Below are positions 1-64,000 of a stretch of 64,000 nt of DNA, piece after piece. Made by a program: the position numbers and the translations under genes. This stretch comes from Haliotis rufescens. Its lineage: Eukaryota. The notes under the pieces are model-generated. The model did no database searches. It saw only the letters and a program-made list of their open reading frames with translations, and was not told the DNA's origin. Within the stretch, counting starts at the first letter, position 1, and each line of letters starts with the position of its first letter. The stretch covers positions 37,572,001 to 37,636,000 of the forward strand of contig NW_025963890.1 in the NCBI RefSeq assembly GCF_023055435.1, in the 5' to 3' direction.

Positions 1-819
1 CCATTTCGATAATCATGACATATATATGAAACGTCAACACAGGAGAAAAACCGGTCTCGATTATCGATTATACAATGAAACCAGGATCTGAATCCCAATC
101 GACGATGTTCGTGTGTATAAAGTGGTAAATAAATACATATGCTTACTATTATTCATGTTTAGTTTGAATATGATTTATTAATATAGTATGTCACTGAAAT
201 GTCGACAATCTATACAGTAATAAACCGTTGGTAAATGTTTTACTACTTTTGTTTGGAAGGTGCTTCACTTCCATTTAATATATTTGTGTAATTGTGAAGA
301 AGTGTATTGTGAAGCCTCGTAGACGGAACTGTTTGGAAGTAGATTGCGAAGATACTAGTAGCATATATGAAAGGCATCCAAGGGTGGGACAGAATCTCTG
401 TTTGTGCTGATGGTGTTCCTTGCTTTATCATGTTGGTGCTCGTGGTTATTCAGAAAGTGGTAAACGCCGAAGCCCTGCATCACCTGCTTCCTTCCCACAT
501 AATGCTGACACACTGTGATAGAGCTGAAATATTTTCACAGTGGCGTTAAAACGAAAACACTCGCTCACCCACAAGCAAATACTTTAATCTAGCCAGCAAA
601 TCCAAAGCAACCGATTTGATCACTTTTTTTTATTAGAGTAATGTTTGTAAGCAGGGTTGTGAATGCACAAAATAATTCCCCTCTGTAGATAAACAAAACT
701 GCAGGAAAGTGGCTTCAGCGATAAATTGTAAGTCCCAGACATTTTATTCCAGACTATATATCATATATGCCAGTATACTAGGCATTGAAGATATGTATTA
801 TGCTAAAAAAAGTGTTGAA

Positions 820-1088
820 ATATGATATTTGTAATAAATACACCACTGGGCTAATAATCCCTCCGTATCCAAGATAGTTGTAAGTACTCATTTCGTAATG
901 CTTGGAGTGATATATTTGTAACTGGACTGCAAAGTCAAGATAATTACGTGCAATGTTTCTAAACGTGATTGCCATTACTTGAATGTTTAATTGCTGTTGT
1001 GACTTAATGGACTCTGTGTTAAGGTATGTTTCAACGATTCATGAAGTGTATCATTTGTTACCGATAATGATATTCTCTGGTTATGTCG
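820..1088. repeat. Left arm of ~270-bp inverted repeat (partner 8741-9026)
   Basis: Reverse complement matches 8741-9026, e.g. cactgggctaataatccctccgtatccaagatagttgtaagtactcatttcgtaatgcttggagtg vs its inverse at ~8935-9003. Confidence 0.85.
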
Positions 1089-2149
1089 TGTATGTCGTTA
1101 TGTTGTTTGAAATTGTTGTGGGGAGGCTGACAATTTTAAATATACTTCCGTTTCAACTATTCATACGATTGGAATAATTTTTTATTACGTTTGAATGGAT
1201 AAATCGGAACATTGATGGCTTAAATATTAGTGATAATTCCATATATATACGGTAGCAGTGAACATGTTGACGTCAGTTTATCAATAATTTGTGATATATT
1301 TGGAAATAACTTAAAGTGACGCAAATGTGATCATTTAGGCAAACCCTATCAGACTCATTTACACAGGTAATTCGAAGCAACATATAGCTTTGCACAGCCA
1401 CATCTCTGTCCTTAAAACGATATCCTTCACAAGTTACAGGTCAATATATGAAACATCCAATCGTAAAACACATTTCCAGAACTATTGCTTTTTGGGTACA
1501 ACTAAACTATAAGATTTTGAACCCATTTGCAGTCATTGTTGTTTGTTAAGAGTCAGCCAACTGAAAAATAACAACATACTTGGTCGTCAGACTCAGTAGC
1601 TAGAGTGTGATCGACACGATGGCGTGGATCGATGCTCGCAATGCAAATACAGTCGAACCTCACTGTGTCGAACTCGTGGGGACCTCAAAACATCCGACGA
1701 GTACTTAGAACTCCCACATGAGCTCGACTAAAATATGATCTGCTGATCAATCCCAGAATCGTCCTATTGATTAATTTTGGTTTGTCAGCAAAATAATTGT
1801 GCTCATAGCTAATGGTTTCACTTTGGTACTTTCTCCTTCATGTAGCTGACACGTCGTGACATTATATATTTACAGTCATTGATGCAATGTCATTGTAAAG
1901 CGCTGTTCAACCAAAGACCATATATACTCCATACTGAATATTCTATGAACACACTAAGAGCTGCAAGAAGTAGCTTTGGACGGCAAACAAAAGAGAAGAT
2001 TCCACAGCTAATCGAATATATAAATGCACAAAGGATGTTGTCAGCAACTGTTTGTCAAGGAAATAAAATTGATTCAAATTAATGTCAAGATGACTCTACT
2101 ATTTTTTTACAATAAATCTGCTGTTCATGGATTTATGCTTGTCAGTAAC

Positions 2150-3002
2150 TGTGACAGAAACGTATTTTCAGTAATGAAAAATTAACTACAGTTTTATTAA
2201 TAATAATACCGTAACATATGCAGTATACTCCCGGTGACTCGTAGTTAATTTACCACCTTTACATTCCTTTAAAACGTACCTCTTGGCCGTGGAATGGGGG
2301 AAATGTTTATTTCAAGCTGGGTTCATATCGCATGGTCTGCACGTGGGTGCATTTTAGTTTCAAGTTCCGGTCAGAGCGTCTGATAGGAGCGTTCTGATTG
2401 GGTGAGGGGCGGATTGTTGACCATTCGCGTCTAGGATGGGTGCGGGAAGAGGTCAAGGTCGGTTGGCGCGGTAAATATAAGGGGGCTTGACACCTGGGGT
2501 AGACTGTCTTGCGTTATCGGTTGATAGATACAGGTGAGGTGACCGCACCACTCTTAACTCCGTGACGGAGTTAGTTCCCAGTAGATATGTAAGGGATCTA
2601 TGTCCAAATCTTCTGTAATAAAACATGAGAGGAATTTGGTATAGTTTAGACTCTTTGGGAAACCGGTACGATAGTGGGCGGGGCGGGTGCCATTTTACGG
2701 AAGTGCAGTGCATAGCAGGGATGCAGGATTATCTTAAGAGTGATGTAGGGAAAACTGGCTAGGTAGAAAAGTAGTCAAAACGGGTAATGTTAGGATTTTG
2801 AGGGTGGGGGTTAGGTTTATAATTTGAGTTTCCTTGATTTATTGAATAAACTATATATTTTGTTACTCTGACTTTGTTTATTTATTTTTCTAATCACTCC
2901 TCTACATCCCAAAAGAACTGGGAAATAGGTCGGCTGTAGGTTAAGAATGACGAACACAACGCAAAGCATGAGACATTGTTTGTGACAGCCGTTCCTGTTA
3001 CA
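2150..3002 (+). repeat. 5' LTR (853 bp)
   Basis: Starts TGTGACA, ends TGTTACA; direct repeat of 5953-6759; TATA-like taaatataa ~2472, AATAAA ~2845. Confidence 0.95.
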
Positions 3003-3004
3003 TT

Positions 3005-3023
3005 TGGTGCCGAGACCAGGATT
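3005..3023 (+). promoter_or_regulatory. Primer binding site, probably tRNA-His
   Basis: TGGTGCCGAGACCAGGATT 2 nt after the LTR; differs by one base from the complement of an invertebrate tRNA-His 3' end as recalled (TGGTGCCGTGACCAGGATT). Confidence 0.7.
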
Positions 3024-3075
3024 GTAGATGTGAAGTGATTATTTTTTTTGTAGAGTACATCAGGAGTTTGAATAA

Positions 3076-4255
3076 ATGGAAGCTACTTACGATTTGTCTG
3101 GCCCCTCTGATTTATTAGTACCCTCAGCAATGGAGGACGCTTATTATGACTTACCATCTGTCAGTAGGTTGCCATATACCTCAACACCTTACATGGTTCA
3201 CAACAGGTTACCCAGCCATTATTGATAGATCTTGGGGAGGGAGACCTGGAGCAGGTACATGCTGGTCCTACCGGTACAGGGAAAGTGACATTTCCAAATT
3301 CTGGTGTGGATTACCAGCGGCTGTCAAATCCTGGTGGTAACAGTAGTAGATCTGTTAGGTTTGAGTCATATTAACTACAGGCTGGGCAAGGTCAACCATC
3401 AATGACACAAGTAGGTACAGTAAATATGGGTAGCACATTGGGAACAGCATATTCTTCCCCATATCAGAGTAGGGTTAGGGAACAAAGTTTTTGTCCTAGA
3501 GTGGCAGGATTATATCGTTCATTTTGAGCAAGTAGCCGCATGGAATGGTTGGAATGAGTGTGAAAAAGCTCAGCAAATGTCAATGAGTCTGCGTGGTACA
3601 GCACAAACTTTACTAAGTAATCCCACTTATGGTCAGCTGAGTGATTTCGTAGCAATCAAAAATATTGTGACACAACGGTTCAATCCGAAAGAGAGGAGTG
3701 TAGCATATTGCTGCGAGTTCCGAAATAGGCGTCAGGGCAAGGACGAGTCGGCTTCTGACTATGGGTATCAGCTCCGTAGATTAGCTTTGCTTGCTTATCC
3801 TGAAATTCCATATACTTCTTTTGAGCTTCAAAGTATAGATCAATTTGTTTCGGGTCTAAACAACTTCGAGATGAAGAAAAGGGTAACTTTTAGTCATCCC
3901 CAGACTCTAGAACAGGCTATATCCTAGCTATGCGGTAGTGTATGAAGCATTTGAGGGCAGTAGGTTCAAGAAGCCATTTGATACCTCTAGTAAAACTTGC
4001 GCTGTCAAATCGGAAGAAACAGAAACCCAAGATCAAGCAAACAAAGGGCTTACTTTAGAGGCAATAGCCAAATTGATTGATCAAAAGTTTGAAACATTCA
4101 AGCAAACTATGCTGAAGCGGAAACACAATGATGAAATTAAAAGGGGCGCTTGCTTCTACTGTAAAAAAGTGGGTCATTTTGCTAGGGAGTGTTAAAAACT
4201 GGAGAAAAACAAGGAAAATGCTGAAAAGGGTACGACCACTGGGTAGGGAAACTAA
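3076..4255 (+). pseudogene. gag: Degenerate Gag (capsid-like region plus CCHC zinc knuckle)
   Basis: Fragments LRGTAQ...FRNRRQGKDESASDYGYQLRRLA...DQFVSGL...PQTLEQAI and CFYCKKVGHFAREC; broken by stops and frameshifts. Confidence 0.85.
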
Positions 4256-4342
4256 TTTGGGCTGAGATGACGGCCGACACTTCAGCTGTCTTGTCAGGTT
4301 CAGGAACCAGTAGGCCCAACTGAGAGTAGTGATGTTTTCGAG

Positions 4343-5060
4343 TTGCCTAGTGGTAACAGTGAGGGATCCCCAGGCCGTACTAAGGAAATTGTCTATGTAC
4401 GTAATGTTCAGGGGGATCAAAAGTGCCTTTATGCAAATATTGCGTTGAATGGTGGTCAAAGTTCTATGCTATACAGGTTCTCCCATTTGTCTTTTGTCCA
4501 GTCAGGAATTTGCCACACTCGGTTTTTGTCATGATCTGCTGGTGGAAAGTGAAATAAATCTGGTTACGGCAAATGGTAAGCAGTTGGAAGTCAAGGGTCA
4601 AGCCATGTTTGATTTTGAGGTTGATGGTCTGTGTTTTGGACACAGTTTTGTTGTGGCTGATCTTGACGATCTAACTGGCCTTTTAGGTATGGACTTTTTC
4701 GAGAAATACAATGGGGATATTTTGATAAGCAAAAAGGTTTTGAAAACGGCTAAAGGCAAAATCAGGTTATTCAAACAAACATCCTCTCGTTGTGTTAGAA
4801 TAAGGCTTATAGAGAAGGCAAAAGTTCCCGCACAGTCCGAAATGATTCTGGAGTGTAATGTTGATAGGTTTCCGTTGCTCTTGGAGGAGAGTATAGTTGA
4901 AACCATATGAGGGTAGAAATCAACCGGCTAGTTGGCTGGATGTTACCTAAGAGATTGAGGATGGGGATGGTTTGGACAATTCAGATGATTCAGTGGATGA
5001 GGGGCATGATGTTGTTAAACCAACCACTACTAGGAGTGGTCGTACTGTACGTCCGCGAAT
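4343..5060 (+). pseudogene. pol: Pol remnant: aspartic protease joined directly to the integrase C-terminal tail
   Basis: LCYTGS (degenerate DTGS), LVTANG, GLLGMDFF; from ~4898 LKPYEGRNQPASWL and TTRSGRTVRPR, typical of Gypsy integrase C-termini. Confidence 0.8.
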
Positions 5061-5213
5061 TCTGTACACTGTACACGTAATAAGATCACTGAACAAATGT
5101 CATATTTGACCGATGATGCAAGATCCTGTGGGGGAGTTTAGTGAATTTTCTTAGTTTTTTGTTTGGTAAATTTGTTTGTTTTCTTGATTTTGATATAGGA
5201 AAGATAGACAGCA

Positions 5214-5690
5214 ATGGAAATTAATGTCGATTCAGAGGAACTGAGACAGTTTCAGGACCAGCATGTCCGTGAGGAATTTGCTGCGGGGGAATGTGTTTGC
5301 CCAGTTCCATCCTGTCCAGGGCAAAGTAAGACGTTTAGGACATCTCGTCGACTCCTGGACCACTGGGCGAAGTTTCATAAGGCTACCACCGTCGCACTGT
5401 ATCGCTGCCACACTTGTTTTAAGGTGTTTCAGGTACGGCAGCATGTGAAGGGACATGTGAAAAGTCATCGTCCGCCAGCCCAGTTTGCAACCTCAGAAGG
5501 AAGAAACCGTGATTTCATCGATCCAGGAGATCTTTTGCCTCCACTTCCATCCAGGACCAACCGGCGGGAGGAGCAGCGTTGCAAGGCTCAAGAGGAGCGG
5601 CATCGACGGACAATTATTCAGCCTCTGAGTAGGGAGGAACAGTTCAGGGAGGAGATGGACTATTTGTTTGACGAGGCGTATTCGCCTTGA
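5214..5690 (+). CDS. Extra ORF of the LTR element: 158-aa protein with two C2H2-type zinc fingers
   Basis: Uninterrupted ORF with CPVPSC-x14-H-x4-H and CHTC-x12-H-x3-H; lies between pol end and PPT; preceded by U-rich tract and AG (~5198). Confidence 0.7.
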   Translation: MEINVDSEELRQFQDQHVREEFAAGECVCPVPSCPGQSKTFRTSRRLLDHWAKFHKATTVALYRCHTCFKVFQVRQHVKGHVKSHRPPAQFATSEGRNRDFIDPGDLLPPLPSRTNRREEQRCKAQEERHRRTIIQPLSREEQFREEMDYLFDEAYSP

Positions 5691-5952
5691 TGTGATTCCA
5701 TCCCTGGAATGAAAGAGAGACATTGTGACGGAGACTCAGTTAAGTTCATTTATGTTTCAGGACCTTTTAATACTTTTGTTATTTTGTTTTGTTGTACATC
5801 TCCACAGTATTATTATTATGTATATTTTGGTATGTATATTTTGTTTGATTTTGTAAGTGCTATTTGGGGTTTGTAATAAAGATAGAGAAGTAATTGGGTC
5901 TTTTCATAAGAACAAAGTAACAGGTTGTTACTTTGATTTTAGGGGGGAGGAA

Positions 5953-6759
5953 TGTGACAAAAACGTATTTTCAGTAATGAAAAATTAACTACAGTTTTAT
6001 TAATAATAATACCGTAACATATGCAGTATACTCCCGGTGACTCGTAGTAGAAATGTTTATTTCAAGCTGGGTTCATATCGCATGGTCTGCACGTGGGTGC
6101 ATTTTAGTTTCAAGTTCCGATCAGAGCGTCTGATAGGAGCGTTCTGATTGGGTGAGGGGCGGATTGTTGACCAATCGCGTCTAGGATGGGTGCGGGAAGA
6201 GGTCAAGGTCGGTTGGCGCGGTAAATATAAGGGGGCTTGACACCTGGGGTAGACTGTCTTGCGTTATCGGTTGATCGATACAGGTGAGGTGACCGCACCA
6301 CTCTTAACTCCGTGACGGAGTTAGTTCCCAGTAGATCTGTGAGGGATCAATGTCCAAATCTTCTTTAATAAAATATGAGAGGAATTTGGTTGAGTTAAGA
6401 CTCTTTGGGAAACCGGTACGATAGTGGGCGGGGCGGGTGCCATTTTACGGAAGTGCAGTGCATAGCAGGGATGCAGGATTATCTTAAGAGTGATGTAGGG
6501 CAAACTGGCTAGGTAGAAAAGTAGTCAAAACGGCATGTTGGGTAATGTTAGGATTTTGAGGACGGGGGTTAGGTTTATAATTTGAGTTTTCTTGATTTAT
6601 TGAATAAACTATATATTTTGTTACTCTGACTTTGTTTATTTATTTTTCTAATCACTCCTCTACATTCCAAAAGAACTGGGAAATAGGTCGGCTGTAGGTT
6701 AAAAATGACGAACACAACGCAAAGCATGGACAGTGTTTGTGACAGCCGTTCCTATTACA
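5953..6759 (+). repeat. 3' LTR (807 bp; lacks ~50 bp present in 5' LTR at ~2246-2300)
   Basis: Starts TGTGACA after the polypurine tract, ends TATTACA; about 20 substitutions plus a few indels vs 5' LTR, counted by eye. Confidence 0.95.
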
Positions 6760-7044
6760 AGAAACAAGAAACATGGTATAATTTCCGGTGAACAACTTGC
6801 GTCTTCATTCATGCTACATGCTGGCCTTTTTTGCGAACACCTGGAGTCACGGCTGATTTTAAGTAATCCATTCATATAACTTTCTTCGCTATTTTGCCTC
6901 TTACACCAAATGGAATCTATTTCGGTGGATACTAGTAATCAAGGTTATTTTCTGGAGCTGATGTTTTACATTAAGTATTGAGGATACAAATTGTTTATTT
7001 GGCAACCCATGGGAAACTCATCCAGGAAATAACTGGAACATATA

Positions 7045-8292
7045 TACTACTCAAAAGAAGTTAGGGGTCACACCACTTCGAGAGTATGAAAATGTAAATC
7101 ATTGTGTACACCCAGTGGTTGTATTTTAAGAAATGTTTTGAAAAGAATTGAAGATACGCGAATCAAATTGAAGGATCATGTGCAAATCATGGAGATTGAA
7201 CGAGTTTGTGGGTGCATCAGGTGCTTTGAGAAATGTCAAATGCTAACAAAAACTGACATCCAGTGACGTCGATCACGGCGATCGAACACAACATTTACTC
7301 ATCCTTGCCTCATCATGAATCAATGAAATGCACGTGCATCATGTGCCGTTTTTTGCTTAAATTCCGCGAACGATTCTGTACGAGTCACATGTTTCATCCG
7401 ACTTAAATGTTGAACATGCCGCGACGGGCACCTCTTCTGCAACATCATCGTAGAGCACGTGCAGACTGGTGTAAACGTCACAGACGCTGGACACATCCTG
7501 AATGGCGGAAAGTGCTCTTCACAGACGAATCCCGGTTTGCACTTCAGTTCAACGATGCCAGGATTCGTGTCTATCGTCGTCCTGGGTTTGCCGACGTCAA
7601 CGTCAGACAACGTCACAGATATGGTGGAGGCTCAGTGATAGTGTGGGCTGGAATTTCTGTTCACCACAGGACACCTCTCTACGTCGTTCAGGGTAATCTG
7701 ACAGGAATCCGGTATAGGGACGAGATTATTCAACCCCTTGTTCTTCCTGCACTTCGTCAAATTGGACGTGGCGCCATTTTGCAGGACGACAATGCCAGAC
7801 CTCATCGTGCTCGGGTGGTAGCTGATTTCTTGGCACAAAACGGTGTGCAACTGGTTACGAATGGATTGGCCAGCGTACTCACCAGATTTGGCACCGATTG
7901 AACACGCCTGGGACGAGTTGGGTAGACGTGTGGCAAACAATCAACGTCAACCTGTAAATCTGCAAGAACTGAGAACAAGAGTGACAGGCTATCCCCCAAC
8001 ATTTGTTTCGACGCTTAATTGACAGTATGCGACAACGATGTGTTGCATGCTTAGGCGCAAGGGGCGGTTTTACTCGCTATTGACATGGCATTACTCTCAG
8101 TGACGTGTGTTTTTGACCCCCTGTTATTCACAAGTGGTCGGCCGTTTGTACCGATGTCGCCACTGTTGAATGATTTTGCCGCTCTTGTGCAGCATTGATT
8201 GGCAACTCTTACTGTGTCTTTTATTTACACCAGCATATGAAATCTGAAATTTTACAGACAATAAATTATTTGACCTTTAACTTCTTTTGAGT
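7045..8292 (+). mobile_element. Tc1-family (DD34E) DNA transposon, internally deleted
   Basis: TIRs actcaaaagaagttaggggtca / tgacctttaacttcttttgagt; transposase motifs W..VLFTDESRF, GGGSVIVWAGIS, QDDNARPH and frameshifted [15 protein letters not shown]; N-terminal HTH missing. Confidence 0.92.
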
Positions 8293-8740
8293 CAACTTGT
8301 GTTATGGATGATCACACACAGATTTAACTATATTCACTATTGATTATGAGTAATCAAACCGGTCTTTCAAAGTGATTGGTAATAACGAAATGAAGTATTT
8401 CGATTGATATGAGTTTTAAGGGTGTGTCAATCTTTCCTGAAGAATTTCTCATAAAGCATAGGATTCTGTTGCACAAGTATTGATAATACGTCTAGGAGCA
8501 AACTATTTCTTTAAAATAGTTCAAAAATTAATCAACACAATATTGGTTTCATTTTCTTTTACCACTCAGGATAAATTCCTGGCGGTCATCTTGCTTGTTA
8601 TGCATGTTGCGTTAGATTTTCATTGATAGTGTTGTATTAATAATGTAAATATATGAAAAATGCAGAACATTGTGTACCACCCATACTGTACTATAACACA
8701 CATCTGGTGTTAGATACATTTGTTACCTGTAAGCCACTGC

Positions 8741-9026
8741 CGACATAACGAGAGAATCAACTTATCGGTAACAAATGACACATTTCATGAATTGTTGAAA
8801 CATACCTTAACACAGAGTCCATTGTGGCACAACAGCGATTAAACCTATAAGTAATGGCAATCTCATGTGGAAACATTGCGAATACACGTCAGTTAACGTA
8901 ATGATCTGGATTTTGCAGTCCAGTTACAAATATATCACTCCAAGCATTACGAAATGAGTACTTACAACTATCTTGGATACGGAGAGATTATTAGCCCAGT
9001 GGTGTTTTTATTATAAATACCATATA
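8741..9026. repeat. Right arm of ~270-bp inverted repeat (partner 820-1088)
   Basis: cgacataacgagagaatc...cacagagtccatt...aagtaatggcaatc...ccagtggtg is the reverse complement of 820-1088 with scattered substitutions and a small indel. Confidence 0.85.
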
Positions 9027-9949
9027 CCAAGTCGACTTTCTTGGGGCATGATCGCGGTTCCACAGAGTGTGTAGAGCACGAGTTGCGCAACTTGTAATGA
9101 AAACGTCATACCGATTCAGACCGATGTTCTTATTTTGAATGACTTTCGAGATAGCGACTGCCATAGACGAGGACCTGGCCCATCAGATAAAACAGATCTA
9201 GATAAACACAATAAAAAAATACCACTGCACCTGTCACTACAATAAACGTTCAGTCGTTCGAGTTAAGTTACAATTACAGATACTTGAGTTGATTGAAAAC
9301 TTGGAAAGACTTCGGAAAATATTTGTCTTCAATTAATTGTTCGAATAATGTCAGGGCAAATTCAACACGCTATGGCTCTGGCCTCGATGGCCGGAAGTTA
9401 AGTTTGTAAAACGATCTCTGAATGAACTATCGATATCTGCGATCAGGTAGAAAGTCGTTAGAAATGTCGTCCTCTGGTCTACTAGTGCAATCTCGCGTCG
9501 TGAATCTTTCTTCGTGCTCCAATTTGTCTTGTTTACTAGACGTATAACTCGTATGAGATCATATAGCCGACATGACATGACTTGATGCATATTCGCCTCT
9601 TGGGATCCTCTTGTCTGCTGAAACGAGTTTAAATCTTAAATTGTCCGTTAAAAGCAAATGTTTCTAGCATGGTAATATTGTGTTTATAGATAGTATGTCC
9701 GGCATGTTATCGCATTTTATTGTTTCTTTTGATATATTGCCAGGTTACACCTTGTGAGAAACGACTTTGGTCGAATCAGCACCTGCAAATGTTGTACACG
9801 GCTTGATGTCAACAAAGAACTTGAGTGAACTGGGCAAATTGTTTCGCTGTGACAAGTCAGAAAAATAGACATAATTGTTGTACGTGCAGTGACCAAGTAC
9901 TAGCAGAAAAAGTGCTTCACAAGAGCCACCCATAAGGATATTAGTACAA

Positions 9950-10185
9950 CACTAGGGTTCGAATTAGTTTTCAACAACCCATGCTTGTCGTAAAAGGCGA
10001 CTAACGGGATCGGGTGGTCACGCTGGCTGATTTGGTTGATGCATGTCACGTATCCCAATTGCGTCGATCGATGTTCATTATGTCAATCACTGGATTGTCT
10101 GGCCCAGACTAAATTATTTGCAGACCACCGTCATCTAGCTGGAATATCGGTGAGAGTGACGTTAAGCAACAAACAAACCAAACTA
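9950..10185 (+). mobile_element. SINE-like family D (non-tRNA head with GTCG-loop-CGAC hairpin); other copies on - strand at ~26715-26850, 42745-43010, 48780-49125, 61000-61200
   Basis: Shared core aacccatgcttgtcgtaa.aggcgactaacgggatcgggtggtca...cccaattgcg...ggattgtctgg; ends in gctggaatat...gacgttaa plus (AAAC)n. Confidence 0.75.
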
Positions 10186-11308
10186 GACCTATATGCCACC
10201 GTAATTAGTTGGACAACAGAGTCTACGTGTGGCAGGGAGAGCATTGAAGACGATACCCGTACAAAAGGGTGACCGACTGGCATGGCTTGCCTTCGTCAGA
10301 TACATTTTGACTCGTTCAGCAAAAATATATTTGACACGGACATCTAAAACAGTCTTGACACTTGCCTTACTGAGTTGAACTCTTTGGATATGCTTGATAG
10401 CCACGTCTGATGTCAGAATAAGTAAGTGTGCGTATTGATTCCTTCATGTTTGTGCACAATGAGTATGACAATCGATTTTTGTTCTTCGAAAAGACAAATG
10501 AATCACAAGTTTTGAACAATGCATTTTCTATCTAAATCCTCAGTTTGTTTGCTTCTTCAAAGTCAAACATTGCAGCAGTTTGAATGCGACTGAATGCCTC
10601 ACGTGCACTATTTGAACTGTGATTGTATGTGCAAGGATCAACCTTAATTTGGATAGTCGAACAAGTGTTAGTTCTTTGGACAATGGCCTTTAACACTATG
10701 CGCTAAATGAGTTTGTGAACAATTCAACCCTTCATTACCTGTGCTAGGTAAACCACTTTATAACTCAACAGGTCACATGTGTGCATTTTCAGGCGTTTGT
10801 TTGGTTCGATTTTCTTCTCAGTTAAACTTATCTACACGTAAACAGAGAAAATGTGTGCTTCTTTAAAATACCGTTTACAACAATAAATAAAAACTGGTAA
10901 TAAAATACCCATAGCTTACGGTATAAAAGGAGACATTTATTAAAATACAATGTGGGAAGGAGGAGATGGGTTGGTTTTGTAGCTAAAATTCCACTCGTCA
11001 CGCTGAAGCAGTCGCTCACTTTATTGATGTCAAAGTCCAAAATACCTGTAAGCGTTTAAAGGATGGTATTTACGTCACGATGAGTGATGTTAAAACAAAC
11101 ATCCTGAATAATTTACTCACGTTAAATGTTCGCCGCCTGGAAGGTTTCATAAACGGGACGGTTCCATCGGTCGTATTAGTAATTGATGTGCCTGGTGAAA
11201 GTGACTAGACGTGAACAAGAAGAGATTCATCTTGTCCCTTTTATTTACATAGTTCTGTTCAACACGTACACTCCTGGACAATTCACGGCAACTGTTGATG
11301 TTGGAAAC

Positions 11309-14300
11309 ATGATGTCCACAACGTTTAGTTGCTCAATGCAACTAGAAGTGATTCGTATTTGTTGTCTGATACTTACAAACGTGATTCAGTTAACAAATGC
11401 ATGTATGCCGTATGTACAAGCCGGAGAGCGCCTAATGGGATCAACCTTTAAGATTTCCGAGACGTCATCTTTGTTCAACTGTGCTGCTGAATGCGTTTCA
11501 TACAGGTGCTGCAAATCCTTCAATTTTGATTTAGGACGAAGAACATGTCACCTAAATGGTTTTGATGACCTCCAGTATCCGGAAGGTTCAAAGAAAGAAC
11601 AAGAATTCATTTATAGTTCGATCGTCAATTGGAACCAGGTAATGACATTTGGCTCGTTATTTAAATGAAAGCAAAAATTACCAGACACTGTGGCTTACAT
11701 ATACATGTTTTAATGTAATAATTTTACAGTTTGACTTGATATTCCTGAGTATCATTATTCAATGTTACAGACGAAACTTGGTCCATGTCAAGACAACCCA
11801 TGTGGATACATACAGAGATGCAACGCAAAGAGCAATGGTGATATAAGTTGTGGTATGTCTGCTTTTCCATTTCAATGTGTATTCCAGACTACACACTAAT
11901 CTTACGTAAGGGTTTGTAGTTGCAATGTTAAATAATGGGTAACACACCAACGTACACGAACAATGATGTAATCACTAAAGTTGTGTTCCATTTTACAGAA
12001 AATACTTTACAGGAAATACAATTCCTGGGATACTTGTACACTGAGAAATAGACAATCGACATTGCTAATTTCTAGTTTACTAAGGGGCAAATAAAATGAA
12101 CAAATGATTGCCTTTCTTTGTGCATATCAATTTTCCTAGATACATTTAGTCACTTTTCGAGAGAGAAAAAATCACGTTATTCGTAAAAAGTATTTTAATG
12201 TCGAAGTGAAAGTGCTGAAATAACACGCTCTTTAATCGGCATCCGAAACATATGGGGGCGTGGCCTAAAGCTACCGGTAAAGCGGTGACAACTGTTACGT
12301 TTGCCGCGTTTATCTCGTGATTATTAGCCGTTATACATGTACTATTTCTGCTATTTCTGTTAATCCTACAAACATCACAACATTGTATACATTGTTGATT
12401 GTGTGGAACGACCTTTGATCTTGACATTGTGAATACTTAATAATAACGATTAACTATCGGTAACTAGCGTTTTATTACTAACATGTTTAGGTACTAAACA
12501 ACCAGCTGCCCTCATTCCTATTCCACACCGGGATTAATCCCCTGAGTAAACAACTGAAAGCATATTCAGTGTTATCAATAAGTCAAATGCTGATATAACT
12601 TGTGATCACGGTAATGAAATGGATGAGCAGACAGAAAAATCGACGTAATGTATTATGAAAATGCGAGGCGGGTCGTTGAAAAAGCGCAGCGCGTCAAATA
12701 CCGGGAACCCGTTTTAACCCCAGTAAGGGGAATTCCCTCAGTGGCGTACTGTTTCGTTTTGGGAAGGATTTCACCTGTAGCTTTTGATCCTGTTTTGTGT
12801 ACTATTTCCGTATTTTTTCAAATTTAATTTTGGTCAATCATTTGTGATTAAGGATGACCTAAAGTATTAAAACATGTTGACTTTACTTGCCCTATAAGCT
12901 TATGAAGATGAAAAACCAATTGTTAATACTTCTAATTATATACTCTTGAGGACATTACAGTGAAAATTGTATAACACAGCATGTGTACATACATAGTGTC
13001 TGTGCGTGAATGTATGCACACAGTTACCTACTACGTCCCCACAGGGATTCCAGCTCTGAACAGGTCGCAACTAACCTTGTTTATACAACGGGTGGACCAC
13101 ATTAATTGGCTGGCCTGACTCATAGTACACCTACAGCACAGCAAGTCGCGTTGCAAATAATATCAATCACTGGCACACGAACACATATTTGTTTCTACAT
13201 TCCACGAAAAACCGACGTTTTTTGGACGCATTTTGACCAACGGATTTCCGTCCAAATAACGTCGTTATTTGACATTGGAAGTTACTGCGAGAGGACGATG
13301 TAATCAAGCTCCTCCCTTTACATGATTGACATTGTCAATTGAGCAACAGCGTCTACCGGTATTTCTATTTCTCAGATTGCATTGGTCATCTATCACATGT
13401 TAGGTTTGACCAGAGACCATAAACTAGATATATTTCATGGTCTCTGGTTTGACGCGGTGCTCGTAGCCCTCAGCGGAAGTGCTGACTTCAACCGTTCTAC
13501 CCATGGGGTATGTATAATGTCTGGTCAAAATTTTCGTTTCTGTGCATGCACGAATTCGCGGATTGTTTACTGGATTTAGTATCGTCACTATACATCAGCA
13601 GACAGGGGTAATGTAGCTTGCTTGTTCTTCTTGATCTGTCTGCGGCATTTGATACCATAGACCACATCAAACTTATTGTTTACACCATCAGATAGGACTA
13701 GAAGGAAATGCTCTCAAATGGTTTAAATCATTTTTAGATGGACGGTGTCAGTCAGTCACTGTCAATGAGGCAACATCAGATAGTTTTGTTCTCTCTTGTG
13801 GTGTTCCCCAAGGGTCAGTTCTGGGCCCCATTCTTTTCAAACTGTACACTAAAAGTTTGGGTCACATCATCTCTTAGCGACTACTGAGCTATCATTGCTA
13901 CGCCGATGATACGCAACTGATGAAGACTTTCATGCCATCTGGAACTGAAACAGAGCTTAAAAATTCGAAGATTGCACCAGAGCAATCAAGTCGTGGATGA
14001 TTAATAACAAACTAAAATTACACGACAACAAGACAGAGGCTATATTGATTGGTACCAGAACAAATGTCGAGAAAATGGGAGTTAACAACATACTAGTTGG
14101 TGATTGCAACATCGCATTCTCAAAATCAGTGCACAAATCTTGGCGTATATATCTGGACAGTGGACTAACTATGGAACAACATGTAAGCCATGTCTCAAAG
14201 TCCTGCTTCTTTCATCTCTGCAACATTGGAAGCGTTCGGCATCTACTCACAAAAGAAGCTGCACACACTTTGGCTAGATCTTTAGTCATATCACGGCTTG

Positions 14301-17273
14301 ACTATTGCAACAGTCTCATAAGTAACATCACAAATGATCAACTACACAGGCTCCAACGTGTACAAAATACAGCAGCACGTATCGTCACAAAGACATCAAA
14401 ATTGACTCCAGTAACACCTGCTCTGATGTCACTGCACTTGTTACCACTCAAAGCCAGAATTGAATTCAAAATTATCACCCTGGCCTACAAATACTACATG
14501 GAAACAGCCCAATTATATCCCACCGAACTACTGCCAAAATACAAGCCTTCCAGATCTCTCCGTTCTCAGAATAACCATCTGTTACAAGTCCCGGAACCCG
14601 TCTCAAAACCTTTGGTCAGAGATCTTTCCAGTTCTGCACTTCCTCGCTATGGAACAAACTACTGATCTTAAGCTGTCGCCATCGCGTGCATCCTTTAAGA
14701 CTCATCTGAAAACACACCTTTTCAGACAACACTATGAACTCTACTCCCCTTTCATTAGCATTATTTGCTAAAACTATGTAGCACCATGATCATGAACATT
14801 AACTTGGTGAATGGAATCTGGCTCATTATAAATTGACATTATTATTTATTCATTTATTATTTGATAGTGATTCAAAAACACATGCTCATTATCTAGTCGA
14901 AATCGTACACTCGATTTAATGTGGAAAGAGTTTTCTCGCTTATATTTATAGCACTTATTTGATCTAAAACGTTTCAACTGCTGTAAGCTGTAAAGTGCAT
15001 TTCTCATCAACTAACACACTGATGACGGTGGGAATTTTAGTCAAAATGATTAGGAAAGTACAAGACTCAGAAACGGCCTTCTTATTGAGAATGAATTATA
15101 ACTTTTGCAGCCATGCAATCAACAAATACGCAATCAACTAACATCAAGCTGAAACTGAATTATTTGCCTGCTTTCACAACTTATCTTTGTAGAAGGAGAC
15201 ATTGCTTGAAATTGCGAAAATTATGTTTATAAATATATTTAGGTTCTTCCCTCCTATAATTGTCATGTGACCTGAGCACATTGATTCAGGATTCGAGTAT
15301 TATGGCAGTAAAAATCGACATCAACGAACAGAAGATAACAACTTGGTCAATGAAAATTTGAAATTTGGGAGAAAACATCACTAGACATGATGAGTTACCA
15401 TTTAAATTGTATTTCCGGTTCTTCCAGGCATTGTTTTATATGCAGAGATTAAGATTACCGGGTGTATGGTCTCGTAAACTGAGCAGGAAATATCAGATGT
15501 GCACGCAGCTAAGGATCGTTTCATGGAGTCAATAGCGGAAATCTGATCGTGGTTGCTGTATATATTTTTAACGGTGAGTTGGTGCGGTCTGCGATTTGAA
15601 TAAATCAATCAAACATAAATCCAGATATACCATTAATACTTGTTATAAACTGACAGATGATGTAATAACAGAATTAACTTGCGAGCTTTTGTGTGGATTT
15701 GTTGACATGGTATTTCAGGTGTTACTGCTCACGGTAATGTCTTAGCGTTTGGGACAATACATCAAATAGATAAAAGCGAGAAAACCCTTTCAATATTCAT
15801 AAGAAATATCTGCCAAAAGCAGAGTCGATTGAACGATTTTCCGCATTCGTTTATGAATCACTATCAAATAGTGATGATACCAGCCTGTCACCGCCCCCTA
15901 CTACCAGACTCCATTCCTCCACCGACACAGAGGCGCAAACACATTTCGTCGTTTTTCCGTCCAGTACCCATATACGGAAAGAAACGACGTTTTCGTGTAT
16001 ACAGTATGGATTGTCTGTTCCATATTCGATGATTTACAGGACAACGGGATACAGCCGAAATAAGAAGAAAGAAATATCATACTGTATGTTCAAAACGCAC
16101 ATTAGCTAAGCAATGAAACATACTATCAGCATTTACAATATTCGAAATGTCTGACTCCTGGATATTTTAAATGTCTACCATTAAAAACATATATAGCACA
16201 TTCTGAGGTCTGAGGGTATTCTCTCTTACAGATGAGGAATTCCTGCCTAATCGTGCCAAGAGTAAGCCAACAAGCTCAAGTACCTTTTATGGTTTATCCC
16301 CTTCACCTAGTGTTGCAGTGGACGGTAATGTCACACCATTGTGGTCATCTGGATCCTGTTTTGCTGTTGCTTATGGTGATGTCTCACCTTGGTGGCAGGT
16401 GGACCTGTCGGACACCTACATCGTTGTGGAAGTTCGTGTCACTAGCAGACAAGACTGCTGTCGTAAGATAAACCTTGACTCATTAACACAAACCGTTGCC
16501 AAATGCATTTTGCGCTCAAACGTCGGGTAATTTTGATGAAGATTACCTTTTTTATTTTTCTGTTCTCAAATTATAATAAAAATAGAGAGGGGAGCATCTA
16601 TGTCGGGCTACAATGATTCTTCCTTACTGCATTAGAGCTGGTAAAAAAATAAATTTTTAATTACCTGGCTCAGTCCTTAAGCCTTGAGTCTTGACGTTTT
16701 TAGGGTAACTATCGTCAGATCCAGATGATATTTTGAGACCTTCTGATAATTCTGTTACCAAAATTGAGGGTACAAGGCCCAAAAGCCCAAAATATAGCGT
16801 TTATACACAGTGTGTAAAACAATGTATAAAGACCCACTTTAGAGAACTTATATAACAGAGACTGGCCAGAAACTGAGGCTTAGTGAGAAGAAAACAATAA
16901 CAGACTATGCACTTTCGCGTGCTCTCCCCACCTAAAAATTCAATACCACCATCCTAGAAATTCAGAAAAAAATCGGTCAAGTCAAACTGAAAAAGTACAA
17001 TTTAACACCATTATGGCTTCAGCTGAACGCCTTCACGACTTTGCTCTGGACTTGTACCACGACGACCCACTTCACTATCTCAGTGCCATTCCCCAACTGT
17101 GTTACATGTACAATGGAGCCGTTACAGAGCCTGGCAAAACTGTTGTCATGCAGTGTACTTCACGCGTGACTGGACGCTACCTGAGACTAAGTGGAAAGAA
17201 AACCAAAGACAGGCACGATGTTTTGCAATTTTGTGAGGTCCAGGTGTTTGGCTACAAGGTGATACCGTGGTAA
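11309..17273 (+). CDS. Secreted PAN/apple + EGF-like + F-type lectin (fucolectin, F5/8 type C) protein, copy A, ~297 aa
   Basis: Exons 11309-11638, 11771-11852, 16232-16462, 17023-17273, all GT-AG with phases 0/1/1 joining in frame; hydrophobic leader, PAN motif CAAEC...CKSFNF...CHLN, EGF-like GPCQDNPC...C...C, FTP motifs AVDGN, PWWQVDL, RQDCCPERL, GRYLRL, LQFCEVQVFG. Confidence 0.88.
13595..14862 (+). mobile_element. 5'-truncated CR1/L2-type LINE (degenerate RT) in intron 2 of lectin copy A
   Basis: LLDLSAAFDTIDH, GVPQGSVLGPILF, YADDTQL, LVISRLDYCNSL, LQRVQNTAAR, FKTHLKTHLF; ends in a TTA/TTTA-rich tail. Confidence 0.92.
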
Positions 17274-18589
17274 GTCTGCATGGACACATGACATGAACAC
17301 GACGATTTTTGACCTACAGGAAGCAGAGACATGTTCTCTTCCTGATGTGTTTGATATTTAATTTGTATTGATACTGTAAATATCAAAATTAACTTCATAC
17401 AAAATAAGCCCAGGCAAGCCATAGGATACTCGTGGATGCACATCCTCGTTACATTTACATGCGTGGGGATTGTACGTTCACATTACATCCACCTTTGTTG
17501 GTATACCTTTACGATAGTGAGTTTGGTGAACGCCTCTGTGAACAGAATTTTAGTTTTTATCACTGCGTTTGCTGTGATAGATAAGGAATATTCAAGTCAA
17601 TGTTTATATTATGTTCATGTGTTTAGTTATTTATTAACGTGATATGTTTTGACTTTCAGTATATCCCATCGTGTAATGGCAGTTGCGAACACTTCACTCG
17701 TACCTTTTAAAGGATTGAAGAAGATGTATATATAATTGCTTTCCGTAACTTAAACAATATCTATGTTTACTTTCGATTGATTTCTATTGTGTGCATGAAA
17801 TATCGCACATTTCCCGACATGGCTGATGACGTGGTTTTAGTATGACTTTTTTATAGTAATTTTCAACAAGTTCTTGTAGATTGAAAGTGTACTAATTTTT
17901 TATTTTCAACAGTTGGATAAATGAAACAATTATTTTTTGCCACTACTTGTTACATTGTCAACAAACTTGTAACTATGTTAAAGAAAATAATAAACAGTGC
18001 CCTTAATATATAATTGATCTTATACCACCATCTGTGTCGCAGAGCGTCAATTACAATCTCAGAAACCGCCATGATTTGCTAGTACCATTTGCACGGACAA
18101 TTGCGTTTAAAAGGTTTTACGTACAGACACATTAGGCCAATGGAATAATCTACCATAAGGGATAGTTCTTCAATAGCTACTTTCAAAGCGTCGCACCAGA
18201 GCAGTCTGTATCACCACGTGTATACTATAATTGCGGTAAGAGATACTAGTGTACAAACATACGACACACCAGACTGAGACATAATTGTAGCACACTGAAT
18301 TTCGACCTGTTTCGTGTTTACGTAGCTGATACTCTTTCCTGTAAAATGCGGCGCCGCATATGAAAATTCCTTCCATTTCTTTTTCGAATCCACTTAATAT
18401 GGTGAATTTGGGAGGACCTTTGAGGACACAAAACGCCACACAGTATTCTATAGGCAGTTTTATTTCGACTAGTATGACCTGTATACTTATTAAACTTTAC
18501 ATGTTCTAACCGTTTCACATCTACATGCTAATAAAAGCTACAAAACCCTTGCCGTAGTCTGACAGAAGCAGAATCCATTGTCGGATTCC

Positions 18590-19319
18590 GACTATGTCAT
18601 TATCAAGCCTGTGTTTATTAATCACTGTGAAATAGTGATGACACCATGTGTTCGAGAAATGATGAACTGATCCTGCCCCACCCAAGGCACCCGTCACAAA
18701 CACATGCAAAGGCAATTCAGTCGTTCTCACGGGATCCACATGTCTACCATAAAACGTTTTGAAAGCTTTTTGAGGCCTTGAATGTTGTAAGCCAGATCAA
18801 ACAACTTCTGAGCAAGAATTCTAAGATGCTCTTTGAAATCATGGTAAAAAGAGCATGCGTAATGCGCAATTGTAAACAGTTGTGAAATGAAGAAACCAAG
18901 GCTGGAGCTGCTGGATTATTGTTCGACATAGAGTGAATGTTGACCATTTGAAAGATGAAGTTATTCCTGTTGCCATACAGTCTTGTGGTTAGTCTTTTGT
19001 TCGACATAGAGGGAATGTTGACCATTTGAAAGATGAAGTTATTCCTGTTGCCATACAGTCTTGTTGTTAGTCTTTGGCTCTCTGAATCTTTCTGGATACA
19101 TGTAATTAATAAGTCTAAATATGATACAGATAAGGCTGTTTCACTGGTCTCTATTATTTCTGTTTGACTATTATTGAACGACATGAGATCCTCTATATAC
19201 CTGAAGCTTAAGTGAAACGTCTCAAAGATTCCTTAAACTTTTGATTTCTTTCGAACAGAATTCTTTTGACAAGTACACATAAAAAAGGTCAGCATGAGAG
19301 GAGTACAATTGATGCCCAA
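18590..19319 (-). mobile_element. Penelope-like RT remnant (probably continues at ~22753-22870 beyond the Academ-like insertion); internal 78-bp tandem duplication
   Basis: Minus-strand motifs LGINCTPL..ADLF, FRYIEDL, SVSYLDLLI, LTTRLY..R..F.F, SNNNPAAPA; 18920-19075 holds two 78-bp copies. Confidence 0.75.
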
Positions 19320-22300
19320 TAGTCCAGGCCCTCAGGGAAACGTTATTAGGGGGTATAGTGCAGATGTGTCTACAAGCATCACATATGAACAAGTGTAGAC
19401 CAGAACATACTAAATTCATTTTTGGAGGGCGCCAAAGCCGGTTATCATTGGGGCCGCCATATTGGCAAAATCCAAGATGGCCGCCAGTCCCTATTGGATT
19501 TTGTCCTAACTAAAGAACCAAAAGTCATAGGATCATGAATGAAAGCTCTTTTCATAGGTTTTTGACCTCAATGATTCCAAATCTGAGCTTTGTTTTGACA
19601 TACGAAATATGCTTTGTCCAATTTAGTTGTCAGAGTATTTCCAGGGGCATACTTAAGGGCAAAACATTTTGGATGTGACACAATAATGTTATTTTCTGGT
19701 CTGCAAATGAAAATAATGCACTGCTGGTGGTTGATGGTTTATATTACTGATCACATAAAGGTCACATAACTTGTTCCTTGCATTTTTCCCCCTTCTTCAA
19801 GAAACGCTGATAGAGGTGGTCATGACTACTTGTGCATTAATCACACATATGTGACGTACATGGCTACTTGTCCAGTGAATGTATTCATATTTTTCCGTCT
19901 CTGTAGTCGTTTTTGGCTGAATTGGCGAGAATAGTAGTGGTGGTGGTGGTGGTGAAATAATTGAAAATTGTACATGTACCTGTGATATTGCGCCAACAAT
20001 GGAAAGTATCAATTGGGAATTTTGCTGTGTATGCCAGTCAGATAAAAGTGGAGAGTTGCAAACACCAAAGGCAAAATGACTTTTAACTCTTGGCAGTGAC
20101 CTGACTGACTTTAAGGAAATCAATGCCGCTCTGCAGTCTGATATACTATACTTCTTTGATCAACTAAATAATGGATCGGGTATTGCAGCAACCCTCCGAT
20201 CCCATAATGCTAAGTAAAGTGTCACAAAACATGTAGGAGCTACTGTAGCAGTTCTTGTGTGAAGAGTCTGCGTCAAACACATGAACACAGAGTCCACCCC
20301 AAAAAACTCATATCAACGGGGACATCACATGGAAAAGGCAGTGATGTTAAATGCTGCATTCTCTGTGATGGAGATGACCAGACCAATATACGCAAGGTGG
20401 CAACTGACACCGTAGATGCAAATCTAAAAAGCTGGGCAAAGTCAAATAATAATTTCCAGTTGCAGGGTAAATTGATTGCACAAGCTGCGGATGCCCATGC
20501 TGGCGATATTTTGTATCATGTTCAATGCTATTTGCATCTACGAGAGTCTGCACGCGCTGTCGAGCATCCACAAGCCCTGTTCCTGAGTTTTGTCAATTTG
20601 CTACAGCACAAATAGTAGCCCTTGTTGAGAATTCAGCCTCCATATATAAGCTATCAGCACTTCGACAGATGTACCGAACACTGATGGGAGAACAAGGAAG
20701 TCCCTGTCACGATATCAGGCAGCCACATTCAACATGGTTTAAAGAGCATATTCTTAATCTTCTTCGAGAATGAGTTTTCACAGGAGAAGGAAATCTACAT
20801 TTCTAATAATACAAAGATTGCAGATCAATCCCAGCTTCGTTAAGATGATGATGCCCTATTTTTGGGTGCATTTTCGTTCAAAGGTCCACACACAATTTCA
20901 GGCTCACTGGAAAGAATCAGTCACACGAACAGTCCAATATGAGTCTACAGGCACATATACATCATTATGGAACAGAAGGTCGTCACATCTCTCTCTAGGG
21001 TCCATGAAGTTGGAGAGGACCTTCATGCACAATACAGTTCACAGACACTCGACAAGGTGACAGTGCCTGTGCCAAACACTATCAGGCATTATGTTATCTT
21101 GACATTCGCCAATCGTCCTGATCTGATCAAAAAAGGAAACAAAGACAGTGGTTTCCAGAAGGAAAATATAACTCTAATAACTTTTCCTTTCACTACAATC
21201 ATGACAGATGTAGATATGGAAGAGTTTTTTCGTTTTGAAAATATAGGAACCACCATTGGCTGATAGTGGTTCACTTCGATTCGGCAACAAGTCTGATATT
21301 CTGGAATGAATCAAATCGCCAATTGGTCGAGCACATCCAGCCAGATTAGCCACAGTTGTTGTGTAGGATATGGCAACTGTTGTTCATATGGTCCGGCCCT
21401 AATCAGCGAAGACATTTGCTGTGTTTGTTACACAACACATTGTGCCATTCCTGGAGTCTCAGATAACCGCAACAGTTGTCATAGATGCCATGTGGGATAA
21501 AAACCCAGAAAACAACCTCAAATCCCTCACACATCAGCCTCGTGATACAGGTCCTTGGACGATGACTGGGGATGGCCACACACGAATCCCAAAGCATGAC
21601 TGGAACAGTGGATTTCTCATAAATGAGGATAACGAAAAGGAGTTATTCTCTTTCCTCAGTGAGGAGCTTGTCAAGATATTCCTTCATCTGGCACATGCTG
21701 TAGGCACCAGATAGCTTATGTTCGTAATGTTGATAGTGATGTGGTGGCTTCTTCTCTACATTGTCAGAGCTGTGGGTGTGTTTAGGTAGCGGGAAAAAAT
21801 CGCGATATTCACATCCATGATATCTCTTCCAATCTTGGACTTTCGTGATCTCTAATATTGCCGCTTTTCCATTGCATTACAGGGTGCGACACGACATCAC
21901 AGCTCCTTGTGTGTGGCAAGAAGACTGACTGGTCATCTTTGGCAAAACACACCAGGACTCACTGAGTGACTTGAACCAATCAACCAGATCTGTTCAGCCT
22001 TGAGTCTCCTCACATACAGAAACTGGAACGTTTTGTATTTATCGTGTTTAGTAAGGGGTGTGGTTTGGCTAAAGTCAACGAAGCCAAACATCGTCTCTTT
22101 ACAACTGAAAATACACCACCCATAAAAACACATAAGAAGGGCACTGCTCTAGGCAAGCTTTTACTGGAATCAAGCAGCCCCAGTTCGCCAGGAAATCCCT
22201 GAATTTAGTGAATGGGGGTGGCAAAAGGAAGGCGGTGGTATCTGGTCACCATATCAAACTCTCGAGGATACCAGCAAATCACGTAATTTGCCAAAACGCA

Positions 22301-22752
22301 CTTCTATGTCAAAACAAAGCTCAAATTTGGAATCCTTAAGGTCAAAAACCTGTAAAATGAGCCCTCATTCATGATCCTATGCCTTTGGTTATGAGTGAGT
22401 GAGTGAGTATGGTTTCACGCCGCTTTTAGCAATATTCCAGCAATATCACGGCGGGGGACACCAGAAATGGGCTTCACACATTGTACCCATGTCGGGAATC
22501 GAACCCGGGTCTTCTGCGTGACGAGCGAACGCTTTAACCACTAGGCTACCCGACCGCCCCCTTTGGTTATGAAGTTAGGACAAATGCCAATAGTGACTGT
22601 CGGCCATCTTGAATTTCGCCAATATGGCGGCCCCAATGATCACCGGCTTTGGCGCCCTTCAAAAATGAATTAAGTATGTTCTGGTCTACACCTGTGCCAA
22701 ATTTGATGCTTGTAGACAAATCTGCACTATATCCCCCTAAGGGCCTGGACTA
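19320..22752 (+). mobile_element. Degenerate Academ-like (XPG-domain) DNA transposon with ~300-bp TIRs
   Basis: Ends TAGTCCAGGCCC...GGGCCTGGACTA; TIRs 19320-~19620 and ~22285-22752; broken ORF pieces CILCD, DAHAGDILYHVQCY, FFRFEN, KSDIL, DSDVV, LPLFHCITGCDTTS, EWGW; flanks caa/taa may be a 3-bp TSD. Confidence 0.8.
22395..22560 (-). mobile_element. tRNA-derived SINE family A inserted in the right TIR
   Basis: A/B-box head (tagcctagtggttaaagcg...ggttcgattcc on - strand), (ACTC)n tail, TSD CTTTGGTTATGA on both sides. Confidence 0.95.
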
Positions 22753-23275
22753 TAACACCATTCGGGATTTGAACCCAACAAGTCCAGATTTCAGTTTAGA
22801 AACATGTTCGTCATGTTCATGTCAATAATGTTGTACAGCTTCCAAAATTTTAGCTATTGAAAGAACAAAATACCCGAGCCCCTAAAATGTGCTGAGCTTA
22901 ATACAGTTAAATGACACAAGACAACATTATTCTGTTATGTGCTGTAAATGCGAAAATGAGCGACCAAACCAATTTTCATATGAAATCTCTGACAAAACTG
23001 CATGTCCTTGGCCTTTTGTGACATATAAGAGACCACAAAAACATCAACAGAAACGTTGATAATGACGTATAATAATCTGAACAAATGACGGTGATGAATA
23101 TTGTATTAAACTATCATTTACATGTTGCTTAGTTACATGATTGTAACTGCCGGAGGCAGATGAACAAGGCCATAATGTGTTTGGGCATTGGAATGTTAGT
23201 TACGTCGGCTCTCTTTGTCAGACGTCTCTGCAACACTCGTGCCATCAACGTGTTGATATTGAAAACACATGTCTC

Positions 23276-24407
23276 ATGTCGTTTGGTGGCTACGTGATTT
23301 TTGACACTATTTGTTGTCTGATACTTACATGCATGTTTCTTTTAGGAAATGCATGTATGCCTGAACTACAATACGGGCAGCGTCTTGTGGGATCAACATT
23401 TAAGGTAACTGATGAATCATCTCTGTTCACCTGTGCAGCAGAGTGTGATTCATACGGGATATGCAAATCCTTCAATTTCGAATTGAGGAGAAGAGCATGT
23501 CACCTAAATAGCTTAGATGAGCTCAGTTGTCTGGAAGGTTCAAGGAAAGAGCCGGACTTCATCTACAGTTCGATCAGCAGTTGGAACCAGGTAGGATATT
23601 AAATAATTTAAGTACAACAATTAAATAAATGAAAGATAGATTTGTAAGACACCGAATATTGTTTGCCATTGATTCCAGGCATACAATTTCTTCAACCAAT
23701 TTGTTTCCAGTGTGTCCATCACACACTTATGATTGTTTTGGTGAGATCTGAGGTAAAGCTATATTTCAAGAATAAATATTGTTGTCTAGAAGCCAACCCC
23801 ACTTACATCTGGCGACTGAAGCAACCGCTTGTGATTCCTTGAAGCACCATCCAGCAACAAAATATACTGTGGAGATGAGGAATAGATTTGTTTTTAACAG
23901 GGTTTTTTTCAACAGTATTTTCTTACTGGCTATGTTAACAACAAGCAATAAGTAACTATATTTCATATCTATAACATTCTATCGGTTTATCATGAAAATT
24001 GCTTAATTCAAATGAAAATATTGAAAACCAACTAAATATTCTGGTGAAAATAGAAATAACTTGACAGTAATGTGATGATATACTTCTAAAACATTATCTG
24101 TATTCAATGTCACAGACTCCACTGGGTCCATGCCGTGCTATGCCGTGTAAATACACACACAGATGCAATGGGAGAAGGAATGGCAAAGTACATTGTGGTA
24201 TGTCTGGAGTTGTATATGTTTATATGTATATGTCTTGAATGACGATAGGAATAAGATGGAAAATTGGCGGAATGGAAGCTGACGTGTACATGTAACACCT
24301 CCAAGATTTGTCAAACATTCATTCACACGACGAGCCATACTGCACATGAATATCCCAAGGGCGATTTGAGGGAGTCTGTTTTACTCCACCGCCAGCGCCT
24401 GGCCAAG

Positions 24408-24454
<47 letters not shown>

Positions 24455-27400
24455 TGATCCCTCGATATACCGCTGTCATCGGGGTCCAAGAAACTGACCC
24501 CGCGGTGTAGGAAAGCGCGTTGTACAGATATTCCTTGCTGAGGTTCACATTACGTAATGATGGTAGGGAATGGAACAGTGGCGCAATTATTTCACAGTGG
24601 CATGGGACATGTAGATCTATGTAACACTGATCGTGGACGATGATTCAAACTGCATGCGTAAAAAAATAAAAATACTTTGTGTAAATATATCAAAGTAGTC
24701 TGTATTATTTAACGACTGGATGTTATACTTGTAGAATCTAAATAAATGTTGTTATATTTTAAGTTTTTCGGGAGAAAATTGGTCCGATCGCCGATCTACT
24801 CACATTATCGATCGATGACAGTACATTACAAAGCCAAACCAGCCTTGTAACGAAACTAATGTGCAACCAAGGCTGTGATTGGTTAATAAATAATGACGTG
24901 TCAAAGTTATGAAAAACCCGGACACGGCCGGCTCTCTGTATGCACTTTATGTACAATGTACATTGACATGACGTGCATAACTACACGGTCATTTGAGCGA
25001 TTTATAAAAATCAAACACAAACACAAACGTAGATTTGAGTGGATAAGAGATATATTTAGTTCCGTTAATAATGATAATTATGCAAAGGGAAAATTGCACT
25101 CAAAATTCTTGATACCATGCAACTGGTGTGTGTACATGACGTAATGTATGAACACATTTCTATTTACTAAAAAAGTCACTAATTTTGTATTGTTTCTGAC
25201 TGTCACGTTCCTCGTTTCTAAGTTGTGACAGTATGCAGCGGACTTGCATCACGTGTAGCTGTTCGTATTTTTCACTTTTTTCTAAGTGCCGCAATAAAAG
25301 CTCGGCCCCATAAATGGCATCTCGAACGGAGGGTGCCATTGCCTGTACACTGTTTTCACTGTCACTGTTTTCCTCTTCCTCTTCATCGTCGATGATTTCG
25401 ACGGGCATTGCTGCGGCAACCAACACTTGGTCGTTGAGAAGTTCGGCAATCGGCAGGTTGTCATCGCACGCGTTCCACATCATGGCCGTCTTTTGGGATA
25501 CATCGATGCTGTTCTCCTTAGCATAGTCGCGGAACTTTTGTACAGCATCGATGACATCTTCTTCCTGAAACCCCACGAAATCTTCGTCAACCCCGAATGC
25601 TGGTCCAAGTCCTTTCATCCAGCAGTTGTTGATGGTGGCTGGCGTCACCTTCATCCAGGCTTTGGATGTGTGAAGAACAGCATCCTTCACTGTGACTGTC
25701 TTCAGGAACGCAACAGGGTCCAATCCTCTATCCACCAACGCACTCACTAAAAATCTCCGATAATGTGCCTTGTATGCTTTGATTATCCCTTGGTCGAGCG
25801 GTTGAATGAGGGAGGTCGTGTTTTTCGGCAATAAGAATGCCTTTATTAGTCCATAATGTGACTGCAATGTACTTGCTGGGGGATGGGCGGGGCAGTTATC
25901 CAATAGGAGGATGGCTTTCTCCTCCAAGTTCCGTGATCGGAGATGGTCACGGACAGCTGGGACAAACTTGTGGAAAAACCAATCTTCAAAAATCTTGGCT
26001 GTCATCCACGCATTTGCAGAGGCGCTGTAGTGTGTGGGCAGTGCTTCTCTGTTGACGTGATGAAAGCACCCTTGGGATTCTGGGCACTGCCGATCACCAA
26101 AGGCTTCAACTTGTGAGTCCCATATATATATATGAAACAAAACAAATATTACATATTCAAATGAAGTTCATAAAAAAAATGTTGTATATTCAAATTTGAA
26201 AAAAAATATTCAAAAATACTGATCAGAAACGAGAAAATACTCGTGCCATGATCGTTAACAGCCCTGATTCATCACATCAGAGTAGTAACCGTCTGATCAT
26301 CAGATGTGCATCAGTTTTGGCTTCACACACACACAAATTAGACTGGCATGCCGTGATATAACTCAAATCCTGTTCAAAGCGACGTAACATTGAACACATT
26401 TACTCTGATTCATTATGTCTACGAGTACCTGCAAAAGGTTTTGAACACTTTCACAGGGAAGTCAGTATAATGCAAATACAATATACATGAGAATAATTTT
26501 ATTATTGCCGATTCAAAGCCGTAATTATAACAAGAAAGACTGGGGAATTGGGTGCAATACTGCTCTGAGCTTGGAACATCAGTTGTATCACGGCATGATA
26601 GCTCAATGAGGGAAGTGTCAAAGTAAAGAATATCGAATTCATTGACCAACCAACTACCAATTGCCCCCCATGACTTATCCACACAAGCACACATGCTGAC
26701 TTTATATGTTTGTTGTTTAACGTCACACACAGCAAGGTTCCAGCGACAAGTATATGACGGCGACCTGTAAATAATCCAGTCTGGCCAGACAATACGCATT
26801 TGGGATACGATTCAACCACGTCAGCAAGCATGACCACATGATCCCGTTAAACAACAAACAAGGGTGTCTGAAGACCAATTCTAGCCCGGATATTTCACGG
26901 GACGACTTTGTATGTGTAGGATCAAAACCGCGTCCGAGGTTTTGTTTGGGAAGTATGCCCGCGGAGGAGGGAAAGGGGGGAGGGCCGATAGGCCCGACCC
27001 CCTTTCCCGAGGCCAAGTCCCGAGTCCCTTTCCCGAGGCCAAGTCGAATGAATTCCACTGAAGAGGATGGACGCAGACAACAACGATATATTTCTGACGC
27101 AGTCAGTTTTTAAAGAATCGGCATCCTGTGCTGAAGAAGACAAGGAAAGTGATGACTTTAAATTCCGTTTAGGAGATCCACTTTCCGAGCGTGAAATAAC
27201 CTTACAAGTTACCGTCAAAAGACTGTGCAAGACGTCCGGTATTGAGGGCATGAAGACAAACCATTCCTTGAGAGCCACGGCAGCCACTCGATTGTATCAA
27301 GGTGACGTTGATGAACAAATGTTTTGCGAAATTACCGGTAGGTTGATAAACATTTTAGTCCTGCAGTAATCGGAAATTGTTATTCAGCAAAAGTCATAAC

Positions 27401-28760
27401 ATATCAAAGAAATATTTTTTCCAAACCAGTAAGATGCTCTTTTCTATTTATGATATATATGGTAATATTGGGTTTCAGGACATCGGAGCGACGCCGTTCG
27501 AAATTACAAGAGAACTTCTGACAACCAAAACGCAACGTTCTCTGACATACTTAGTATGTTGAAAAAAAATGAACTCGCCATCACGTGAAGAAGCTGATCC
27601 GAAAAGAGCAGATGACCAATGACCTGAAGACAAACTAATTCGAACTGTGACTTTCAATTTCAACTAATATCAATAAATAGTTGAGCCATGTTTTTTTATG
27701 CAGAAAGGTAATTCAATACAGAGGGTATTTTTCGGGACAAAAACCAGGCTTTCAGTAGAAAATCTCCCGGGATTTTTTGCAGAAAGCCCGGGGCTTACCC
27801 TAGGAATGCTCGGGGCTTACCCTGGGAATGCCCGGGGCTTACCCTGGGAATGGCCTGTAAACTACCAGTAGAGGTTTAGTCGGTAGAGAAGACCCTGGCG
27901 AGACAATAGAGTGACGTCACTAGAGGTTTATAAGTACCCTTTTCAACCACACGTGTAGCAGAATGTACACATGCACGGGATATACGAACTATGGGACTCA
28001 AGACATTATAAATTCTCTCCAACTAAGTCATATTACCAGCACATCTTCAACCTGTTAGTTGCCTTTAATCTGAAATTGTTTATTTTCTTACAGCAGAAGA
28101 GGGTTTGCAAAATATTGCCAAGAATAAGCCTACAAATGCAAGTACTCTCTTCGACACCAAGCACCAGCCTAGTGCTGCAGTGGACGGTGACCTAAGAGCA
28201 AGGTGGTCTTCTGGCTCCTGTTTTCATGGAAAGAACGGTGATTTATCACCTTGGTGGCAGGTGGACCTGCTGGACACCTACATCGTTGTGGAAGTCCGTG
28301 TCACCAGTAGACAAGACTGTTGTCGTAAGACAAACGTTTGTTGGATCTTTCAACATTATATTTGCTGATATTTCAAACATAAAACAAACGTCAAGCACAT
28401 TCTTTTTAATACAGTATTCGCCTCTATATTATTAACAATGAGTCGCGAAGGAATCTTTAAATTTGTTAATACCATATATTGTACACGTTACATAACACTG
28501 ATGTTTCAGCTGAACGCCTGCACGACTTTTCTCTGGACATGTACCAAGCCGACCCAATGGTTAACCATTATCTCAGTTCACAACTGCGTTACATGTACAG
28601 CGGAGCCGTCACAGAACCTGGCACAACTGTTGCCATACAGTGCACCTCACCCGTGACTGGACGCTACCTGAGAGTTAGTGGAAAGAAAACAAAAAAAAGA
28701 AACGACATGCTGCAGTTTTGTGAAGTTGAGGTCTTTGGCTTCAACCTGATACATTGGTAA
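23276..28760 (+). CDS. Secreted PAN/apple + EGF-like + F-type lectin protein, copy B, ~292 aa
   Basis: Exons 23276-23590, 24116-24197, 28094-28324, 28510-28760; exons 2-4 have the same lengths (82/231/251) and phases as copy A; intact H-x27-RQDCCPER fucose motif and AVDGD Ca-binding motif. Confidence 0.9.
24452..26110 (-). mobile_element. pogo/Tigger DNA transposon, 5'-truncated; DDE_1 ORF 25160-~26090
   Basis: End TA|CAGTGATCCCTCG after a (TA)n run; motifs NAWMT..IF.DWF, LLLDNCPAHP, LPKNTTSLIQPLDQGII, Q.KISDFF; CENP-B HTH absent. Confidence 0.92.
27067..27660 (+). mobile_element. Internally deleted Crypton-type tyrosine recombinase remnant with a spliceosomal intron (27338-27478)
   Basis: KTNHSLRATAATRLY...EQ..CEITG|HRSDAVRNYKRTS after GT-AG splicing gives the H-x-x-R, H and Y catalytic residues. 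Confidence 0.8.
27787..27852. repeat. 22-bp tandem repeat x3 (cccggggcttaccctgggaatg)
   Basis: Three near-identical units downstream of the Crypton remnant. Confidence 0.85.
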
Positions 28761-29737
28761 GATTGCATTGCTAGGTGATATGCAATTCTTTGATCAACAG
28801 CTAGCAGGACCTATTTTGTAGGCCAGATGCTATACTTTAAGTGGCTACTCTGAATTACAATTAACGCAGGATCACACAAGAAAGAATATGTTTGACATGA
28901 CTTCACTCCAATAACAGTTTCTGTTGCTGATACTACCATATTCCATTGTCTGGTTATCGAATGACCTCATCCACTGCGCTGCTGGTGATAGGCACCTTTT
29001 TGGGGATCCAATTATATCTCGAAAATAGAAATGGTATAGTCAACATTGTCGCAATCAAAAGCTTTTTTTGAGTGGGTAATTAATTTCCGGGGAATGAATT
29101 GCCATTGTCTTTCTCAATTTTTTAAGTTTTAATGTACAACGTTTTAGTGTCTAAACAGCAATAGAACTGTGTATGTAAGAAGTACGGTTACGTGTTTTTT
29201 CACATGAACGTGTGTTCAACATTTTCTTTACATACACTGTGTTTACACTACTTTCGTGTACATTGAAGTGATGGATTATAAGGTGTTCCTTTCGAGAGGT
29301 ATTTACTCACGTGAATTGTTTTGATTTACAGAATATTCACTTGTCCAACGACAGCTGAGGGTTCTTACCGTCAGTGATCAGTCGCGGGATGGAGAAGATT
29401 TTTGGTTTGTTTACATGTTCTTTAAAGCAGCACTCGGGTATATTCCATCTATTTGGAATACAACCGCCTCTAAATAATTCAGTCTGGAACAGTCAAACTA
29501 GTTGTATTATTAGCAACATCACCGACCTGACCACCTATGAAATAAGTCGCCTTATTTACCGTCATCATACGAGATGGAGAAGATGTCTGGGTGACCATTA
29601 TGTGTTTATGAACTGTGTCAGTTGGGACTCGACGACAGCTGCTGAACGGTAGTGTTGTGTAATGTGTTTAGTCGGGCTTTGTGCATTCACACTGTTTTGT
29701 TGTATCTGCTCTTTATATAAATATAACTTGTTGTTAC

Positions 29738-29962
29738 CCTGTCTGGCGCTCGGCATTAAGGGGCTAAAACATGGACTGGTCGGCTCGGAGTCTGAGTGGG
29801 ATATTCATGTTAAACTGCGGCATGGTATCTCAGTGGGCTAGCACTAAAAATCGGCATCAGTCCGGACTTGTACAAGCAGCCACACACACACACGTGCATG
29901 CATGTCGCTATGTAAGTGCAATAATCTTGGACGCGATGTTAAACCCCATTTCACCTCACCTT
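29738..29962 (+). mobile_element. SINE family C body (Meta-domain-like); related pieces at ~41430-41520 (-), 41735-41925 (+), 59500-59685 (-)
   Basis: Shared cgctcggcattaaggg...ggactggtcggctcggagtc...ctgagtgg and tail gacgttaaaccccatttcac; tRNA-like head at 59600-59685 on - strand. Confidence 0.65.
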
Positions 29963-32914
29963 ATATAAACTTAGGTGCAATTTAACGGATGTTCTACCCA
30001 AACGTGAGTTTCGAAATGTTTTTTGTTGTTTATTTTCATTCATATATAACGCAATCTAAATCGAATTTGTGTCTAATCAGTTAAATTTTGGATACACAAA
30101 ACGTTGACGATATACTTTTCCTTTCTTTAAACATATCAAATGAATGAGTATGAAACAAATTCGTGCACGTGACCCTTAACGTCAACATGTTCAGACACTG
30201 TGGTTCATTGTTCATTTGAACTATCATTCAGCAATATTAGTTTATTTACAGAAACACTACTACTGCCAAGAAGTTCATTGCAATTTCACTCATGGGCACC
30301 GCGAGTGCACTCCGTTGGCTGCTGGTGAGGAATCCGTTCGTCACGCATGTGCCACCCGCGTTCTACGCGTTGGCCACGTGTGTGCAACGCATCCACCGTT
30401 GGTGTATGACCCGTGACTCACTTGTATCAGAGGGAACAAAAGTTTGACAAAAGATGAATCCCTGTCCATGTGAAATAGGAGGTCGTACCAAGAAGTACAT
30501 TTGCTTTTCGCCCGAAGGAAAAGTGAATATCACGTTCATATAGTTTTGCGATATATCTACAAGGTAGGAGTACACATCACATAAACACGTACTCACTTTC
30601 ACTTGATAAGCAGAATGTGAGTGTGCATGACAAAGTAGACACAATTTATGGATAACAACAACTTCAACAAAGGCCTTTACAGTATTTAAGAAGTTCTTAT
30701 CCATAAATTCTGTCTACTTTGTCATCCGTCAACTTCTAAGTAAGGCCTATCAAACAATTCTGAGTGTGTATGTTTTACGACCCATTTAGCAATATTCCAG
30801 TAATACGTACCCCACCAGAAATGGGTTTCACACATTAATTGTACCTAGGAGGAGAATTGAAACCGGGTCTTCATCGTGATGCGCGACCGCTTTAACCACT
30901 ACCCCACCGTCCCAGCAAAATGTAATTTTCTTTATAGACCAACTTTATTTTGATTGGTTTTTATCCAAACCTGAAATAATTCTATGTATCATTTTATTTC
31001 TATCATTGTTACGTTGTCAAAAGGACTCATGTATGAAATGAAACTGCGTAAACCAAGACAAATTTCAATAAACATTATTGAACCATATCGTGTTAAAGAG
31101 TTGTTATTGTTTTTGTTAGAACGTTTAACTTCACATTGACGTACAGTGTATACATGCATATATAATTAGACGAATATCTAGACGTTTAAAAGTCACTCTG
31201 TAAGGCGTATTATCCTCGACTCTTTTGAAACGAACATTGACCTCAGGATTGTAGGACATTGAGCACTGAAACATGGGCATAAAATTGGTTATTGAAACCT
31301 AACCCTCGACAATGGTTCCTCAAGAAGGATTGTCAATGGGAAATGTTCACTAAATGTCAGTGAACAGTGCTATTGTGCTCTAGCACACATTGTCCGGGAC
31401 AATGATATCTAGTGTTCATTGCCCCCCATGACATTGAAAACTACGTCACACGCCCTGTCACACGCATTGCACACCATTGGTAACTCGTTGCAAACGGGTG
31501 CCTTAAAGGTTGCACACATGCCATGTGTTCTCAACGCCAGTAGGGCGGTGGGTTACTCGAATGGTCACGCCAAAGCGGGTTTGATTCGGAAGGGTTTGTA
31601 CCAGAAACGAAAGAAACATCTATGCCAGACAGATATAATAAATATATATATACAGCAGGCATCAGAAGTGTCTGTACCAGACGAGTCAGGGATATCAATG
31701 CCACAGGAGTCTCAAGTGTCAAAACCGCAGATATTTGCTCAGTCCCAAATTACCATAACGTGTCATGGTATTTTAATACTTATTTAAAAACCTTAGATTT
31801 CACTACTGCTAAACGGGCAAATATTGTCATAGGAGCAAATGACATCACCAATTACACCAAAGCGTGCCAGTGTGACATCATGTCTGACTCACAGCAGTTT
31901 TAGTCATGCAGACTTGCTGCTGAAAATAACAGATAATATTTTATATTTACAATGTCGATAAACAGTGTTAGGTGCTGATTCCCAAGTTGAAACGCAAAGG
32001 TTAAGCCAGAACTCGTAACCTACAGAATTAAGAAACTTCTAGAAACTGTAACCTCTGGAAGCGACTCAAACTATGCAGACCTGGAAGTGGAGCTCCTACA
32101 TCTGGGGGGAGGGGGGCTAACGAAGGTGTCGGGCACTGGGACAAATTATGGACTGTAAGCACTATAGGAGATCACTCTATTTTGCGAGCTGCCGTTGGTG
32201 TATCAGAACGCTTGACATATTGTGAGTGTTTTAATTAGGTGCCACAAAAATCATCACCTACAATGTATACTGCCTCACAACAACAGAAAATTACAGTTAA
32301 TCAGAGCATTTCAGTTAAAGTACTAAGGCTGTTACAATCCAGTGCACGAACTGAAAGAAAGCGCTCGTTAAATCGACAGCGTAAGAAAAAGAAAGAGAAG
32401 TCGTAAACACGAGTGTATACCATGAGTGTACCAACAGTGCAACCACAGAAAAACATGAGATCGGGTATTTTAAAGTCCGCTTATACCTGTATCATTCAGG
32501 CTAACTTGGGCAGTCCAGAATGAACAGTCGCAATTGCACGTACCAGGACTGCGTTCGCTCGTCCTTGCTGAAACTCAATCGGACTCAACCAACAGGTGTC
32601 GACGTGGCGCACTGGCACTTTGGATAAAGTTCTAAAGGTAAGGTTAGCTCCTACAGCTATAAAGGCATGTCTAAATAATAACTGAGCAGCATCGTTCATC
32701 ACGAACATATCTTTGCTTCCCTGGGTGTTACGGTATATGGCAACCATCGTGGTAACCATCGTGGCGTCATAACTGTCTGCCATGGGAAGACTCGCTCATG
32801 CTTGCATCCATGCTGGGGCAGGTCATACAGCAGGACACCAAAGGGAACTGGGATTGAGATAATTGGCAATCCTAGCAAGTCGTTAAAACACCACTTTGTT
32901 GCTCTGCTAACTTA

Positions 32915-33024
32915 AAGTTTATAAAGTTTAGCTTTTTATCGGTTTCGTTCACAGACGATAGCCCAATCCAACTGAACGGAACTTTTGTTTACACTGAGGC
33001 CGATAAAAAGCTAAACTTTATAAA

Positions 33025-33027
<3 letters not shown>
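32915..33027. mobile_element. Small MITE-like element with 28-bp TIRs
   Basis: aagtttataaagtttagctttttatcgg ... ccgataaaaagctaaactttataaactt, followed by (TA)n. Confidence 0.7.
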
Positions 33028-33077
<50 letters not shown>

Positions 33078-33079
<2 letters not shown>

Positions 33080-33180
33080 TTAATTTTAAAACTTGGAACC
33101 ATCATTTACCTATTGAAACTGGAAGAAAAATAGTTTTAATCAAAACTCTCTCTCTATATATCTATATATCTATCTATATA

Positions 33181-33247
<67 letters not shown>

Positions 33248-33340
33248 ATAGATACAAAACATCTGCAATCTCTTTTGATTAAAACTATTTTTCTCCCACT
33301 TTCAATAGGTAAATTATGGTTCCAAGTTTTAAAATTAAGT
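33078..33340. repeat. Fold-back palindrome: ~68-bp arms around a (CT)n(TA)n(AG)n core; right arm is the 3' region of a minus-strand LINE fragment (to ~33750)
   Basis: Both strands translate to LNFKTWNH.LPIE.GRKIVLIK, resembling the NH.LPIE.GR motif near LINE ORF2 C-termini. Confidence 0.85.
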
Positions 33341-34170
33341 AAGACTTGCCAAACATTTTCCTTCAGTTCGTTTAATTTAAACACAAATGTGACTTCATTC
33401 TCTTGTTTGAACGCTCCATTTTTTTCAGGAATGGAGAGTTATTTGTCAACTGTACATTATCTTGAACCAACATTTATATTTATTTCCACTTGGAATTGAC
33501 GGAACTATATTTTGCATTTATTGACAAGTTTATTTTCCGAAAACATAGGGTTCGAACCCGGATGGTTTGATCTGAGAACGTGTAATTGTACTTTGTACAT
33601 TCAGATAATAGATATTGTTTCAGTTCTTTTCGACATGATCACACCTGTCACAAATCACCATATGAAAATTACAACAATTGGAACATTCATTGTACATGTC
33701 TTTCCCATATTGCCCATGTGACGTTAAATAATAACTCACTCACTCACTCACATGTCTTTCCCAACAAACCCGACAGATAAGTTTATCAAGATTGTATTGA
33801 AAAAGAAGGATGTATTTAATAATCTCAAAAAGCTAGAACAGATACTCCCGCTGTAAACTGGAAATATGCCTTAACAATTGGAACAACATCTAGGGTTGCC
33901 CTAACCTGATAGCAAACACTTTGTGATGAAAACAACAATATACCCGTGTGACGTATTATGTTTCCAAGTGACAGGGTGTGGATTGTACATTTCACAGCTT
34001 TCATGCGCAAAAAAAGTAATCGGTAACAGGTGGCCGTTGATCAAGTTAACACAACTTTATAAACTGATACTGAAAAACGATATTCATGAGTGAAAGAGAT
34101 AATCACCAGCCTGTGTTAGGGGGTAATAATCCTCAATTTACACCTCTTTTTTCTGTCCAGCCCTGGCAAC

Positions 34171-35412
34171 ATGACATCCACTGCTACATCGTTACTGACG
34201 CATAAAAACCCGGGAAGGAGGCCTGACCCGCGCAAAAATACGAAAAGAAGGGTTTCCTTTGCTGAAAATGTTGCAAACTTCATCGTTACATTGAAAAGGC
34301 GAAGGGGCAGTGTAAAGGATTCGCTCGACGGTGACAACAAACAGACACAAATATGTTTCAAAGTCAATTTGTTTAATAAGTTTGGCGCAACTAGTGAACT
34401 AGTCCTGCACCATGACCGTGGAATATATTTATTTTATGAAAAAATAATAATCTAGAAATGCATACAAAAGCAAGTCTAGCCATCTCAAGCTAGCTCTATT
34501 CTGAAATCAGCATAGAGAATTGTTTTTATTTTTAGAGTCAAGAAGGATATTGTGTAATATAAGATTTCAGAGACTAAATGTTAGTCTACTAGTGAACCAA
34601 ACCTTGTTGATGCCAAATACGTCTCGTATGTTTACGACGGAGCCATATTAATCACCGATTTCTTGGATGGAAGGGTAGTTCAATATGAACGAAGTGGCTT
34701 ACCAAAGAGAACATTTTTGACAAGCGAGTATTCCGAGCCTTGTGCAGCAGTAATGACGCCAGAAGGTAACGTGGCCGTAACGCTGCGACGTCAACGTTGC
34801 GTGACGGTGTGGACAACAGATGGTCACTGTTTAGGAGAATTTGGGCAAGATCTACTGCAATGTCCAACTGGATTAGGAGTGGATACATCAGGCAGACTTT
34901 ACGTCAGTGATGAGGAGGAGAATGACGTATACGTGTTTCACAAAACAGGGAGGATTTCACACAGATTTTCGGATACCATGAAAACGACACTGTGTCAACC
35001 TCGATATGTGTGGTGCTCTCGCTCTGACCGTGTGTTAGTATCTGATTCTGGGAACCATTGTGTGAAGGTTTTCAACACTCAAGGAAAGCTTCTTTTCCAT
35101 TTTGGATCTTATGGAAATAAAGATGACCAGTTCAAATTCCCATACGGAGTGTGTGCAGACCAAGATGACAACATCATTGTTGCCGATCACTATAATGACC
35201 GAGTGGTTTTGTTTTCTCCTTGCGGTGAATTCCTACAGAATCTTGTCACCTCGGCCAAAGGCCTGAATAGGCCATGTGGTGTTGCAGTAAGATCATCACA
35301 CACCAGAAAACTCTACATCACACACGGGGACCTCATGTCGTTGGAGGTGGTTGTATTCAATATGGTCCCATTAGAGTATCACATCCAAGTAGATATGGAA
35401 CAAAATGTTTAA
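34171..35412 (+). pseudogene. NHL-repeat protein paralog 1, interrupted by a 189-bp insertion (34400-34588)
   Basis: ORFs 34171-34455 and 34663-35412 are in the same frame; removing the insert and one CTAGTGAAC copy restores FNKFGATSEPNLVDAKYV...; NHL motifs PTGLGVD, SDSGNHCVKVF, FKFPYGVCAD, VADHYNDRV; acceptor AG at 34159-34160. Confidence 0.8.
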
Positions 35413-36269
35413 AATTGAGTTGTTCCGAGCGAAGAATGAAACTACATTGTAGTTATCTAGACTTACCCGCTAGACTTGCATGGGCTGAACTGAATATATG
35501 TCTTCCAGGGTCTGTATGACAAACTAAAGTACTGTCGGAAATGCTAGAAAACTGCTTTTTGCCTGTTATAAAAGAATATAATTTTTCACAGACTGTTGTT
35601 ATTGAAATATCGAATAACTACCGATCGACCTACCTGTGGTTTGAAGTATTTCAGTCACAAGGAGTCCTATCGACAAGTTTACAGGAGACAAATTCGAACG
35701 AAAACAGGAAATTTACTTTTATTCTAAGTGCAATGGTGGCAGTCTGAAACGGACTATAGAAATATGCGAACGTGACTCCGTTATAATGATAATAATGTAG
35801 TCTTAATAAAACATCTCATCCACACACAAAACTCATTTTGAGAAAATTCTAGATGCACATCTACTAAAATGACAAAATGATGCTGCGTTTGTTTTGTTAA
35901 CATTGCTCCCATGATGCATGTTACATTACACTTCCAAAGCCATAACCATGGTCCACGATATGGAGTCTGTACTGGGAAATGTATGCAAGTTCTTTACACT
36001 TTAGAGAGATAGAGGGAAACCATTTATCAATTTAGAATGGGTGAATTACCGAACTGCCCAAGCTATTGGATTTTCAATTCATACCATCAAGTCTACGGAA
36101 TGATAAATAAAACAAACCAGGTATAGGGGTCTTCTCAAAAACAAAACTGGGACGTAAAAGGATATAAGACAGCTTTGATACATGGTGATTACGCGTATAG
36201 GGTACAAGCTTTTTTAGCAGAAGGTAACCCTGACTTGAAGAATTTGGGAGGAATTAAAGATACAATTAA

Positions 36270-36950
36270 TGTTAACTGCACTAACTATTGCTCTCCAAGA
36301 GATGGGATTTCGATACACTGCGCGTGGCGATGACCGAGCACTTTTCAGGGGAAAATATTCTATCCTGTCTGTGAGGTCACATGATCTTCGAACCATTCAT
36401 AACTATCACAGTAAAGGCGTCCAGATAATTTACCATATGATAACCACTGATATGGGGCTTATTGATGGATGTGTGCTGGTTTTCGAGGCGAAAAAAGAAA
36501 ACTGGTGATTTTCATAAGGAGGTGATGTGTTCTTAGACTGGTTGGAACTTCAGCTATTGCCCATTTTAAACAACGTCTGTGTCATTGTCATGGATTACGC
36601 CAGTTAATATAACGTCCGGGAATCAGATACTGTCACCCAAACCATGAGTTGTCTGAAGGCGACCATACAGGAATACATGACATTGTCAACTTCAGACCAT
36701 ATAAAACGAAAGTTCAACTTATGGAGAAAATTCGGCTGAATAAGAACCCTGTAAAGTACAGGACATTTGTGCTGGCGGCACAATACGGTGACGTTTTCTC
36801 ACGTACGCCAGTTAGACATTGTGAGCTCAACCCTGTTGTGCCCATCTTGGCTAAGAGTAAAGGATTCGTGGCAAGACATAACACGACATTCAAAAGTACA
36901 GATTCATATACGTCATCAGCGGAGATAAAGGCTACCTCAAGAAATCATCT
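36270..36950 (+). mobile_element. Degenerate IS630-Tc1-mariner-type transposase remnant
   Basis: Pieces MGFRY, IIYH, GCVLVFEAKK, GDFH, SVIVMDYAS, RTPVRHCELNP, FVARHNTTFK in shifting frames. Confidence 0.6.
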
Positions 36951-37560
36951 GTAGAACAACAAATACCTCTGGATTCCAAAATCGCATCCTTCCAATACTC
37001 ATCCCGTTTCATAGCTCTTAACTATTCCCATCATGTTTCCAAGCAAATATAATGCAGTACATATCCTAAGTTGCTACCCCATCAACGCACATGGCAATTA
37101 AGTACAATAACAGCAATGTTTTGAGACCACCCCCAACTCGGTGACATTAACACCTGTGAGATTGCAAAGGAAAGGTGTGAGGTCATCACCTCGGTAAACC
37201 ACAGGTACCACAGGTAAAAACCTCAGGTTATAGGCCATTTCATACATGCATGACAACACACGAATATTTTCTAAGTTGATCATCATTTTTCTTGTAAAAG
37301 TACATTTTAAGGGTAATCACAGTGTCACAGTGTCAGTCAGGCTAGATAAGGACAATTTGCGATATTTTGATATATGATCTTTTAATAGTTCCATGACTCG
37401 TATTTATTAAATGAAGTCAGAAAAGCAGTTTCCGACTGTACTTTAGCACTAACTCTCCATACTCGTTGGTTTCACCCAAATTGTAAAGGCCTAACGCCTG
37501 CGACCATTCGGTCTTTCCTTCAACTTTAAGCTGAAGGATCGCGTGTGATTCTTAAAAGTG

Positions 37561-37827
37561 CGGGGCACGGGTGACCCAGTCGTCTAAGACGCGGCGATTC
37601 GCTTTGCAGAGTTGCGTCCCTTGAGCACGCCAGAAACCTATAATTGTGGGTTCGTATCCCGGTTCGCCAGATTATGTTTCTAGATTTGTCAGCATCATAC
37701 CCGTGCTCGTGGGTTTCACCGAAGTGGTAAACGTCTGAGACCTGCATCACTTCGGGCTTTCCTCCCACATTAAGCTGACACGCCGTGATATAACAGTAAT
37801 ACTGTTTAAAGCGGCGTTACTCACTCA
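37561..37827 (+). mobile_element. SINE family B (tRNA-like head, V-domain-like core); other copies 42440-42700 (-), 53891-54175 (+), 3' end 63048-63136
   Basis: TSD CTTAAAAGTG; head ggggcacgggtg.cccagtcgtctaag...gggttcg.atccc; core gtgggtttcaccg...cttcgggctttcctcccac; tail shared with family A. Confidence 0.85.
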
Positions 37828-38062
37828 CTTAAAAGTGACTGAAGCGGACGTATAGTATTCACATATTCAAATTGCTTTCTTTAGAAAAATAACTGCAAGT
37901 TGTTTCCAAGGGCTTCTTCATTTACATAGTCACTATGCCCGCATTCCAGGCGTTAACGATCACATATTCTACTGATTTAATTCACGTCTTGAACTGTGAG
38001 AAATCATTTATGTAAACCGCATCCCCTGCCAACACGAAAAACGTGTATGTGTATAATGCACA

Positions 38063-38410
38063 TACGAGGGACGTTCAATAATTTTGCAACTTCAATATAA
38101 GACCAAGTCGCAGAATATCTTTTGCACTTTTATATTTCCATATAATCTTCATTCACCTCAATACACTTGTTCCATTTTTTCTTCAAGCTTTTAATACCAC
38201 TTTTATAGAAATCCGCAGATTGGCCTGTAACCACGCCTCTTTGGCAGCCTTTATGTCCTCGTCATCCTTGAAGCGTCTTCCACGTAGGGCAGATTTAATT
38301 TGCCGGAACAGGGAATAGTCACTGGGCTGTACAGTTAAATGCCCCACCCTACAGCTCAGACCTAGCTCCCAGTGACTATTTCCTGTTCCGGCAAATGTAA
38401 TCCGCGCGAG
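38063..38410 (-). mobile_element. Mariner transposase 3' remnant with an internal inversion
   Basis: TACGAGGG.. end; minus strand PSDYSLFRQIKSALRGRRFKDDEDIKAAKEAWL; plus strand 38347-38405 repeats PYSSDLAPSDYFLFRQ in inverted orientation. Confidence 0.75.
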
Positions 38411-38624
38411 ACTCCTCAGGGTGCAGTCTGTATACCATGACGGCGGATTTTTAGAAAAGCTTTGTGATGGTCAATAGAAATAAAGAATACGTGACTGCCG
38501 ATTGTATAATAAAATGTGATAGTTACTGATGAATCCAGTTCCAATATAAATGGCTTCCAATGTTGGCCGAGATAAATTCTGTGATCGAAGCGAGCTAGGT
38601 GTTTTTAATATCCGATGATACAAA

Positions 38625-39760
38625 TACGAGGAGTATATGCAACAAATGTACGCTATATGCAGAATATACGCAATATCTGTACATTGACTATTTGGTAATA
38701 AATGAACGCTAAAGTTATGCAACAAATGTATATGAACAATTGTACGCTGAGTATATGCAGAGACCATCTATTATATGGTCTTTGGTATATGCAACAAATG
38801 TACGCTGAGTATAAATACAAATGGCTGAGTATATGAACAAATGTATGCAGAGAATATGAACAAACATACACTAAGTATATGAACAAATGCACACTGAGCA
38901 TGTGAACAAATGAATCCTGAGTATATGAACGAATGTGCTCTGAGTATATGAACAAACATACGCGAGCATATTAAGAAAGGTACACTGAGTATATGAACAA
39001 ATGCACACTGAGCATATGAAAAAGATGTACGCTGAGTATATGAACATGTGCGCTGGGTATATGAAAAATTATACGCTGAGTATATGAACAAACATACACT
39101 GAGCATTTGAACGAATGTACGCAGAGTATGTGAAGAAAGGTACGCAGAGTATATGAAAAAGGTACACTGAGTATATGCAACAAATGTATGCAGATTATAT
39201 AAACAAATGTACGCAGAGTGTATGAACAAATGTACGCTATGCATATGAACAAATGTACGCAGAGTATATGAACAAATGTACGCTGTGTATATGAAAAAAT
39301 GTACGCTATGCATATGAACAAATGTACGCAGAGTAAATGAACAAATGTACGCTGTGTATATGAAAAAATGTACGCAGAGTATATGAACAAATGTACGCTG
39401 TGTATATGAAAATACGTACGCAAAGAACACGAACAAATGTACGCAGAATATATGAACAAATGTACAGTGAGTATATGAACAGATGTACGCAGAGTATATG
39501 AAGAAAGGTATGCAGAGTATACGAACAAATGTACGCTGTGTATATGAACAAATGTACGCAGAGTATATGAACAAATGTACGCAGAGTATATGAAGAAAGG
39601 TACACTGAATATAAGCAACACGCTGTGCAAATGAACAAATGTATGCAGAGCATATGAACACATGTACATGTACACTTAGTATATGCAACAAATAACCGAG
39701 TATTTAAACAAATGTACGCTTTGTCTATAAACAAGTGTACGCTGAGTATAAGCAACACAT
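38625..39760. repeat. 23-bp minisatellite (ATGAACAAATGTACGCAGAGTAT), roughly 45 degenerate units
   Basis: Visible periodicity; accounts for the overlapping low-complexity ORFs at 38471-39758. Confidence 0.95.
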
Positions 39761-40399
39761 ATATAGCAAGTGATGTAGTATTGACATTTGGGATAATGGT
39801 AAATTAATGCTGGCATGCAAAGTATGTAATTACGCCTGTAATAGTGGTTAGATGTGACGATGTACTTAGCCTTTCCAGAGACAATTGTCATCACTTAATA
39901 AGAACAAAGACAAGCGCATATTTAACGCACAATTAACGACATTATTATGGGTACGATACATTTAGAACTGTTCATGTATGTGCGGCGGTAAAGGTGTTTT
40001 ACAGGCTGAAATAGTTCCACAGGGATACTTGTGTTATTGAACATTACTGACAAGATGTAAACAGTGGGATATTATAATAGCAGAATGATACAAAATTAAC
40101 CCTGTCAGTGCGCACAGAGATATACAATACGGGTATGAGCTTCCTCTGTAAACATTTAATTTATTGCACCTTACTTCACCTTCTCGCTGTGCTGAGTTGC
40201 CTCCCTTGGACTATCTGAATCATTTGATTGTTGGTTTGAATCCTATATTCTATGATACCCGAGAGGGGGCATTGCTTTATTGAATTTGCAGTCGCGATAT
40301 TGCGATAACACGATACGAGAACGCGATAACCAATTTGTCAACAGAGGGAGCCTTTTTCCAGACTTGAAGGATATAGCCGAATGTAAGATTGGGGGATAA

Positions 40400-40545
40400 C
40401 ACGAGACGAAAAAAGCGATAACACGAGACGAGAAAGAGACAGTACGAGATGAGAAAGCGATAGTACGAGACGAGAAAGCGATAGTACGAGACGAGAAAGC
40501 GATTGCACAAGACGAGAAAGCGATTGTACCAGAAGAGAAAGCGAC
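40400..40545. repeat. 21-bp tandem repeat (ACGAGACGAGAAAGCGATAGT), about 7 units
   Basis: Visible periodicity. Confidence 0.9.
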
Positions 40546-43500
40546 ATGCCACGATATACATGTAGCTACTATACAATGCCGCGTTGAATCACTGTCTCTG
40601 GCTGAGTGACGACTTTCAGTGAGGTTTTTGTAGTACGGCTACTTCGGCGATGCAAAACAAGTTACCAAATGTAATACATATACAACAGGATTACATGTTT
40701 ATGATCAAATTAAACGAAAAATGTACTACAATAAAGTTAAATTCGGGGAGTAACACAGTAAATGGACAATGTAAAAAGTTTTTTTTGATGGAAACAAATC
40801 CTGTCTTTTGTAATTCTTTTTGTTTTTAAGAAAGTTTATGACTGTATCTATTTACTCAACTATTTACGTTACTCTGTACAACCTGTATTCTTGAAATAAA
40901 GAATAAAAAGAATGAATAAATTAATATTTCGGCGTCTTGCAAAAAATCCGGCACACACTCGCATCGAATAAATATTCACAATTTCGAATCACAGATCTAG
41001 AGGGGGTCAGACTTCAGAAAATGATCAACTTTTCATTTTGAGATGAGAAGCCTGCCATCAATTCATTAAACCTAAAGGCAATACAATGAAAATTGTGAAA
41101 TCCATTATGGGTGTTTAAACGTAAACAAATCATAAACTTTCGATTCCCAACAAGGGTACATTGTGTGAAGCCCATTTCTGGTGTCCCCCGCCTTGGAATA
41201 AATGCTAAAAGCGGCGTTAAACCATACTCACTTACTCCTCCCAAAAGGCCGAGATGAACTAGAGAGTGCCCTTTTCTTATTTTAGTGGCACCGTGCTGTT
41301 TCAGGAACACTTTTACTGGATGCTCTCTTAAGCGGCTGTTTGTATTTGTATTTGTTTGTTGGTATGATGTTTAAAGCCGCACGAGCAATGGCCCAGCTAC
41401 ATGACGGCGATATGACTTCCATCTTTTTAGGTATTTTGATATGACGCGGCCGTCTATCAAAACCCCATCTTCTGCTCTCCGGGCAGACGCTCTTACACTA
41501 GACCACGGAGGCGGTCGCCCTGGATGCGACACAGAGGTTACCTTGCCTCATCATTTCACATTCGATCGTCACGTCGAAGACCCGGGTTCGATTCCCGACA
41601 TGGGTACAATGTGTGAAGCCCATTTCTGGTGTCCCCTGCCGTTATATTGCTGGAATATTGCTAAAAGCGGCGTAAAACCATACTCACTCACTCACTCATC
41701 ATTTCACATTTGCTTTGCTCATCCCAGCTCTGTCCTAGATATGGGGCTGTCTCCGGAGGGTGGAAGGTTGGTGGTTTCATCCCCTGGATGCGTCATACTA
41801 ATAGACGTTGAAAGATGATACATGTTGTTAACTTGCCTTGTGTTAAAACAAGGTCGGCTCAAAGTGTACTGTGTCTGAGGGGAATAACCTCGCACGCGAC
41901 GTTAAACCCCATTTCACTTCACCTCTGCATACTGGCTAAACATCAGTACCGATGTTTTCAGCATTTAATAGCAACAACTATTTAATGGATAGAGGAATAG
42001 GTCGCCAGTACCAAATGCGAGTGTAGAAGCCGACCAAGTAGGAGTAGCTATAGCCTAGTGGATAAAGCATTCGTTCGACACGAAGACCTGGGTTCGATTT
42101 CCGACGTGGGTACAACGTGAGAAACCAAATTATGATGCCCCCTGGTGTGATATTGGTTACACCTTGCTAAAAGCTGCGTAAATCCATACCTACTCACTCA
42201 CTCATACAATCACTCACGTCAACCTGTCACCTTCTTTGTCTCGTGTCTGTGTAGGCTGAGGTGATCTACATGTCTCAGATCTAATAAACAACGACTATGC
42301 CGCAGTTTGCAACCTAACACTGTGCTTCCATCGAGACGCATCACCGTGTAAAGATAGGTCGCGCGGTAGATGTTCCGAAAATAAACTGCGATTAAAGTAA
42401 CAGTGAGTTTTGAACAATGTTTTAGGTACATTTGGACTGAGAGAGTGAGTTGGGTTTATCGCCGCTTTGAACAGTATTCCAGTTATAATGGAAACATGTG
42501 ATGTGGGAGGAAAGCCCGTTTTAGACGTTTCACACTTTGTTGAAATCCACGAGCACGGGTATGGTGCTGACATACCCAGAAACATAATCGGGGCGAACTT
42601 GGATTCGACCCCATGATCATAAGTTTCTGGCGTGCCTTAGGGGCGCAACTCTGCAAAGCGAATTGCGGCGCCTTAGACGTACTGGGCCACCCGTGCCCCC
42701 AGTTATATTAGAAGGAAATCCCGATGCAAGTCGTCGCAAGGGTGTATGCTGTTAGTTTGTTTGTGTGTCTGTTATTTCATGCTTCACTCAGCAATACTCC
42801 AGATATATCACGGTGGTCTTTTAATGATCGAGTCTGGTCCAGACAATTCAGTGATTGACATAATTAGCATAGCAGTTGGGATACGATGGCATGCATCAAC
42901 CACGTCGGCGAGCCTGACTACCAGTACCCGTTAGTCGCCTTCTACGACAGTTTTTTTTAGACATATCAAGGGTTGGGCGAAGTTGTATTCGAACTCCCGA
43001 TTCACGGATCCTGTCACAACGAAATTACGTAACTGTTCATACCCAGTTGTAGCTTGCTGACCCACTGAGTCACTTTTCAGTTACGAGGCAAAATTAACAT
43101 ACACTTGTCATGCAATTTATTTGAAAGCAACGTTCTCTGTCGTCCTCTATTAGACTGTGAATGAAAGTATACACCCATGGTTGATGAAGGCTAAAACTGA
43201 AACAAATACAAAATGTTTTTTGATGGTGATGTAAATCATACGGGTATCAAAGTTGTGTTTTGGACTTCGCAGTGTTTCGCCGACTGTTTACAGCCGAGAG
43301 ACGGGTTGACAACGTTGGTCAGATCCAATTTCAAGTGTTTACTTTCTCGTAGTTTACTCTAATGTTATAATACACTCATGTCCTTCTCGTCGTCATACAG
43401 GTGGAATATAATTCGGTACTGATTTCGCAACACAGGAACGTGTTCATTGCATCTTATGGTACGATACATATCACTATAATGAATGTATCACGATACGTGT

Positions 43501-44094
43501 ACGTACTGCTAGTATTCACTTGTCGATGAGATATGCATGTCGGGTACAATACGGTACGACATTCATCACGGTACACTCGTCTCCAGGGACGGTACTATCA
43601 TGATACGATTTCTATGTCTCCAAAGCGCAAAATAATCAATTCAGCCATCAATTTCATTCACAATAACACAGTGTAATAAGGTTTATTAATATGTTGTCTT
43701 TTATTCAATACTTCTTTACACAATACTTTAACTTGTAAAGGAGCGGTGGGGTAGTGGTTATTGCTTTGGCTCGCCACGCTGAAGTCCCGGGTTCGATTAT
43801 CAATATCGTTCCATTGTGTGAAGCCCAATTGTGGTGTACCCCCGCCGTGGTATGGCTTAAATATTGCTGAACACGGCATAAAACTCTACTCACTCACTAA
43901 AGTTGTATAACGTTTTGTGCGTCGTAGTCGTTGTGCTTTTATCTCTCCATAAATGCAGAAAATGGTCCTGTGTGGATATTTTGAGCTCAGCACGCCCTCT
44001 CTCCCGCATTCTCTCGCCAACCTCACTAAACTGGTATAACGTTTTGTGCTTCACAGTCGTTGCGCTTGTGTCTCTCTACAGAATCTGATCCTGA

Positions 44095-47000
44095 CTACAC
44101 AAAATGTTTGACGTTTATGCTGAGCTCGGAGTCCATAGATATCAGCTTAAATACGATCACTTCCGAAGCTCGAAGTTCTCCATGCGTAATATACAACTTC
44201 CGGTTATGCGCACATCTGACGGAAACGCCACACGGACTTCTCAGCCCAGCTGTAGGTGTGACAAGGTCTTGCATATACTGTCCCGTTGCAGAAAACATGA
44301 CCACTCTGTCGTTGTGGTGGTCGGCGACGATGATGTTGTCGTGTTGGTCAACACACACACCGTACGGAAACCTAAACTGGCCGTTCGCTTTCCCATAGGA
44401 TCCAAACTTGAACATGAAGTTGCCATTACAAGCAAACACTTTGACACAGTGATTGCCCGAGTCGGCTACGACGATACGACCAGAATGAGAGCAGCAAACA
44501 TATCGAGGCTGTTTGAAGGCAGGTTCGTGAAAATCTGACAGTTTGAATAAGACGGTCCCCGTCTGATCGAATACAAATACATCGCTCAGCTGTTCATCTG
44601 CTACAAATACCCTCCCTGTTTTATCAACTGCCAGACCAGCAGGGCATCGCAGCAAACCGCTGCCGAAGACTTCCATCGAGGTGCCGTCATTTGTCCACAA
44701 CGCTACACAGTGCTGACGTCGCAACGTCACTGCGACGTGTCCGTCGGGTGTCATCGTCGCACCCCAAGGCTCTGAGCTCTCTTTGGTCATGAAAGTGCGC
44801 TTTGCTTTACCACTTCTTTCATAAAGAACGACTTTGCTGTCCAGGAGATCGGTCACTAACACTTCTCCTTTGTAAACGTGGGCGACTGATTTGGCGTCCT
44901 TGATCCCAGGCGCTGTATTCCGCTTTGCTCCGAATTTATTAAACAATACTGCGCGGAACTTCTCGGGAAAATGACTCTCCGATTCCGAGTCCGAGTCTGA
45001 ATCATCATCCGATTGAAAATTCTCGGTTGAAATGCGTCTCTCCTTAACCAACTGTTTCTCTAAGCTGTCTGTGGGCAAGCTACTTCTGGTCGATGCCCTT
45101 CTCTCCGTCGACAAGCTTCCCATTGTCCTTGGCCGTCTCTCTGTCGAAAAGCTTCCCTCCTTCAGTGATCTTCTTTTCGTCGACAACCGCCCCTCCCTTG
45201 GCGACTGGGTTTCCGTCGACATCTTGTCGTCAGCAGAAGAAAGGGGCGTGTCGGGTTCATCGAACACAATGTCATTTGAGAAGGAAACTCTCTTTGGGTG
45301 AGATTTGGGGCTGTTTTCTCTGGAGGAGTAGTTGGATGACGTCACTGACGACAAAGAATTTAGGGATGAGAGCGACGTCATCTCAATATTGCACGTTAGC
45401 GGAATATGAAATATTCCATTCTTTGATGTATTATCGTCCACTGTTGATAATGAATCTGCAAAACAATAACACAAAGTCAGGCTGATGCATTTGTCTACGG
45501 AAAGGCGAAGATGGGTGTAACCTAGTGCTTAAAGCGTTGGCTCGTGACGCTTAAGACCTGTGATCGAATCCCTAAATAGGTACAGAGGATCCCCTGCTGT
45601 GATTTAGGGGGAATATTGCCCCCCAAAAGTGCGAACGCTGCAGCAATGAATAATTCTAGAAGCCTGACAATGTGGCAGTATGTGTGTGTCGACATGGTTC
45701 TAATGCCGACGTTATACAATAAGAGAACCCGCAAGGGACAGAGAGAGAATGCTGCTAAATGATATTCCATTTGATATTCCAGGGAGTGTGAATATATTTT
45801 GATCTCTATTACATGACAAACAATTTAGTTCCAAAAATCAAGGAGCCGAACAATTAGATTTTTTTAAGAAAACATTTTTATCATGACATCCATCATGTAC
45901 ATTTGTATTTCTTTTCTAAAAAACGTTTTTCCAGTCTTTTTTCTGCAACACAGGACAGAACATGAAGTGATTGGTCCTTGAACGCGGCGGAAAACAATTT
46001 TCACTCATTGCGTGTAGGCTCATGTATGGCTATCCTCTGTTGTGTAATATCATGTAATACTGTGTTTCCTTAGACTGGTCGTTCCGGTTTTACAGGATTA
46101 ATTATTTCAGGTGACTGCAGGAATCCCTTTCAACAACACAAATCGTCATGACGAAGTTGGATATTTGTTACAATGAGTGAAAAACCCTCAAGCATTAACT
46201 TACACAATACAGTGACTCGCTCGGTATAAATAGCCCACTGACGTGCACACCAAATGATTAAATAACACCCTCAAGCATCATCTCCTTCGGTAGGCGGGGG
46301 TTCAGGGTGGGGTCGGTTGGGGTGGTGACGGACAGAGTGGGATGGGTTTTGGGACGTAAACATCAGGTTTCAAACCTAAACCCTCGGCATTCAACAAGAG
46401 CATCCCCTTTGCAGTTGGATACGTGCATTACTACGGTGATACAGGGGGAAATAAACGTTCAGAAGCTCAAAAGTGAATTCGTATAATGTCGGAACGTGTC
46501 CGGCTTTAATTTGTGTGTGCAGAGTTACGCAAATATGTTTTACATTTCCGTTCACATACGTTTTTAGATATTACAATTCAAATTTCTAAGCCCATAGTCA
46601 TGATACGCAGTCCTTTAGTCTTCTATTTATAATAATGAGGTATGGAAACAATTATGAGGCGATGAATATTCATTATAGTGTTTGTAGTTTACACATTGTT
46701 GTGCCTTATACGTGAAATTTATAGTGTTTCATATATTGATGTCCACATCTTCATCCTGCGTGGTAAATACTCGAATATTTAGTCAAGCGTGAATTAGCGT
46801 GACTATAATGTACCTCACGTTTTGATAAACGCAATTTATCCCCCCCAAAAAGTGAAGAAACTAATATTTTTGTGCACAAAAAAGTATCAACAATTCATTG
46901 CGTAAAGGGACGACAGATTGCGATGATAAACCTATGCTGCTATCACATTTAATAATCTAATATGTACGACAAGACACCAAACATCGCTTTTCTACCAATA

Positions 47001-47121
47001 GAATCGTTCGCCCATAATACACAAAATAAAAATAAACAATACCTTTAGATGAACCTCCACTTTCCTCTAGATGGGATAATCGACGTTGTTTGGTAGAGAC
47101 AGCTCTCCGAAGAAACTCCAT
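44095..47121 (-). CDS. NHL-repeat protein paralog 2 (~479 aa) with Ser/Arg-rich disordered N-terminus and KRVSF motif
   Basis: Exon 47121-47043 (MEFLRRAVSTKQRRLSHLEESGGSSK, donor AAG|GTATTG) splices in phase 1 to exon 45455-44095 (acceptor TTTTGCAG); NHL motifs CPAGLAVD, QPRYV, ADSGNHCVKVF, FRFPYGVCVD, VADHHNDRV. Confidence 0.88.
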
Positions 47122-47729
47122 GTTGCCAGTTGATGGAAGCTCGTCACTAATGTCTACGTGGTTGTGATAGCAGTTAGACACCTCAATCAACGAAAGTTGA
47201 TATGGCATCTGGCGTTATGGAGATGTTTCAGCTGCACCCTGTATCATCAGGTTCCGCGGCCTACTTTTACTTTCAGTACCCAGTCAAATAGTAGGGTACG
47301 GGTGAGTGCACTGAAGGTCACAGAGATAAGCGCGGGGATTGGCGTGCTGCGAGAAGCACAGCTTTGGATCATGTGACAATCATGGTGTTGTCTCCATCGT
47401 GAAGAGGAACAATGCTGAACATGACTGGAGTTAGCGTCCGCCTCAGAGGCATGTCAGGACACTGGTGGCTAGTCGTGTACGTCGTTTGTGCGGAGTTGCG
47501 TCCCCTTTTTCGCCAGGATCTGTAGGTTATTGATCCTTGGTTGTCAGAACCGGAGCTCGTTGGTTAACGTTTAAGATCGGCATCATATTGTCCTTACCTT
47601 CCTCGCCACCATGCATGACTGAAAGAAAAGCAAAAACCAGCTTATGACTCACGCATTCTCCGCGTAAAAGTAAAAGTACTGTATATACAAGTATCACGTG
47701 TTCCAGAGATTGCACGTGTATCACACGGC

Positions 47730-47740
47730 CCTTTAAATAG
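47730..47740 (-). promoter_or_regulatory. Candidate TATA box for NHL paralog 2
   Basis: CCTATTTAAAGG on - strand ~600 bp upstream of the ATG, followed by a GT-AG candidate UTR intron (47597-47520). Confidence 0.35.
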
Positions 47741-48840
47741 GTCTAAAGATGTTAATGCACACCACATGATCACATGACTAGCTATCATTGGACAAGAGCC
47801 AAACTGAACTTTACTGTGGATTGTAATGTGAAAATGGAGGTCTTTTCCGTTTCATTTCTTTCCGCCGAAGTGTGTACTTTTCCTTGAAACCACCCACCAC
47901 ATTTTCATTAAAATAATTCATTATGTCACCCGAAAAGAATACATTATTTAACCAAGCATGTCACTAAAATTATAGATTTCAATGACAAAATAGACCGACT
48001 GAAAAATGCCTAGTAATGTCTACTGTATTATTCAAGTATTAGCGTCAACATCCGAGGAAGTTCTGTTCAAATGGACAGAGCCTCGAGTCCTATTTGAAAG
48101 GCACTTACAATGCGTAGCTAGAATGCATGGCTGCATTACCATGTACCCGTGTTTCGAGAGTGGGCTGTTCGTGAAAAACATCTGATCTGGTCATGCTGCA
48201 ACGTATGTTGTGAGTAAATACATTCCGTGTTGGTGATGATGAGTGCAATTCAGACGTCGGTCGGGTAGCCTTGTGCATAAAGCGTTCGCTCGTCACGCTG
48301 AAGACCCGGGTTCGATTCCCGACATGGAAAGAATGTGTGAAGCCCATTTCTGGTGTCCCCCGTCGTGATATTACTGGAATATTGTTAAAAGCGGCGTAAA
48401 ACCTTACTCATTCACTCAGACGATTCAGGTCGATTCAGACATGAAACATACTATTTTTAAATGTCACCTATACATCGTCACATGTTTAAAAAAATGAAGC
48501 TATTAACTGCCATTATTAGACGTTACAGTTGTACATGTTTTAGCGTGACAGATATCTTGGTCTCAACATTGTTATTTGTAAGGATTTTTACTTGCTTGAT
48601 TTTTTCATTGCCTTTGACAAGCAGTCTTACTGTATCTGTAACACAACACACACGCCGAGATATCGTTTTCCTGCCAGTGTACATTAAAACCTAATGGTTC
48701 TTTTGAATTAACACTATTGTGTAGCTTTCTGGGATAGTCTTCTTTGTCATAAACAAGTTACCCTTGTAGATTTGCTTTTTTGTTGTTTAGGGCCGCATAT
48801 TCCAGATATATGACGGCAGTCTGTAAACAATCTGGTCAGC

Positions 48841-48940
48841 TCCCGTTCCACAAAGCGATCTTAGCGCTACGATTATCGTAGGCCTATGTTAAAATATGGG
48901 AATTCCGCTCACGTCAGCGCTAAGCGTTTGTGGAACGGGG
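48841..48940. mobile_element. ~100-bp palindromic MITE nested in a family D SINE; partial second copy ~49174-49210
   Basis: cccgttccacaaagcgatcttagcgct ... agcgctaagcgtttgtggaacggg. Confidence 0.75.
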
Positions 48941-49904
48941 CCCCGAACCAGACAATCAAGTGACTGACATCATGAGCATCGATCTACGCAATTGGGATAC
49001 GATGACATGCATTAACAAAGTCAGCGAGTCTGACGACCCGATCCCGTTAGTCGCCTCTTACGGCAAGTCGCTTCTTGTATGTGGCAAGTGTGGGTTGCTG
49101 GAGACCTATTCTCTACCCGGATGAACACCTCTCTCTGTAAGTCATACGCATGTCTACATTAGCATCCAAAGACCCTTTTTCCACAAAGCGATCTTAGCAC
49201 TACGATTAAAGTATTGGAGTTATTATCTTCACTCACCCGGTTACTCACATTCAATCACACATCAGTACTGCCGCCCTTCCATCCGCATTTCTACCAACTC
49301 ACCCACTCAAACAAAACACAAAACAAGCACACACAAATAAACACACATGCACAAACCACACACACTGACACACACGCGGACACGCATACACACACACATA
49401 CACACAAGAACACACATGCACAAACACACACACACTTCCCTTCATCCGACCAAACCACTCACTCACTAACTCACTGGGAGACCCTTAGTTGTCTTGACTC
49501 TCATGGGATGGACAAGCATTTAGTTGTTGGTGATCGGTTTAAGGGATTCAGAACAGGAGCATTATGTACCACAATCCTGAATACAGTCATTTTAGTTTTC
49601 ATCGATCATTATATGTTGACAGATATCATATGTCCGAGAAGCACTGTTTCAGTTATCTCCTGAGATGACCACATCAATTGCAGATGCTGATGGAAAATTA
49701 CTTGGCTGTTGACCTCGGGTAATCCGATTGGTTCCAGTCGGAAGACCACTTGACCCCTGGTATCAGTCTTTTGTTGAAGGTCTCACGGTTAGCCAGAGGC
49801 TGGTTTTCAGGTACCTTAGATGTAGCTGTTTCAGACCTACCCTCCGATAACATTCAGTATGCACTAGTATTACAGATTCGGTTGACCAGTAACGCATATC
49901 TAAA

Positions 49905-50830
49905 GTAGTTATAACATATTCAGTTGACCAATAACTGTTGCACATATCCTCAGACAGTACACCATACACATAGTTATAACATATTCAGTTGACCAGTAAC
50001 ATCTATCCTCATATACCATACACATATTTACAACATATTCAGTCGTCCAGTAACATCTATCCTCATATACCATACACATAGTTATAACATATTCAGTTGA
50101 CCAGTAACATCTCTCCTCATATACCATACACATAGTTATAACATATTCAGTCGTCCTGTAACATCTATCCTCATATACCATACACATAGTTATAACATAT
50201 TCAGTCGTCCAGTAACATCTATACACATAGTTATAACATATTCAGTCGTCCAGTAACATCTATCCTCATATACCATACACATAGTTATAACATATTCAGT
50301 CGTCCAGTAACATCTATCCTCATATACCATACACATAGTTATAACATATTCAGTTGACCAGTAACATCTATCCTCATATACCATACACATAGTTATAACA
50401 TATTCAGTCGTCCAGTAACATCTATCCTCATATACCATACACATAGTTATAACATATTCAGTCGTCCAGTAACATCTATCCTCATATACCATACACATAG
50501 TTATAACGTATTCAGTCGTCCAGTAACATCTATCCTCATATACCATACACATAGTTATAACATATTCAGTCGTCCAGTAACATCTATACACATAGTTATA
50601 ACATATTCAGTCGTCCAGTAACATCTATCCTCATATATCATACACATAGTTATAACATATTCAGTCGTCCTGTAACATCTATACACATAGTTATAACATA
50701 CTCAGCTGACCAGTAACTGTTACACATATCCTCAGACAGTTGACACTACACGTAGTTATTACATATTAAGTAGACCAGTAACACTTATCCTCACATTATA
50801 GCCAATATACATAGTTATTACATTTACAGT
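49905..50830. repeat. 54-bp minisatellite with interspersed 41-bp deletion variants
   Basis: Unit acacatagttataacatattcagtcgtccagtaacatctatcctcatataccat; produces the artefactual MCMVYEDRCYWTTEYVIT ORFs. Confidence 0.95.
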
Positions 50831-52049
50831 TGATGATCCTTCTGTTAGTTTTTCAGTCAGCGTGTGAAGACATACATGTTTGTGACTCAGCCAGAGCAAC
50901 CAGCATGTCCAGTTAACGATATTTTAGTGTAAAACCTGTCCATCAACCTTTCCCAGAATGTCTGGGGATAGATTCCGGCCCCAACTTGACTCTAACGTGT
51001 CGAGGTGTTTTGTCCTGGCCCGCACTGAAGCAGAGGCAATAAAAAATGGGAAGCCTCTATAGGCAAATGACGAAATATGTCACTTGACTCTAAGCAGCAG
51101 TATGGTGAGATGGCAATGTGAATGTCAAACCCGCCAGCTCCCTGGGTAGCTGAGCATGCAACGAATGGACATTTCTCCGTTGAGCGGGTGATGACGCCAT
51201 GGCCATGCTCAGAGTGGAGTGTAGCTCTTTATAAGCGGTCCATGATGTTATATTAATGCCATACACTTTACGTTGAAGGAAAATGGGAAATGGGACTCAC
51301 AACATGATCAGATCAGAAGTGACCACGTGAAATCAGCCATTGACACACGTGTTCAACGTAAAACAATACGGTCGAAGTAAATGTGACGATGTGTTGAAAT
51401 ATATGTGTCAACTGAGCATTGAGTAGTCACCGCTACCAGGTACGTATATTTGTTGACGACACAGGAATTTAATGATGGTTTCATTCGTTTTGCAATAAGT
51501 TTGCTTATTTGCTTGGTGTTTACTTGGTGTTCCGTAATATTGGTGTGAGGTTTCAAATTACAACTAAGAGGTATCAAATCACTCATAACCAACCTAAAAT
51601 TTAGACCATTCTGTCATGATCACATGACAAAAGTACGCTTTGTGATGTGTCTTTAGTTGATGACAATAATTGGTTGTTAATTAAGAAATTATCAATAAAA
51701 GCATGTAAACAAATCAGCCATTGTATATATGTCAAATACTTACTTTCGTCAAATAAAAAAACAGATACTTGTGAAAATTAATCGAGTGTGTGAGTATGGT
51801 TTTACGCCGCTTTTAGCAATATTCCAGAAATATCACGGCGGGGGACACCAGAAATGGGCTTCACACATTGTACCCATATCGGAAATCGAACCCGGGTCTT
51901 CGGCGTGGAAAAATAATCAACACCCCTCAAGAAAATGAAGCGATCACAGACGGACTGCTTCTACATTAAGTATCGCTCTCACAAGGACGGCACCAAATGC
52001 TGATTTATGGCAAACTGAGAGGCCATATGCCAACATTTCAACCTATTTA

Positions 52050-52850
52050 CAAGGTATGCGTGTTTCTTCTAACTAACAATGCATGATGTATGGTCAATAC
52101 AATAGGTTATAAAATTATATTCATTTTCTGCAACATTAAGGCAACATATTGGACAGGCTTTGTTAGACTTTTGAAATATGCCTTTATACATATTTAAATC
52201 ATAATAACCTGCACTGAGCTGAGCTAACGAGACTCGCATATTTATTTTTGAAACAAATACCAAAAATTCTTCGAGTATTAATTGCTGCTTGAATGACAGT
52301 CCATAGCGTTCTGACGCCACGAATATTCCGGATATTACGCCATTGAAACAAACGCAAATACAGTAGAAAATGTATGCTATGGTCGGATTTACGTTAGTGT
52401 CCCGATATGAACTAACTTTGGGCATTAATTTCATATGAAGCTATACCTTTGAAACATATGAACATCGTGTATTGTCGTATGCACAAGCACCATTGTCATG
52501 AATGCTATGACCGGATTTGCAGACATTTCCAAGCATAAATTCAATAGTTGATACCGCAGTAAATACTTGATCATAGAGTATTTCCTATGCATTTCTTTTT
52601 ATTGTAATAGGTGCTGGAATGTCCTTTCTCAGTTTACTCGGTTTGAAATATGGACATTTCCTTAGGTGGGGAAACATGTTTTTTAATTTTCAAATGTTTT
52701 CATGCCTAAGAAAGCTATGTATCATTCCGGATATCAAGAAGGGTATCGTATTTGAATAGTATTTAAATGCTCATGTTACCGATACTAAACCAAGATAATC
52801 ATATGTTGTATACAAAGACAAATGAAAAATTAATTAATGCACAATGATGA
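52050..52850 (-). mobile_element. Highly degenerate LINE ORF2 3' fragment
   Basis: YDYLGL (~52790) and C-terminal CPICCLNVAENEYNFITYC zinc-knuckle-like motif. Confidence 0.45.
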
Positions 52851-54481
52851 AATACAGAATTTATAAATACAAGATATGATACAAGATGGCTGGAGTTAAG
52901 ATTCTACTGTTCTTGTAAGAGATAATACCTTCGAGAGGTATTTTGATAGATTAATAATTTCTTTCATCACGGCTCATATGACCTCATTAACCTTATATCG
53001 CTGAGGGTCTGTCTAAACAAAACACTACTATGCATTAGGTCATCAGTTTAATCACTTCATCGGGTTCTTCAGACAATTTAGAAGTGAGTTGGAGTCACAT
53101 GTTATTATTAACATTGAATAGTTACACTTTGTTGGGGTATTCAATGTCTATTATTGCTCTCGTCAAGTCTATTGGATTTTTGAAAACCATTGAGTGGGCC
53201 TTTTTGAAAAGTATTGTACTGTTATATTGTTTTAGGTTTTAATTTCTAATTGTCATCTGTTCGTGTGTTGCACAACTTCATTACATTGATACAAGTTACA
53301 ATTAGCCAGATGTTACACATGTGTGCATTATTCATCCGGTAGACTTCTTGTATATGCTAGTTTGCTTGAAGACCGAATTAACCACTGCATTTTTGCAACA
53401 TAGCATAGAACGTCACCAGTTGAGATGGCGGAAATGCATACCCATGCAAGTCAGCCTATATCTTTGTTTACTGGATAAACACTTTGACCAATATTCAGTG
53501 ACCCAACTGATTACGATAATGCAGATGCATTGCTTCGAGGAAAATGTCCTTAGATCTACACTCCATTGTTTTGTTATTGTATAGGATGCCTCTTCTTGAT
53601 GCATAACGTGTGATACAATGCTTCTTAAGAGGATGTGGTAAGATGCAGATGAAAATTATTCTTTATTGGTAAATTTGTCCGTTACATACCCAAACCAATA
53701 CCTCATTTTCTAAGCATGGTTGAATTTGTTAAATGCTTGCACTGTGAACATATGAACTTATAAGAGAACTGATGGAAAAGGTGTCAGCATCTATGAAATT
53801 CTTTTTATATGAACCTAAAATATTTCAGATGGTGGAAATCATTTTGTTTAAGCACCGGTAATATGAGCATGTGGAAACTATTCGCAGTCTGGGGGTCACG
53901 GGTGGCCCAGTCGTTTAAGGCGCCGCGATTTGCTGTGCAGAGTTGCGTCCCTTGGGCACGCCCGAAACCTGTGATTGTAGGTTCGAATCCCTTTTCGCCC
54001 CGATTATGTTTCTAGGGTTTGTCAGCACGATACCCGTGCTCGTGGGTTTCACCGAAGTGGTAAACGTCTGAGGCCTGCATCACTTCGGGCTTTCCTCCCT
54101 CATTAAGCTGACACGCCGCGATATGGCTGCAATACTGTTAAAGACGGCGTTAAACCCAACTCACTCACTCACTCACTATTCGGAATCTTCTCATACGACA
54201 CGATGCATAACCCACTAAGGCATTTGTACATTTGAAAGTTTACATAAATAACAAATGTTTCCCTGATCAAGGAAATGATCTTTTTTCAAAGCTTTGTAAA
54301 TTTTCAAAACAGTCAGACATTTTAGACAGTTCAATACAAATATAAGCCACAAAGCCCATTGTGCACTCCGACTATATCATGAGCATGTGTTTATGAATGA
54401 CTCTCAAATAGTGATGATACCAGGTGTTCGCAACAAGGTGATGTTGTAAAATTGATACTATCCATGTTCGTATAATAAATG

Positions 54482-54643
54482 GGACGGTGGGGTTAGCCTA
54501 GTGGTTAAAGCGTTCACACGTCACGCCGAAGATCCGGGTTCGATTCCCCACATAGGTACATTGTGTGAAGCCCATTTCTGGTGTCCCCCGTCGTGATATT
54601 GCTGGAATATTGCTAAAAGTGACGTTAAACCATACTCACTCAC
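54482..54643 (+). mobile_element. SINE family A, full length; further copies ~30762-30915(-), 41139-41240, 41560-41698, 42040-42205, 43741-43897, 48260-48418, 51784-51908(-), 59109-59277(-), 61875-62034(-)
   Basis: tRNA-like A/B boxes, body gggtacaatgtgtgaagcccatttctggtgtcccc, (ACTC)n tail; TSDs TCGTATAATAAATG here, TGGCTCCTGAG at 59098/59278, TTACGA at ~61869/62036. Confidence 0.95.
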
Positions 54644-56238
54644 TCGTATAATAAATGAATGTGTTGGGCATTATTTGATCATGTTAATTTGACAGCGACT
54701 TTGACAAGAAATGATAGTGAATCATGAAAGACATTTAAATTGTGTATTCCTATTGAATTTGTTACAGGTATGTCTTTAGTAACACTTATTATTTACACTC
54801 AGTTCTCCACAGGAATACACAACGATTTTGAAATTGTAGACGTACTGTTACCCCGTTACTTATGGGATAACAAGACGTATTCTTATCCTTAGAAGGGAGA
54901 ATTCCGTGAGTCAGTGATCAGTCAAAGAGATGTTCCATTATTTATTGTGAGGCTCAATGTGTTATACATAATATATTAATAAAACAATAATCTTAAATAC
55001 ACATTTTATTTTGATGGGGCTATTAGCGTTTCATATGGTAGAATTTGTATACATGATAACACTTATAATACTTCATTCTTTCAACACAACATTGGATAAT
55101 AATCGTTCAGGAACCATTCATACAATTACTTAAATCACATCTCACTTATACCTCAAAGGTTGTCATATAAATCCTTTATAAATGATGTTTGCCGTTGAAC
55201 CTAATATGTGTATTGGTTCTCTATCAGCATATAATTAATCATACATGAGTGCAATAAATACACAACTATTCATGACAATAGATCTAATTCATTTTCATAT
55301 TCAATAATGAGATATTATGCACGACAATATTCATACAGAGATTATTTAGAAATACACAAAATACATAATATTTGCCACTTTCTATTCATCATAAATAATA
55401 CATTTCTATCTTCATATTATTTGACATAAATAATAGAGTTTGAGCTTACCTTAAATTAGAAGGGAGAATTCCGTGAGTCAGTGATCAGTCAAAGAGATGT
55501 TCCAGTATTTATTGTGAGGTTCAACGTGTTGATATGAAATCACGGACCACTTTTTATAGTCTAAAAAATACTGGAAACACCACTGATCAACGTCGGAATT
55601 CTCTTGATTGGCCAAAACATACACTGTGTCCTTTAATTACAATTTTGGTTGGTTGAAAGATTAGGTAGATTAGGTAATTTACTCAAATGAGTTCTTATAA
55701 AGGACCGTGACCGTGACACGATGGTAATTGCGGTAACTACGTCAGATTAAGTAAACTTTGTTTTTACAGCTGCTGTCTGGATGTGTCTAATGAGTTTTTA
55801 GAGGAGGTGTCACGTGACCGTGACAATGTGGTAACTGCGTTAATTACATAGTCTGAATGTCTATACAATGGTCATTAAGGTAATTTAAAGGTAGTTTTAA
55901 AAGAATTCAATAGATTGGATTTTAAGAAGACACTGGCGATAGCAAATGGTTGATTATGGTTAATTAGGTTGTACCAATACAACGTCCAAAATGTTGTTAC
56001 ATTTTGTTGAGGTTAGCTATATATTCTGCCTCCGATAAAATGCAGTAGTATAACACTTAAAACAACACAATCCAGAAATGATTATCTCAGGAGTAAAATA
56101 ACTGACAACGTATTTTCATTTACATAATAATTCTAATGCAATATCAGTACTCCTTTTCAAGGAGTTTGTGGGTTTTCACATATGATCACATAACTAACAG
56201 TTCAACCAAACTGTTACCAAACTGTTCGTTAAGTCAGT

Positions 56239-58530
56239 TCAAGCAAACTGTTCAATACTAACGCTAAGTTCAGATTTATGTGAAATCAGTTTGAAAACTA
56301 TCACTTCGGATGCACGATATTCCCCATGGGTGATGTACAACGTCCGGTTATGCGCACACCGAACTGACACTCCTTGGGGTCTTATCATACCAGGTCGGTG
56401 AGAGATCAATGTTTGCATGAAATGTCCCTCGGATGAGAACATGACTATGCGGTCATTGTAGTGGTCAGCGACAATGATGTGCTCCTCATGGTCAACGCAA
56501 ACGCCATACGGGAACTTCAGCTTTCCGTCACCGGATCCATACGAACCTAGCTGGAAGAGGAACTCGCCATCCATATTAAATACCTTCACACTGTGGTTTC
56601 CCGAATCAGACACGATTATGCGACCGGAGGCAGACACACAGACATATCTGGGTTGCTTGAAGGTTGTCTGTTTGAGATCGCTTAATTTGAAAAGGAATCG
56701 TCCTGAATTGTCGTACAGGAAAACATCGTGGGCACGTTCATCGGTAACTATAATCCGCCTTTGTTTGTCCACAGCAATCCCAGCGGGGCATTTCAGTTCG
56801 GAGTGTCCAAACATCTTCGTGGAAGAAGCGTCTTTAGGCCATAATGCAAAGCAACCGTCACGTCGTAACGTCACAAGGACGTGTCCATCTGGCGTCATCA
56901 CCGCTGCCCACGGCTCGGAGTGTTCCTTACCCATGAACGTCTGGCGTACACGGCCACTGCGGTCATACAACACGACCTTGCTGTCAAGCATGTCTGTCAC
57001 CAGAACTGACTCACTGTACACGTGGATGACGGACGTTGCACTTTTAAGCCCTGGGATTCCCCTTTGCTTTCCGCCAAATGTGTTGAACAAAATAGCTCGG
57101 AATTTTCCATTGAACTCTTCTCCTTGATTGACATTGCCTTGGACTAAAGGTAGTGGCCGATCGTAACCCTGTTTGGAAAAGCTCACATCAGAATCTGTGT
57201 GGCTCTTTTGCTTCGGGACATCCACCTTACAGACGTCGACTTTGTCATCATCCTGTCCATGTTCCACGTGCTTTTCGGGCAATTTTATTATTTTTAAACT
57301 TGACTTCTTTTTATTTGATTTGCTGTCACCTGATGGTTCCATCAGGTTGTATCGTATTTTGACGTCATCAAATAGAGCCGTCATCTGCTTCTCAAGGTCA
57401 TCCTCATTGTACGCCGGTTTCTCAACTTTCTCTTCAACTTTCACCGCAGGCTTCTTCCGTTTGAAACGTTTTTTAACCCCTTGAGGTTTTGGCTTTGCGT
57501 GTGTCTCAAGTTCCATGTTACTGTTGTACACAGAAATCTTTCCTTTGTGGCGACTTTTAGACTTATCACTAGCAAATGAGGACTTCTTCTGTTTGTAAAA
57601 CGTTTTGACACTAGAAAGAAGAGACGTAGCATTATCCGACTTCTGCTTGTCTACGTCCTTCACACTAGGACTGGGTGACTCTTGGTGCTTCTCACTGCCT
57701 TCTGCAAACTCTTTCATCTTCTCACATTCTTCATATTCAAGTGCCTCCTGGCTTTCTTCAGTTGAGCTAATTTGTTCATCGTCGGTCTCGACGCTGTTTG
57801 GTGCTGACGTGTCCACCTCTCCTTCTTCATCATCACTGGTGGAATCTTCCTTCTCAAGATTGTTCTCCTGTTGGTCACTATGATCACCTGGGTCTTCCGA
57901 TTCAGTTAGTGATATGTCGATGAGAGTTCCTTCAAGCGGTTCTTGGTTAATATCGGCTGTATTTTCCTTGTCATCATTGTCACTGTCCATGTAGTTCTCT
58001 TCAGTGGACGATGTGTTGAAGAAAGATCCTTCAAACTCGACAGGTTCTTCGTCACCATCGGTTTCATTTTCCATATCTTCCTTGTCGTGGTGAAAAAATG
58101 CCCTCAACAAGCCATGTTCTTTATCGCAGTGGAACAATGACTTGTCCTTGTCATGCTGTTGTTCACACTCGCGCAATGGAAGCCTTTCAAAAGCATAACT
58201 CTTTCGGCGCCCTTTGTCATGATGAAACAATGACTTCAGCCTACTATGATATTTGTCATGGTGGTCCAATGACACTGGATTGAAATCGTCGGAATATTGG
58301 CCGCAGACGGGAAGATGAGTCGCTTCAAGACTTTTGCGACGCGATTTGTCACCATGAAACAACGACCCCAAGGTGTCACTATTTTTGTCAGGATGGAAAA
58401 ACGAACTCAGCTTCCCATGGCGCTTCTCACAGAGAACCGATGATTCTGATTCTGAGTCGTCGTGATCTTTGCCACAATCACAGAGAGGAACCTTTTCAAG
58501 ACTGTCATTTGCATGATTCAAAAAGTTCAT
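56239..58530 (-). CDS. NHL-repeat protein paralog 3 (>=763 aa) with His-rich repeats and long acidic and basic disordered tracts
   Basis: Single long ORF; C-terminal ~290 aa align with paralogs 1 and 2 (FRAILFNTFG, SEPWAAVMTPDGHV, CPAGIAVD, FKQPRYV, SDSGNHSVKVF, KFPYGVCVD, VADHYNDR, ITHGEYRASEV); true 5' end uncertain. Confidence 0.9.
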   Translation of the reverse strand: MNFLNHANDSLEKVPLCDCGKDHDDSESESSVLCEKRHGKLSSFFHPDKNSDTLGSLFHGDKSRRKSLEATHLPVCGQYSDDFNPVSLDHHDKYHSRLKSLFHHDKGRRKSYAFERLPLRECEQQHDKDKSLFHCDKEHGLLRAFFHHDKEDMENETDGDEEPVEFEGSFFNTSSTEENYMDSDNDDKENTADINQEPLEGTLIDISLTESEDPGDHSDQQENNLEKEDSTSDDEEGEVDTSAPNSVETDDEQISSTEESQEALEYEECEKMKEFAEGSEKHQESPSPSVKDVDKQKSDNATSLLSSVKTFYKQKKSSFASDKSKSRHKGKISVYNSNMELETHAKPKPQGVKKRFKRKKPAVKVEEKVEKPAYNEDDLEKQMTALFDDVKIRYNLMEPSGDSKSNKKKSSLKIIKLPEKHVEHGQDDDKVDVCKVDVPKQKSHTDSDVSFSKQGYDRPLPLVQGNVNQGEEFNGKFRAILFNTFGGKQRGIPGLKSATSVIHVYSESVLVTDMLDSKVVLYDRSGRVRQTFMGKEHSEPWAAVMTPDGHVLVTLRRDGCFALWPKDASSTKMFGHSELKCPAGIAVDKQRRIIVTDERAHDVFLYDNSGRFLFKLSDLKQTTFKQPRYVCVSASGRIIVSDSGNHSVKVFNMDGEFLFQLGSYGSGDGKLKFPYGVCVDHEEHIIVADHYNDRIVMFSSEGHFMQTLISHRPGMIRPQGVSVRCAHNRTLYITHGEYRASEVIVFKLISHKSELSVSIEQFA

Positions 58531-59301
58531 CCTTCGAGGAAGGTCTGGGTGACTTGGAAACTACATGTAGAGTGATAATAAGTGTGACTGTTTTTGCAAA
58601 TGAACCAGGTCACACATATCCCTGTGCAGAGTAATATCTGCATGTTTGTGTTTCTTGGTGTGCCAGTCTCGATGGCATTGACATAGTTTCTGCGTGTTGA
58701 CTCCACGTGATAAACCCCACAGGTAGCAGTAGTGAATGTCAACGGTACATATCATAACGGAACATTTGTTGGTTGGTGAGGTTATGTCCATCACATGATC
58801 ACTCACCAAGAAATGTAAGACGCTGAAATTCATAATATTTGACCAAACATCAATTACTGTCAATATATATATATGGTATTGGTATTGATATATATACCCT
58901 AGGCCTTCTGTTTCGATTACATGTTGTTTTGTTAATTGTTTGTGTAAATCACGATGACCTGTAAATAATCGATTCGAGTCGGGGTACGTAGATTGTACAA
59001 GCCGCCAGCCTAGTCGAATTTATTCAACTAACCATAAAAAGGACAGTGCTAGGGTCCTATTTGCAATTCCCGGTCTCAGTAGGGTTGATCTGCAGCTTGG
59101 CTCCTGAGTGAGTGAGTGAGTGAGTATGGTTTTACGCCGCTTTTAGCAATATTCCAGCAATATCACGGCGGGGGACACCAGAAATGGGCTTCACACAATG
59201 TACCCATGTCGGGAATCGAACCCGGGTCTTCCACGTGACAAGCGAACGCTTGAACCATTAGGCTACCCGACCACCCCTGGCTCCTGAGAGTATAACAGTG
59301 C

Positions 59302-59499
59302 NNNNNNNNNNNNNNNNNNNNNNNNNNNNNNNNNNNNNNNNNNNNNNNNNNNNNNNNNNNNNNNNNNNNNNNNNNNNNNNNNNNNNNNNNNNNNNNNNNN
59401 NNNNNNNNNNNNNNNNNNNNNNNNNNNNNNNNNNNNNNNNNNNNNNNNNNNNNNNNNNNNNNNNNNNNNNNNNNNNNNNNNNNNNNNNNNNNNNNNNNN
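59302..59499. other. Assembly gap (N run)
   Basis: 198 consecutive N. Confidence 1.
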
Positions 59500-61420
59500 C
59501 CACTCAGACACAGTATACCGACTCCGAGCGGACCAGTCCTTGTTTTTTCCCTTAATGCCGAGCGTCAGGCAGGGTAAGAACAAGTACCATATTTTAAGGT
59601 ATTTTTATATGGCGCGGCAGGCTATCAAACCCCCGATCTTCTGCTCTCCGGGCAGACAATCTACCACTAGACCACGGAGCCGGTCCTTAAACCATAAGAA
59701 AAGGCAGTACAGTTATCATTGCTCCGAAGAAAGGACTCAATTTAAAAAAACAACAAAACAATTATCTTAAATAATCATGACATTAATTATAGTAATCCAA
59801 CAAATAAAGTACACTGCAGCAAATCTATAAGTACAAACAAGCACATTTCAAACACGATCTCAGCTCATAAATAAGATAAATCTGAAATGTCAAGGTAAGA
59901 TGTATTAAAAGCACGCCTCATAAAACAATATTAAAAATCAACTCAACGATATCTTGAACCCGGAAAAAAAATGTGAAAAACGAATGGAGCTGATAAGAAA
60001 AATGACACATGTATGCTTCGAAACCATTAGTGATTCACGGTGTCCTTGTTTCAACTGTGGCGTTGCCAAAGGTCGTAGGTGACAGAACGAGATGAACTTC
60101 AGTATATCTGTACGGAAGATAGCTTCACAGAAAAGTAATAGATGTCACTCCCTCCTTTGAGTGTAAGCATAGATAAGCTGGTTGAGAGGGAAGATCATAA
60201 GTGAATATTAAGATTGTATGTTTTGAAATAGGCTACATAACCTTATGATGCAGTTACTAAGACTCTCATTTGCTGAAGAAGGATTAGGTTGAAATTCGCA
60301 AGGTGACATTATTCAAGTTCATGAACTAGAATTGTAATCCATTTGAATAAACCTAGTTTGGACAACCCCGAAAACTCCTAACAAAGAGGACGATACAAGA
60401 ATTTATTAATATGGAAATAGGATTGCACTCAGCATAGGATGTTCAAGGATGATACATATGTATGTTTTATTCGTTGCCTTAGCTACTTCAGATAATATTA
60501 ACCACATGTTAACGAATATCAATTTAATAAACTGCAATTTAGTAAGTGAGTTAATATTTAACGTCACATCAGCCTCACTGCAACGTAATCTGGCAATATA
60601 TCACATAGTCTTCATCCCAACGTAATGCAAAGCTATTATGGTTGAAAGTATGGAAATGTAACACAACTTTCGGTAGCATACTCTCGAATTATGTTCTTGC
60701 TACCGCTACACAGGTTATAGCGATTGGCTTTTGTGACATTTCTTTAACGAAATTATACAGAAATTATGGCCACCATGGCGCTTTACAATTTCCAAGTTTG
60801 ATCATATTCTACATCATATACTATCTTATATGACAGGCATTAAAATTGTGTAACCACGCTAACAGTGACTACTGGGTCTACGAGGACGAGGATGACGACA
60901 GCTTCGTGGAGGACCGAGAGGTTCATCCTCTGAGGAAGGCGCTGAGGAGAGTGGCTGCCTTCTGGAGGAGAATCTTCTCGTAGATTTCTCATCCAGTGTC
61001 GTCTGTCTATTAATAATCGGGTCTCGACAAGACAATCCAGTGATTGACATCATGAGCATCCATCCACGCAATTGGGATACAATGACCTGCATCAACCAAG
61101 TCAGCGAGCCTGACCACCCGATATCATTAGTCGCCTCTTACTACAAGCATGGGTTGCTGGAGACCTATTCTCTACCCGTATATTCACGTATATTCACGGG
61201 TAGAAGGGTCATTTAATCCCATCTAATGAAACACAATTCCCGTAACAAAATATCGGTAACAAGGCATAAGTAAGTATAAGCATTGCGAAACTACACTTGC
61301 GTCGTTTTATGCAATAGACACACAATGGACGCACTAGCCTCCGGCCTGAACACAAGCCTCCACTTGCGTATTGTGTTCCACAGAACACTGACATTGCATG
61401 GTGACATGTGAGGTTGGGGG

Positions 61421-61470
<50 letters not shown>

Positions 61471-62714
61471 TGAGTTGTGGTGATTTGGGTGTGTGGAGAC
61501 ATAAGCACTTTGTACGGAGCATTCAATGTTCAGGGTACCTTTGCGAGGTAATTGTACCAAGCATTGGGGGAAAAATAATCATGTCTGTGACATAACATCG
61601 CATCAACGAATCATATGACTGTTCTATATACTAGTATCATACTGAAAGCTGTTTCTGTCTTTAGAATATATTTTAATTGACTGGGTCTGTTTTTGTTTTT
61701 TTTATCTATCATTAGTGTTTTCCGAATGCATTATCACCACTGAAGTTAGTTACAACTGTTTTAAAATAATGTTTTCAAATTAGCGTACTTTACACAAGAC
61801 AGTTGAATATATTAAAAACACACCCTACTCCACCTAATTCTATCTGGATTCATCTTCTGAATAGTTCATTACGAGTGAGTATGGTTTTACGCCGCTTTTA
61901 GCAATATTCCAGCAATATCACGGCGGGGGGACACCTGAAATGAGCTTCACACATTGTACCCATGTCGGGAATCGAACCCGGGTCTTCGGCGTGACGAGCG
62001 AACGCTTTAACCTCTAGGCTACCCTAACGCCCCCGTTACGATATAGATATGCTTAATAAATACAGATGGTGAACACGTCCGTACATAAGTATCTGTGTCA
62101 CAATGGCAACCATCTTTAAGGAGGCAGGATAATGTATATATAATTGACACATTATGATGATGTGATAGTCATTTATATCATAATTAAGCGTCAATTATAT
62201 ATACATTGTTGATAAATACAGGATTAGCTCAAATCAGATGCGATATATTCTCCAGCAAGATAACACATAAAACTCACAATGGTTCTAATATGCAGTATTT
62301 GATTTTTTTTTCAAAACTAAAACGTTACTGCTTACAGTATATATAAATGTGATTAAAACGTATGTTAATATTTAGATATTTTACAGTAAATGTGTTTTTT
62401 GTCAATACGAAATTAAAAAAAACAACAGTAATAATGTTAACCTATAATCGCATCTCATCACCTGAATGGAGAAACAATTCGTGTTGGAAAAGGTCATGTT
62501 GTCTCGTTCCCAATGTTTATGGGGGTCGGACTTAAATGAAGATAACAGTGTCGTACCCCAGTAACGTGAATCGCTGTTCATGCAATCAACCTCTGGTTTG
62601 CCGATTATTTAAAGGATGCAGTGATGTGACTGGACTACTGTTGGTCATGGCGTAAAACAACATTCACTCATTCAGTTATATCACCTAAGGTGCCGCAATT
62701 CATGTGAAAAACAT

Positions 62715-63040
62715 TCTTTCTCAAACTCCCTTTTCCCCCATTCTTGTTCTTTCTCAAACTCCCTTTACTCCCTTTATTGTTCTCTCTTAAACTCCTCTTT
62801 TTCCCTTTTTGTTCTTTCTCAAACTCCATTTCTTGTTCTCTCTTAAACTCCCTTTTCTCCCCCATCTTGTTCTGTCTCAAACTCCCTTTTCTCCCTTTCT
62901 TGTTCTGTCTCAAACTCCCTTTTCTCCCTTTCTTGTTCTCTCTCAAACTCCCTTTTCTCCCTTTCTTGTTCTCTCTCAAACTCCCTTTTCTCCCTTACTT
63001 GTTTTTTCTCAAACTCCCTTTCTTGTTCTCTCTTAAGCTC
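62715..63040. repeat. 33-bp pyrimidine-rich minisatellite (TCAAACTCCCTTTTCTCCCTTTCTTGTTCTCTC), about 10 units
   Basis: Visible periodicity; runs into the 3' end of a family B SINE. Confidence 0.92.
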
Positions 63041-63727
63041 CATTTTCACTTCCGGCTCCCACATTAAGCTGACACGCCGTGATATAGCTGGAATACTGTT
63101 CAAAGCGGCGTTAAACCCAAATCACTCACTCACTCAGTATATTCACCATCTGTAAAAAACAACAACGAGTGGCTGGACCAGTCGTCCGCCCCAGGTCACG
63201 CTTGACTGACCACATGACCGTTGGCTGACCTCGGGAATGTGATATGCTATCCATGGCTTAACAGGGTACAGTCAAAGGATGTCCGTGGCAAAGTTTCAAG
63301 CATCAGTCACAGAGATAGTAAACACTACTATTGTGAATACCAGGACGAACGCCTTATCACATCTACATAGAAAGAAACTAGAATTGAAAAAATAAACTGC
63401 CGACAAAAGAGAGTGTACACCCATGTTTCACAATGGCTAAACATTAAGCAAACAAGAAATGGTTATTTGATGGTGGTGTATCTGATACGGGTACCATAAT
63501 AGTGTTTTGGATCTTAATTTTGCAATGTTTCGGCGACCGGTTTCAGCCTCGTAACGTTTTGTAACGTTTGTAATATTTTTGCCAAATCCAATCATATGCT
63601 TTCTTTTGTCCTGTAGTTTAGTAAAAAACAAGTTCAGGAATTATTTCTTAAATATTTACATTATTGGTAAAAAACCATCAATAACTGTTAAAAATATTAT
63701 TGTAATTTTGTCCTTTAATGAAATTTC

Positions 63728-63802
63728 TGAATTGGACTATGGGTGTTTAAACGTAAACTAATTTATGCTTAGTTTACGTATAAACACCCATAGTCGAATT
63801 CA
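63728..63802. repeat. 75-nt hairpin (34-bp arms, 2 mismatches, 7-nt loop)
   Basis: tgaattggactatgggtgtttaaacgtaaactaa / ttagtttacgtataaacacccatagtcgaattca. Confidence 0.85.
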
Positions 63803-64000
63803 CAATTAATAAAAAATTGAGCTGTTAGATAAAGAATAAAGACTTACTTAAATGGCGTACGGGTCAAAACATGCGAGGTGTGAAAGACCGGTAACAGGGG
63901 TCATCTCAAAACTGTTTCGTCATTTGAATGGTGGCCTCACTACTGATTTATCTGAAATGTATCAATCGTCTGAACACAGGGACAAAGTCATACACTGCTT

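What the first reader, a model, noticed from the sequence alone, without database searches (positions are those of the whole stretch)
34171..58530. Cluster of three RING-less NHL beta-propeller genes with swapped disordered N-termini and RVxF motifs
Seen: three paralogs share a ~290-aa NHL propeller encoded in one exon, including unusual shared motifs (F.A.LFNKFG, SEP...MTP.G.V.VTLRR, LYITHG....EV.VF). None shows the RING/B-box/coiled-coil of TRIM-NHL proteins (TRIM2/3/32/71, Brat, LIN-41). Their N-termini are unrelated: ~60 aa basic, ~190 aa Ser/Arg-rich, ~470 aa His-repeat/acidic. Paralogs 1 and 2 contain KRRVSF and KRVSF. Known: [KR]-x0-1-V-x-F is the canonical PP1-docking motif, and NHL domains can bind RNA or protein. 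Inference: a lineage-specific family of NHL adaptors that may recruit PP1 rather than ubiquitinate, with many RRxS phosphosites and hydrophobic C-termini (EQNV, KHFV, EQFA).
Basis: partly seen in the sequence, partly recalled or inferred. Interest (0 to 1): 0.7.

Follow-up and report, generated by a model that had tools for sequence, protein, structure and literature searches.

The report
Mollusc phosphatase-docking NHL propeller family
These three abalone genes belong to a mollusc-wide family of propeller-shaped proteins that lack the ubiquitin-ligase part of their TRIM-NHL relatives, and many members carry a short motif that likely recruits the phosphatase PP1; one of the three is broken in this genome by a young jumping-DNA insert.

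Summary
The three NHL genes are real and RING-less. The genome is abalone: paralog 2 equals a protein named Haliotis rufescens. They belong to a family found in gastropods, bivalves and a chiton, set apart from TRIM2/3, Brat and other TRIM-NHL rows (support 100). The strict PP1-docking motif occurs outside the propeller in 11 of 46 cluster representatives, against 0.3-0.5 in shuffles, 0 of 46 reversed and 0 of 33 TRIM-NHL controls. PKA-site bias does not explain it. But most members lack it, including paralog 3 and a fourth paralog, and no binding was tested. Corrections: paralog 1 is interrupted here by a 189-bp transposon with a 9-bp target duplication and in-frame stops, absent in 4 of 4 sequencing runs laid. 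Its upstream exon is non-coding. Paralog 2 has a missed 55-codon first exon, shared with the fourth paralog. N-termini look diverged, not swapped. Best reading: an undescribed family of likely PP1-targeting adaptors.

The parts
32449..32637 (+). Paralog 1 non-coding first exon (5' end is where the contig begins; true start may lie upstream); in-frame TAA at 32633-32635, donor GTAAGG at 32638
   Evidence: contigs of runs X1 and X4 join this stretch to 34159-34161; frame check; single copy in the genome
34161..35412 (+). Paralog 1 coding exon; ATG at 34171, stop at 35410-35412; 347 aa when the insert is absent
   Evidence: unnamed Logan protein P0477, 347 aa
34243..34260 (+). KRRVSF, strict RVxF motif of paralog 1
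   Evidence: sequence; kept in P0477; V codon changed silently in run X3
34400..34588 (.). 189-bp non-autonomous DNA transposon, TAG...CTA ends, no long terminal inverted repeat; breaks paralog 1 (first in-frame stop at 34453)
   Evidence: 40 of 40 scored genome matches at 95-100% identity, 1856 candidates; 10 of 10 loci examined have 189 bp and a perfect 9-bp duplication; skipped in 4 of 4 runs
34391..34399 (.). left copy of the 9-bp target-site duplication (right copy 34589-34597)
43..43 (.). placeholder removed: no feature here
   Evidence: not a feature; ignore
47043..47208 (-).
   Evidence: tblastn of P0001; GT donor and AG acceptor; in-frame stop upstream; shuffle test
44095..45455 (-). 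Paralog 2 second exon: Ser/Arg-rich disordered region plus six-bladed NHL propeller (44098-44964); whole protein 508 aa
45280..45294 (-). KRVSF, strict RVxF motif of paralog 2
   Evidence: KRVSF or KKVSF in 4 of 4 Haliotis orthologs seen
56239..58530 (-). Paralog 3, 763 aa in one reading frame: 474-aa acidic disordered N-terminus without RVxF, then the propeller (56242-57108)
   Evidence: in-frame stop 11 codons upstream

Best explanation
The genes are a tandem abalone expansion of a mollusc-wide family of NHL six-bladed propellers that have no RING or B-box, and the RVxF-bearing members (paralogs 1, 2 and the distant fifth) likely act as targeting subunits of protein phosphatase 1. Shown: domain content, gene structures, family tree, motif enrichment, broken allele of paralog 1. 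Inferred mechanism: the disordered N-terminus docks on the PP1 RVxF groove. The conserved aromatic and basic top face of the propeller would bind a substrate or anchor. The free C-terminal Val/Ile/Leu would add a PDZ-type or strand contact. Phosphorylation of the Ser/Thr inside RVSF, itself a basic-kinase site, would release PP1. Members without the motif (paralogs 3 and 4) would bind the same propeller ligand without delivering PP1, or use a degenerate site.
For: No RING, B-box or filamin family among 76 aligned members or 17 further proteins; the 74 best rows of the profile search carry none. Family is one side of a branch with support 100, 54 against 22 rows. Strict [KR][KR][VI]psi[FW] (consensus from PMC12723162, passages): 11 of 46 representatives, shuffle means 0.34-0.48, 0 of 1000 shuffles as high under three schemes; reversed motif 0 of 46; three permuted motifs 0-1 of 46. 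Among 71 basic-basic-x-S/T sites, 9 have both V/I and F/W against 1.7 expected, Fisher p 4e-8. TRIM-NHL controls: 0 of 33 in 12,363 aa against 16 of 84 in 12,349 aa. Orthologs vary x but keep V and F: KKVKF/KKVTF/KKVSF and KQVTF/KTVTF/KKVSF. An Ostrea isoform, not in the count, has RRVRF in an isoform-specific N-terminus. The motif lies in a predicted disordered part (pLDDT under 50). C-terminal V/I/L in 36 of 46 against 3 of 27 controls.
Against: 35 of 46 representatives lack the strict motif and 30 of 46 the relaxed one; even among N-termini over 120 aa only 8 of 24 have the strict form. Paralogs 3 and 4, Patella, Gigantopelta, Solemya and the scallop cluster lack it. A downstream hydrophobic pair is not enriched: 7 of 16 against a background of 0.375, p 0.39. 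Representatives are related, so 11 is not 11 independent events. Relaxed motifs occur in 7 of 33 controls. The controls are largely folded domains, not matched disordered regions. Paralog 1 seems dispensable: broken here, a one-base insertion in one contig of run X15, and only 219-aa database models in three species.
Confidence: 0.6

Rival explanations
1. The proteins are RING-less RNA-binding translational regulators, working like Brat, and the RVxF-like words are kinase sites or incidental.
For: Nearest folds are TRIM2, Thin, TRIM3, TRIM71 and Brat NHL domains. The top-face loops keep basic and aromatic residues: R373 99%, R/K302 85%, K/R417 98%, K/R484 92%, W286 86%, Y420 86%, Y436 91%. NHL domains evolve different RNA-binding surfaces (PMC5908797, passages).
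Against: Of 12 zebrafish LIN41 RNA-contact side chains that I mapped by blade order, only the R707 equivalent is kept; R564, R581 and R611 map to D/N, M and E. The motif is enriched beyond generic kinase sites, and some copies have no Ser/Thr (RKVRF, KKVKF, KQVRF). RNA binding and PP1 docking do not exclude each other.
Confidence: 0.2
2. They are non-catalytic decoys or scaffolds derived from TRIM-NHL ligases, which shield or hold the ligases' substrates; PP1 docking is a side feature of a few members.
For: The nearest outside rows carry RING, B-box or filamin domains (P0026, P0057, L006, L008, L009). Most members lack RVxF. The C-terminal hydrophobic residue is better conserved than RVxF.
Against: The propeller is only about 25-35% identical to any RING-bearing relative and sits on a long, well-supported branch, so shared substrates are doubtful. 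It does not explain RVxF in chiton, bivalve and gastropod members.
Confidence: 0.15
3. The RING-less form is an artefact of incomplete gene models; full transcripts add TRIM domains.
For: Many Logan and ENA members have short, probably incomplete N-termini. Protein searches had length windows (235-749, 419-1336, 130-651 aa).
Against: In-frame stops lie just upstream of all three start codons, for paralog 1 on the spliced exon. Database models of paralog 2 in four species (503-508 aa) and paralog 3 in three species (751-769 aa) start at the same place.
Confidence: 0.04

Closest known systems
TRIM-NHL proteins (TRIM2/TRIM3, Drosophila Thin, TRIM71/LIN-41, Brat)
   Same: C-terminal six-bladed NHL propeller; best PDB matches by sequence (TRIM3, E 3.5e-51) and fold (TRIM2, TM 0.88 of target). 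Databases name the genes 'TRIM2/3-like' or 'RING finger protein nhl-1-like'.
   Different: No RING, B-box or filamin; disordered N-terminus instead; own branch in the tree; LIN41 RNA pocket not kept; RVxF and C-terminal V/I/L enriched.
Neurabin/spinophilin PP1 targeting subunits
   Same: Proposed logic: an RVxF in a disordered region next to a folded domain that recruits the substrate (bioRxiv 10.1101/2024.09.23.614477, passages).
   Different: No homology; an NHL propeller in place of PDZ; the further phi-phi, R and W motifs are not shown (phi-phi test negative); binding untested.
Mollusc RING-NHL genes of the same genome (L006, L008, L009)
   Same: Intron-poor NHL genes among the nearer outside rows.
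   Different: They keep a RING domain and have no strict RVxF.
AcademH or MuDR-type DNA transposons (for the 189-bp insert)
   Same: 9-bp target duplication. MuDR/IS256 relatives make 4-10 bp duplications (PMC10045372, passages). AcademH making 9-10 bp duplications is recalled, not read: the paper was not held.
   Different: Non-coding, termini match over TAG and little more; autonomous partner not sought, so the superfamily is not assigned.

Membership tests
TRIM-NHL | C-terminal six-bladed NHL propeller | tested here: met
   Pfam NHL in 76 of 76; model strands 222-495 at pLDDT 82-98; fold matches
TRIM-NHL | RING domain | tested here: not met
   0 of 76 and 0 of 17; upstream in-frame stops
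TRIM-NHL | B-box and coiled coil | tested here: not met
   no B-box hit; paralog 2 N-terminus modelled as disordered with one 8-residue helix; no separate coiled-coil predictor was run
TRIM-NHL | orthology to TRIM2/3, Brat or another named subfamily | tested here: not met
   the genome's own TRIM2/3 (L007) and Brat (L011) group with those subfamilies, the family stands apart with support 100 (quick tree, midpoint root)
LIN41/TRIM71 RNA-binding NHL | basic pocket R564, R581, R611, K628, Y658, R707, R752, R770 | tested here: not met
   only the R707 equivalent kept, mapped by blade order
PP1 regulatory (RVxF) proteins | [KR][KR][VI]psi[FW] in a disordered region, conserved in orthologs | tested here: met
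   met for paralogs 1 and 2, relaxed form for paralog 5; not for paralogs 3 and 4
PP1 regulatory (RVxF) proteins | accessory phi-phi motif 6-8 residues downstream | tested here: inconclusive
   present by eye in paralog 2 (IVF) but 7 of 16 overall, p 0.39
PP1 regulatory (RVxF) proteins | physical, motif-dependent binding to PP1 | not testable with these tools
   needs pull-down or ITC
Non-autonomous DNA transposon | fixed ends, target-site duplication, many dispersed copies, empty site | tested here: met
AcademH | autonomous element with Academ transposase and helicase (recalled) | not tested
   no autonomous partner was searched for

The most novel reading that the evidence does not exclude
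In the mollusc ancestor a TRIM-NHL ubiquitin ligase lost its ligase module and became a PP1-targeting subunit, so that one substrate-binding fold was switched from directing ubiquitin to directing dephosphorylation. The PP1 motif is then gained, lost, moved (N-terminus, propeller loop) or spliced in by isoform, giving paired PP1-recruiting and PP1-free versions.
Probability: 0.35. Interest if true: 0.7.

Novelty: new variant of a known kind. Interest (0 to 1): 0.5.

Why it matters
If true, molluscs have an unrecognised class of PP1 targeting subunits built on the NHL propeller, now hidden under wrong E3-ligase names in the databases. It would be a clear case of an adaptor fold changing the enzyme it serves. 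The test is cheap: peptide pull-down with an RAxA control. Separately, the insert shows a very young transposon family breaking a gene in this abalone assembly, and the database's 219-aa model of paralog 1 here misrepresents a 347-aa gene.

Tried and rejected
Splicing-out of the 189-bp insert as an intron: rejected. Only a weak phase-0 GT/AG pair would keep the frame, and DNA-sized runs skip the insert as well. Profile search of 50% representatives: swamped by giant multi-propeller proteins, only 4 of 150 rows were family members, so it says nothing on range outside molluscs. ESM Atlas: generic NHL clusters only. Complex prediction with PP1 was not run: the genome's STPPase_N matches are short exons, so no whole PP1 was at hand, and an RVxF peptide would tend to pass by likeness to solved structures. 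Phi-phi enrichment: negative. Homology of the paralog 1 and 2 N-termini, suggested by MTS...RVSF spacing: not significant, 138 of 500 shuffles. The run search listed no holder on record as RNA; tissue cannot be told. First tree had a long prokaryote-like row inside the family and was a quick tree; it was rebuilt without 35 of 111 rows (3 prokaryote-like, 32 near-duplicates). Literature: no paper held all terms for NHL repeat+mollusc+TRIM+expansion, NHL+RVxF+protein phosphatase 1+beta-propeller, TRIM+gene family+bivalve+NHL+RING+lineage-specific or NHL domain+RVxF; listings showed nothing on this family. Subscription journals are not covered. No supplements were read. Earlier findings of the scan: none. 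One row in 'parts' (43-43) is an empty placeholder and no feature.
Full report
What is there. Paralog 2 is 100% identical to a 508-aa protein named Haliotis rufescens 'RING finger protein nhl-1-like', so the window is abalone DNA. A genome search found a fourth paralog about 90 kb before the window (73% identical) and a distant fifth on another contig (36%) among 86 matches.

Paralog 1 is broken in this assembly. The frame from the ATG at 34171 stops at 34453. The cause is a 189-bp element at 34400-34588 between two copies of a 9-bp duplication. It has 1856 candidate matches in the genome, 40 scored at 95-100% identity, and 10 of 10 loci examined, this one included, have the same ends and their own perfect 9-bp duplication. 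Contigs of 4 of 4 public runs laid on the gene skip it, and an unnamed 347-aa protein is the uninterrupted form with KRRVSF. So the insert is young and not fixed among the animals sampled; whether the assembled animal carries it on both chromosomes is unknown. In run X3, 28 listed differences gave 9 silent and 6 replacing codons in the propeller, and 5 silent and 7 replacing in the N-terminus, which suggests purifying selection on the propeller. Against importance: one contig of run X15 has a one-base insertion at 34713, and database models in three species are only 219 aa. The cause is shown for this assembly alone.

No hidden TRIM domains. Contigs of 2 of 4 runs join 32449-32637 to the acceptor at 34161, and a TAA lies in frame just before the joint. 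Paralog 2 has a first coding exon at 47043-47208 with a GT-AG intron and an in-frame stop upstream. Paralog 3 is one 763-aa frame, and models in two other species start at the same place. Pfam found no RING, B-box or filamin in 76 aligned members or 17 further proteins; one Mytilus model is fused to EGF repeats, probably a gene-model merge.

The family. Three searches gave 92 family rows, taken by score rank. All 42 that carry an organism name are molluscs: gastropods, bivalves and the chiton Liolophura. No cephalopod or non-mollusc name appeared, but the word-based search and unnamed rows leave the range open. A quick maximum-likelihood tree of 76 propellers puts 54 family rows on one side of a branch with support 100, and the four cluster paralogs in a Haliotis group with support 98. 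The root is a midpoint, so descent from a RING-bearing ancestor is inferred, not shown. AlphaFold2 on a 76-row alignment gives a six-bladed propeller at 222-495, a disordered N-terminus and a loose C-terminal tail. The nearest solved folds are TRIM2, Thin and TRIM3.

Is RVxF more than chance? I dropped 9 of 92 rows (fragments or duplicate models), added paralog 1, clustered the 84 at 75% propeller identity into 46 groups and took the member with the longest non-propeller part. The consensus [KR][KR][VI]psi[FW] (PMC12723162, passages) occurs in 11 of 46, against 0.34-0.48 in whole, 20-residue and 10-residue shuffles; none of 1000 shuffles reached it. The reversed motif occurs in 0 of 46, permuted motifs in 0-1. 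A relaxed form occurs in 16 of 46 against about 3.8. Since RRVS is also a basic-kinase site (own knowledge), I tested all 71 basic-basic-x-S/T sites: 9 have both V/I and F/W against 1.7 expected. TRIM-NHL controls have 0 of 33 strict and 7 of 33 relaxed. The motif appears in chiton, bivalve and gastropod members, once inside a propeller loop insertion (Batillaria) and once in an isoform-specific N-terminus (Ostrea). Against: most members lack it, including paralogs 3 and 4; the accessory hydrophobic pair is not enriched; and related rows are not independent.

Other conserved features. The last residue is V, I or L in 36 of 46, against 3 of 27 controls. The top-face loops keep E284, W286, R373, Y374, Y420, H435, Y436 and K/R484. 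Mapped by blade order to the LIN41 RNA contacts (PMC5908797, passages), only R707 is kept, so LIN41-type stem-loop binding is unlikely; Brat-type or peptide binding is open. The three N-termini in the window do not align beyond shuffles, but paralog 2 and paralog 4 share their first exon, with a motif also in Patella and Gigantopelta. Fast divergence and exon loss explain this without swapping.

Mechanism and verdict. Most likely the RVxF members tether PP1 to whatever the propeller binds, as neurabin does with its PDZ domain (bioRxiv 10.1101/2024.09.23.614477, passages). Phosphorylation of the x-position Ser would switch docking off, as described for RVxF proteins. Every step after the motif statistics is inferred. 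The proteins are not TRIM-NHL members, since RING and B-box were tested and not met. Four targeted searches found no paper holding the terms. I rate it a new variant of a known kind, interest 0.5, confidence 0.6.

Noticed in passing
window 34400-34588 and loci L014-L022: Very young 189-bp transposon family with 9-bp duplications and almost no terminal inverted repeat; nine other copies are 100% identical. Possibly still active in abalone.
   Followed up: partly
window 34171-34452 (+): The broken allele would give a 94-aa peptide that keeps KRRVSF but lacks the propeller; the stop is in the last known exon, so it might escape decay. Untested.
   Followed up: no
window 58100-58420 (-), paralog 3 N-terminus: Five imperfect 'L-x-S-L-F-H-x-D-K' units, recognisable in the H. 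asinina ortholog too; function unknown.
   Followed up: no
window 47140-47169 (-); L026:6518-6715: First-exon motif (F/Y)xNxVD(I/L)xDE kept in paralogs 2 and 4, Patella and Gigantopelta; in H. rubra paralog 4 it is preceded by RHVCF, so it may be a degenerate PP1 site.
   Followed up: partly
family proteins P0017, P0124, P0256, P0268, P0272, P0279, P0280 and others: An N-x-x-F word followed by acidic residues recurs just before the propeller in 11 of 46 representatives; no control was run.
   Followed up: partly
proteins P0011, P0114-P0119, P0230-P0233, P0264: Caenogastropod members carry 45-165 aa disordered insertions in one propeller loop; some hold KRVSF or KKRVRI.
   Followed up: partly
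proteins P0017, P0263, P0272: The chiton branch has helical-looking N-terminal segments that resemble SAM or CARD domains by eye; Pfam gave no hit.
   Followed up: partly
window 11183-17270 and 23147-28757 (+): Two tandem genes with PAN and F5/8 type C (fucolectin-like) exons; Pfam confirmed for the second.
   Followed up: partly
G000 contigs C101, C79, C13, C586: Large clusters of 550-600 aa open frames with weak NHL similarity, dozens of copies; another expanded propeller family, not examined.
   Followed up: no
window 25163-26167 (-), 7407-7898 (+), 3424-3924 (+): Transposon relics: DDE_1 and DDE_3 transposase and retrotransposon gag fragments.
   Followed up: no
window 38785-39750 and 49961-50689: Minisatellite arrays of 23-bp and 54-bp units between the paralogs.
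   Followed up: no
L010: A TRIM-NHL-type gene of the same genome has a relaxed RVSF word in its linker.
   Followed up: no
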